A DNA stretch of 64,000 bases from Moniliella sp. 'wahieum' (taxonomy: Eukaryota), in assembly GCA_003971905.1 (NCBI GenBank), contig RSEE01000026.1:434001-498000 (forward strand), given 5' to 3'. The first letter of the stretch is position 1, and each line of letters starts with the position of its first letter. This document shows positions 1-64,000 of this stretch, piece by piece. Made by a program: the position numbers and the translations under genes. The notes beneath the pieces are model-generated. The model saw only the letters and a list, made by a program, of their open reading frames with translations. It searched no databases and was not told where the DNA came from.

Positions 1-563
1 GGTAGGTCAGCTGCTTGGTAATACCGAATGTCAAGGTGAATTGTGCTTTGGAGAGGCGAGGGCCACTTAACCCCCTCTAGTGGGCCACTATCTTGGCGCC
101 CCAACTCACTGTGTTTTCTGTTGGCAAGCTGAGAGAGTCTTCGAAACGCTAAGCTAAGCTGAACTACGCTAAGCTACGTTGATCCAACTGAGATGGAGCG
201 AATTAGATGGAGGATAGATTGCAAGATCCCATTGCTCCCATCAAATGATGCATCATGCAAGGCAAGAGGAAAAGGGACCGGGCTGCAAAGAAAGACAATG
301 AGACCGGATCACCAGCACTCGCACCGCACAAGAAAACTAGAAAAAAAACGTCGATGCGAGTGCCAAGATGAGGTATCCTTGGGAGAAGAGAAAAGAGCAG
401 AAAGGAAAGAGCACAAGACCAGCTTGCCGATCCTCTGGCCCGGGTGGCAGGGCAAAACCCGGCGGGCCAGGGGCAAGACGTTATAGGAACGGGAATTGGA
501 AAGGGAATTGGAATGGAAATCGGAACGAACGGACGCGCCAACAGAGAGATGGAACGTTAGGCG

Positions 564-1824
564 TTAGGCATCAAAACCCCATTTGACCGAGGCCGACGAG
601 GTGACAATCTTATTGTACTCCGACCCAACCGCAATAAAGTTCTCCGTCGTGTCGGGGACCCACTCGACCACCTGCGCCTTGGTCTTCTTGCCGTCGTCCG
701 TGACGATGGTGATCCACTTGCCACACGAGTCTTGCAACTTCTCATTCGGGTACGCCTTGGAGGGTCCAATGGCGACCGTGATGGTATCCTTGGGCGTCTG
801 GATCCCAGGGCACCACTCGGGATCAATCACGTCCCACCACTCGAGCGTGGCATTGTACGTAGCCACCGTCTTGGCCGCGTCCGAAGCCTTGGCGGAGGCA
901 GAGGCGGAAACTGACGAAGCAACGTGCGCAACCTTGTTCTCCACTTGCTTGGCTGCCGAAGACGATGCCGATTCCGACGCCGACGCGGACGACTTGGCCT
1001 GCGCCGAGCTGCTAGGACCGCAGGGGAAGGCGTACCGTCATCAAAGGACCATTCGACGTTGAAGATGCCCAGCACGTGTTCGGCCAGCTTGCCAAACAGG
1101 CCGTACGTCAGGTCAATGTCGCAGGCGTTGAGGCAGGTCTGGGTCGAAGCTGCCAGACGGAGCAAGCGAAGCGGTGTCAGTACGAGAGTTGGATGCGCCG
1201 CTATCCACGGGCAAGGTAGTCAGATAGTGAGGCAGTATACGTACGCGACTCGGGGCACTCGTCCATGATGCGCGCCTTTTGGCTGCCGAGAATACCCTTG
1301 ATGGTGATGGTCTTGGAGCAGAGCTTCGCGCGCTGATGCCCTGCTTGGCAAAGTAGTCGTAGCCAGGCGTGGCAAGAGCGACACCCATCTGAATTAAACA
1401 AACGGCACCACCACCACAAATCGCACAACAGGAGAGTCAGCAACCGTGTATCTCACGGTCCAGGACGGGAGCCACGGTGGTCGGTGCACTGGACCCAGGT
1501 CCTGGGCACCACAAATGAGCAAACGAGATGGAGAGGGGAGAGAATACGAACCGTGTTGTCGTTCATGAGCGTGCCGCAGCTGCCAACAGGGCTAGGGCCC
1601 TCGCTGGCAGGGTGGTAGAAGGTGGCCTGGCCCTGGATGCCACGGGCAGCGACCTGGGCGGAAAGGGTGGCGTTGTTGGCAATGTACTCATGGCGGCCCG
1701 GGCGGGGGGTGGGGTACGGCGCTGGTAGTGGCCGCCAACAGCACGGCGCTGGGGCGCGTGGTGGCCAGCGCGCACTGGACGCGGTGAGCGCGAGCAGGAG
1801 CGAGGTAAGGAGAGTGGACTTCAT
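564..1824 (-). CDS. Secreted RlpA-like/expansin-related protein with two double-psi beta-barrel (DPBB) domains; multi-exon, frameshifted
   Basis: Signal peptide MKSTLLTSLLLALTASSA from ATG at 1824. Domain 1: GQATFYHP..GSCG / LCSKTITI..ARIMDECP / DIDLTYGLFGKLA..GIFNVEWSF. Ala/Ser linker. Domain 2: CGKWITIV..KAQVVEWVP..VKWGF, stop at 564. GT..AG introns near 1390-1550 and 1202-1245. Confidence 0.75.
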
Positions 1825-3199
1825 GGCGAGTAGAGAGCGTGGAGTGGAGGTGCAGGGATGGTGGTGCAGGGGGCAGAGGACACACGATCCGGCGCGTGAC
1901 GCTACGGGCGGCGGGGAGGAGCGAGGTGGGGGTGTGTGGGGGGAGGAGGAGCGGGAGGGCTCTGCTGGTTCGGGGGTTAAAGCCCAAGGAGCCCACGGGC
2001 GAGCGGGTTGGGCTGGGGCGGGGTGTGCTGCTGCGGGCGCGCGCGGAGGGTGGATTTGACTGGGGCAGGCGACGCTGGCCAGGTGCCCGAGGGGCGGGCG
2101 GGGGCACGACAGCACACGGCGGCCGCGCACTGTCGCCGTACGAGGTACGCATGGTGGCCAGGGGGCCAGTGCGCGCCTCGGCGGCAGGTGCGCAGTGTGG
2201 TGTGGCGCCGCCTGCCAATCGGGCGGGTTGGTGCTGCCCACGCAGCTCCAGCCAGCAGGCCAGCCTGAGCCAGCAGGAGCCCTGCATCTGCATCAGCGCT
2301 CAGCCGCGCGAGCGCGGCCGGCTGCACACTGCCCGTGCCATCTGAGCCCGGCTGCTGTGCGCGGCCGGCACCGGCCGCCGGCGCGTCACCGGTTCCTCGC
2401 CCCTAGTCACCAGTCGGCCACTCTTGCCTGCTGCAGCAGGCCGACATGCGACATGCGAGGCGGCGCCTGCCTGGGGCCGCGGCTGTGGCCTGGTGCGAGG
2501 CTTCTAGGAACTCTCTGCCGTGGCGCCGAGCGCTGTTCGATCAGTACGTGCAGCAGTGGCCAGTGGCCATGCATACAAAGGGGAACGAATAAAGTTCTGC
2601 AGGCGTTCTGCAGCCGCCGCTGGCGGTGGCAGGCGCCGGCATGCGGGCCGTGTCAACGGCCGATCGGCGCTGGATCGGCGCGTCGAGGCACCTGGGCGCT
2701 GTGCGGGACGGAGCATGGCCGAAGCACACTGGGCAGGCGCCCCGTGGCAGTGTAGACTTGGGCTTGCCTGCGGCGCGCTGCCAACGTGCTCCGTGGCTGC
2801 TCGCGCACGGCCGCAGCACGCCGCAGCAGCCATGGCGAGGCTGGGCTGCAGAGTGCGGCCTAGTGCGCCTGCACATGGCAGGCTTGGTGCGTTGGGCTGC
2901 ATGCCTGGCCACGCACTGGCCAAGCCTCCCCTGGGCACGACGCTGGCACGACTGTGGGCACGACTGGGTGAGATCGAGGGTGGGCTGCCTTCAATGTAGC
3001 GCATCTGAGATCTGACGCTATCTAAGGTCTAACCTGCCACTCTGCTGCCATGGTGCTTGCCCCATTCCAAGCGGAGCTCAGGCGCTCCTCGGCTCTGTGT
3101 TGGTCATTTGGACCTCTCTTGTATTGCACCAGAAGCTGCTATTGACAGGCCCTGTACAAGCGCGCCACACGCACGTACCCGTCCACGCGCGTCCGCCCC

Positions 3200-3410
3200 T
3201 GTCACAGGCCTAGCTAGCGATGCTGGCGATGGTCGATGGAGATGGCATTCAAGAGCTAAGGAGAGCTAGAGCTATGGGCCTTGATAGGCTCCTGGCCTGG
3301 AGGCCAGTGGAAACCCGTGGAAGGGTCGGAACTCACTGCCCCGGTGCACTGTGTGGATCGGGCCACGTGTCACTGAAGGCCGATGGGCTCTAGACCACTG
3401 GTGGTCAACA
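3200..3410 (-). repeat. 3' LTR of copia element
   Basis: tgtcacaggcc...gtggtcaaca, identical by eye to 8226-8436; preceded on the minus strand by a PPT-like GGCCAGCGGGGG (3411-3422). Confidence 0.97.
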
Positions 3411-6400
3411 CCCCCGCTGGCCAGAGGTCTCAGTGGCACGATGGAAGGTTGTAACGTCCTCAAGTTGAGGCGAGGCAAGTTGGCCAGGAGTGAGACCTTA
3501 GTGGCTGGTTTGGTGAGGATGTCGGCCGGGTTCTCGTTTCCAGCAATGTGCGCGATTTTGACTTCGCCCGAGTCGACATGCTGGCGTACGTTGTGGTACC
3601 GGATGTTCAGCTCACGTAGTTTGCCCGTGCTGCCCACTTTTTCGGCCAAGGCAAGTGCCGCCATGTTGTCGCAGTACCAGTGTATGGGCTCGTCTGAGGT
3701 GATGGCACCGAGCTCCAGTAAGATGTTTTTAACGTAGTTCGCATCAATAGGCCCTCATATCCCGCCGTATATTCGGCCGCAGCAGTGTTGGTGACGCTCT
3801 TGGTTGACGCACGCTCCTCCAGGACACTGGAACCCCGTAGACGAAAAGCAGGCATCCCGACGTGGAACGCCATTGGTCAGGGTCTCCAGCCATCGGCATC
3901 CGTGTATAAGCGCGAGAGCGGTGCGTCAGGCTCGGTGTTAGTCGGAGACCGTAGCCCTTGGTACCGTAGAGGTAGCGGAGGAAGTTTGTTGCCGCAGCGC
4001 GGTGGGCCTTGGAGGGATCGGCAGTTGCTCGGCTTAGAGCTGAGATGCCGAACAGCGCATCAGGGCGGCCATGCGGGCAGCCCACAGCCCAATCCTACTT
4101 TGGCTTGGTAGTCGCGTCTCTCGCGGCAGTGCGGGCGGTTCGGGGTCGGTGCGCGCGGGGATCATCTTGCTGGGGTGGGGGAGGCCATAACCAGGGTGGC
4201 GGAACCTCATGTTTGGCAATGGATTCCTCAATGAATTTTGGCTGGCTAAGGTACAGTTTCCCGTTTATGGTGTCGTACTGGCAGCCAAGATGGTAGTGTA
4301 GGGGGCCGTTTCCCCACCTCGATATGGGTGTTGATCTCAGTGAGGAAGGAATCGTAGCGTGCGTGAGACGTCAGGCGATGAGAAGATCGTCGGTGTGCAC
4401 GGCAAGGAGGACCGTGTCGCCTTTACGGGGTCGGATGAACAAGCACGGCTCAGCCAGAGATTGTACAAAACCCATGTCTCCGCGGAGCAAGTCACGGATG
4501 AATACCGCCCAGTTTGCGCCGGATTGGTGGAGGCCATATAGGCTTTTCCGGAGACGCCAGACCTTGCCTTTTTCCTCGGGAAAGAATGGGGGTGGGCGGA
4601 GGTACACTTTTCCGTGAGGGGAGCGTTCAAATAGGCAGAGTGCACATCAGCAGTGAAGAGGTGGAGGCCGAACTTTCCAGCAAGGGCGATAAGGCTGAGG
4701 ATGGCAGGAGTGGCGCACGGCAGGGGCGAATGTTTGTCCCCATGTGTCAGCATCCTGCTGGTGGCCCCCGGCAACGGACGGGCTCGGTAGCGTAGGAAAT
4801 TTCCGTCCGCGTCCGTTTTGGTGTTGATGCGCCACAACCAATCAGCAGCTGCGCGTCTGGAGGGGTGACGACTTCGAATGTGCCGTAGCGGGCTAGGGTT
4901 CGATTTCCGTGCGCATCGCTCCAGCACTGGTTCGAATGAGGGGTGTGATTGGAGGCCCTTCATTGTCTTGGGTGCAACAGGTACTCCGTCCTTGGTGAGC
5001 TGGATGCGCTCGTGCGGCCCTGGCTCGCTAAGGGCGATCATCGCCTTGTATTCAGGTGGATGGAGACCGTCCTGTTGACCGGGCAGGGCAGTGTCGGGCA
5101 GTGGAAGCGTAGGCCGACGCAGACTACGACTACGTCAGGGAGGGAACCGGCAGCGCGCAGCGTGTGTGGAAGTCACCATCATGAGGGTCGTCCGCTACGG
5201 GGAGCTGTGCCCAGTCAAGGTCAAAACGGCGCTGGTGGGTCCGGGCGGGGTACCGTCTGGTGGGGGGGTGGTTGGATGGGTGTCGTTTTGTCTTGCGATG
5301 GTCGCGTCAGTATCAGTGTTGATTCTCGGTGGTGTGTTGGGATTTGCAACTTCAATTTTGTTCATTTTTTCTTCTCCCTTTTTGGTTTCAGTGTCAGTCA
5401 TAGTTCTGTCAGGCAGGGGTTGAGCGGGGAAGCGAGATACGTCAGGCGGAAAGCGGTCGGGGAAAACCTCGTGGTATTGGCGCTGGGTCCACTTGTATGG
5501 TTTTGCCCATTGGGATCGGAACGTGCCCATGGACGGGTCGTACACAGCCCAGCGCCAACCCTTTGTACCTCGACCTGCGTCGTACCCGACGAGCATGGCT
5601 TCGACAGCCCGCGGACTGAGCTTATGGTCACGTTGGTCCTGGGCCAGGTGAAGGTACGCCAAGGATCCGAAGGCGTGCATTGGCAGCGGTGGGGGTGACC
5701 CCTTGTACAGCTCAGCCCGAGATTGTGTGCCCTGGCGTGGAGATGTCGGTGGCATGAGGTTGTGCGTCCAGCACCCTGCCAGCAAGGCATCCTGCCACCA
5801 GTTTGATGTCGGGAGGCCCGAGGCGATGATGAGTTGGCGCGCGCGTGTGGTGATTGCCTGGATGGCTCGCTCGGCCACCCCATTTGATTGACTTTGGCCT
5901 GGTATGGTGGTTTCCGTCGTGATACCTTCGGATTCAAGGAACGGACGGAGTGCGCTGGTGAGCTCGGGGGCATTGTCTGTCTTCAAGATGCGAAGCAGAC
6001 GGTCCTTTCCGATGCGTTGCTCGCGGGTGATGAGTTTTTTCAGCTCCGCCGTGGCTTGTCCTTTCGTCTTTAGGGGAACAGCGAAGGTGTAACGGCTCCA
6101 GTCATCAACCGCGACCAGGGCGTATCCATGTCCCATGCCAGTGATGCGAGGGAGGTCGACTACGTCGGCGTGCAGTACTTCGAAAGGACGTTCCGAAATG
6201 CGGCGGCCGTGGCGCGAAGGGTGGCTGGGCGCTTTGGCCAGAGCTTTTGTGCAGGTGGGACAATGCCAGAAGGGGCGGATGCGTCGGATTTGGGCAGGGC
6301 TGACGCGGAGGCTCGCTCGCGCGTTGGCGGTTAGTGTCGGGAGTAGGTCTAGCGCGGCGTGGTTGTACTGTTGGTGAACGTACATGACGTGCTCGATGGT

Positions 6401-6847
6401 GTTGGCTGCGGTGTGTTGGGTGGCGACGGCAGCTTTGGCCGCGTGTTCGTTTGTGGGTGTCGGTTTCGGGACGATGTTCAGCTTGTATGAGGAATCCGCG
6501 ATTTGGTGATATTTGCCATGCTTGTCATTTAACCAGATACCTTTTCGGTGGGGGGCGAACCAGGATGCGTGGCCTGCGTCACTTATTTGCGCTACGCTCG
6601 TGAGATTGCTTGCTATGCCGGGGACGTATAGACTGCCGGGTAGGTCTACATGGATACATTTGCCGTCGGTACACTTGATACCGATGCTACATGTTCCGCG
6701 TCCACTGGCTTTAATATGTTTTCCATCAGCGATTTCGATTGAGCGGTTGCTGGGCTTGAGGGTTTTGAATACCCTGAGATCCTTCCAGATGCTAGGATCC
6801 GCGCCCGAGTCGTGACGAGACTGGATGTCCTGGTTGCCCGCGAGTTC
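3272..6847 (-). CDS. pol: Copia Pol: protease, integrase, reverse transcriptase, RNase H (several frameshifts downstream of the integrase)
   Basis: PR HDSGA..LYVPG..SNL. IN HHCC (HQQYNH..CPTC), HADV, LKTDNAPE, SNGVAER, MLVGY. RT ADVHSAYLNA, LRKSLYGLHQSG, VHTDD. RH YCDN, IRYH..ENPADILTK. Confidence 0.93.
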
Positions 6848-8078
6848 CTATTTGTCAGATAGGGCAAGGTCCACAGACAGGGTCTCCCCTTCGGAGACGT
6901 CGTCTTCGGTGGCAATGTGCGCTCGCGCGGAGCTGTTGCGGTGCCATTTGTTGTTCGAAGGAACCCCGGTGTGGCCGGACGGCTTTCTCGCAAGAGCACC
7001 CCCGCTACGGGGAGATGCACCGGCAGGAGGACCCCCGCTATGCTGCTGGGATCCCGCGCTGTCGTGTTTGCCAGCGCCCGAGTTGGCGGTCCGGGGGTGA
7101 CGGCCCCGGTACGGAATTCTGTACTCTGGGTCCGCTGGGATTCTCTCCACGTCTTGCATTGTCTCCGCCAGAGTCATGCTCTAGGCGGCGACGGTCACCA
7201 GGGTCGCGGAGGGCCCCGACGAGGATACGGCGGAATTGCTCGTCCGACATCGGTGTGGTTGCGCTGATCCGGTTGCGGAGCGTCCCCATTTCAGATAGGA
7301 ACTCGCTCCCGCTGCGCCGGTTTTGGTAGCAGTGGTGAAAGCGACTGGACAATTCATGATACGTCTTGCAGTCGACCGTACCGTATTTGTTTCGCAGGGC
7401 ACGGAGCAAGTCAGCTGACGTGTCAACGTTGTCCTGTGCAATAATGGCAGATTGAACGTCGTTCGGGAGGTGGGACCACAGAAGGTTCTGGAGGCGTAGA
7501 TCGAGGGACGAGTCGTAGTGTGTGTGACGATGGACCGGAGCGAACGATGTCCTTCGCGGCGGGGTGGATGCGGTCCAGGATGTTGAGGATGGAGGGCTCC
7601 CAGAGCACATATTCGGTGGGGTCGCGGAAGCGTCCTTGCGCGTCGCGTTGGTACGCTCGATCTCTTTTGACGCGCGTTTCTCAGCGTGGCGAAGCTCGGC
7701 CATGTCCTCACTCGCGGATGCAAGGGCCTCACGGGTGTTTTGCGGCTTCGTGAATTCAACGGCCAATACATATTTCTCCAACGCGAGGGTGAGCGTGTAG
7801 ATCCAATTTTCCTTTCCGCCCGGTGTTTTCTTGCTCTTCGGTCCATACGCCGCCGTGTGTGCATCCGTAGCGAACGAGCGGCATGTGGAGCGGAGATTGT
7901 CAGCGCTGGTGGGCTTGAACGCGCGGGTGCTTGCGAGGAGGTTGTCTCTGACGTCGGTGAGGGCCTGTTGCCAGGTCGGGTCGGAGACAGGGGTGGTGGT
8001 CGGTTCGTCGATGTCCTGCGCCTCTTCGATGACAGAGACTTCGGGAGGAGGGGTGTTTTCTTCCAGTTCGGGGGGCAT
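6848..8078 (-). CDS. gag: Copia Gag (frameshifted), ending at an in-frame TAG
   Basis: MPPELEEN... start at 8078; gag-like helices LQNLLWSHLPNDVQSAI..ADLLRALRNKYG; C-terminus ARAHIATEDD..LALSDK* at 6848-6850. No CCHC knuckle seen. Confidence 0.75.
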
Positions 8079-8211
8079 GGTGGCTGATTTTTCCTTTGTT
8101 TTTTTTTGAATTGGTTGGTGTGTGGTGCCGATGGTGGCGTTGGGGTGGTGGTGGTGACGGTGGGCGCCGATGGTGGTGCTGAGTATTGATCCTTTGCGCC
8201 AGTGGGGTGCT

Positions 8212-8225
8212 TCAGATTGTAGCTC
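8212..8225 (-). promoter_or_regulatory. Putative primer-binding site complementary to an anticodon arm (half-tRNA priming, anticodon GTA = Tyr)
   Basis: GAGCTACAATCTGA directly abuts the 5' LTR, with no TGG start. The complement reads TCAGA-TT[GTA]GC-TC: a 5-nt stem, a 7-nt loop and two 3'-stem bases. Confidence 0.55.
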
Positions 8226-8436
8226 TGTCACAGGCCTAGCTAGCGATGCTGGCGATGGTCGATGGAGATGGCATTCAAGAGCTAAGGAGAGCTAGAGCTA
8301 TGGGCCTTGATAGGCTCCTGGCCTGGAGGCCAGTGGAAACCCGTGGAAGGGTCGGAACTCACTGCCCCGGTGCACTGTGTGGATCGGGCCACGTGTCACT
8401 GAAGGCCGATGGGCTCTAGACCACTGGTGGTCAACA
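8226..8436 (-). repeat. 5' LTR of copia element
   Basis: 211-bp direct repeat of 3200-3410 with TG..CA termini. Confidence 0.97.
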
Positions 8437-9197
8437 GCCCCCAGTAGAACGACAGAAGCACTCTGCAAGCCCTCGCATGCCGCACTGGATCAACCGAAGA
8501 AGCTCGCCCATACCCTCATGCCCCGCACCCACAAGGCTGCAAGCTTCAAGCTTGTCAAACTAAGTTCACCCATTTTTCCACCTTTCTGCCGTTCCGTCCG
8601 AACAGCCCGCGGTAATCGGCGTAATCGCAGTCGATCAACAGGATTAGGGGGGTCTGAGCTGAGCTTATCCAATAAATCGCCGACTCACAATCCCTCGTAT
8701 TAGGAGTGTCCGCATTCATCAAGCACTTTCCGTTGCTGCGTCAATCGTTAAAATCAACAGTACACATTGTTTTCATGTTCTCCTCCAGCCGACCTTCCTC
8801 TATAGGCGACTGGTAGCAGAAGCCCATCGAAAAAATGACATATCGCACGACCACATATCCGAATTCATTCACGTTGCCTCTCTGGCTTGGAAACGAAAGG
8901 CAGAACTGCTACAATGCCATACCCCCCCTCCCACAACCAGTACACACGGAAGAGACAATCATATTGGCAAAATAGAGTCGTAATCGTTGATGGCGTTTAC
9001 AGTTTATTGGCACAACAGTCAACATTCAAAGTAGAGAGGGGAGTAAACAAAATGCCAGAGAGAGCCAACGGGTGCCAGTGGGATTACAGCCACTGAGGCT
9101 CCAGATGGTGGCCGGACAGCTCGATTATGCTGGGAGAGGGGAAAGAGAACCCGCCCAAAAATGAGGGGTATACACCCACCGAGAGCCGCGGATCCGA

Positions 9198-10266
9198 TTA
9201 AGCGGCAGCAACGGCGGGCTGGGCGGCCTCTTGGATGGCCACCGAGGGTCGGTGGACTTTCTTAGACTTCTTATCTTTCTTGGGCTCCGGCGGGAGCGCC
9301 TCTTCCCATGCGCGGGCCACCACATTGGTCACGGTGCGCTGGGTCGAGCGCGCTTCGTCCTCAGCGGCGGCAAGCGTCGCGTCGTACTCGGCTTGGCCCA
9401 GAATCTTAACGAGCTGTTGAGCGTTACGCTTGACCCAGTACGCGGGCGGGAGGAGACGGACGTAGGATTCCTTGTCGGCTACCATGGCGCGAATCCGGAT
9501 GGACGGAGCATCGCCTTCGCGATGCACGTCAACCTCTTTCGTGCCCGGTGGACCACATTGGTGCACTGGGCGTGCAAGCGTGCCAGACCAGGCTGGAGGC
9601 ACATCAAGAGGTAAACATCGTTTCCAACGGCTCTTCGGCATCGAGCAAGACGGTAGCCGCATGCTCCTCCGACTGCTCCACCCGCACATGCCAAATGTCC
9701 GCTGAGGCCATCCCGTACGAGGGCGCATGACGACGGTGCTGGACGCGGTGGTGACGATGACCCTTGGCGGCCTCTTCGGCCGCACGGTCTTCCTCCGTCT
9801 TGCCGATCGGATAAAATCAATCCACTTGCGCGGCATGTGGATGTACATGTACCCATCCTCTGTATCCGCCGACGAAGGCGCAGGCTTACGCAGCGCAAAT
9901 AGTTCCGTACGCAAATGGTCCGCTTGCGTCCAGTGCTGGTCCTCTAGCTTCTGCCGTTGCTCCATCACCCACGGCTTGGCACGCTCCCACGCCTCGCGCG
10001 TCCATAGCTTGGACGTCACGTGCGGCAGACGGACCTGCTCGGCCGTGGCAGCAGCACAGGCTCGGCCGACTGGAACAGAACACCTCCGGCCTAACGCCCA
10101 ACGTACAAAAATGCGTTAGTATAGTCCAACTGGAGAATTTCTCCTTCCGCCTAGTAAAACAGAGGATGGCCGGGTTGGGAACAAACGGAACAAAACGCAC
10201 CTGCTTCAAAGTCGTTGCCGACTCGTCCTGCGCGGCTTGGGCGTTCTGGTGGCTCTTCTTTCCCAT
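9198..10266 (-). CDS. Hypothetical protein (2 exons, frameshifted)
   Basis: MGKKSHQ start at 10266; intron 10091-10200 (GTGCGT..CTAAC..TAG); long protein-like second exon ending in KKDKKSKK. No family recognised. Confidence 0.5.
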
Positions 10267-13200
10267 CTTTGGCAACTTGGTTGGGGGGGGGGGTTGGTGG
10301 TGCACAGGGCAACCAGGGACGACGGTTGGGGTGGGTGGAGGGTGGGTAGGATGCGGTTTGACCAGGAGGTCTGGGGAAAGTTACCGAGAGGCCTTCACTT
10401 CAGCCTTATATATACGGTGTTGGGGAAGGTGCGTCGCCATGTCTACCTAGTGGGTATAGGTGGCCTGTGGGTGCTACGTGTCTTGAGAATGGTCACAACA
10501 CTGTTGCCCTTTGCCTTGCAGCTTAGCCTGCAGCTTGGCGGCGCAGAGTACGGATTAAGGATCCACGTAAGCGCGTAAGCGCATCAGCGCAACGCTCGAG
10601 CCAGCTGCGGGTCAAGCAAGCATTCTTGCTCGTGCCTTCATTACCATTCCTACCTAGGTCGTCCAACTCTTTCTCTCTTCCCTCTCTGTCGTCAGCGTGT
10701 CAGGCAATCATACACGTGTGCAGAAGGCAATGCCTGTCCGTGCATCTGCCCCAGCATTCTACGCAGCTCAGTCTCAGCACTCTGCACTCCCAATAGCGAG
10801 ATTCGGCCTTCGGTCTGCTGTCCTCGGTACTCTGTGGCCCGACTGGCGTGACTATGACTAGCTAACGCAGTAACTCTAAACCCTAGAGCCTAGTAACTAA
10901 TAAGCAGTACCTCGAACCCCAATGGGCACTGCACCAGCAAGCGAGTGGGCTAGGCTCCACGCTTGTCGCGACTGGACCAGTACGCAGTCTCCCATGGTGC
11001 ATGGGCCCACCTCGGCTCCTCACCGGCCTCACCGGTCGGCGATCCTCGATCCTCGAGATCACCCATCTCGCATCTTCTCAGATCTCTCCACATTCTTGGG
11101 GCCCCGCACAGCCAGTAATACGAATGCTCAAACAGAGTGCTAGTGACTAGTGACTAGTGACTAGTGACTCGCTAATAGTGCAGTGCTTATAATAGGAACT
11201 AGGGAGGCCAGGCCTGAGACTTAGGCCCGAGGGAGCTAGTAAGGCAATCATGCACATGCATAGTGGGGGTACCTGGGAAAAACATCCGCCGTGTCTCGCT
11301 GCATGTCATGGCCCAGGTTGCGTTTGGCGCACACACAAGGGTACGCGCCCACGGCAAGGTGCTTGTGGGTCAGCACAGTGTCGATCCCAGGTTCTCCCCT
11401 GTGTGCTGCCCTCCGGCTCGCGGTCTTTCAATATTTTTGATGCTCGAGATGTCAACTGTCAACGTTTTGTCAACATACTGTCAGCATGTCAGACGGCATC
11501 TCAGATGCGCCGCCTGTCACACCCTTGCTCTAGACCGTCGAGGGGGCGGGGGAGTTGTTGCGCAGCGGGCGCACCGTCCACCGCCGGACCGAACACATAT
11601 GGCACCGCACCTCCTTTTATCATACCTGTTTACAGATGCTGGTGGGCGTACATCGTGTCTATCCTTGTTTCTCTCTGGCCGTTTAATGTCCCACTACACA
11701 GTACAGTCTGATCATCAAGTCTCTCCCCACATGATCCACTTTGCAAGGGACCACCGGTACCGTAGTGACACTTTCGGAAATATCTTGTTCGCACCATGCT
11801 CACGCAGCGTAAGAGAGGAAGGAACGCAGAAGTGGCCATGATGTCACATGTCACTGTATATATATGGGCAGAGAAGCGGCGCCTTTGCGAGAAGGGTGTG
11901 CGCTTCACTTTGTCTCTACGGTCGTGAGCTAGGAGTCACCACAGGTTGACTGTGTGGTCCCTGATTTGTTCTAGACCCTGTTGCCCCCCTTTGACTACGC
12001 TCCCCTTTCCTTCTCCATATGACTCTCGCATGTTCTCTTCTTCTCCGAGGCATATATACCTCGCCCCCTTTCCACTCGATGAATATGATCCTCATCCTTT
12101 CCCCCATCTCCATCTTCTTTTACGACATCCGCGGATGGAGGTCTTGGGGATCTTGACATGGTGCCAGTGCATGTGGAAGAAGATGAGTGTGACCTTCGAG
12201 GTCACTCGTCCTCTGTGACCTTGTGGTCAACGAGTGTGCACTACAAATGAGGTGGGGGACGCGGATGGCACAGGAAGAAAGGGAAGGAAAAGCTTGCAGG
12301 TGCTTTTTAGACTGTGGCTTTTATCATTTGACAAGTCGCTTTTTGACAACGCCGTAGTTGTCCCTTGGCATAGTGGGGAGGGGGGTGGGGGGCGAGAAAT
12401 CCTTCAGTGTAATTGTATAAAGGCCCCCACAACGTCGAACAGGATACCGATCAGATCGGCAGGAGGGGAAGCATAAGTACTAAGTCTGCATAGCCGAAGG
12501 AGATGACTGGTAGGGTCGTGGGAACATAGGGGTGTAGTGCGGCTAATACATGCACTACTAGTCGCCCGAACAGAAGGGTATCAATATTAAGCGCTTACGA
12601 GACAAGATAGGGGAGATGGGGGAAAGCATAGGAAGAAGGGAAATGCGACAAGAACAGCCTGACCGTCTTTATGCAGAGAACGTTAAACACGTTGAACGTT
12701 TGAACGCGTGCAATCAAAGTGTGCACCATGCCCCCTCGGGGTTCAACGTACGCTCAACCCACGCGGTGCTGCGCAGACGATGGTCTGCTTGCCGGCCGCT
12801 TGTGGGGTCCATGTGGCGCCGAGACGTGGCGTCAAATTTCAAACGTCAAGCGTCAAGAGCTAGCCCCCAGCGCCAAGCTCCAAGACGGCTACCGGGCTGG
12901 GGTGCGCAAGCGGGGCGCAGCAGGCGCAGCACGAGTGGGCGAGTGGGGCGAGCTTGGGTCCCAGTTCCCGATTACTTCCTGCTCCGAGCTCTAAAGCGCA
13001 CAAACGCTGCGCCCTTAGGCCTTACCTCAGCACGCAGCACACGGCTGCAGGCGGCGGGCGGGGGCGTGTGGGCGTGCCATCTGAAACCAGGCCCGCAGCA
13101 ACCGAGGCGCCGGGCGTTGTGGGCGTTGGGCGCTGGGGGGACATCATGCATCATGCATCACCCCCGCCGCCGTCACCCGTCAGCGCGTCAGCGCGTCAGC

Positions 13201-13334
13201 GCTATAACATGTCCCCGGCAGCCAACGGCCGGCTTGGATGCGGAGCACCGACGTGCATCCAGCCGCTAGCTACCCCGGCCCAATCGACCGCCACCATCCC
13301 TGACTCGACCTGGGGCGCCTCCGCCTGAGGCCTG

Positions 13335-14775
13335 ATGCGCATTGGATACGTGGGAAGTGGTGTGGTGCTCGTCGCAGCTTTCGTTGGTGCTTCCCGCGAT
13401 CTCTTGATCAACATCCCTGCTGCCGGCGATGCCATGTTGCTCACCCAGCCCTCGTATGAGTACGGCCCCGAGGGACCAGGCACGCTCAAGGAGATTTACC
13501 GGTGGCAACATGAGCACCGCGATGGCGAGTACGACTTGGGCTTGACCCCTGACGAGATTTCCTTTGATTCCCATCCCGCCCTCGACTGGGGCCAGGTCGT
13601 GGCTGCACCCCCAGAGCCTCCTGCTCCAGTGGGCATGTCGGAAGAGCGCCCAGTCACCTACGCCATGGTACGTCCCCCACCTCCTACTCCCCCTCATCGT
13701 CCACCATGTCTTGACAACGTGTTGCTCTCATCTAGCTCCTTGCCCACCAACGCGATTTTCAACAGGCCCTCGAGGAGGTCGATGCTATAACCAGCCCATA
13801 ACGTGTCTCTTGTGTCCCCCCCCCCCCTTGTCCCGAATTCATCTCTAGAGGCCAGAACTCAATGGATACTCCGTACCCCGTGCCCAACCCATCTGCAACC
13901 CATGTTCGTCGCCACCCCCTCCACTTCGAGTTGGGCAATAAATTGGCCCGCATAGCCCACCTTGGGCGGACGAAGGCTCTTACCAACGAGGTTGGGAGTG
14001 TGCAGACAAGGACCACAGACAGCCTGCGCACGTTGCTCGTCCTGTTCGTTCCGGTGTGTGCTAAGCTCAGCCTCGCTGGTCATACTAGCTACCTCATCTT
14101 TGTCCCCGGGTTCGTATTCTTTGAGTGGCTCGGGTATGGCAGCAGGAAAAATCGAGCCGTTTGTGTTACGAACCGGCGAGACGATCTGTTCGCTCGTCAC
14201 TTTGTGCCCACCTACTTGAGATCGAGAGGCGAAGATAGCTGCACCTGCCAGTGGTGCTTGACCGCGATTCCCAGCCTTGCGTTGCGGTACCGGTACAGAG
14301 CCGGATCAGGAGCACTACTAAGTGTCTTTGGGAATCGTGTCTTTCCCCATTCCACACAGCGTCACAGCCAAGGCCTCCAGTTATGTCGCTAGGGAGTTGC
14401 TGGTATTGGCTTGGCCGGCTTCTCCGAGGGTTGTTTGATCAGTTTGAGGGATCGGCTTGCACCGTCGTGGCTGGTGCGTCAAACGACCAACCGGAAGGAA
14501 AACGTACGCAAGCCCATGTCCCCCGGCACTTGCTATACAGTTTTTGTTGTCCCCGAGATATAGCGTTTGACAAGCGTGAGGCCTCAAGGACCATTCGGAC
14601 TCCAGGTCTCATCATGCATCACCGTCTTTCGTGGAGAACAAAATTGGGGTGGTTGAACGTTGGATCTAAAAGAAGTTTTCTTGTACACAAGGTCTCGCCA
14701 GATGAACAAAAGGTGGCCATCATACTGAACGGGCGCATTGTGGGTTGCAGGAACCACCACCGCACCAGAGCCTGA
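13335..14775 (+). CDS. Hypothetical multi-exon protein, boundaries uncertain
   Basis: Chain of protein-like + strand ORFs (13335-13790, 13862-14392, 14251-14775) with GTACGT donor-like sites near 13668 and 14504. No family recognised. Confidence 0.3.
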
Positions 14776-15447
14776 TGAGTATATACTGAGTCTTAGTACG
14801 AAGGATGTATGGTCGGCGCCAAACACTAGTTACTGTGGCCACGCTCAATTGGTCGCCTCCAACAAACAAGGAAAGACACGTCCCCTTCCGTGGCATGTGC
14901 TACAATGGGCCCATCAGCTTCCCCTTATCCCTTTGCGCGCGGTGAGCCAGACGGATTGGCGATTGAACCGCTCGGGAAACTGGGTTTAGGTAGGTCGGGG
15001 ACCACGGAAAAATGCAAGTGTAAGCTCTACCTCTCCATTGATGGTGGGATAGGAATGTCGCGCTGTCAGCGCATTCCAGGCCAGTCACGTAGAGACCCGT
15101 CAGCGCGTCAGCCCTTTAGGCCCTTTGGCCTTAGGGCTGGCTTCAGCACGCGGTGGACCGGTGGTCGTCCGACCACAACCTGGGTATATAGCTCTTCTCC
15201 CGTCCATTGCAGCTTCCAGGCCAAGTCGGACTGAGATCTCAGAATCTCACACCTGCGTAGCGCAGAAGCGAGACTGATCGAGGGCAGGGAAAAAGCAACT
15301 TTGAAAACACGACAATTTCCGCTTCATGGTTTCCGCCACTCTCGTCACGCGTCATACATCATGCATCATGCACCATGCACCATGCATCGTGCCGATTGGT
15401 GCTCGATGCTGGGGGAGCGGAGCGCGAGGGGCTCGGCGTTGTCTAAG

Positions 15448-15778
15448 CTGGCGACGCTGGGCATGACGGTGATCAACTTGATTGACAAGTCCCACCTGGT
15501 GGACGACGACGGCACTGGACCTTCTTTGGGCGGCGGGGGGACCGCGTGGCATGGCGAGCGCGGCTGTGGTTGTTTTTGGGTTTGCTTTGTTGGCGGGCGG
15601 CTTGTCGGGGAGTGCGAGGGTGTTGGTGGTAAAGTACCTGATTCACTCGGCACGGGCTGGGTACGAGTACTATGGCCTGGCCAACGTGGGACAGTCGTTT
15701 GGCATTATGCTGGCTACCATCATCCTCTGGTCGACGCAGAGTGTGACGACGGACGATGAGTACAGTCTCAACATTTAA
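15448..15778 (+). pseudogene. VPS68: 3' half of VPS68/TMEM50 (UPF0220) family gene; 5' half not found
   Basis: Stitched frames give LATLGMTVINLIDKSHL..RVAWRARLWLFLGFALLAGGLSGS..VLVVKY..YYGLANVGQ..IMLATIILW..DEYSLNI*, typical of the Vps68 C-terminal half. Confidence 0.7.
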
Positions 15779-16204
15779 TTTGTGCCCTTTTTCTTGCTCA
15801 ATGGACCTTCTCTTTGTGGATTGCTGGATTGTGGTAGCGGGCGGGTGCTTCAGGGGGATGGCAGGACGTAGTTGATTGTGGTGGACGGGGGCGGCTGCCT
15901 GATGGGAGCCAGCACCAATGTGGCCAGGGGAGCGAGCGGATGGACGGGCGATCGAGTGGATGGATGCACACTGAGTACTGAGTATCGAATGGGGATGCAG
16001 CCGGAACGGAAACCCTAGCGCTGCAAGCTGCTTCGGCACTGGAGCACTGGAGCACTCTAGGGCTCCAGCTCGCGTCGTCAGCGCGCAGGTTGAAACAATT
16101 AACTTTGAGGCGGCTTCGCGTCGCGTCCTGGGCTTGGACCACCACCTGGGCGTCTTCTGCTGCCGCCACTGGCTGCAATCCACCCGCGAGCCACGACTGG
16201 GACG

Positions 16205-19200
16205 ATGCAGGCGCAGGGCTACGCCACTCCACTTGCCTCCGATGCAACCCCCGCCGTTGCCATTGGCGACCACCGCCGCGACCTTGTGCATGCTGTCAGC
16301 CAGTCCATCCAGAGCGGCGCCCAACACCGCCCGCTCCAGCTGCTCATGGCCCAGGGGCTCTTTGTCGTCACTGCCCCGCCGCTCTTCCTGCCAGCGCAGC
16401 CTCCGCCCCCCGCCTTCCCGATGGCAACGTCGTTATCAGCATGCAGGAGGCCGCTGCTCTCGGTATCTCCGCCTCTTCCTTCCTCCCGCCCACCGACTCG
16501 TACCCTGCCGGCGTGCCGGCTTTTGCCGCGCTCATGCTCCAGCAGGCTCAGCAGGTGCCACAGGCACAAACGCCACAACCTCAACAGGCACAGCAAGCTC
16601 TTCCCCCAAGTAACCCCGCAGATGTTCAGCACCAGTTCCAGCAGCAGCAGCTTCAGATCCAGCAGCAGCAGCAGCAGCAGCAACAGTTCCAGCAGCAGTT
16701 TCGTCTAGCTCAAGCTCAAGCTCAAGCTCAAGCTCAGGCGCAAGCTCAAGCTCAGGCGCAAGCGCAAGCTGCTCAAGCAGCGCAAGCCCAAGCTCAAGCC
16801 CAAGCCCAAGCTCAAGCTCAAGCCCAAGCCCAAGCTCAAGCCCAAGCCCAAGCTCAAGCTCAGGCCCAGGCTCAAGCTCAGGCTCAAGCACAGGCCCAAC
16901 AAGCCCAAGCTCGAGCTCAGGCACTGGCCCAAGCTCAGGCCCAAGCTCAGGCCCAAGCTCAAGCTCAGACGCAGGCTCAGGCCCAAGCTCAGGCCCAAGC
17001 TCAAGCTCAGACGCAGGCTCAGGCTCAGGTTCGGGCCCGTGCTCAGGCTCAGGCACAGTCCCCTGGTCACATCCAAGCCCAAGGCCAGGTCCAACCAGGC
17101 CAACTTCAAGCTCTGGCACAGCAACCCTTGTCGGTTGACCCGACTCACCAACTCCGCATGGCCCAGCAACTGACGCCGCAACAGCAACACAAAATTGCTG
17201 CCGAGGCGCTGCGCCGAGGATCCGTTGCGAGTTTGGGCCCAGGTGAGCGACACCCGGTGTGGTAAGTTCGCCTCAGACTGCTTCGGGGGATGCATCAATT
17301 TCTTCGGATGCAGCGCTGGTAGCTCATCGGCGCAGTCTTGCGGCCTCTGCCTCTGCCAACCCCCATCTGCCCCCCGTCTTGGGGGGGCCTCTCCCACCAA
17401 AGAGCGCAGGGGTGTCCCGGTCTCTTCGGCAAACACGATCGTGAGTGTTGTGCCTCTGTCCGAGACGGCCAACCTCTCGCTCTCCCCTGACGAGGAGGAA
17501 GCGCTCGTGACGATCATGAGCCGGGATACGGCGTATGCAGCTCAAACGGACAAGACGCGTGGGAGGATGAAGAACGCGATTCGAGCTTACGCCGAGCTGA
17601 TCTGGTCACGCAGGCAAATGCGCTCGTATCCGTCCGGCCCCGAGCCCTTGCAGCCCTCAACGCTGCAGTGGTGGGAAAAAGGTGCAGGCGAGCCTGCTTT
17701 GGGTCCGCAACAGGGGTATGAAACGTTCCAGCTGATCTACCCAGCCCAGCGCCGTGCTATCGAATCGGCTCATACACCAGGAGAAAGGAATCGGTTAGCT
17801 CTTCCCCCAGAGTCCATCGTTTCAACCGCCACGCAGGAGACGCACTCATCTCGTCGCCGGCCGCGGAGCAGTGCTGCACCCACGGTAGGGGTGAGACGCG
17901 ACCTGGTGCTGCCCTCCGAGCCTCTGATGGGGTCGAGGCAAGCTCTAGCGGATGCGGTCAAGGCCAAGTCGGCTCTTTTACCTGAAGACTTGGTTGCCAT
18001 CCGGCTCGAGGTGGCGGCCGAGCCTGTGCGTCTGAACGATACGTTCACTTGGAACGCGGCCGAGACGGATGTGACGGTGGAGCAGTTTGGCCAAATGATG
18101 TGTGAAGACCTGGGCTTGCCTGCCAATATTTTCTTGCCAGCTATCAAGGAGCAGGTGGAACAGCAACTGGCTCAGCATATGCCCATCAACTCGGTCGTGC
18201 CCAATCTTTCTGCACCAAGGGGGACCAAACGCAAAGCCGACGACGACTTGGCATGGTGGGCTTCTGTGCGGGACCAAGTTGTTGCTCTCGATCCTCAGCC
18301 TGGAGAAGACACAGAGACTATTGGGACTCGAATAGTTTCCCCTGATGATTCCGACTGTACAAAGGATGGGACCGAAGCACCTGCTGAACGTCAATGGGCA
18401 GATGCGGATCTTCGGATACAATCAAGGTACGTTTACTTTTTTTTTCGTTTCCGAATCGCTGCTAACATGTACGGGACCCAGCTGGATGTAATTGTAGGCG
18501 GCATGCAACTGCTAGATCAGTTCGAGTGGGACTTGGCCAATGATCAACCTTCGCCCGAGGAATTTGCCAAGCTTTAGCAAGCGACTTGGGATTGGCAGGA
18601 GAGTTTGTCACGGCTGTGGCCGAGCAAATTCGAGAACAAACAGAGGTGCACATGAAGAGCCTCGCCGCGATTGGATACACGTTTGATGGCGCACCGGTTG
18701 ATCATATGAGCTGAATCAAGCATTCCTCCCTCCGCTCTTGGCAGAGGGACAGTCCATTTACCGCTCCGAGGCCGAGACGGAGAACCATACCCCTGTTCTG
18801 GTGCAACTTACAGAGATTGACATTGAAGTCCAAGAACGCGAACGCGAACGAGACGCTCGCCGTAAAAAGCGCCAGTCTCGCGGACGCCGTGGGGTCCTGG
18901 TTCTCCCCGACCGGGAACCACGCAAGACGATTCGTACACCGGCTTTGTTTGGCTCCCAAACTGTTTCCCCCGAGCTTGCTGCTTCTTGGACCGTGTCTTC
19001 CAGTTCGGGCCTTGGGACCAGCGGGATTGGCACCTCTCATCATCCTCGTCGTGCGGCAGCCGCAGCGGCAGCTGCAGCCAATGCACAACTCAACGATTCG
19101 GATGCTGGCTCTACCCCGGCCGCTGCTTCTACTCCCAACTGGACGAGGTGGTGTCCAGTGCTAACCGACGTGCGCTTCGCTCTGAAGATTGGCGAATTAG

Positions 19201-20142
19201 CTTCCAATACCCTGGTGGACTGGGGTACAAGGCGAACAGAACAAGGCCTATCCGCCGGTCCTGCATTCCTTGGCCAGGTGGAGGGGAGGAACTGAATTTA
19301 GTTGGATCTACTTCGGCCGAACCGTTTGGCACCGAGGGGCCCACCCCAGATGCTGAAATCTTAGCCACTCGTCCCACTATGATCAACGGAGTATGGCACT
19401 GCCCTAACTGTGGTGTACCGGAAACTGTGGTGGGGGGCAGGCAAGGGTCCGGGCGGACCTCGAAGCTTGTGCTCCTCCTGCGGCAACTTTTGGTCTCGCT
19501 ACCGTCGCCTCCGTCCGGTCGAGTACACTACCGACCCGGACGTGCACCGTGCCCGTCGGAGCGAACGGATGAGCGGCGTGTCGCTCCCACGCTCGTTGAT
19601 GAATGACAAACTGGACGACACAGAGTACGTCGAGGGGGAAGGGGAGGACGAGGGCAGGGAGCCAAGCGTCTCCGCTGCCTCGCCACCTGCTACAGCCACA
19701 ACCACAACCACAGCCACGGCCCCAGCCACGGCCTCAGCTACGGCCCCAGCCACGGCCACCCCCCGCGGCTCTTTGGCCCGGGAGCCCAGCTTCGCCTTCT
19801 TCCAGTTCGGCGGTTGTGCCGCGCCCCGAACCGCTCGACCCAAGTGACCACGTGTGGCCCGACTGGCTGACGCGACACATGGGCACCCTCCGTGGCAAGT
19901 ATCCTCACGATCTGTTTGAGCCCGTGTTGCGGGGCAAAAAGGGCGCCAAGGGCGAATGGCGGATCCGGTGCTCGGATTGTCCCGACTTGCTGTACAAGAC
20001 GGGCCCGAACGAGACCCTGTTCAACTTTGAGGTCCATCTCAAGAACCGCTCGCACCGGGCCAAAGTCCAAGCACGCTTGGACCAGGCCCAGCAGGCTGAG
20101 CCCGCCCAGCCAGCCTGGGACGGCACGCCTTTCCCCGCCTAA
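16205..20142 (+). CDS. SNF5: SWI/SNF subunit Snf5 (SMARCB1/INI1 family) with N-terminal polyQ/QA tract and C-terminal zinc-finger-like modules
   Basis: Repeat 1 [32 protein letters not shown]; repeat 2 [24 protein letters not shown]; coiled coil [52 protein letters not shown]. Intron 18427-18481. Confidence 0.9.
16640..17060 (+). repeat. CAG tract followed by (CAAGCT/CAGGCC/CAAGCC)n, encoding polyQ and more than 100 residues of QA repeat
   Basis: Hexamer tandem repeats directly visible within the SNF5 N-terminus. Confidence 0.95.
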
Positions 20143-20280
20143 AGGTCGGATGGTAGATACGATGGACTATGGAGTATGGACTTGGTACTGGCAAGAGAGG
20201 GAAATGGATTCTCGCTCGATTCAACGAGCACATTGGTGGCAGCTCGTCCAGCATAGCGAAACCTACCTATCTCTAGATCA

Positions 20281-20881
20281 CGTCCATTTCATTGACAGAG
20301 CTTAAGGCTGGGACAGGGGGAACGCTACGTCTAAACCTAACCGTTCATTTTGCGGGGGTTACTTGGAAGCGCCACCCAGGTTAAGGATGAACCAGGGGAT
20401 CGCCGGGATATCAGGACCCTCCGGTTCTCGCCATCCGGTCCCGTACCCTACTAAGGAAGCGCGTGTGGACATGGATGAACGTGGTTGATATCCGAGCGAG
20501 GAACCATTTCCACTGAGACTTAGTAGCCAACTCCTTCCAATGCGCAAACAACTTGCCCGCTGTCTTGGTGCCGTAGTATCCAGTCGCGTCGTCAAACCAG
20601 GGGGAAAAACACGGCTCTTGAGCGCGTCCCTGGTACTTGGCGTTCTTGTCGCATTCTGCTTGTTCAAGCAGCCGAAGCAGCTCCTTCTCCCGGCGTTCCA
20701 AGGGAGTTGTGCGGTGCTCTCATGCACCACCCGCGAGAACCGGGGGGTCCTGATATCCCGGCGATCCCCCTGGTTCCTTAACCTTGGTGGTGCTTCCAAG
20801 CAACCCCCGCAAGATGAACGGTTAGGTTTAGACGTAGCGTTCCCCCTGTCCCAACCTTAAGCTCTGTCAATGAAATGGACG
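20281..20881. mobile_element. Fold-back/MITE-like element with ~150-bp terminal inverted repeats
   Basis: 20281-20431 is the reverse complement of ~20733-20881, with about six substitutions and a small indel; ~300-bp spacer. No unambiguous TSD. Confidence 0.7.
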
Positions 20882-21234
20882 CAACATAGAGATCACCGTG
20901 ATCCCTCATCGCCACGGATTCATTATTTTACGTTGGCTTGGTGGCATGTGAGACACGGTGTGACACGGTGATGGGCGCTGCATAGAAGCCAGACAAGTAG
21001 AGAAAGCGGTGGCTCTTGGTGCCCGCTATTGGATCTACTACTGCTTTCTGGCTCCGTCACACCACTGCTCCAAGATCCAGCAGGACAGATCATCCATTGC
21101 TGCAAGCCTCCCCAAGGCTTCCCCTTCTCCGTGCCACCACCAACCATCTACCTTAAAAGAGGCCTTCAACTGTCGTCAAAGCGGAATCTGCGCCTTTCCT
21201 CCCAACCACATACCACACTCTGTGCTTCACCATC

Positions 21235-23509
21235 ATGTCTACATCCAAGTCTGCACCTCCGTATACCCGCCGCGCTATCGTGCGCAACCCAGCCACACGC
21301 CTTACTCCTGCAGGTGCAGAACCCAGCACGGACCTGGCGCAGGTCCGGAGCTTCCACCGGAGCTTTGCATCCTACGCGCCCTCGCCGCTGGTCTCACTCC
21401 CTGCCGTGGCGGCAAAAGTGGGCGTGAAAGCCGTGTACATCAAAGTCGAGGCAGACCGCTTCGGTCTGCCGGCCTTCAAGGCGCTCGGTGCGTCCTGGGC
21501 CATCTTCCGCGCCCTTGCCGCGCACGTTGGTGCCGACCCCATCCGTGTCGAAAGAAGACGTTATCGCGCGCATTGCTGCCCTGCCTTCGCGCCCGGTCCT
21601 CCTGGCAGCGACTGATGGCAACCATGGCCGCGCTGTTGCGCGTATGGCAGCGCTCTTTGGCGTCAAGTCTCACATCTTTGTCCCTGCCGCCATGGACTCG
21701 CTTACCCAGCAGCTCATCCGCGACGAAGGCGCCGACCTGACGATCGTCCAGGACGACTATGACCAAACGGTTGTCCAGGCTGCCCAGGCTGCCCAGAACG
21801 GGGGCGGCATTCTGATTCAAGACACGAGCTTTGAAGGGTACACCGACGTTCCCGCGTGGACTGTGCAAGGGTACAGCACCGTCCTATCCGAAGCCGAGGA
21901 GCAACTGAAGCAAGATGGAGTGGAGGCTACAGTAGTCGTTGCGCCGGTCGGGGTCGGATCGTTTGCCGAGGCGGTGGCGACGCACGTCGAGAGTAGCAAC
22001 AAGACTTTGGTGACCGTCGAAGCTGACACGGCAGCATGCCTCCAAACGTCACTTTCCAAAGGGGAACGCACCTCCGTTTCCACCTCGCCCACCATCATGG
22101 CCGGGTTGAACTGCGGCACACCCTCGCTTACCGCCTGGCCGCTTTTGCGCCGCACAGTGGACTGGAGCGTAACCGTGTCAGATCCCGAGGCGGACGAGGC
22201 CGTGAAAGAACTGAAGGCGTACCACGTCTCTGCCGGACCTTGTGGCGCAGCCACCTTGGCCGGCCTCTATCGGTTGAAAGCGACGCCTGCGCTGGACAGC
22301 GACAGTGTGGTCCTCCTCCTGTCGACCGAGGGAGGAAGGACCTACGTCCCCCCTCCCTCCCTCGAGCTTTTGCAGTCGGAAGACCCTGTGGTGCTGACAC
22401 AGGCGTTGGTCCGGATCAATTCGTCCAATCCGTCTCTCTCGCAGTCCGGTGGTGCAGGCGAAGCAGAAATCGCGACCTTCATCGCAGCGTGGCTCGCCTA
22501 CCGCGGCGTGAAGGTCACATGGCTCGAAGCGCATGCGGGGCGGCCTTCGATCGTGGGCCGCGCACCTGGTCTAGGCGGGGGCAAGACGATCATGTTCAAC
22601 GGGCACGTCGACACGGTCTCCTTGGCCACGTACGAGGGCGACGGGCTGGTGAGCGAGGTGCAAACCTACCAGGGCAAATCGGTGGTTACCGGTCGAGGTG
22701 CGGCGGATATGAAATCCGGTTTGGCCTGTGGCATGGCCGCTTTGGCCTCCGTCTTGCGCACGCCTGTAAGGGGCGATGTGATCTTGGCCTACGTGTCGGA
22801 TGAGGAGGACAAGTCGCTCGGTACGCAGAATGTACTTGACCAGGGCATCACGGCGGATGGGGCAGTGGTGCTAGAGCCGATGCCGCAAAAGCAAGTGATA
22901 TATGCGCACAAGGGCTTTACCTGGGCACGCATCACCGTTCATGGGTGCGCAGCGCATGGATCCGATGCATTGCAGGGCAAAGACGCCATTCTGCTGTCCC
23001 GCCATGTACTCAATGCGCTTGCGAGCCTCCCTCTGCCTACCCACACGACGTTGGGACCGGCGACGATGCATCTCGGCTCGATTGAAGGAGGGGAGGAACC
23101 ATCATCCTACCCTGCCCAGTGCAGTTTCGTCGTCGAGTTCCGCACGCTGCCCTCACAGTCGGCCGAGACGCTGCGCACACAGCTGGATGAGATGCTGAAG
23201 GAAGTGACGCGTGTTCATCCCGAAGTGGAGTGTGCACCGGTCCAGATCCTGTTCGACCGGCCACCACTTGCGCTGCAGTCGGACCACGAGCTGGTGCAGA
23301 AGCTCCAAGCTGTTTCTGCCAGCGAGCTGCCGACGGCCACGCTGGCGTTTTGGACGGATGCGGCGCTTCTGCAGGGAGCTGGGATTCCGGCGGTGGTGTA
23401 TGGGCCGGTTGGGGGTGGGATGCATGCCAAGTTTGAGTACATCGAGGTCGACTCGGTGCGTGAAGTGACGAGGGCGCTCGTGCAATTCATCCCCCTCTTC
23501 TGTAATTAG
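21235..23509 (+). CDS. Fusion of diaminopropionate ammonia-lyase-like PLP enzyme (fold type II) and M20/ArgE-DapE amidohydrolase
   Basis: N-half: YAPSPL, RFGLPAFKALGASWA (PLP Lys), ATDGNHGRAVA, IQDT..GY, PVGVGS, TIMAGLNCG. C-half: FNGHVDTV, GRGAADMK, DEED, AHKG, HGCAAHGS, FWTDAA, GGGMHAKFEY. One frameshift near 21540; no intron seen. Confidence 0.9.
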
Positions 23510-23839
23510 TAGAATGCATATGCGCGTTGACCCTATATGAGGCTCGCTTAGATAGGTTGGAAACGGAAAAATGGGCTCGGAAGCGGCCTGGTATGCACGC
23601 CCGTGTAAGTGCCATGCCCGTCATCCGCTCCGTAATGGAATACGACACGTTCACCCCCAAATGCCTTGATGACCACATGCGCGACGAAGTCAGTTCGGCC
23701 AGCAGTAGGGAGAGTGGGGATGGAGGTGGTTACTTCTTAGGAGGCAGGCGAGTCTGTCTGGATCCCTCCATTCCTCCTCCTATCGCGTGTGCTTACCCAC
23801 GTATACATGGGCATAGTATATCCATCCATCCATCCGTCC

Positions 23840-24440
23840 TCACTGGTCCCATACCCGGCTCGGCCGCAAGCTCGTCATGCGCCCCGTCGGCTGGCGCGCA
23901 GCAGCCGACTCCAAGGAAGAGACGCGCTGCCTGTCCCTCGCAGCAGTGCCCTCGCCCTCGCCCCCATCCTCCCCTTCACCTCCACCTTCATCCTCGTCCT
24001 GCGCCGGGGTGGTGAACAAGCTGGTAATGGCCGGTCGTTTTGGTTTCTTCGGCGGTAAATAGTAGGGTGACTCTAGAAAGCACAACAAGATCAGGTTGGT
24101 ATATGTTCCAAAGAAGAATGGACAAGCAAACAAAAGAAAGAAGGAAAGAAGAAACAACGTACCCCCCGTATTGTGCGCCTTGGCAAAATACACCAATTCC
24201 GGTGCTTGAGACACAATCATCGGCTTGGCCCCATCGTACACGCCTTCAATCGGCTCCAACCCAATGTACGCCGCCACACTGCTCAAGCGCAACGGATTGA
24301 GCGAGGTGTAGGTTTGCCATCCCACCCGCTGCCTGCCAACGTCTGTTTCCCCTCGTACCTGAGGCCTGACAGCCAAACCGACCCTCTCGCTGGGCAAGTG
24401 GCATGCTCTGCTGCCCTTCCCTTGTAGAGCCGGGGTGGTG
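23840..24440 (-). CDS. Small hypothetical protein, divergent from the phosphate carrier; start uncertain
   Basis: Protein-like ORF with an in-frame 90-nt intron at 24073-24162 (GTACGT..CTGAT..TAG). Confidence 0.4.
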
Positions 24441-24973
24441 CAGTTGGTAACTTCTAAGTTTAACGTTTACTGGCCGAGGAGCGGCTTACCTAACAGCGGC
24501 TGGGCTCGTGCTCTATCTATCGACCGACCGGTGACCAGTGACCATCTATCTGCACTGCCGCGGCAAACTTTGTGCGCAGCGTGAGAAGAGGACAGGGGGC
24601 GGCATGCAGCAGGCGGCGGCCAACAGCGCCACTGGCTGCCCCCCTGGCGGCTCGGAGCACGCCGGAAGCGCACTGCCGCCACACTGGCGCCGCGCTGCCC
24701 GGCGCTCAGCCGGGCGGGTGATCGCGAGTTGATGACATACGCGCTGCTGACAGCGCCCACGTGCCCCCCGCATTGCAGCTGCCGGCACACTCGCTCTGCG
24801 CGGCCGCCCGCACCCGGGCAGTCGCCCACGCGTGCCAGCTGGGCCGCCCAGCAGCCAGCGAATCTTCTCTGCTGTGTTCCTTCGCCCGCCCGCCCGCTCG
24901 ACGCTGTCCTACTCTTTCCCCCACCACCCCGTGCCGTTGCCCCCCCCCCCCCCTGTCCTTGAAGCCGGCCAAG

Positions 24974-25959
24974 ATGGCGTTCTCTCCCATGTTCCAGTCC
25001 CTCAACGCGCCCGTCTCGGCGTCGGCGTACCCCATTCACGCCCCTGCCGAGGGCGCCAAGGGCCCCCAGGGCGTCGAGCTCTACCTCCGCTTTGCCCTTG
25101 CCGGTGCCGTCGGCTGCGCCATCACCCACGGCGGTATGACGCCCGTCGATGTGGTCAAGACCCGTATCCAGCTTGAGCCCGAGGTGTACAACAAGGGCAT
25201 GATCACCGCCTTCCGCCAGATTGTTTCCAAGGAGGGCGCCGGCGCCCTTCTCACTGGCTTTGGCCCCACCCCGCTGGCTACTTCATCCAGGGTGCCTTCA
25301 AGTTTGGTGGGTACGAGTTCTGGAAGAAGACTTTCATTGACGCGCTTGGCTACGAGACGGCCGTTGCCAACAAGGCTGCTGTCTACCTCGGTGCCTCGGC
25401 CGTGGCTGAGTTCTTTGCCGACATTGCTCTCTGCCCTCTGGAGGCTACCCGTATCCGTCTTGTGTCGGAGCCTGGCTTTGCCAATGGCCTGATTGGTGCG
25501 TTCAGCAAGATTGCCAAGAACGAGGGCATTGGTGGATTCTACGCTGGCTTTGGCCCTATCCTCTTCAAGCAGGTTCCTTACACCATGGCCAAGTTCGCCG
25601 TGTTCGAGATTGCGTACGAGAAGCTGGTTGCGATTTCGGGCAAGAGCAAGGAGGAGATCACGGGTGGTCTCAGCACCTCGCTCAACTTGAGCGCCGGTGT
25701 GATTGCCGGTCTGGCCGCTGCCTTCATCTCCCAGCCTGCCGACACGCTGCTGTCCAAGATCAACAAGACCAAGGCTCTCCCTGGCGAGACGACGACCGGC
25801 CGTCTGGTCAACATTGCCAAGCAGATCGGTGTCAAGGGTCTCTTCACTGGTATGGGCGCACGTTTCGTCATGATTGGTACCCTTACCGCTGGCCAGTTCG
25901 CTCTCTACGGCGACATCAAGAAGGCCCTCGGCGCCACGGCTGGTGTCGACCTCAAGTAA
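24974..25959 (+). CDS. MIR1: Mitochondrial phosphate carrier (SLC25A3/Mir1)
   Basis: [74 protein letters not shown]; strong codon bias; one frameshift near 25270. Confidence 0.96.
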
Positions 25960-27358
25960 ATTGGTCGCGCCAGTTAGGTGATACCTTTTGTCTCGAACGC
26001 ACAGGCACAGACACAGGTACAGGTACAGCCAATGCATCCCCACCTCCCTGTGATGCGCTTTGCTTGCACCTTACTCGCCCTGCCACCAGAGATGGATGCA
26101 CTGCCCGTGTGCATTTCATGACTCGCCTCGGGAGCACCCCAGTGTTGTGAATGTGAACATGTCAGTCGCTCAGATTGATGGACAGAGTGATGGAACGAGC
26201 AGGCGTGGGATCTCAGAAAAGAACAGATGAGCCAGAGGTGGCAGTACATCATCCATGGTGCATGCTGCATGTGCATGAGGCCTGAGGGACCAACGTTCCG
26301 GGCGGTTCAATTTCAGGATAGATTCGTGAGATAAGATAATCGGTTTATCGGAAAAGCTGTCATGCATGTCATGCATCATGCACATGTCCGAATCATGCAT
26401 CAGGCCTTAGGCCTTAGGGTGCACCTAAAGCCGCGCATTGCCGCGGAGCTGCTGGAATCGTGACGCGTGGCGCGTGACGGCCGCCAAGTTCCTCCTGTAT
26501 CGATTATCGCTATAACTGCTCCTTGTTGAACCACCCAAAGCGCGCGCCGCAAATGACTTTGGATCATCTTGGGAGTTGTTTCCCTGTCCTTTTTGCTCAT
26601 GGGCCATGCAGTGGGGAAGAGGCGTTGTCCCCTTGTTGCGTTTTAGTCCCTCACTATTCGACCCCAACGTTTCCCGGTCGTCTTGTCCCGGGCTATTTTA
26701 AGAACATGCGTCTTCCGAGTCCACCACACCGCCTCTTCTTCCCTCTTTTCCCGCACCTGTTTAGCCATGGCGGCGGGCTAGGCGCACCTTTCAATCAACG
26801 GCTACCCTACGATTGTCTTTGTGCTGATACTACAACTTGCCCGTAGCATGGGTGGCGGCTTCGTGTTCATGGCTGTCATCTTCATCGATCTTCTCATCCA
26901 AAACATCTGTCCTCTGCGATCCAAGAAGACCGCACAGGACGACTGTGCACCTTCTGTGGTTAGAATGGAAGCTGTCATCTGGAGGAGTCTGGATCGTGCG
27001 CTCATCGTGCCGAAGTATCTCTCTATTGGCTCTTGCCCTTTCCCCTTCCCTTTCCCTTGGCTACGCTTGCCATTTTGCTAGCGGCGATGAAGAGGGGGAT
27101 GAGATTGAGATCTGAGATGGGGCGCGATGAGGCCGTGGAGGGGGCTTTGGGTGTCAGGCTCGAGGCAGGGCCCCAGCGGCGGTGGGACAATTCTGCCCCT
27201 TCATACAAATATGCTGCGCTCCTTGTTGCGCTATCCAAGCGGGACGGATCTCTTGCGGTCCGATCATGCATGGCCTGCACAACACACACTCTACATTGTC
27301 TGGGATCCACAAAAAGCTAAAGCCAAAGTCCATATAGTGGAGAGGAAGAGAAGCACGT

Positions 27359-28894
27359 CTAGCTTGGCCGGTTAGAAGAGCGGCTACCTCCAACAAACAG
27401 GTTCTTGATGCCCTCCTTGATATTTTCAGCGTCCTTGCGCGCGTTGGAGTGAATGTTGGAATGGAAAGCTTGGGTATCCTTGCGCATGGCAGGTACTTCT
27501 CCATCACACCCAGTGCGATAAGAGACTTGAGAACTTGCACTTGGACATGTCCACCCCAGCTTGCGATAGGGCATACACAAACGACCTGAAATGCTCAGGA
27601 CCTGTGCGGTAGTGCCCGCTGAGCGGCGATAAGGAGCGTAGCACTCCATCCTGCACCTGGATCAACCCAGCTGACAAACCCGGCCACATTGAGGAACGAA
27701 CTGTGCTGGAACTTGCCTGGTGTCTTCTTGCCCACGTACAGTTCCAAGTTCTGGTTGCAAACGTAAATCCTAACACAGAAACAAGGTCAGTTGCCCACCC
27801 TCATTGCAACAAACAACCCATCAGGTATATACGAACCAAGTGTTGGACTTGATCGTCTTGCGCATCAACTTGTCTGTCCACCCTGAGTTGGTCAGAAGCT
27901 TGAGCGGGCCACGGGCGGTCGACGTAGTGGTAGAGTAATGCGCTGCCGCCTCCTTCTCCTCGTCGGAATTGCCATCGGAGCTGTACTTGCTCCAATCGGA
28001 CCCGGACGAGGAAGACGAAAGAAGAAGAAGAAGCAGACTCGCTCGAATTCCGCCGACGGGCCTCGTCACGAGCGTCCCGAGCCTCCTTCTCACTCAACGG
28101 ACCGATCCCCCGCCCCTCGCCCAAATCCGTCCAGCGGTAGGGAGACGTATCGACCGCCTGGCCGTTGCGCCGAAAGATGAGGCCCTTAGCGTCCACATCG
28201 ACAATGTAATTGCGTCGCTGGGATGCGGTCAAGTAGGTGACACATTCTGCGTCGAGCTGAGCGCGAGAGCACGAAGCAAGTCACTTTTTCCCCTCGCCAT
28301 GATCAAGCCAATAGAAAAAGTTTTGTTCGGTTGGCTGTTGGCCCACTCGGTATGGTAATGCTTCAGGTTGGAGCCGTAGCGGTGGTGCTTATCAACCAGC
28401 TCAAGCCAATACCCCTGGTCCATCATCTTACCGTCCTTGCCACCCTTTTCGGGCTGCCCCGCGCCGCCCAACGCTCAATCAGGTGCAAACTCTTCTCCTG
28501 CGTTGCGGGCAGCGACTCGTTACGCTTAGTCCGCGGCACAAGCGACGGTCCTCCAACCACAGGACCATCAGGCTTCTCCGCCGCATCCTGCGCACTCTGT
28601 TCCTCCGCATCCCCATCCGCACGACCACCCTCATCCGTCTGGACCTGGACCTGAGCTTGACCCACGCGCGTCGACCAGCAAGCTGCTGCACATAAAACGC
28701 TCCGCGCTGCCAACCGCTGCTGCGGTGCGCCCGGCTGCTGCGATCGCGACTGCTGCTGCACCTGCTTACTCGTAAGCGACGACAAGGTCTCGCCCAACAG
28801 CTGGTCCGCACGCTGCGACGCGTGCCGCTTCCATGCCTCTTGGATCACTTGGCAGCTGGTCCTTCCTCGTGCGGCGGAAGAAGGGGGTGGCCAT
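27359..28894 (-). CDS. IQ calmodulin-binding motif protein (fungal/plant IQM family)
   Basis: IQEAWKRH, YWLELVDKHHRYGSNLKHYH, FYWLDHGEGK, YVGKKTPGKFQHSSFL, LSPLSGHYR; intron 27770-27836; frameshifts. Confidence 0.85.
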
Positions 28895-29738
28895 GGAGGA
28901 GGAGGTGGTGGCAGCGGGCCTCGATCCGGGGGGGGGCAGTGGGGAGGACTGGGGTTAGGGGGCCAGCCTGCAGTGGCTAGTGGCTACTGCCCGGGTCAAG
29001 TGGCCGGGTCAAGTGACCTGACCATGATCACCTGGCCGGCTGACCGGTGACATGCAGTGGCTGGTGGCGGCGGAAGAAACCGAGCCTGGTGGTGGGTCAC
29101 ACACTGACACTGCCCCTGTGCGGGCATCACCGGTCCACCCCACAACACCGACGGGGGGTGTGGGATACGTGCTGCTGCCCCCTGTCGCTCAGGCTGAGCG
29201 CGCAGGCGCTCAGGCTGAGCTCCTTCTCAGGCTCCACAAGCTTTAAGCTCCTTCTCACATCCGACTTGGCTTTGGCTGGGCCTCGGGGCTCGAACGCGCC
29301 GTCGGTCACATGTGCATGGCCAAGGTAAGCGTCCAGCTGGATGGGTGTGGTCCAAAGCGCCTCAGGCCTCAGGCCAACACGAGCGTCGTCATCGACGTCA
29401 TCAATCTGTTTACCCATTCATCGATCGTCATCGTCATCGTCATCGATCATCAACTAGTGACATGTGACAGTCCCTAGGCACAGTACTCCCTCACTAATCA
29501 CTACCGTCGCCTCCTGCCACGAAAGACGAAACGAAATGCAGGGGACCGCAGGCGTGGTGGCCCACCGGCACGGCGTCGCTAGTCACTCGTACCGCGCTCC
29601 CCGTCCTGGCACCTCGAGTGCATCGAATTATCGCAGCGGGGAACGTGGGAGGACTCAAGTAGGGACTACCGACTACCGAGATGGGGTTGTGGCTGCGCAT
29701 GCGCCAAGCGCTGCGCCCCGTAGTAGCCCGCAGCTCTG

Positions 29739-29778
29739 GCATTAGCATTAGCATTAGCATTAGCTTAGCATTAGCATT
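29739..29778. repeat. (GCATTA)n microsatellite
   Basis: gcattagcattagcattagcattagcttagcattagcatt. Confidence 0.9.
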
Positions 29779-30779
29779 GGGCTTGGCAGTGACATGCATG
29801 ACATGTGACACGTGAAATTTGAAACGTGCGAGCGAGAGACGAAGAGAAACCCCCGAAAATGCACACGTCTACTCTGCCAGGAAAGAAGAAAGAAGAATCG
29901 TCTCGTTGGAGAGAATGCGCGCTGGTTAGTACATGTTTTTGGCTTGTGCCCGACTTAGATCTTACTGCAGCCATGTTTTTGTGCATAACGTTTTTGCATA
30001 TTAATCACAGACCCGTGTTGTCCATCACTAAGTACTAACCGCGTTTCTCGATCCATCCCAGGTTGCTGAGCTCCATATACTGCATACTCGGCACTCTCGG
30101 TACTCGGTACTTGTTATTTGGTACATGATACGATCTCCGTCCCATCCCCCCGTACATGTGGAGAATACCTAAGCGCCCGTTGGTCCATCATGTATCATGT
30201 ATCATGTATCAACCATCATCGACATCATCTCTCTCTCCGACCTGCACATGTTCTGCAGTCCTAAGGGCTCAGGCTGAGCTGTCAGCTGACACGCCCAGCA
30301 TCAACAACGCAACAACTACTATAGGTCGCACGCTTGTAGTGCATCCGACGGACAAAAGAGCATCAAGGACTTGAATTTGAGTAAACGCACAAAAACCAAC
30401 CAACCCACACCACAAAACACTTATCCCCACACCCATGCCCACTCCCACTCCCACTCCCATTGGCTGTTGTGTGGAAGAGGAGGAGGCGTGTGGGTTGGTG
30501 TGGAAGATGAGGAGGCATGTTTGTGGGTTGTGGTGTGGTCGGAACGTTTCACCCCCCACCAATCACCGAACACACTCGTCATCTGAATGTGTAGAGGGTG
30601 TGGTCGTAGAAGAAGGACAAAAGAGGGAGATGGAGACGGAGGCCATAGAATGGAAGAGACTGGGGGGGAAAGGGCACGGAGAGGATGAAGGCGATACGAT
30701 TCATACTGGAACAATCAGCCCCGGTGAGAGCCGGAAGCCGAGTGGAGTAGGTAGAAAGAAAATCAAAACTTGGTAAAAA

Positions 30780-30825
30780 CGAATCGAAAATCGAAAATCG
30801 AGAATCGAGAATCGAATCGAATCAA
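30780..30825. repeat. Degenerate (GAAAATC/GAGAATC/GAATC)n microsatellite
   Basis: cgaatcgaaaatcgaaaatcgagaatcgagaatcgaatcgaatc. Confidence 0.85.
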
Positions 30826-31094
30826 ATGGCTCGTATCGTGGTACCCACAAAGGTACCCCTGTGTGCGAATACGAAACGAGGATGTAATGTGGTGCGCGCG
30901 CAAAGTCGGGGGCATGTGGCATAGCGAAACAGGCAAACCAAGAGAAACCAAAATCTTAAGGAATAGAGACAGGTGGTGGCCACAAAAGGAGAAAAAAAGG
31001 AAAGAATAACGAGTGCCCAAGTTTCTTTTTTCTTATACCAAGAACCGAGGATGAAAAAGATCACAGGGGTGTGTGCCCATCATAAACCAAAAGA

Positions 31095-34000
31095 CTACAC
31101 TACCTCCTCTTTGTCGGTCGACAGATCCGCGGCCTTGTGAGCTGGAAGTCCACCTCCGCTCGACGAAGAAGGGGCGCCCGGTGGACCCGGTGCACTGGGA
31201 GGACCAGGAGGACCAGGAGGACCAGGAGGACCAGGAGGACCGAGGACCAGGAGGACCGGGTGGCCCTCCGCCGCCTGGCCCGCCACCGCGCGCGCGGCCT
31301 TGCGCATGGCAATCGCCTTGTGCTGGTCCCGACGGATAAAGAAGGGGAAGACAGCAAGGAGAATGACGAGCCAAGCAAACAGGATGACCCAATTGACAAA
31401 CAAGCCCACGTTCGGGCCTTGGTCGTACAGGATCTTGAGAAAGGCTTGACGTAGGTTGTAAAAGGGTAGTGCGTACGAGATGCGGTAGAAGCTGTTCAGC
31501 ATCGGGATCGGGTACTGCGCCCCAGAAACGTTCATGATCACGAGGAACATCAGCCCAAATGCGACAAACTTGGGCCCAAGGAGTTCCAGTGCCAATTCAG
31601 TCAAGAGCCCTAGAACCATCATACCGGTAAACATCATGGCAAAGAAGGCAAGAAGCCGGCGGCTGCGCTCGGACCTAGATTGGAAAACTTGGCGTGGAAA
31701 GGCAAGTTGATCATGCTAAATACGAACGAAACGAACAGGTAGGTGAGAGTGGGGATTGCCAGGCGCAGGATCAAAAGGTGGCGAAGACGCAAAAACGGAA
31801 GGATCGGTTGCCGGGAACCAAAGAGCGCCATGGTAATGTGAACGCTAAGAGCAAAATGTAGATCAACCCGACAAACGTGGTAGCAACCGTGACTGTTTGG
31901 TCAAATGGATTGATGTCGTTCTCGGTAAAGTCGACAGCGTGGCCGATGGTCTGAGGGGCTTGGAGGCCAAAGTTAAGTACCGTCGTCATCTCGGTACTGT
32001 TGGTTTCGAACGAAGCCGTGTTCTGGATCCAGGTCGAAGTAATGTTGATGTTGAGCTGGTCCATCGTGTCAATTAAGACCCCCTTGGTGGGCCCCACAAT
32101 CTGACTGGTCATTGCCATGTAGTTGCGCGCCGAGGTGTACCAAATCTGAATGACCGCATTGGGGTCCCACTTCGTGTCCCCTGATTGTTGGGCCGTGACA
32201 AGCGCCTGGGTAGCATTGTTCATCACTTCAACCGCCACCCAAGCCGACTGTCCGTCTTCAATGCCTTGTGGATGCTGTCTGTCGTAGGGAAATCCGAACG
32301 GGTTTTGGCAACCCAGTGAAGGCGTTTCTTGTTGCCCGGGTGGTCACTTGCCAACAACGCCGTTTGGATCACATCGCCAATCTGTCCGTTAGGGTCACCG
32401 TTGATGACGAAAGCTGTCAAGTTACGAGAGGTAAGGCGGTAAAGCGAACCCCACTGCACATATGGACAAGATAACGTTAGTCATTTTCCTGTGAAGCGTT
32501 CCATGAAATCTATACTCACAAAGATAGGTACGATGCCCCAAATGACAACAACTGACAAGAGGGCGATAAAGGGCACGTAGCCCTTGAAGATGGGCTGGAA
32601 CAAGGGCCGCAGCTTGGGATCAAAGATACTGTGGCTTGCAAACTCGAGCGGAGGCTTGCCCCCCGGAGGTCCACACCGGGGGGGCCGCCGCCAGGGGGGC
32701 CAGCACCTTCGTTTCCACCCGGTGTGGGCCCGCAGCAGGGTTGGGAGTGCACCTCCCGGTTTCTTCTCATCATCATCCAGTGGCATCATGCTCGACCTGT
32801 GCCCCGAGATGAACGACTTGCGCGCACTACCCGTCATATCCCAAGTGAGCGACGCTTCCAGTCGACCAATGTGGCTGTTGAAGCACGACTGATAATCGTG
32901 TTACGGTTCATCCAAGAACCGGTCGAAGGAGTAGGTGGCAATCCTTCATCTGCCAGACCCGAAGAAGGGGGAGCAGCCGTGGCTGGTTCTTCCTCCTCCT
33001 CTACCGCCCCTTCCTCCTCACTCTCCGCAAGGGGCTCGCAGTGAGAGAATCGCCGCTCTTCGTCCTTGCTTCCACTTCCCCGGCTGGAGGCAGAGCTGAG
33101 GGTGGGCTCACCCGTTTGGGCAGCTGCCAACGCAGCAAGTGACGGAGGAGGGGGAAGATCATTGCCATCACTACTAAGGATTGCCGAGTGTCGGCGGGAA
33201 GGAACATGAACAAATCTCGTCGACCGAAGGGGAAGAGTACGCGCTTGGTGATGAATGTGCATGCGGTGAAGGATGGGAAGGGCTGATGGGCGGAGAAGTG
33301 GAGCGGGCTGGGTGGTAAGTGCGAATCGTATCAGCCGTAGCAGCTGCTTCGGGAACCCGGGGAGGATCCAGTCGCAAAGGACTAGACAGTGGACCCAAGT
33401 GAGATGCCTCCTGGTTCCGTGGGTCGGCGAGCGACAGAGACTGAGAAAGTCTATTATGAGGAGTGTGCAGGGATGTCTGTACTGAATTGGGAGACCCGTG
33501 TCATGTTCTCCATTGTACCAAGAGAGTCTCGCCGCAAAAGGTGGCCCTTGTCTTGGTTGAACCCCGTCTTGCTCTCTTTTCCGCGTTCAACCATTTGCGT
33601 CTGCGCATTACCTCCACCCCGTTGCCATCGTCGGCGCGTTCCATTTTGGGGGCAAGGGGAAGGGCCTTTAGTCTTGTCCCCGCCCGCGGTGCACTGCCGT
33701 TGGCATGATGCGCATCAGTGAGCCGGTGATGGGCAGCTCCGTGTGATCCTGTTTGACAGGAAGAAATTGCAGGCGATGAAGAAGAAAGATCCAACGACTT
33801 GGGCGGCTTTGCTGGTAGGGACGGAGCAGCCGCGTGATCTGTTTTCTCATATTCTTTTTGCTCTGGTTCTTGCATTTGATCCTGTTCTTGCTCTTGAATC
33901 TGCTGGCTTAGACGCTGAGCAAAGGACTGGCCACGGTAGTCTTGATGCACCCGGAAGAGTGTCGGAGAAGAGGAAGTGACTCCGACGCCGGATGCTTCAT

Positions 34001-34577
34001 GACCGGGAGAATGGTTGCTGTGATCGGAGGTGGAGGCACTGATGGCTGTAAGGTTGTAGACGGATGAATCGTCAGCACCGTCGGGATCATAATGACCGTC
34101 GTTATTGTCATCAGCGTCATACAAGACCATTCCATGCGCGCTCCCCCCCAAACGTTGAGAGGTTGATAGGGGTTGGAGAGGTTGGAGATGGAAGCGGGAC
34201 GCTCGTTCCCCTCAGCAACGGCGGGGTGCGGGTTTCAGTGAAGCTCCTTGGCTCCTCATGGGCCGTGTCAGGAGCGGGAGTGAGGAGGAATGAGTGGCAT
34301 GCGAGTGGGATGGGAGAGGACGAGGGTATGGGTGCGGCGAGAGACGATTGGACGGATGGCCGTCGGCGGAGGCCGAGATGGAGGGCGCGGGTGACGAGGC
34401 GGGCGAAGAGTCGTTGGTCTGAACCTCACGGGCGAGGGGATGGCGTGGGCGACCGCCACCAGACACGGCGCTGAGCACCGGACTGCTGACGTGGGGGCTG
34501 CTGCTGCTAGCGCGCTGGCGGGCCTGGGCGCGCTGGATGGCTGCTTGAAGTCCGGTGAGGGCCGGTGTGGTGGCCAT
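31095..34577 (-). CDS. SNG1/DUF3533 family membrane protein, probably with a long disordered N-terminal region (the 5' part may be a separate gene)
   Basis: WGSLYRL, SARNY, TFVGLIYILLLAF, FLVIMNVSG..YPIPMLNSFYRISYALPFYNL. Contiguous low-complexity minus-strand ORFs run back to MATTPALTG at 34577. Intron near 32455-32515. Confidence 0.7.
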
Positions 34578-36149
34578 GGCGACAAGGGCAAGAGAGGAGA
34601 GAGGAAAAGGGAGTGTGGGCAGTAGCAGGAAGGTGGGTGCGCGGTGGGGGTGGTGGGGGCGGAGGAAAAAAAGGGCGCGGGTGCTTTGGGGAGGGAAGGG
34701 GAGGGGAGGCACAGACCACGGCTATACGCCTACTCTCCTCGGCTGTATGGCCCCGACGCAAGGGGTGCGTTGGCTGTCTGCTGCGGCTGGGGAGTTCGCT
34801 GGGTGGCGGCTGTGTATGCGTGCTGCTGGGGGGCGCGGGCGGGGACAGGGGGCAGGCGCGTGCGGTGGGACTACGGTGGAATGCGCGCCGTCCGTGAGCT
34901 GGGCGGCGTGGGGGGGCAGGGACCAGCGCCGCTTCAATCATCACCTCCTTGCGCCATGGCGGTGCACGAGATATGCCCTGCGAGGGACGCCGGCTGCGGG
35001 CCTAACCACCGTGCTCGCTTGTACAGCATATACAACCACCCAACCCCGATCGCAGATCGAATCGCGCGTCTCGGTGCTCTGCGCGGGCACAGGGGCGGGC
35101 GATGCCCATATCGCAACCGCGGAGCCACTGGACCAGCCGCCACCGACCTCCGCTCCATCGCCCCAGCATCCGCCGCTCATCAAAAGGCCCTACCTCGGCA
35201 CAAGCATCCATCCTTTTTTAATCCCAGTGGTGGTGGTGGTGGTGCAGTGCGGAGGTACGCGGGGTTAATTAATGCTGAGTGCCATTTCAATTTCTTACCA
35301 ATCACACGCTACTCGTCTCTCCACCACTGATTCGTTCCATGCACCTATAATCCCTTTTTCTCGTAGCCCACTCGGGCCGTACAATTATTACTGCTCGACT
35401 GCTCGAGTACTATTTCATCGATCCCACCATCATCTCCATCAACTAGCCTTCCTGCGTCCACTTGCCAAACGGCTGTCCAAATGGGCGTGTGGCCGCGGGG
35501 TTTTGCAGCTCGTTATCCCCCTGAGAGGTTATGGCTTCCACAGACACGTCTCCATGTGAAGAGAGTAGAGCCAAGAACGTCTGGTAAACCTTCTCCTGCG
35601 ACCTCTTTTTCCGTGGATAGGAAGAACTGGGGATCCATGGGTGAGCTATGTGGGAGATAGGGGGGGCTGATAACCGATAAGGAAGGACCCAAGTGAGCTG
35701 AGACTCAGCTCTGCCCGGAACTGCGGGGACACTTGCCTTCTTACTATTACATATCTTTCTGTTCAATGACATTGTGATTAAGCAACCTCTGCTTCCCCAG
35801 TTGGGAAAGTCCAGAGTTGAATCATGGGCAAAGCTGAGTGAATGAGTTATACGAGTACTGAGTAAACTGTATCTCCTTCCCCAAGAGGGAGAGGAGCGCA
35901 AAATAAAAAGGTGAACCAAACAACGAAAATAATGCTTCAAGCACACAAGGGCGGAGCATCAGCACCGCAGAGTAAGGCAAGAGATTGGCGTTCTAGGGGA
36001 GCCCATATCACCCAGGATAAGAGAGGCATGAGAGAAACTAAAGACGAGAGACCAGCAACGTGCACAAGGAAAATTTCAAGAACCGTAACGTGAAGCGAAA
36101 GATGTGGTAAGGAGGATGAGGTGCACACATATCACTCTCCTAGTTCACT

Positions 36150-36730
36150 TCAATTCAGCGTCGGCTTCGACCTGCGTTCGTGGCGGCGGGACGGGCGGCG
36201 CGTGCTCTTGTTATCCGAGTGGGCTTGGAGAATAGTGTGCAGCATTTTGCTTCCCGTCTGGTCCGTGCCAAGCAGGACACGAAGCGAGCCAATGGAGATG
36301 CCCTGATCGAGCATATGCATGCCCAACTTGACCAGCTCGCTCACCTCGGCGTCCGTCGCGTCGGGCTTGGCGGCCACCTGGTACAGGTTGATGAACATGG
36401 GGATCTCCCCCACGGAGCGGGGCGGGCCGCCCTTGAGATTGGTGCGCTTGGCATGCGCGGCGGGCAAGTGGCCAGCGAGCAAGTCGTGAGCAAATTGTTT
36501 CCCCTCGGTGGTGGTGCCAGTCATGACTTTAAGATCGGGGGGGTGGATGGAGTGGATGAGCTGACCAAGGTGGACCAGCTCCTCTGCTCGGACACAGTGA
36601 GCGGGGCACCGTCAAAGTACTGGTGTTGCAGTTGGAGAAAGGCCGGAACAGTACCGAGTTGTTGTTCGAGCGTGCTGGCCCAGACGGCGCCTGCAGCTGC
36701 ACTGAGCGCGAGGAGGATAGAGAGACGCAT
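36150..36730 (-). CDS. Small secreted hypothetical protein (~190 aa, one frameshift)
   Basis: Signal peptide MRLSILLALSAAAGAVWA; continues into ORF 36150-36524 after a shift at the G run near 36540. Confidence 0.6.
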
Positions 36731-37476
36731 AGGATGTCGGACGCTGCGAGCACCAAAGCAAAGCGAAGGAGGTGGTGGGGAGACCTGGGCGGTGTCGAAA
36801 GCCAGCGCGACGGAATTCAAGTAACACTCCCTACTGACCACCGGCTGGCCATCGACCATCACAGTCTGCATAGCCACAGCTATAGATGCCAGGAATCGGC
36901 GCCTATACATGCGGGCCTGCGGATCATCGAGATCGACATGGGACAAGCAAGGTCTGTGCCCCATGCATCATTGCATCATCCATCGTACCTCCCGCCCCCC
37001 ACCAGCCACCGGCCACCGCTCCCCTCTCCAGGCGGAGGCAGGTGCTTGACGCTGGAGCACAGCTCTGCGGCCGCAGGCTCAGTCTCCAGCCTCTGGGCCA
37101 TCCTCTGGCCACAGCACGAGGTCTGTCTCGCCTGCGCACTGCCCCACTCTGCCGCCCCACCGGCCCCACCGGGCCCCACGTGCAGATCATCATGCATCAT
37201 GCATCGTGCACCATGCATCGCATTTCATGCCACCCCCACCAGCACAAGCACAAGCACACCACCCAACCCAACGCCCAACACGCTTCCCCCCACTTGGTCA
37301 GCTTGGTCCGCGTGCCAGACGTTCAGTCTGCGACGCACGCTTTCGCTATCCTCTGTACTGGCAGCCAGCCCTTGCCGTCAGCAGAAGTGCATCATCCGAT
37401 GCTCCGTACCCCCCTGCCTATACGACCGACTCCAACACCCATATGATACCGGCTGTTGTTACTCCATGAATGCAAA

Positions 37477-39323
37477 TCATGTTTCCCTCTGTTCACACCG
37501 TCTCCATCTCGGCCGTCGGCGGAAGCAAAAGTCCACCCCATACGCCTTCTCCAGCAGACTTAGCATTTCGCCTCGCTTGGAGCTGAGCGCAGCATTGATT
37601 TCGATCAAGTGCCGCATATGCTCCACCGCTGTGCACCACAATGAACGAGTCAGCACGGAGTACGGGGCGAACCTTCCTCGGGCTCACAATAGCTGCCGAG
37701 TAAGGGGCAAAGGGGAGGGGGAGGATGCGTACTTTGGTGGAGATAGTGACTTTCCATCGAGATGCCTACCTTGATAGTATCGCGCGTATAGTGCTGGAGA
37801 GAAGGGACGAGCGCAGCCAAGTCCTGGTACCCCGCGAATGTTAGTTCGGCGCTTATGCTCCGAAGCAAGGTGATTCTTCTTCTTCTCAGCCTTACTCAAC
37901 CGGTTCGCACCTACGTCCGGTCCGCCATCGGCCTTCCGAAGCGACGCAGTCAACTTGGGCCGTAACCGGTTAATGTAGAGGGCAACCAAGTCGGGCCGGG
38001 CACCCGACAAGACCTCCCGCCGCACCTTGTCAAGGTGCGGTTGTAGCCCCGCTTTGCTGGGTGACGGAGGATCGTACGGCCCACGTCGGACATTCACGTT
38101 GTGGCATGTACGAATGGTATCTCCCACTTTGGTAGGTATCCGTCCGCACGCCATGGCCTGCCCCAGCTTACTCCAGTCCACTTCCGCGCACTCGACCTCA
38201 CAGGCGCCACCCAGTCGCTCGAGCCAAACCAAAAGTCTTCCGGATCCGGCTCGGGAGGCTTCCCACTCCCCTCCCCTTTCTCCCGTTCAGTTAGGGTGGC
38301 AGCAGGCTGAGGCTCCAAGCAACCAGGGGAAGGCGAAAGGGAAGACGCAGGACCGGTAGCCTGAACAGGCATAGGCACAGACGCAGACGCTGACGCAGAT
38401 GCAGGGGGGACAAGATCGTGCATGGCCACGTCGTGCATCGCCAGGTCGCGCTTGCGTTTCGGTCGGTCCCAATCCTCTGTGGTAGGGGAGGTACCGGACC
38501 AGATCTCTGGCTGCTCTGTCACCATGAGCAAGCTCGGATCGGCCGTGGTAGGGACCAGGGGGGCGTTCTGGCAGGCCATGTCGGCCAGCTGCGCATACAG
38601 TTCCCACGACGGATGTGAAGCCAACATCCGCGCCGCTTCAGCTGCCTTCAATGCGGCTGCAACGTCGACGGACGTTGTCCGGGGTTGGGGCACTGGGTCT
38701 GCTGGGTCTGCTGGGTCCGCTGGGCCACTGGCAAGTGACGGGAAAATGTCCACTTGGACCGAGTCGCGATCTGAGGGACTGGGCGAACTGTCGGCTTCAG
38801 AGCTCGCTCGGAGCGAGGGGGTGGCGGAGTGAACTCCGGCCCGACCGCGGTGGGAAGAACGCCGAGGCGCGTCAGGAGGCAGGTGGGCATGCAACTGGTC
38901 CATGATGGCTTGGGTGGGTGAAAAGGGAGGCAGACTAGGGGGAGAGGTAGGACGGGGTAGACAGAGGCCATTCCCGAGCTATAGGCAGCGTAGCTGTCAA
39001 CGTTGAATTCCGACGACAGACGGCGCAAGCGCTGCCTTCGATCTGCGTTGGGGGCTGTAGGTTTTGCCATGGGCAACGCTGGTGGGATGGGTGTTGTGGC
39101 GGTGGTGGGAGGGGGAGATGGAGTGGAGGGTAAGGGAGGAAGAGGCTGGCGTACGCTGTGGTTTCGAGGCGGGTGTACTACCCAGCGCAGCAGCCGGCTC
39201 TAAGGATACGGGCGAGGAGTGGCTCATGGCGCGAAACATGGCCACGGCACCAAAATTATTGCAAGGCCCCGAGAGCGAGCGGTGAAAGGGCTGATAGGAG
39301 CGGGGGCCATATCCGATGCTCAT
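37477..39323 (-). CDS. bHLH(-ZIP) transcription factor
   Basis: Basic/helix 1 LSKAEKKKNHLASEHKRRTNIR..GYQDLAALVPSL. After an intron ending ..GCTGAC..CACAG (~37629), helix 2/zipper VEHMRHLIEINAALSSKRGEMLSLLE. Start inferred. Confidence 0.75.
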
Positions 39324-42309
39324 GCTATCGGATGTTGGGGGTCTTGGCAGGCGTCGGGGCGGGACGAGGCGCCGTGGCGGTGCTTGGAACGGCCATGGTG
39401 GTGCAGAAAGCAGGAGCAGTTGGCAGGTAGGAGGAGAGGAGGTGGTGGAGGGGGAACAGGAGGCGGAGTACTGTCGATCAAGTGGCAAGGAAGGGGGCGC
39501 GCCAGAGCAGGTGGCACATAAGCCAAAGTGTCTGAGTTGAACGCAACGTCGAGGCTGTAGTGACTAGTGACTACCACGACTCGCCGCGTGAGACTGCTGC
39601 ATTTCGGCCGGGTGCCTGTGTGCGTCTATGCCCGACGGCGGGCCAAGCGGGTGTAGACTTAGTACTTAGAACGCAAGCGCTGACACTTAAAGCCCCGTAA
39701 GTAACCACGACGTAATGCGAGAGCAGTCCTGCCTGCTCTGTTCTGGCTACTTGCAGGCCCCAGATCTGACATCCGGATCTGACTGCTGCTGGGCGCAGCT
39801 AACCCACCCAGCTCGCACACTGCTAGAGTGCCAGCCTGCCATCCGCGGCGACTAGCACCTGGGCTCTGGCCGACACTCCCGGGGGCTCTTGCATGCTCCG
39901 CGCTTGCCCCGCACAGGACACGGTCCTTGCGCCATACTGCCCGTCGGCATCAATCATCAATCGTGTGCATTATACTTGGACCGATCCAGAGGGCCTGGAC
40001 CCCTCAGCGCCGCAGCACCAGTCAAGCTCAGCGCCAATAATAATCAGCGCTCAGCACCTCAGGTGGTCGCCGACCTGCCTTGCAACTAGTAGCTTGGAGC
40101 GTGTGCTTCACACGAAGCCCGAGGGCGCGAGGCTTGAGGCTTGCCTGTCCCCGCAATCGCACACGACACATGGGCGGGAATAGGCGCCAATGCAGTGGGC
40201 CAGGCACAGCGTGCGTCTGCTGCCTGGCCAGGACCCAGTGCCTCGCCCTCCCCACACTCCCCTTGCCTTCGGCCCTCGGCGTTCGGGCCTCTGTTGCTGC
40301 GCCCACGGCTAGTGGCTACTGCCACCACCGGCCACCATCGCCGCGCCACCCAGCGCAGACGTCGGGCATTTTATTAGCGCTTGGCGCTAGCCCTACTAGC
40401 TACTTGTGCGTAGCGCTTAGCCTAAGCTCGCTTTGTCGCATGCCACATGTCACCTGCGCCTTGTGCACTTTGTCCGCTTTGCCCCGCACGCCCCCCCTCG
40501 GTCTCTGGTCCAGTGCGTCCCGCGCTCCCCGCCAGTTCCCCGCCCCCTGTGCTGAGCGGCTCAGCCTGAGCGCTGCGCCACCGCCCTCCTCTGCCCCGCT
40601 CTCGGCCATCTCCTCGGCTACGAACCAAGCACCAAGTACCGCCCAACCCTACCCACAACCAGCTTTCACATTCAGAGCGTACGTTTTTCCTCCCGGGCGA
40701 AAGCGCAGCACTCGCTCAGGCTGACCGGTGAGGAGCGATGACGCGGACGATGAGCTGTATATACTGAGCCACTTGCAATGATTAATGACATGGACATTAC
40801 ATTAGGGTACGGATGCGAACTACACCCCCTGTCATCGACATCATCCACCACCAGTGGCCATCGATCGTCGACAGCGTCCTCTTGCACCGAAGTCTACCAC
40901 AGCCTTCCACGTATTGCCAGGCTGGACTTGGTGCTTGCTCATCGACCTCCCCTTCCCCCCGCGCCGCCTCGACCTTAGCCGTATCCGCCTCTCCGGCTCC
41001 CCCCGCCATTCGGATCGGTGCTGCCTTCCTCCATCTTCTCCGAAGCGTACCGCCCGTCTGAATTCTGAATCGGCTGGCACACGGCACATGTCACGCGTCA
41101 TCCGCGTCATCCCAGCCACCTAGCAACACACCCAAGCTCGCTCTGTCCTCCCTCGTACCGCCTGCACAACCAGCACCGCCCACAAAGCCACGGACACCCT
41201 CGCGACATGCGAACCAGCCGCTGGTCCACATCCAACACAGACAGTGTTGTATCCCGCCTGGTTGGGCTCTTGGCTAAGCTAAGTACTAAAGTACTAAGTG
41301 CCGTCCAAGCGCAGAGAAACCCCCAAGGACGCATGCCTGGCCTCCACGCGTTGGCCAAGCAGGGCGATCCGGCTGCACATGGGTGGCTCAAGGTCAAGGT
41401 TCAAGCTCGATCTTGATTTCAACGGTCCAGCTCCATCCGCCCCAAAGGGACAACGGTAGGGAAACGGAGGGAATGCGCTGTGACGCGTGACGCGTGAAGG
41501 ACAACCAACTGGAACTGAACCTTGGCGCCGCGCGATGCGCCCCACCCGCACGAGACGCTTGGCGCTTTCGTACTCTGGGGGCGCGTTTGGATCTTGGTCG
41601 TGCCCCAATCGCACTGTGCGGACTGCTGGGATTGTTGGTGCGAGTAGGTGAAGCGCCCCTACCGCAAAGAAACGCCACAGAGGAGGTCGTGGGTGTTGGT
41701 CGAGATGGACCCGGAAGGCTCGGATGCCATCGGTTGCGTTCAAAGCGAGTATAGAGGTGCGTGTTCCACCGAACATTGCGTTCGTCCAGCGTCTCGATTC
41801 TGTTACCTCGTCCAGAGTAAGCTAGTCAAGACGTCTTTTTTTGCTTTTGCCTGATGGCCAGGAGATTGGGTCGGGGGATCCGTCCCGTGTCGTGTCGAGG
41901 TGCCATTGTTCCTTTTGGACTGGATTGGAGATGCGGCATGCGTCACTGAACCTCGGCTAGGCGTTGTGTTTGCTCAGGGATACATGGCACGTGGCCCGGG
42001 ATGAGAGTGCTGGCGCACAGTTGAGGCTCGTCCCTTCGGGTACATGACTTTTTAGCAGCAAGTCGGATGGTGCTACCAGTTAATACGTTGTATATGATGG
42101 ATGCATGTCTACCACCCTCGTTCCAACACACTGAACACTGAGAGAGAGACGATTGTTGCACCCGCAGAGGAGAGGAATGAGCCACCACGCCTTTTCCATC
42201 TTCCGTGGCACATCGTGAACCGAGAACAGGGGAACGAACCAGAATGTATTGAGCTACACAAAAAAAGAATTAGGCGGGGGCGGCTGAGATTGCCCAGGTC
42301 AGACCGCAC

Positions 42310-43452
42310 TTAGCTGCTGCTGCTGCCCGACGAGCTTTTGGGGACCCACGAGACGCTGCTGGGGCACTCGCTGTCCTCGGGCGCAATCAGAATAAAGTTG
42401 TCGGGCGTGTTACTCTGGCCTTGGGTGTGGAAGGAGAGGTAGCCACCGCTGATCCCGCCCGACTCGCACTGGAACTGAATTTTTGACCAAACGCCTTCGA
42501 CGTGCTGTATCCAAAAGCAAGCAAATGAGCAACAGGGTAGAGTACGAGGGTCAGTAGTCTTGACTAAAACGGCCTCCACGGGAGGCACGAGAAAAATACC
42601 AAGCAGATAGAGATGTACGCACGCATCTTCCAAATCCGACAGTTGGAACTTCTGTGAACTGTCGGGGGTGTAGCCAGCGTCGGAAAGGGCTTGGTAAATG
42701 TTGTACTTTTGTGCAGTGCCACCACGGTCGAGAAGAAATCAATCAAGTCTTCGTGCTCAGTGTAGTTGGCATAGCAACTCGGGTTGAGCGTGCTGACAAA
42801 ACACCCGTGCTTGCTCCACTCGTGCTCCCAAAAGTCTTCGTTCGACGAATCGTCAGAGACCCAGTTGGTGTTCATGTAGTCCACCAGATCTTGTTTCCCG
42901 GCATCCGTAAGAATCGTACCAATCCCAGTGTACGTCCGGTTCGACGGACACGTTGGCGTGTCGTAACTGCCATCGCAGTTATCTAGGTCCAGCCAATCGC
43001 ACGTTAGTCTTTCATTTCCAACTGCGCGGACGGGAGGGGTGGGAAGAGTGGGTACCGTCTCCTTCCCCTTCCCCTTGACCTTCCCTCTCACGCCCCAACC
43101 CAACAGCCACTCCAAAGCGAGAGGAACAGCAACGTACCGGGCCAAAGACCGTGGATGGTAAACACGTCCGACGGACCCGTAGCAGGATCCGTGTCCCAAA
43201 ACGTAGTCAGTTCCAACAACCCACCGGGGGTGTTGACCGTGCACGGGTCCGCCCCCGATGCACACGACGAACAGGACACACACGTGTCCCGCGCTTGCAC
43301 CCCACCCTCCGAACGGTAAAACCCACGACCGTCCAGTTCAGCCAGGAGCTGGTCCCCCGCCGGTGCAGGTGAGGGGGAAGTCAGGGCCGGCGCGGAGGTG
43401 GTCACGAGTAGTGCTGCGCGAGGAGGGCAAGTGAGTGCGAAAGTGCAACCAT
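42310..43452 (-). CDS. Secreted ribonuclease T2 family
   Basis: [42 protein letters not shown]; two introns; C-terminus [10 protein letters not shown]. Confidence 0.95.
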
Positions 43453-46119
43453 GGCGGTGGGAAGATCGAGGAGAGGGAGGTAGTAGTAGGCTCGAAAAAG
43501 GGTAGAGAGATGGGGGGACACTGTGGGGGTCGGGGCGGCGATACGAACAAACGTGGGGGCTAAATATAACCTTCAGAGCCTCAGATCTATCATGAATCGA
43601 CCATAGGTTTCACGTTTCAAGCTGCAAGGGAGCTTCAAGCTTCAAGCTTCAGAGCTTCAGCCTGCTTCAGCTGAGAGACGCTCCAAGCTCCAAGCTTCAA
43701 GCTTCAAGCCCAGGTCGGATCGGTTGCCATGTGGTTGGAGCAGCCACTCGCGGAGCACTACAGAGCCCATCCCAGCGATTTCAGGGCCAATTAAAGTTTC
43801 TATCCCACACGTGGATTTGCATTGCTCCGCAGCGCCATACCATATGCTTGCTGGTGTGGCTGGGGGGCGTTTTGCGGACAATGCGGAGGGGTTGCGGGGG
43901 GGGCAGTGCCGCTGCACGCCCCTGCATTCGTACTACCAGCACCCGGCTTTGTTTTGGCACTAAGTGTGGCTGGCAGGGGAAAAAGATAGTCGATAGTAGG
44001 CGATAGTCGATAGCAGCAGAGCCATTTATCGTGATGCATGATGCATGATGATCGATGAGTGAGATAGCCGTTGAGACGTTGACGCTTATGAAGTTTGCAA
44101 TGATTTGTTGGTCTTCTGAGATCTGAGATCTGGCCAATGAAAACCTCTGGGAAGCAGTCCGTGCAGGCAGTCCGTGCAGTGCACAGCGTAGTGCGAACCA
44201 TCGCATGCAGCACAGGCGCAACCTTACGATGAATGAGATGATGATCGATGATCGATGATAAGATCCAAGATGCGATTGATTATTGTGCTGCGCCCCAACA
44301 CTTCAAGCTTCGCCCACGAGACGCTGTCTCGTAGAGAAGCTTCGCCCTCGCCCTCTTGCTCATGCACAGATCATGGGAAACCGGATCACTTCCCGTCTGT
44401 TCTTCAAGCTTCATATGCGGCCTATCTCGATCATCGGACTACACACGCATGCCGATCACTTCGGCTATGCTCTCTCTTGTAATCGAGTAAATCACGCCTC
44501 GGCAACCGCTACAAAATACGCCCCCCACCCAGCCCCCCGCACAGCTTTTGGTATAATAGAAACCCCGCGGGCCCATGCAGCAGAGCGAGAGCGCACACGG
44601 GAATCCCCCCCCATCCCCCCAGCGTCCGTGCTAGGGCTATTAGTTGGAACATCACATGTCACAGTTGCTGTCAGTGGGTCACAGCACTGGCCACTCTGAA
44701 CGTGTTGACCGTTAGCCTCAGCACTGTGATCGTCCTCTGCTCGGTCGTGAGCGTGAAGCGCACGAGGAGGCGCATATAAAAGGCAACGAATGTGCACGTG
44801 CCGTTGCGCCAACCACATAAAGAAGAGGAGATGACGAGGCTTGAACTTCTCGTGCATGTTGTGCATGTAGCTGACAAAGCGAAAGAAAGGATCTGTCCTG
44901 CTACCAGGTCGAGGTAAGAGTCTCGAACCAAGCGCCAAGCTTCAAGCTTCAAGTTGAACGTGGGACTTGGATCGTACTGTGGCATTGGTATGGGACATGG
45001 GCATCCTACCCAAGCGCCCTGAGGCCTGAGGCCTGTTGATGAGCTTGACACATTTGAAAGTGCACATGTGTGTCCTCCTCGATCCATACTATTAGGGTTG
45101 CTGGCACAATCGAGACGGTGGCTTGTTCGCGTGGCGGCGTATCGTATCGCCGCCCTGGGTCCCGAGGGCACGGGTGCAATGTGTTTAGGCTTCTAGCAGA
45201 GAGCGTATCGTTTCTCGCTTGCGTTTTGGTATGTAAAGGAGGAGGAGGATGTCTCGCAGTGGATGCCTGCCATATGGTTACCCAAACACCAGTTCTGGGG
45301 TATATTAGCCCCTGGTAGTGGCAGCCCATGACTCCGACGGTACTGTGTTAGTAAGCGCCCGTGCTCGCGGCTGTCACAGAAAGCGTGCCTGATAGTCCCC
45401 CCTCTCACAATTATTCTACACACCTGAAAGATACTCTAGGGACAGCTGTAATAATATGACGTGCGACTTCCCTCTTTCTCTCCAACCACGGGTCGAGGAG
45501 GAATACAATAAATGTGGTGCCAATATATACCGCTTCCATGTACGCACGCGTCCTAACCTGATTGATCCCTGTTCTGTTCAGATCTCGGAATCAGTGGGCA
45601 TCAGAAAAGCCTGTCGCCTTCAGCCTGCCCACCATTGCCAACACTCCTCCCTTTTCTCTCTTCCTCTCTCTTCTCTATTTTCCTCTTCTCCTGCTGTCTT
45701 TCTTCCCTGTTCTCGCCTACAGTCTTCCCTTTAGGCGTGCACTTTTGCATTGTGTCTTGTGCATGTGAGGTTCGCGAGATCCATCATGGGCGCCCATTTC
45801 GGTTGCAGTCATTCACCGGTTACCCACAGACAAGAAAAGACAATTGATTCTCGATCCCCCTTCCTCTCTTCCGGTATTCCGGAGTGACCCCCCACAGCCA
45901 CAGTCTGTACCTCATTTCTCGTATGAGTTTTCTATAGTGCGCTGTCACAAGTACATCGGTAGTACCCCCGAGACCCGATCTATGAGATTTCTGAGGGTAT
46001 GCACATGGGGATGTCGATAAGAAAAGCATAATGACATATCAACAACAGTAATAGGCCCCCACGCAAGGCCTCAATACGGATATAACGCGTGCACAATATG
46101 AATGGTGTGTGTTCAACAA

Positions 46120-47713
46120 TCAGAACGGGAGAGAATCGTTACTCTTGGCTACTGGCGTAATCATACTTGGTGGATAGTGTTGTTCAACTTGAACTCCCGA
46201 CAGAGAATCTCTTACTGCTTCCTTTTCTACGTCCTCCCCCACCACATTGGAATGAGAAGGAAGACTCGCTTCCATTGTGAAGGGGAGAGAACGCATGTCT
46301 TGACGAACGATGGGTGGAGGACAATACGATGAGAAGGCTTGCTCCGTAACGTCCCTCCTCGGGTCAACGGGGATAGCCGAAACGAGCATATTCTCAGAGT
46401 GTTGATAAACAATACTGCTTCGCACCGTCACTCCATTGCATCCATCGCGCAGCGTCCCACCCGGCTTTTTCGAGCTAGACCCCGCACTTAGGCCCTGGCT
46501 ATTGTACAACTTTCCTCCATTTAGATACGTCCCACCACGCCGGATGGTGCTCACACGGGGACACACCACCAAAGAAATGAACGCATGGAGGGGAAGGCAC
46601 CAACTCATCCGCGTGTTGTCAGGCGTCTTGCGACCCAGGACGAAATAGCAGACATGCCAATGCCCGCCAGCTCCAGAGCCCACGAGAACAACAAGCAACG
46701 CAATCCGTCCGAGATAAACTTGCTCGCCGCAGGTGATTGACCAATTTCTTCGTCGGGCCCTTGGATCCCGATCATGTGCTTGAACGCCAGTTTGACGGTG
46801 CGCGCAAGGGCTCGCAACGTGTCCCGCCAGCTGGCTTTCCAATCACTTGTTTGGTGGCCCGTGACATAGGCCAGGGCGAAAATGGAACTGATAAACTGCA
46901 GACTGTCCTCGAGAAAAAGAACGAGGTAGACACTTATCGGCATCCACTTGGGATCCCGTGCAGGGCCGCACCGAAACCCGATCCGGAAGCCTAGTGGCAT
47001 TGGCCGCGGCGTACTGTGAACACCACCCCATCCGACTGTCAGTCTGAATGTACGAGCTAAGGATAACATGCAGAGGGAGGTGGAGGAGAAAAAGAACGTA
47101 CCTGGAGATTGTAGTTGCGATCCAGGAAAATGCGAACCAGACGGAACACAAGTACAGGTTGATCGCCCACAAGACCGCCCAAAAGAATCGCCGACCTGGC
47201 ATACCGCGTGTGATGCTCATTGTGCGGAAGGTCAAAAGCGCCTGACCTAAACAGGATTGTATGCCAATGACAAAGAGGACGCGTGAAGCGCAGCATTGCA
47301 CGACTTGGGAAGGCGGTAGTAGTTGATAATCACAGCGGTGTAGGGAATGGCCATAAGGCGAGTTAAGAGATGGCAAACTAGGATCGGATGGGGCAGTTTC
47401 AACTGACGACCCTTGTGGGTTGGTCGCCTGTAACCGATTGGGAAGTATGCCCTCGCAGCCCTAAACACCTCTTGAGTTCGGGCCAAAAGATGTACCGAAT
47501 GTCATACGGGATCGCGGTGACCCAGTCAAACAGTATAGCCCCCAAGATCACCAGATTGATCCACCAACTCAGGCTGCCCACATAGACAGCATCTTCCATT
47601 TCCTTGAATACCGGTTGCAGCTCGGGAGGGAGACCTGCCCAGGGACCTTGACCCTTAATGTAAGGCCAAGATGGGTTGTCGGCCAAAATTTGGGCTAAGC
47701 CTGGAGCGCTCAT
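46120..47713 (-). CDS. Fungal multi-pass membrane protein with DUF6533-like N-terminus
   Basis: ILFDWVTAIPYDIRYIFW, HLLTR, QALLTFRTMSI, DGLRCLL; several hydrophobic helices and a disordered C-terminal tail. Confidence 0.65.
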
Positions 47714-49970
47714 AGTAACAGTGATGGATGAAGGAACTGTGGCCCGCTGTAGTGAAAGGGGATTGGAGTGAAGAGTGAAGGGGTGTGAGGCGCCAATATG
47801 GGGAGGACGCGGTGGCGGTGCAGGGTCGACTTTGGGTGGGAAGGCGCTCCATTTATATGGCGTACAGCTTCCCTCTGTCCAATGCAGGATCAAAGAGGAT
47901 CAGCGGATCAGGGCTTAGCCTGAGCTGGATAGCCACCGTCACGCGTCGTATGGATCTCTCGCGTCCCAGAGAGCTTTGAACGTTGATGGGTGATGCACAT
48001 AGTGCCTGTAATGCGGCAATAAATGGATCATGCATCAGACATCAAGAGATCAGGCGTCGACGGATGCGTGCACTAGTAGCTGATGGTCCCAATAATTAGC
48101 ATGTCTATGCTGCCAAGCACAATGGATGCCCAGGCATGTTCGGACCGGACTCGGGTGGGCGTGTGTTGTCCGAGAGAAAACGGCCAAAAAAATGTCGCTT
48201 CTGGCTTTCGGCTTCCAGCTTCCAGGCTCAGCTTTCCAAGCTCTCCAGGCTTCAAGGGGTCCAAAGCTTTAAGCTTTGGCAAAGAATAACGAGTTGCTCT
48301 ATACCAGCTCGGCTACCTATACCAAGGCACGAGAAACAATGGGTAAGGGGATGTACAAGAGTGTACATAACGGCGTGTGCACTATGCCAGTGTGACATGT
48401 GACGTGGGCGATCGGATGTTTGGACGCTACAAACATATGTGCCTGTACCTCTGCGAAATAGGATAGGGCCACAGTGGGCAATGCACTGTTGGGGTCGGCA
48501 ACTTCTCGACTGAAAAACGAGTCGGCGATGACAGTTGCCCTGCCGCGCCGGCAGCCTCAGCAGACACAGGACGAATATATGGACTGTGGGGTTTTGTTGC
48601 CTTTGTGGGTGGCACTTGCAGTGAATTCAACGTTCAACTGTTCAACACGTTCACCACTCGTGCTCGCGCTGAGCGATCACAGGCCGATCATGGCCCAGGC
48701 TGATTTCCGTCTGCTTCTTAAGATCATAGTATAGGTGTGTCTCAGCGTGGTCGCGTCCTTTTTTGTGACGCCCCGGCGCCAAAAGGCCTGTCCCCCCGAC
48801 GGCCATCCCGCGTTTAGCTTCTCCATCCAAGCTCCGACGGGCCAATCACATGCATGACACGTTTCCAAAAAGGCGAGTCTGTGGCTGGTCGGGTTGTCGG
48901 TTCAGAGATATACTACCGGATTACCCTCGAAAGCTTTATATTTGGGGGGGCTCTCTATCTCGGCTAGCCACATCCTACTAATAGCACTTTCCACCACGTG
49001 GCAACACACCTTGGACCATTGCTATGCCGAAAGGCGATTGCATGTGTACCATGTGACATGCGGCCTCGCATACAACAGATGACATGGATGACAGCAAATG
49101 CGGGCTGTTTTTGTACGCTAACGCGCATGTAAAAGGCCTAGTGCTTACTAAGGCTTTGAGGCCTGAGGGACTGAAGCCTGACATGTGATGTGCATGTGAT
49201 GATCGATGGGACTTGTGGTATAGTGTACGCATACAAGAACTAGCGTAGCGGAGCTATGGTGATAGCGTTGGTTTTCCCCGAGCGGAAACTCTCCCAGTTA
49301 TATGACGAGATTGGTGTGGGTGTGATTATGATAGGAGCGTGTCGACCGGTCGCGATACTGTACAAAAGGGGAGAGACTCGAAAAAAGCGTGCAAGGTAAT
49401 AATGGTTGTCGTATTACGAGAAACTTCCAGAGGAAGGGAGAAGGGTCATGAGGTCATCGTGAGCCTCGTATAGAGACGTTATACTACTTAAAAGCATCAT
49501 GAGAGGTTGACGAGATATGACGATGACGAAAGGAGAAGAGGTCAGGTGTGGTGAAACAAGATCCCTCTAGGACCAGTCATTCGCTGGTGAGGAAGACATG
49601 GAGGAGAGGGAGGAGAGGAGGAAGGGAGAAGGAGGAACAGGGAGGAGGAACAGGAAAGAGGGCGATCCCTTTTATCATGATGAGGCCGTGATAATGACAC
49701 TTTCTCGGAGGTGTAAAATGAACGTATGCTGCCATGTTTTGTGGGCTCTGCTCTGCCCACACACACAAGCGTATCCGAGAGGGTGAAGTGAAAAAGGAGG
49801 CACAAACGCCCTGTGTAAGGTGGGATGATGAGAGCATCAACTGCAACTGCGCGTGTCGTAAAGCGAGATTCAGCGTGCAAACGTAAACAGCGTGGGAACA
49901 ACAGAGGATATACAGAGAAAGAAGGGGTATAGAGATCGATGCGATCCACAAATTAATACGTGGCACATCT

Positions 49971-51032
49971 TTACGCCTCCTCTGCCGGTTTCGTCGCGTT
50001 TGTAGTCACAACCGTCGTCTCAACCGGTTTGGGTTGTAGCCGGATTCTCCTCCGTTTTGGTCGTAACCATCGTTTGACCGTTTTCGGAGGTAGCCCTAAC
50101 CTCCGAAGCTGCCTCTGGGGAGGCAAAAATGGAAGCCTTACTGGAAAAGAGACCAAAGCGCTCATACTCGACACCGGAGACGGAATAGACGTGGTAGATG
50201 AGGCAGACGCTCTTCGAAAGGAGATCCAGTACGCATAGTAGACAAACTCACTGTCGGGTGAGATGGTGTTGCTGGCATCGGCGACAGACCAAGCGATAAT
50301 GTAGAGAATGGCCCAGCAGCCAAAGCCACCAACGATCGGGATGTATGCCCAAAACACATCTTTACCCGCTTTCTTGGCTGCCAGCAGTCCACAAAGGACC
50401 CATAGCACCCACGTCATTGCACACACTCCAAAGACAAACCAGCCCCACTTGTATTGAGAGTAGGTGAGGGCACCGGCCAGGCCACAGAGGATTGCAAAGA
50501 TGGACCAAAACACGGTTATGAGATGGTCGAGAGCGGTACAGGGGATACGAGGAGAATTGCAATGAGGATGAATGGCGTGGAGACGAACCAGTCGACGTAC
50601 CGCGAAATCCTGTAAATGGAACGAAGCCTTTATTAGCATACGCAAGAAGATTAAGGGAGAAGGCAAGGGAAGGGGGTGACTAGAAGTAATTATCGTACCA
50701 AATGGACCGGGTGGGCTCCCTGTTGTATCCCTTGCCATAGCCTGCCCAATGATGCGCGTGAAACTCGACCGTGATCGGCACCGCCCCAGATTGGAGGCAA
50801 GAGCAAACCAATTGAGGGCATTGCATGCCAAAGCCGCAGCAACAAGATAGGCGAAGGTGCGATTGCCGCGATTGACGAAGAAGAAGGTGTGAACCGAAAG
50901 ACCAAGGAACACGAGCGTTTGGATCGCAAAAATGGCCCAAGCAAAGTCAGCACCGTGCGTATCAACCGTGATGTTCGACGCGACCGGGTTGTCCACGGTC
51001 GAGTCGCGGGCGATGAACCAAGACAGGGTCAT
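49971..51032 (-). CDS. Fungal microbial rhodopsin/opsin-related protein (CarO/Hsp30-Yro2-like clade) retaining the Schiff-base Lys
   Basis: NP..ITVDTHGADFAWAIFA, WFALASNLG, PTRSIW, intron 50610-50698, ISRYVDWFVSTP, YKWGWFVFG, YIIAWSVADASNTISPDSEFVYY, frameshift, LDLLSK. Confidence 0.9.
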   Translation of the reverse strand: MTLSWFIARDSTVDNPVASNITVDTHGADFAWAIFAIQTLVFLGLSVHTFFFVNRGNRTFAYLVAAALACNALNWFALASNLGRCRSRSSFTRIIGQAMARDTTGSPPGPFGTIITSSHPLPLPSPLIFLRMLIKASFHLQDFAVRRLVRLHAIHPHCNSPRIPCTALDHLITVFWSIFAILCGLAGALTYSQYKWGWFVFGVCAMTWVLWVLCGLLAAKKAGKDVFWAYIPIVGGFGCWAILYIIAWSVADASNTISPDSEFVYYAYWISFRRASASSTTSIPSPVSSMSALVSFPVRLPFLPPQRQLRRLGLPPKTVKRWLRPKRRRIRLQPKPVETTVVTTNATKPAEEA

Positions 51033-53290
51033 GGTGCAAGAGGGAGGAAAGGGGGAGACAATTGAGGGAGAGGGAGAGGGGGAGGGGGGGTTATTCAAAG
51101 GGGAAACAGCACAGATAGAGACCCAAAAAGTAAGAAAGGGCGAATAAAAGGCGGAGGCGCAGCCGTGAGAAGAGTGATGGCAGTGGCGGTGGGGGTACGA
51201 AGACGATCGATCTGATGAGAGGTGGGAATTATATATTCTACTTCCTCAGAAAAAATTGCCAAGAGGCGCAGCGTTCTATCTCGCTCCGGATGTTGCTCCT
51301 CCGCGTGGCGCTGCTCTTCCAGGGCCCACAAGTAGCCCAGGAGTCTCTATATACTAGCCACCAATGCATACGTACAAGTCACTATTCAATATTCAAGCTC
51401 AGTCGAAGTCTGTGTGATCGATGATCTGAGAGAGATGATCGATGATCTGAGAGGCAAGGTAAAGTGAGAGAAGCAAAACAGTATGCTTTAGGTTTGTGGT
51501 CGAGTACTACAGGGAAGAAGACACACATCAAAATCTTTTCCCCAATTAATGATCGAAGATGATGACTCGATCGATGATGACTCGATCGCTCTATAGGCGA
51601 CTCGTTGACACTACATATATTTTCACACATGTATATGTTACGAGCCAAAATGCGAGTCGGCGAGCCAGGATGAGCCCATAGGCTCTCCTTGCCGCCTTCG
51701 CCTCATCGACTCATCCGTTTTCTTCAATACCTAGTACTACTTACTGCTCTCGACGACCGCAGCGAAAAGCAAGTTTCCAATCCCCTCCGCCCCTCCGAAT
51801 TTTTGACCCATATGAGGAGTCACATATGGCAAACTAACTGAATGCCTCGTCAGAGTCATCATCATTCATCGAGCACATGAACATGTGGACCTTATGGTCT
51901 GTAAAACCGGAGGAACCCAAGGGTTGGGTGATGAACCTCTGGAAATGTAGAGCAATGCAATCGCCGTGGTGGTGGTTAGGGCTGAGCTTATGCCACGCCT
52001 AGAGACAGGGGTTCAAACCAGCCTGCGTATACACGTCGAGGCTTCGGAGGTCTCAATTAAGGGGCAAAGAGTGATAAGGCCTAAGGCCTAAGGTACCTTG
52101 GCCTGTGTACGGGACGGCGGGCCCCATGCATCATTTCCCTTGACATCAACGTCATCAACAGTCGCCCGAGCCAGGCAAGTATATCTTTCATCGTCTGCAT
52201 TCTCTGGCTTCCTTCCATTCCCCCTATACCGCCTCTATATTGTATTGCTTCCCCCTTTAGCCACTTAAATTCATGTATGACCTCTGTTTAGTAGTAGGCT
52301 TGTGCGACTTGACTCCCACGGTCCACACAGTTCCGTCTCTCGCTCTCCTCCCGCCTCCCCTCCTGTCAATATTGTCAACGTCGTCATCCAGCAGCTTTAA
52401 TTGGAGTCGCCATGTCACATGCCACAAGGCTCCAGCTCCTTGCTGGGAGCCTCTCGGGCTTTGAATCCTCTTCGAGGGTACACACAGTGGGTCCAGTTCC
52501 GGATCGGGCGGGTCTTTGGCTTGCTGACGGAGAATTCCGTCCCATACATGGTCGTCTGTACATTGCGGCCTTCGGTCGCTGGCAGGTTGTGCACCTCGGC
52601 GGGGGCGGAAGCTGATGGAGTCTGGAAGGAGGCCAAGACAAGGCGGGGCGGTGGACAGCGAGCGCTGTCGAGGGTGGAAGGGCCAGAACTGCGCCGCAGA
52701 GACACGGCAGGTGCAAAGTGGAAGACCTTGGCCAGATACAGTGCGCAGACTGGACGCGGGTGCTGGCGGCAATGGCCGTCGGCGCCCGTCTCCAACCTTC
52801 GCCTCACCTCGCCTCGCCTGCCAAGTGTCGTTAATGGCGGTGTGTGACGGGCGGAAAGGAAACGCGTAGGACCTAGCAGGCGGGACACGGGGGACATCAC
52901 ATGTCAAAGCATATATCACACTGCTGCTTACTCATGGGATGGCACGCGACATCGCTGCAGTCCACGTGGCGCTGCCTGGCCCGCCGGCCACTTTTGGGAG
53001 GCGGGCCGAAGCCACGGGCCAATCACCGAAGCCAGTGGACACGATGCATGATGTGCGCCACACTGGTGCTGTGCGGGGGGTCTGAACCTTGTCCGCCTTC
53101 AGCCGCAGGGCCTCAGCCTCAGCCTCACGCCGCATCACCCACCAGCCCTCATCGGTGCCAGGGCTGCTTCGGGCCACGTGGAATGCAGGCAGAGGCAAGG
53201 GTGTGTGACATCGCCCAGGCGTTACGCTTTAACGCTAAAAGGCGTTAAAGTTCTCCTATGCCCGCTCCCCTTCCTCCCTCCCACCCCGAG

Positions 53291-56346
<3,056 letters not shown>

Positions 56347-57069
56347 TTATCTGTTTGCATGCGGATCCGGCCCTCGTGTGGTCGTTCCCCTCGCCTCCTC
56401 CGACTTCCTTTGGGGTGGGTGGATATCGGTCCTGTTCGCCGCGCTTCTTGTACACCCAGCTTGTGGCTGTTGCTAAATCCATTTTACTGCATGTCACTCT
56501 GCTCATTCCATGTGCCGTTCAGTTGATCAGATAGAGAGCATGGAACCACTTGAATGAGACAAAGAAACCTTAGAAAGAGAGGTGGCCAAAAAGGATGCAT
56601 GTCGATGGTGGGAAAGTACATCCCCCCGCCAAGGCTCATACAACCCCCGATCCCATCATTCCTATGCATCGATCCGGCAAGTACAACTCTGGGCGACCGC
56701 ATGCCTGACTACAACCTGTGACAGCTAGCCGAATGCAGAGAGAGAAACTGATTGGTATATAGGCCGTGAACGTTGAACATAACAAGAGAAGGTAGCGGCC
56801 GGTGACGGCGACATGGGTGATACGCGTAGCGGAGGGGAGGACTTTGAAATTTGAGGGCTAAAATTTAAAGCCCATCACGTGCAGGACGACCAGGGGAAGG
56901 CTATGTCCACGCGGCGAGAACTAGGCGCAATAAATAGAAAAGATGCACTTCCCCAGTGCTAGCGATTGTAACCCTATGTCCTCGCCCCTCTCTTCCTTTA
57001 CCCGACGAGCGCTTGCTCCGCTCTCTTCCTTTCTCCCCACGCGTCCCTGCCTGCCTGTCCATCATCGCA

Positions 57070-57904
57070 ATGTCCGCCGACAAGCTTCCCCAGGTCCTCA
57101 ACATCACCGAGGAGGAGGTCAAACTCTTCCTCGCTGCCCAGACCCACATTGGCACCACCAATGTGACCAAGGACATGGAGTCCTACATTTACAAACGCCG
57201 CGCCGACGGTGTGCAGCTGATCAACCTCAACAAGACGTGGAGCAAGATCGTTCTGGCTGCCCGTATCCTTGCTGCGGTTGAGAACCCGGCTGACATTTGC
57301 GTCATCTCGGGTCGCCAGTACGGTCAGCGCGCTGTGCTCAAGTTCGCCTCGAACACGGGCGCTACTGCCATTGCCGGCCGCTTCACCCCCGGTACCTTCA
57401 CCAACTACATTGTCCGCTCCTACAAGGAGCCCCGCGTCATTGTGGTGACCGACCCCCGCGTGGACCACCAGGCCATCCGCGAGGCGTCCTACGTCAACAT
57501 CCCCGTCATTGCCTTGCCGACGCTGACGCTCCCCTCAAGTTTGTCGACGTGGCCATCCCCGGTAACAACAAGGGCAAGCATTCGGTCGGCCTTCTCTGGT
57601 GGCTCCTCTGCCGTGAGGTCCTCCGCCTCAAGGGCATTGTCTCGCGCACTGAGCCGTGGAGCGTCATGACCGACATGTTCTTCTACCGCGACCCGCAGGA
57701 GATCGAGGCTGAACAGCAGGCTGCTGCCGACGCTAAGGCCGCTGCTGAGCGCGAGGCTGAGACCGGCGAACTTGGTGAGGCCATCCCTGCCACGGGCGCC
57801 CCGAGGCTGCCGCGCTGGACTGGAGCGAGCCGGCTGCCGGCGCTCAGGACTGGGCTGCCGACGCTGCCCCGGCTGTTCAGCAGCCGATCACCTCCTGGGA
57901 GTAA
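57070..57904 (+). CDS. RPS0: 40S ribosomal protein S0 (uS2/RPSA)
   Basis: [76 protein letters not shown]; two frameshifts. Confidence 0.97.
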
Positions 57905-58869
57905 ATGGAGTCAATGGAGGAAATGGTTCGGCACCATTGGCTCATTGGCTTGGTGACCAAGAAGGGACGCTGTCGAGCCTCAACCGTTCGGCTCTTTGTC
58001 GTTTTGGACGGCGACCAAAGTTGAATACCTTTGCATGGTATGCGGTTGAAGTGCTCTTTTCCGAGATGCTTCCTTTTTCGGGCGACCTATCCCCGATTCA
58101 AAAATCAACTTGTTCTTGGCTTTGGCCTTGCTGCAAAAGCGTGTGGGTTCGTGGTGTTGTATTGTACGTAGTCCGTTAGACGCTAGACATGCATACCGTG
58201 CAACAGCCATGAATCTGCGGAAGGCAGGAATACCATTCGTACCATGCAATGCCTCAACGATGGTTCAAGGTGCATAGTGCGCACACTGTGGCGGAAAAAG
58301 CTGGTTGAAGATTCCAGCTTGTGAGGTTACCGAGTGTCACATGTCACGCCAAAGCGCCTGCCTGTTCGGCGGATACACAGAGTATATATGGTGTGAGAAC
58401 TGCTGAGACATTCATGTCCGCGAGAAGCTAGTAAGTTCGGCCTGTGTGAGCCTCTGGTCCGACGGACAAAACGAGTCAGCGCCTAGCTAGTCAGACCAGT
58501 CACTGTACTTCTATACTAGTCAGATCTCAGATCTCAGATCATCGATCACAGATCAGATCCAGATGTCTGGCAAGTCCGAAATAGCGAGGTGTGGTGGGAT
58601 ATTGAAGTGTGTGGGGGATTCTGGCAGAGCTTGAAGAACATGAAGGTCGACGCGAACGTTATTGAAGACGCTCAAGGCTGAAGGTTGAAGGTTGAAGCTG
58701 AAGGTTGAACTTCAACCTCTCTTGAAGAGTCTCACGCTGAAAATCACCAGTGTTGTTCGCGGGTCTCGCTGTCTCAATCGCGCCCGCGCCCTAGTTCACC
58801 ATGCTCAACGAGCACCCAGCGACTCACCTCTCGGCTCTCTCAGCGCTCGCAGTTCACGACTGCTATACA

Positions 58870-59169
58870 ATGATGTCTACAATGAAATTCATGACACTGT
58901 ATGACTCTTTCGAGCTTCCGAAGGACGGAGAGTGTTTGGTGTGCACTGTGTCTTATTCCGGAGGAAATAATTTTGTCACACCAGTATTGCAGCAGCCAGG
59001 GCCTTTTAACATCGTTCCGCGTCTTGGCGTGGTTGGCTTGGGCGCGGAGAACGATTGCTGGTGTAACTACGTATCTATCGCCAACATGCCCCATCAATGG
59101 TGCGCCATGCAGTATCCCCCCACGGCCTCAAGCCCCGCCCACAGTCTCCTCATCGACCTCATCCAATAA
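58870..59169 (+). CDS. Possible small Cys-containing hypothetical protein
   Basis: Protein-like ~100-aa ORF between RPS0 and PYC; no family recognised. Confidence 0.2.
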   Translation: MMSTMKFMTLYDSFELPKDGECLVCTVSYSGGNNFVTPVLQQPGPFNIVPRLGVVGLGAENDCWCNYVSIANMPHQWCAMQYPPTASSPAHSLLIDLIQ

Positions 59170-59860
59170 ACTCTTGGCAGCTATATTATTCTGGAGAGCA
59201 AATTACCAAGTGCATATGATAATGAGGTGATCGATGACCGGTGATCGATGAGCTGAGCTCTGAGCATTTGCCCCTCTATGTCGAACTGTCGACCTATCCT
59301 GCTCCCCTCGTTCACTGAAAGCATTAAGCATTGCCACTCCGCTCGTCGTTGTCCGCGACGGGGAAAAGACGCGAACGGTAAACGGGAACCATGGCAAATT
59401 GTATACTTGTACCAAAATGACAGACTCAGAATGCGGACTTATTGGCCCGGCCCAGCGCCAGTTTGAATGCCAGTCTAGCACCAGGGCAGTGTGGATGCAG
59501 ACAGAGCCCCCATGCGGGTTCGCGCCAAGAAGGGCACGGGGGCCCACAGGACGGATGATGAAGTCCAGGCCGCCGTTTGCCACGGCGGCTTGGCGCGAGT
59601 GTGCGGCTTGTGCGGCCTGACGCCCAGGCGGACATGCAAGCGGACACCAAGCCATGGACCCTTGAAATCATGGGGGGCGCATGGCGCCAGTGTGCACGGA
59701 CGTACGTGGTGGGGTGGCTGCGCCGGTGCGATGCTGCTGCCGGTGCCTGATTGCTACCTGCTTTCCAATCGTGCGGCTCCTTCGGCCTGAGTTCTGCCCA
59801 CCACCACCTTGCCTCCTCTTCCCTTCTCTCCCACCTACTGCCACCACGTTTGGAGGTACC

Positions 59861-62800
59861 ATGGCGGAACACCCCTCGGTCGTCGACCCCTTCGTCAGCG
59901 TCCCTGCCACGCCTAGTGTGCTGACTGGTCATGCCATCCCCACCCTTGCCAAGATCCGCCAGCACATGGGCGGCGCCGACGACGGCGAGCCGCTACGCAA
60001 ACTCATGGTGGCCAACCGCGGTGAAATTGCGATCCGCGTATTTCGTACTGCTCACGAGCTCGCCATGAGCACAGTTGCTCTCTACTCCAACGAGGACCGT
60101 CTCTCTGCTCATCGCTGGAAGGCAGACGAGGCGTATCAGGTTGGCGCGGGCTTGTCCCCCGTAGGCGCTTACCTCGCCATTGATGACATTATCCGCATCG
60201 CCCTCGATCATGGTGTGGACATGATCCAGTGCGTTTCACTTCTTTGCTTTGGGTGTAAGCGTGGGTAATGATCGCTTGGCTGACCTTGCTTTTTCTACCA
60301 GCCCCGGCTATGGTTTCCTCTCGGAAAACGCCGAATTTGCTCGGAAGGTCGAGGCGGCAGGCATTGCCTTTATTGGTCCTCGCCCGGAGACAATCGATGC
60401 GCTTGGCGACAAGGTCAAGGCTCGCGACCTGGCTCGTAGGGCTGGTGTGTCGATTGTGCCAGGCACCCCTGGTCCCATCGAGAGCTACGAGGAGGCTAAG
60501 GAGTTTATCAAGGATGTGGGTTTTCCTGTGATTATCAAGGCTGCGATGGGTGGTGGTGGTCGCGGTATGCGCGTCGTACGCAGCCCCGAGGAGTTTGAGC
60601 AAGCCTTCTCCATGGCCAAGTCGGAAGCCAAGACGGCGTTTGGGGACGCAACTGTGTTTATCGAACGTTTCCTGGACCACCCGCGGCACATTGAGGTGCA
60701 GCTTTTGGCCGATGGCGAGGGAAATGTGGTGCATTTGTTTGAGCGTGACTGCTCGGTCCAACGTCGGCACCAAAAGGTCGTCGAAGTGGCTCCCGCTTCC
60801 AACCTGCACGATTCGGTCCGTCAAGCTCTGTTGAACGACGCGGTCAAGCTTGCCAAAATGGCCGGCTACCGCAACGCGGGCACAGCAGAGTTTTTGGTTG
60901 ACCAACAAAACCGTCACTACTTTATCGAGATCAACCCGCGCCTTCAGGTCGAACACACAATCACTGAGGAAATTACAGGTATTGACATTGTCGGCGCTCA
61001 GATCCAAATTGCGGCCGGCGCGACGCTGGACGATCTGGGCTTGACCCAACAGACGATCCAGAAGCGTGGCTCTGCCATCCAGTGCCGCATCACTACGGAA
61101 GATCCAACTCAGAATTTCCAGCCTGACACGGGGAAGATTGAAGTTTACCGTTCGGCCGGCGGGAATGGTGTGCGGCTGGATGCCAGCAGCGGCTTTGCCG
61201 GTGCGCAAATCACGCCCCACTACGATTCGCTGTTGGTCAAGGTTACGTGCCGTGGTGCGACGTACGAGGTGACGCGACGTAAAATGCTGCGTGCACTCGT
61301 CGAGTTCCGCATCCGCGGCGTCAAGACCAACGTCCCCTTCCTCGTCCGTCTCATCACACATGAAGCCTTTGCCTCGGCTAACACGTGGACGACAATGATT
61401 GACGACACACCCGAGCTGTTTAACCTGGTCTCGAGCCAGAACCGCGCGCAAAAGCTTTTGGCCTATCTTGGCGACATGGCCGTCAATGGTTCTCACATTC
61501 AAGGCCAGATTGGCGAACCTGGACTCAAGACGGACATTGAGATTCCTCGATTGAACGATCCGGCAGACCCAACCAAGGCCATTGACACGGCTGTCCCGTG
61601 CCAGGAGGGTTGGCGTTCCATTCTTCTTCACGAAGGACCCGAAGCGTTTGCCAAGGCCGTGCGGGCGTACAAGGGAACCCTTATTATGGACACGACGTGG
61701 CGTGACGCTCACCAGTCCCTTCTTGCTACTCGTCTGCGTACGATCGAGATGACCAACATTGCCAAGACCACGTCGTATGCGCTCAAGAATGCGTTTTCCC
61801 TCGAGTGCTGGGGCGGGGCTACTTTTGATGTGGCGATGCGGTTCCTGTACGAAGACCCGTGGGAGCGCTTGCGCAAGTTGCGCAAGCTCGTTCCCAATAT
61901 CCCCTTCCAAGCCCTTGTCCGTGGGGCCAATGCGGTAGGGTACACGTCCTATCCTGACAACCTGATCTACGAGTTTAGCAAGAAAGCCGTCGAGAATGGT
62001 CTGGACATTTTCCGAGTCTTTGACTCACTTAACGACCTGGGGAGCCTGCGCCTGGGAATTGACGCAGCCAAGAAGGCGGGCGGCGTGGCAGAGGGTACCG
62101 TGTGCTACACTGGCGATGTAGCGAACCCCAAGGCGCACCCCAAGTACACATTGGAGTACTACATGAACCTGGTTGACGAACTGGTCAAGACTGGAATCCA
62201 CATTCTCGGTATCAAGGACATGGCAGGCCTTATGAAACCTGCGGCCGCTCGTCTCTTGATCGGTTCAATCCGGAAAAAGTATCCGGACCTTCCCATCCAT
62301 GTTCACTCGCACGACACGGCAGGCATTGCGCTCAGCTCCATGCTGGCTGCCGCCGAGGCCGGAGCGGATGTGGTGGACGTAGCGATCGACTTCATGTCAG
62401 GGCTCACGTCGCAACCGTCGATGGGCGCACTGGTGGCTGCGCTTGAACAGACGGGGCTCGGTCCCGGTATTCGCCATGAGGACATCATGGCTCTCAACCT
62501 GTACTGGACTTCGGTACGCCAATTGTACCAGTGCTTTGCGCAGGAAGTCAAAGCGTCAGATTCGTCCGTGTTTGATCATGAGATGCCCGGTGGACAGTAC
62601 ACCAACCTCATGTTCCAGTCCATGTCCCTCGGCCTCGGAAGCCAGTGGAGCGAAGTTAAGAAGGCCTACATTGTGGCCAATAAGCTGTGCGGCGACATTG
62701 TCAAGGTCACACCCTCGTCCAAAGTTGTCGGTGACTTTGCTCAGTTCCTTGTTGCCAACAAGTTGACCGCAGCCGAGGTGGAGGAGCGTGCTGACAAGCT

Positions 62801-63528
62801 CGACTTCCCCAACTCGGTCGTTGAATACTTCCAAGGTTATCTTGGTACGCCTCCCGGTGGCTTCCCTGAGCCGCTGCGGACCAAGCTCCTGCGTGGCAAA
62901 CCCAGGATCGAGGGACGGCCCGGGCATCGATGGCGCCCGTTGACTTGCGGCAAATCAAGAAGACCCTGACCAAGAAGTATGGCAAGACGATCACCACTGC
63001 CGATGCAATCAGCTACGCCATGTATCCCAAAGTGTTTGAAGACTTGCAAGACTTTTTGGCCAAATACGGCGACCTTTCTCATCTTCCCACCCGTTACTTC
63101 CTCAGCAAGGCTCCCGTTGGCGAAGAGATTCACGCCTACATTGACCGTGGCAAACTGCTTATTATCAAGTTGTTGGCGGTGGTGCGGTCAATTCGGAGCG
63201 TGGCACACGCGAGGTGTTCTTTGAGCTGAACGCTGAGCCGCGGTCCATCATTGTCGAAGACAAGAATGCAGCGGTGGAGTCGGTGCACCGTGAGCGGGCC
63301 AAGGCGGGCGAACCAGGCCAGGTCGGGTCCCCCCTGGCGGCGGTGGTGGTAGAAGTGCGCACGCAGGTGGGTCGCGTGGTCAAGGCCGGCGACCCTCTGG
63401 CCGTGCTGAGCGCGATGAAGATGGAAACTGTCGTCTCCTCTCCCGTTTCGGGCAAGGTGAAGCGGATCCTTGTCGAGCCCAATGACTCGGTCTCGCAATC
63501 CGACTTGTTGTTCGAGATTGCGGCTTAA
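59861..63528 (+). CDS. PYC: Pyruvate carboxylase
   Basis: ANRGEIAIRVFR; intron 60229-60301 restores HPGYGFLSEN; GGGGRGMR, RDCSVQRRHQK, DTTWRDAHQS, HVHSHDT, HEMPGGQY; biotinyl AMKM. Two frameshifts near the 3' end. Confidence 0.98.
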
Positions 63529-64000
63529 CGCGTACCCCCTTCCCGTTCTTTTTTTCTCCCTTTGCTCTCTCTTCCTATTTCCGTGCCCTACCGCTGTCAG
63601 ACCATCTTCGGCACGCACATCCTCTTCCTGCCAGCGGTTTGTTTGTTCTTGAATATGCAGTCGATATAAACCAATCTATCTGCGTGGTACTCATGATCGA
63701 CGAGGCGAGCCAACATCGGTGTGAGACTGATGAACGGTTGATAGGTGATGTACTCCCGTTTTCAACACTCCTCTGCTTCCATACCTCGACAATCTTGATG
63801 GACTCGTAAGCTGGCTAGTATACGGAACATGATTATGACTGTGGTATGGCATCTGACATTCCAGAGCAAGGGAGAGGTTGAATGGTAGCTAACATGCAGT
63901 GTAGACCCTACAACTGCTGCACCTGCGAATCCCGGCTTGGTCGTGTGGCGGGTACATCTGGGATGTGTATACGCGTCCCACGGGACAATTGACGAAGGCA

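Follow-up and report, generated by a model that had tools for sequence, protein, structure and literature searches.

TNA triplets around palindromic tetramers in a 64-kb stretch of Moniliella DNA: a repeated 7-base unit whose half-core recurs in its flank

Described systems with comparable products

Palindromic bases derived from flanking DNA are familiar from V(D)J joining, where P-nucleotides appear when hairpin ends are opened off-centre, and HIP1, a short palindrome of one fixed sequence, is hugely over-represented in one lineage. With reference to transposons, the sections of PMC4561436 cited here describe 3-bp duplications for mPing/Pong, with TTA, TAA, TCA and TGA all usable in the mPing assay, breaks whose 5' overhangs derive from the target site duplication (TSD), and Ac/Ds footprints that are flank-derived palindromes made via hairpins. 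The cited part of PMC7827188 gives the footprint of Tc1/mariner and Sleeping Beauty as a duplication, a short palindromic filler and a duplication, very uniform in form, and the cited part of PMC2836001 reports precise excision of PIF/Harbinger elements in 109 of 110 events in yeast.

In this study, these systems were compared with a motif found throughout a 64-kb window (the whole stretch of DNA analysed), namely a 4-bp palindromic core between two TNA triplets. The motif shares with PIF/Harbinger elements (Pong, mPing, Tourist), as far as the sections cited above describe them, a direct duplication of 3 bp whose T and A are obligatory while any base may stand between them. Unlike these elements, which are excised precisely, both TNA copies remain here with 4 bp added, and unlike the set usable in the mPing assay, TGA/TCA are favoured over TAA/TTA (56:10 in the motif vs 517:207 available). 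PIF/Harbinger elements also favour an extended palindromic target, whereas no such preference was seen around the motifs. The architecture of duplication, filler and duplication is that of the Tc1/mariner footprint in the cited account, but there TA is duplicated and the element supplies the filler from its own ends, as terminal bases, whereas here the filler is flank-templated and varies from site to site. As in the hAT (Ac/Ds) footprints of that literature, the palindromic bases come from flanking DNA and not from an element; however, hAT and V(D)J events produce an inverted copy of the bases at the break (the duplication end) with variable outcomes, whereas here the copied bases are found 2 nt beyond the TNA duplication and the product hardly varies. 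The TNA-TN'A type product expected of hAT/V(D)J was not enriched in the window (40 vs 37.4). With HIP1 the motif shares a great excess of short palindromes, but it differs in its 15 cores, direct-repeat flanks and confinement to non-coding DNA.

Abundance and anatomy of the motif

We observed 85 such ten-mers in the window, compared with 7.39 ± 2.49 (maximum 15) in 100 dinucleotide-preserving shuffles. An earlier note on this DNA had counted more than 60 loci and expected fewer than about 10 by chance; the motif is present at all 17 positions that it gave as examples. The middle base is the same in both triplets in 76 of the 85 ten-mers (complementary in 6), as the note had also seen. This identical class, set against 2.15 ± 1.24 in the shuffles and 2.76 per 64 kb in control fungal DNA (76 metagenome loci encoding pyruvate carboxylase relatives, 602,499 b), is 27- to 35-fold in excess over control DNA and shuffles, respectively, and falls into 65 loci (56 single, 7 double and 2 triple). 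The nine ten-mers with a non-identical middle base compare with about five by chance, placing that class as a whole at chance level; they are TGA-TGCA-TCA at 246-255 (no strand) and those starting at 12581, 12588, 14577, 15232, 26400, 37963, 38997 and 45813.

TNA triplets around non-palindromic cores showed no excess over the shuffles (103 vs 118.2 ± 10.9), and among the 16 flank classes of the form XNZ...XNZ, the ratio of palindromes to non-palindromes was raised in TNA only (85:103 = 0.83, compared with 0.04-0.10 in the other 15). In the control DNA, 26 palindromic and 388 non-palindromic cores correspond to the neutral 1:15. A spacer of 4 was the sole enriched length (identical flanks 129 vs 37.6 ± 6.6), the other lengths within 0-8 showing at most the triplet periodicity that coding repeats would give. 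These data confirm that the pattern is real and stronger than first stated. As reported before, 15 of the 16 possible cores occur, TATA being missing, and their spread is smooth and composition-like. The middle base has no bias once normalised (TGA 18, TCA 16), A/T-only core dinucleotides are under-used (6 vs 12.5 expected), and the GTAC core goes with TAA/TTA flanks (4/10 vs 1/56, p = 0.0013 before correction for 15 cores). Every unit also makes a 6-bp palindrome, A-core-T. No description of the motif was found in the literature searched.

In 52 of the 65 loci (45/56 among single units), the dinucleotide next to the motif is the same as the leading half of its core, compared with only 4/26 in the control DNA and a chance of about 12%. 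This flank rule is new. Since the flank dinucleotide repeats the half-core, the unit proper is [TNAwx][x'w'][TNAwx]. Its 3-bp TNA is duplicated directly, resembling a TSD, and may have any middle base, and the 4 bp between the TNA copies are the adjoining dinucleotide of one side followed by the reverse complement. Among 117 twelve-mers of the form TNAwx-NN-TNAwx on both strands, NN was the reverse complement of wx in 82, that of TN in 2, wx itself in 3 and something else in 30. The earlier statement that symmetry and not sequence is conserved is thus half right, as the symmetry stands while the core takes its sequence from the dinucleotide beside it. From this anatomy we infer that each unit probably arose by the insertion of 7 bp where a TNA already stood.

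The copy lies in the right flank, annotated on the plus strand, at TCA-GCGC-TCA (2293-2302, 40044-40053), TAA-GTAC-TAA (12474-12483), TCA-AATT-TCA (12832-12841), TGA-GGCC-TGA (26276-26285), TGA-GATC-TGA (27106-27115), TCA-CATG-TCA (44652-44661), TCA-ACGT-TCA (48627-48636), doubled TAA-GGCC ending in TAA (52075-52091) and TGA-ACGT-TGA (56767-56776), as well as in each member of the pairs TCA-TCGA-TCA at 29440 with TGA-CATG-TGA at 29458 (29440-29467) and TGA-CATG-TGA at 29799 with TGA-AATT-TGA at 29813 (29799-29822). It lies in the left flank, on the minus strand, at TGA-GATC-TGA (3006-3015), TCA-CATG-TCA (11844-11853, 58337-58346), TTA-GGCC-TTA (13015-13024), doubled TCA-TGCA ending in TCA (13144-13160), TGA-GGCC-TGA (13326-13335, 24360-24369), TCA-TGCA-TCA (14612-14621), TTA-ACGT-TTA (24460-24469), TAA-GTAC-TAA (30029-30038), TTA-GTAC-TTA (39659-39668), TGA-TTAA-TGA (40779-40788), doubled TCA-AGCT ending in TCA (43635-43651), doubled TGA-TCGA ending in TGA (44242-44258), TCA-AGCT-TCA (44404-44413) and TGA-CATG-TGA (48393-48402).

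The remaining features carry no strand. Both flanks match at the triple TGA-CTAG array ending in TGA (11144-11167), TGA-GTAC-TGA (15972-15981), TCA-GGCC-TCA (29362-29371), TCA-TGCA-TCA (37190-37199), TGA-CTAG-TGA (39561-39570), TCA-AGCT-TCA (43697-43706, with T-to-C variant CCA-AGCT units just before, and 44942-44951), TGA-GATC-TGA (44117-44126) and TGA-GGCC-TGA (45020-45029). Neither matches at TGA-CCGG-TGA (29041-29050, 40722-40731), TTA-GATC-TTA (29955-29964), TCA-CGCG-TCA (41091-41100), TAA-GTAC-TAA (41280-41289), doubled TGA-CGCG ending in TGA (41481-41497), TGA-ACGT-TGA (47977-47986), TCA-TGCA-TCA (48028-48037) and TCA-CATG-TCA (52897-52906). Composite features are 15345-15368, with TCA-CGCG-TCA (left match) and TCA-TGCA-TCA at 15359 (both); 26369-26416, with TCA-TGCA-TCA at 26369 (right) and 26393 (neither), TCA-GGCC-TTA at 26400 (middle bases differ) and TTA-GGCC-TTA at 26407 (both); 44032-44058, with doubled TGA-TGCA ending in TGA (right) abutting TGA-TCGA-TGA at 44049 (left); 49157-49188, with TGA-GGCC-TGA at 49157 (right) and TGA-CATG-TGA at 49179 (neither); 51386-51445, with TCA-ATAT-TCA at 51386 (left) and TGA-TCGA-TGA at 51415 (right) and 51436 (both); 56845-56868, with TGA-AATT-TGA at 56845 (left) and TAA-AATT-TAA at 56859 (neither); and 58520-58548, with doubled TCA-GATC ending in TCA (right) and TCA-TCGA-TCA at 58539 (left). 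The sole mixed-core array, with cores TCGA, CCGG and TCGA between TGA triplets (59228-59251), breaks the flank rule.

Polarity is even (19 right, 21 left) without strand bias, and in 23 singletons (12 right, 11 left) the flank copy is exactly 2 nt with the other side bare. On the non-copied side, a purine stands at -1 in 32/40 loci (p = 0.0002), G in 21/40.

Placement, decay and the search for an enzyme

None of the 85 matches lies in the Pfam-supported ORFs (16,817 b; 22.3 expected if uniform), which alone define 'intergenic' here, or in the young copia element at 3199-8441, in agreement with the earlier note, which had noticed none in the element or the long coding sequences. This is as expected of a frameshifting insertion carrying stop triplets. 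The motif adjoins both 5' and 3' gene ends.

Copies lose exactness by point mutation and now and then extend into short period-7 arrays. One-mismatch copies numbered 97, compared with 51.6 ± 6.2, consistent with decay; their excess relative to that of exact copies is about 0.6, below the roughly 1.1 of a rough neutral steady-state calculation, leaving room for a recent burst, turnover or some selection. Period-7 runs were also in excess (194 vs 76-91 at periods 8, 10 and 11), a feature not seen in the control DNA; 76 of the 194 contain an exact or one-mismatch motif, and in the other 118 no motif can be recognised, a number to be compared with a baseline of about 84. Eight of the nine arrays have one core type, which is what copying of the adjacent unit by each new event would produce.

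No DNA-transposase domain was detected in a scan of the window's ORFs from 80 aa upwards, which took in all but about 40 of the 117 ORFs of at least 150 aa (the others mostly alternative frames over scanned regions). Nor did the window yield an element that combines terminal inverted repeats with a TNA duplication.

Origin of the units

We consider, with a probability of roughly 0.55, that the units are mutational scars rather than a signal: decaying products of 3-nt staggered breaks at TNA with 2-nt snap-back or hairpin repair. The trigger would be a nick, or a break staggered by 3 nt, on the 5' side of the T in TNA. PIF/Harbinger (IS5-like) DDE transposases choose their targets by the same rule, demanding T and A but tolerating any base between them, and the lesion might be due to excision of an element, to an abortive attack or to a domesticated enzyme. 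The recessed 3' end would first be extended across the TNA overhang; it would then fray and pair back over 2 nt within the same strand, TNA forming the loop. This would release the 5' TNA overhang to re-pair with the other end and be ligated, and the 2-nt gap would be filled and sealed. A 7-nt mini-hairpin loop would stay on one strand and become an insertion at the next replication. A hairpin-capped end with its tip 2 nt past TNA, opened 2 nt off the tip in the style of P-nucleotides, would be formally equivalent. On paper, the snap-back route would yield every observed feature, and the scarcity of A/T-only dinucleotides fits a base-paired 2-nt step. Against it count the thermodynamic weakness of a snap-back held by a stem of 2 bp around a loop of 3 nt, and the 13/65 loci without a flank match, the mixed array at 59228 included. 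The earlier proposal of nuclease or transposase scars is partly supported, by the anatomy (3-bp TNA duplication, flank-templated palindrome, one-mismatch halo), but the scans of the window showed neither enzyme nor element, and the precise PIF/Harbinger excision given in the cited part of PMC2836001 counts against it.

The purine at -1 of the non-copied side is unpredicted by a symmetric double-strand cut and might reflect a nick at R^TNA in one strand only. A site-specific nickase or covalently 5'-linked enzyme (HUH/Rep-like or topoisomerase-like) that nicks one strand there is a possible but rather unlikely source. Strand-displacement synthesis of 5 nt, a 2-nt turn onto the displaced strand and rejoining would, by our derivation, give the same product with the middle base kept, and the one-sidedness of the event and the failure to see transposase or element in the window favour it. 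The last joining step is, however, not a normal ligase substrate, and we know of no such enzyme with so short a site, whereas the TNA rule directly matches a known transposase family in the cited sections of PMC4561436.

The flank rule speaks against Tc1-type footprints as well as against generic slippage by 7 bp and a binding site of fixed sequence, in line with the earlier view that neither a single transcription-factor site nor an ordinary microsatellite fits. Classical excision footprints of elements with a TNA duplication, whose two terminal bases of each inverted repeat would form the core by Tc1/mariner logic, could account for the loci without a flank match, and the tie of GTAC to TAA/TTA might reflect families with their own target taste. 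This origin is nevertheless quite improbable, because the core follows the flank and element ends cannot know the flank; 15 cores in a smooth spread would also need 15 or more families, and no such element was seen within the window.

Less probable still is selection for a function, with the motif acting as a cis-element or structural signal (regulatory site, chromatin or methylation mark, HIP1-like repeat). Confinement to non-coding DNA, the 6-bp palindrome of each unit and the surplus of exact over one-mismatch copies relative to the neutral figure would suit it, but the core is free in sequence and set by its neighbours, the direct-repeat flanks leave no dyad for a dimer, the motif adjoins 5' as well as 3' gene ends, one-mismatch copies are in clear excess, and 602 kb of other fungal DNA lacks the enrichment. 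The HIP1-like signal of the earlier note is hence not supported. Generic replication slippage, a period-7 minisatellite or an assembly or sequencing artefact is hardly credible despite the nine arrays and the motif-free period-7 runs, since 56/65 loci are single units, slippage makes no palindrome and needs no T and A, neither non-palindromic cores nor other flanks are enriched, and an artefact would neither avoid ORFs nor follow the flank rule.

In summary, the uniform 7-base insertions resemble scars that an undescribed process of DNA cutting and repair would leave.

Occurrence and genomic setting of the motif

With reference to dinucleotide-shuffled sequence, it can be observed that ten-mers of the form T.A, 4-bp palindrome, T.A are strongly enriched in the window (G+C 57.6% over 64 kb), as they number 85 against 7.39 ± 2.49 in 100 shuffles. 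This bears out the enrichment that an earlier note had estimated by eye, and the coordinates of its examples are all correct. The control comparisons which that note had named gave the same picture: non-palindromic cores with the same flanks were not enriched (103 vs 118 in shuffles), and among 16 flank classes of the form XNZ…XNZ, TNA alone was. Likewise, 4 bp was the only enriched spacer length, and variable-length footprints, with cores of 5-40 bp and complementary ends, showed no enrichment in the window except as double units. The middle base N, described earlier as usually identical on both sides, is the same in 76/85 ten-mers; those with differing N occur at chance level, so that palindromy over the full 10 bp is not enriched. 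Counted with identical N, the exact motif has 76 occurrences; the shuffles gave 2.15 ± 1.24, and control DNA (602 kb of metagenome sequence from other sources, mostly fungal) 2.76 per 64 kb. Palindromic and non-palindromic cores stand in that control at a neutral 26:388. These 76 matches make up 65 loci (56 single, 7 double and 2 triple), and 15 different cores are present, as had been noticed.

During distribution analysis, we took as coding DNA 16,817 b of Pfam-supported ORFs; codon-usage scoring was too weak for mapping. None of the 85 ten-mers lies in these ORFs, against 22.3 expected, and none lies in the copia element, in agreement with the absence from both that had been remarked on from the sequence. 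The motif observation is real and lineage-specific.

The window harbors long fungal exons of pyruvate carboxylase, a P-type ATPase, ribosomal protein SA, SNF5, a PALP-M20 fusion, RNase T2 and DUF3533. Going by homologue names, the window sits near Ustilaginomycotina, the group to which the nearest named relatives of its pyruvate carboxylase belong; the best named matches (Tilletia, Ustilago, Ceraceosorus and Jaminaea) share 83-85% identity with it. In contrast to this gene with its smut-like relatives, the ORF fusing PALP and peptidase M20 (21428-23506) has Aspergillus and Penicillium as top relatives, at just 45-51% identity, and basidiomycetes are absent among its best 120 matches, which may be explained by gene transfer or by a patchy distribution. 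A long ORF holds a periodic repeat of 12 nt (and 18 nt) upstream of the SNF5 domain (16681-17100, about 20 copies), probably a low-complexity coding repeat. Two repeat elements were also detected. The first is a copia-type LTR retrotransposon on the minus strand (3199-8441; RVT_2, rve, Pol_BBD and SH3_retrovirus), whose two 217-nt LTRs are 100% identical, and its insertion is therefore very young. The second is a 625-bp inverted-repeat element (20269-20893), in which a pair of inverted arms, each about 160 nt long and 92-97% complementary, encloses some 300 nt; it contains a 165-aa ORF with no Pfam match, displays neither a TNA nor another clear target duplication, and may be of the foldback type.

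A flank-templated 7-bp unit, its decay and its arrays

We found that the opening dinucleotide of the core is repeated just to the right of the ten-mer, or the closing one just to the left. This rule applies on the right at 31 loci and on the left at 33, and on at least one side at 52/65, compared with 4/26 matches in control DNA; it also applies to 45/56 singletons, and in 23 singletons the extension is exactly 2 nt on one side and zero on the other. In twelve-mers of the form TNAwx-NN-TNAwx, where wx is the dinucleotide adjoining the site (both strands, n=117), the reverse complement of wx stands at NN in 82, and that of TN in just 2. The flank rule and these counts therefore define the unit as [TNAwx][x'w'][TNAwx]: 7 bases are added at a TNA, turning it into a direct repeat, and one flank supplies the dinucleotide from which the palindrome is built.

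The side used was right at 19 loci, left at 21, both at 12 and neither at 13, N being unbiased after normalising, and left and right polarity were not significantly clustered along the window (18 runs vs about 21 expected, counted by hand). The core dinucleotides track the local background, with the exception of the A/T-only pairs, which are scarce (6 vs 12.5), and TGA/TCA sites are used at about twice the rate predicted from their availability. On the non-copied side, a purine precedes the TNA in 32/40 one-sided loci, G in 21/40 (p about 10^-4), while the base after the unit is unbiased; no symmetric context was found around the motif, only this one-sided purine at -1. Two related products were also sought. 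The 5-bp insertion, TNA-rc(flank)-TNA (rc, reverse complement), was found in 9/30, mostly within arrays or with a GC spacer, the class overall not being enriched, and a double-hairpin product with a core of rc(left flank) + rc(right flank) was unconvincing (9/53 and 4/53). A search of the window for paralogous copies that might display an empty site recovered just the two identical LTRs, the coding 12-nt repeat and the motif arrays.

One-mismatch relatives of the motif number 97 vs 51.6 ± 6.2, and a period-7 direct repeat is retained by 16/53 and 19/53 of the non-palindromic TNA…TNA ten-mers. Period-7 runs are in excess, at 194 compared with 76-91 at periods 8, 10 and 11; 53 of them hold the motif exactly and 23 with one mismatch. 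No such excess occurs at period 7 in control DNA. A single core runs throughout 8/9 arrays, as the flank-templated rule predicts, because an event beside an existing unit copies that unit, and slippage would give the same outcome.

Some period-7 arrays consist of mutated-looking units, namely (TCA-TGTA)n at 30187-30218, (TCGA-AAA/GAA)n at 30782-30820, (TGCA-CCA)n at 15367-15390 and (AGCT-CCA)n at 43680-43700. The same change is common to adjoining units, suggesting that arrays expand after mutation. Upstream of pyruvate carboxylase, the arrays at 58520-58555 and 59227-59264, about 680 bp apart, are inverted copies over 30 nt (77-87% complementary), possibly by chance, since TCA and TGA arrays are each other's reverse complements. 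Several motif units have a (CATTAG)n hexamer microsatellite (29738-29785) next to them.

Candidate origins of the unit

Breaks at TNA that left mutational scars are the most likely origin of the motif. In the route that we propose, a 3-nt staggered break at TNA would be followed by fill-in of the overhang from one recessed 3' end; the filled 3' end would then snap back 2 nt onto its own strand, with TNA as the loop, while the freed 5' overhang re-anneals to the other end and is ligated. After filling and sealing of the 2-nt gap, a 7-nt mini-hairpin would remain looped out on one strand and be fixed at the next replication. Such a snap-back would yield the observed product exactly: N would be kept, and the template could come from either flank. 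Formally, the outcome would be no different if an end were capped by a hairpin reaching 2 nt past TNA and then opened 2 nt from its tip.

The main rival starts from a single nick at R^TNA: synthesis would displace the strand over a short stretch and then turn onto it. The one-sided purine at -1 is a better fit with such a nick.

As to the enzyme behind the breaks, a transposase of PIF/Harbinger type may be considered. Like this group, the motif displays a 3-bp T-N-A duplication with a free middle base. This matches the target rule reported for mPing/Pong, which accept TTA, TAA, TCA and TGA alike and whose breaks are proposed to carry 5' overhangs that stem from the duplication (PMC4561436). 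Against a transposase, PIF/Harbinger excision is reported to be precise (PMC2836001), whereas the motif keeps both TNA copies plus 4 bp, and the extended palindromic target preference of these elements is missing at the motif. Moreover, neither a transposase domain nor an element was found in the window: no element with terminal inverted repeats was flanked by a TNA duplication, TNA-flanked elements with exact terminal repeats of at least 8 bp amounted to only 4 chance-level pairs, and no Pfam match to DDE_Tnp_4 or a Myb-like partner was obtained from its ORFs (all of 80-149 aa and most of at least 150 aa).

Transposon footprints are the nearest known kinds of sequence, and flank-derived palindromes at Ac/Ds are reported as the mark of hairpin or fold-back steps (PMC4561436). 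The motif differs in joining a kept TNA duplication to a flank-templated palindrome; it is also very dense, and no such element accompanies it in the window. A hAT-type footprint, from a hairpin at the end of the duplication, is excluded because the predicted TNA-TN'A-like products are not enriched: the rc(TN) spacer occurs in 2/117 twelve-mers against 82 with rc(wx), and the spacer-0 classes lack enrichment. In a Tc1/mariner-type footprint the filler should be the terminal bases of the element, which cannot depend on the flank, and this is excluded by the flank rule (52/65 loci) together with the 15 cores. A 5-bp target duplication would require an asymmetric target (T at position 1, A at position 3), and such a target would not be expected from a symmetric enzyme. 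The suggestion of a chromatin or methylation signal analogous to HIP1 was not supported: the cores vary, N is repeated directly and 10-bp palindromes occur at chance, so that a fixed sequence or dyad is lacking. A dimer binding site is excluded because it requires inverted flanks and those of the motif are direct. An ordinary microsatellite, already doubted in the earlier note, or a minisatellite is at odds with the 56/65 loci that are single units, and generic slippage is excluded because it requires neither T…A nor a palindrome.

Possible meaning of the motif for the fungus

We consider it possible, with a probability of about 30%, that a nuclease directed at TNA is active in this fungal lineage; it may be an enzyme of PIF/Harbinger type that is domesticated or element-free, or a nickase. 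Open non-coding DNA would then receive from it a single precise kind of 7-bp insertion, templated by the flank. Full-text searches of the literature yielded no published description of the motif. From about 65 intact scars in some 20 kb of non-coding DNA, a rough estimate would place the per-site scar rate in the order of the point-mutation rate.

If such a nuclease is at work, the motif would be a new endogenous mutational signature, arising from a previously undescribed repair route, a 2-nt snap-back at a 3-nt overhang, and it would imply the continual making of 4- to 6-bp palindromes and period-7 arrays as raw material for regulatory sites. Should the motifs indeed be decaying insertions from breaks at TNA, a single sequence-readable scar would record thousands of past breaks in one genome, as extrapolated from 65 loci per 64 kb, providing a natural record both of the sites of a TNA-specific enzyme and of how this fungus repairs staggered breaks. 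A footprint class combining a kept duplication with a flank-templated palindrome would then be added to the textbook element-derived and hairpin-derived ones, and the scars would show that mutation can supply promoters and terminators with new palindromic sites.
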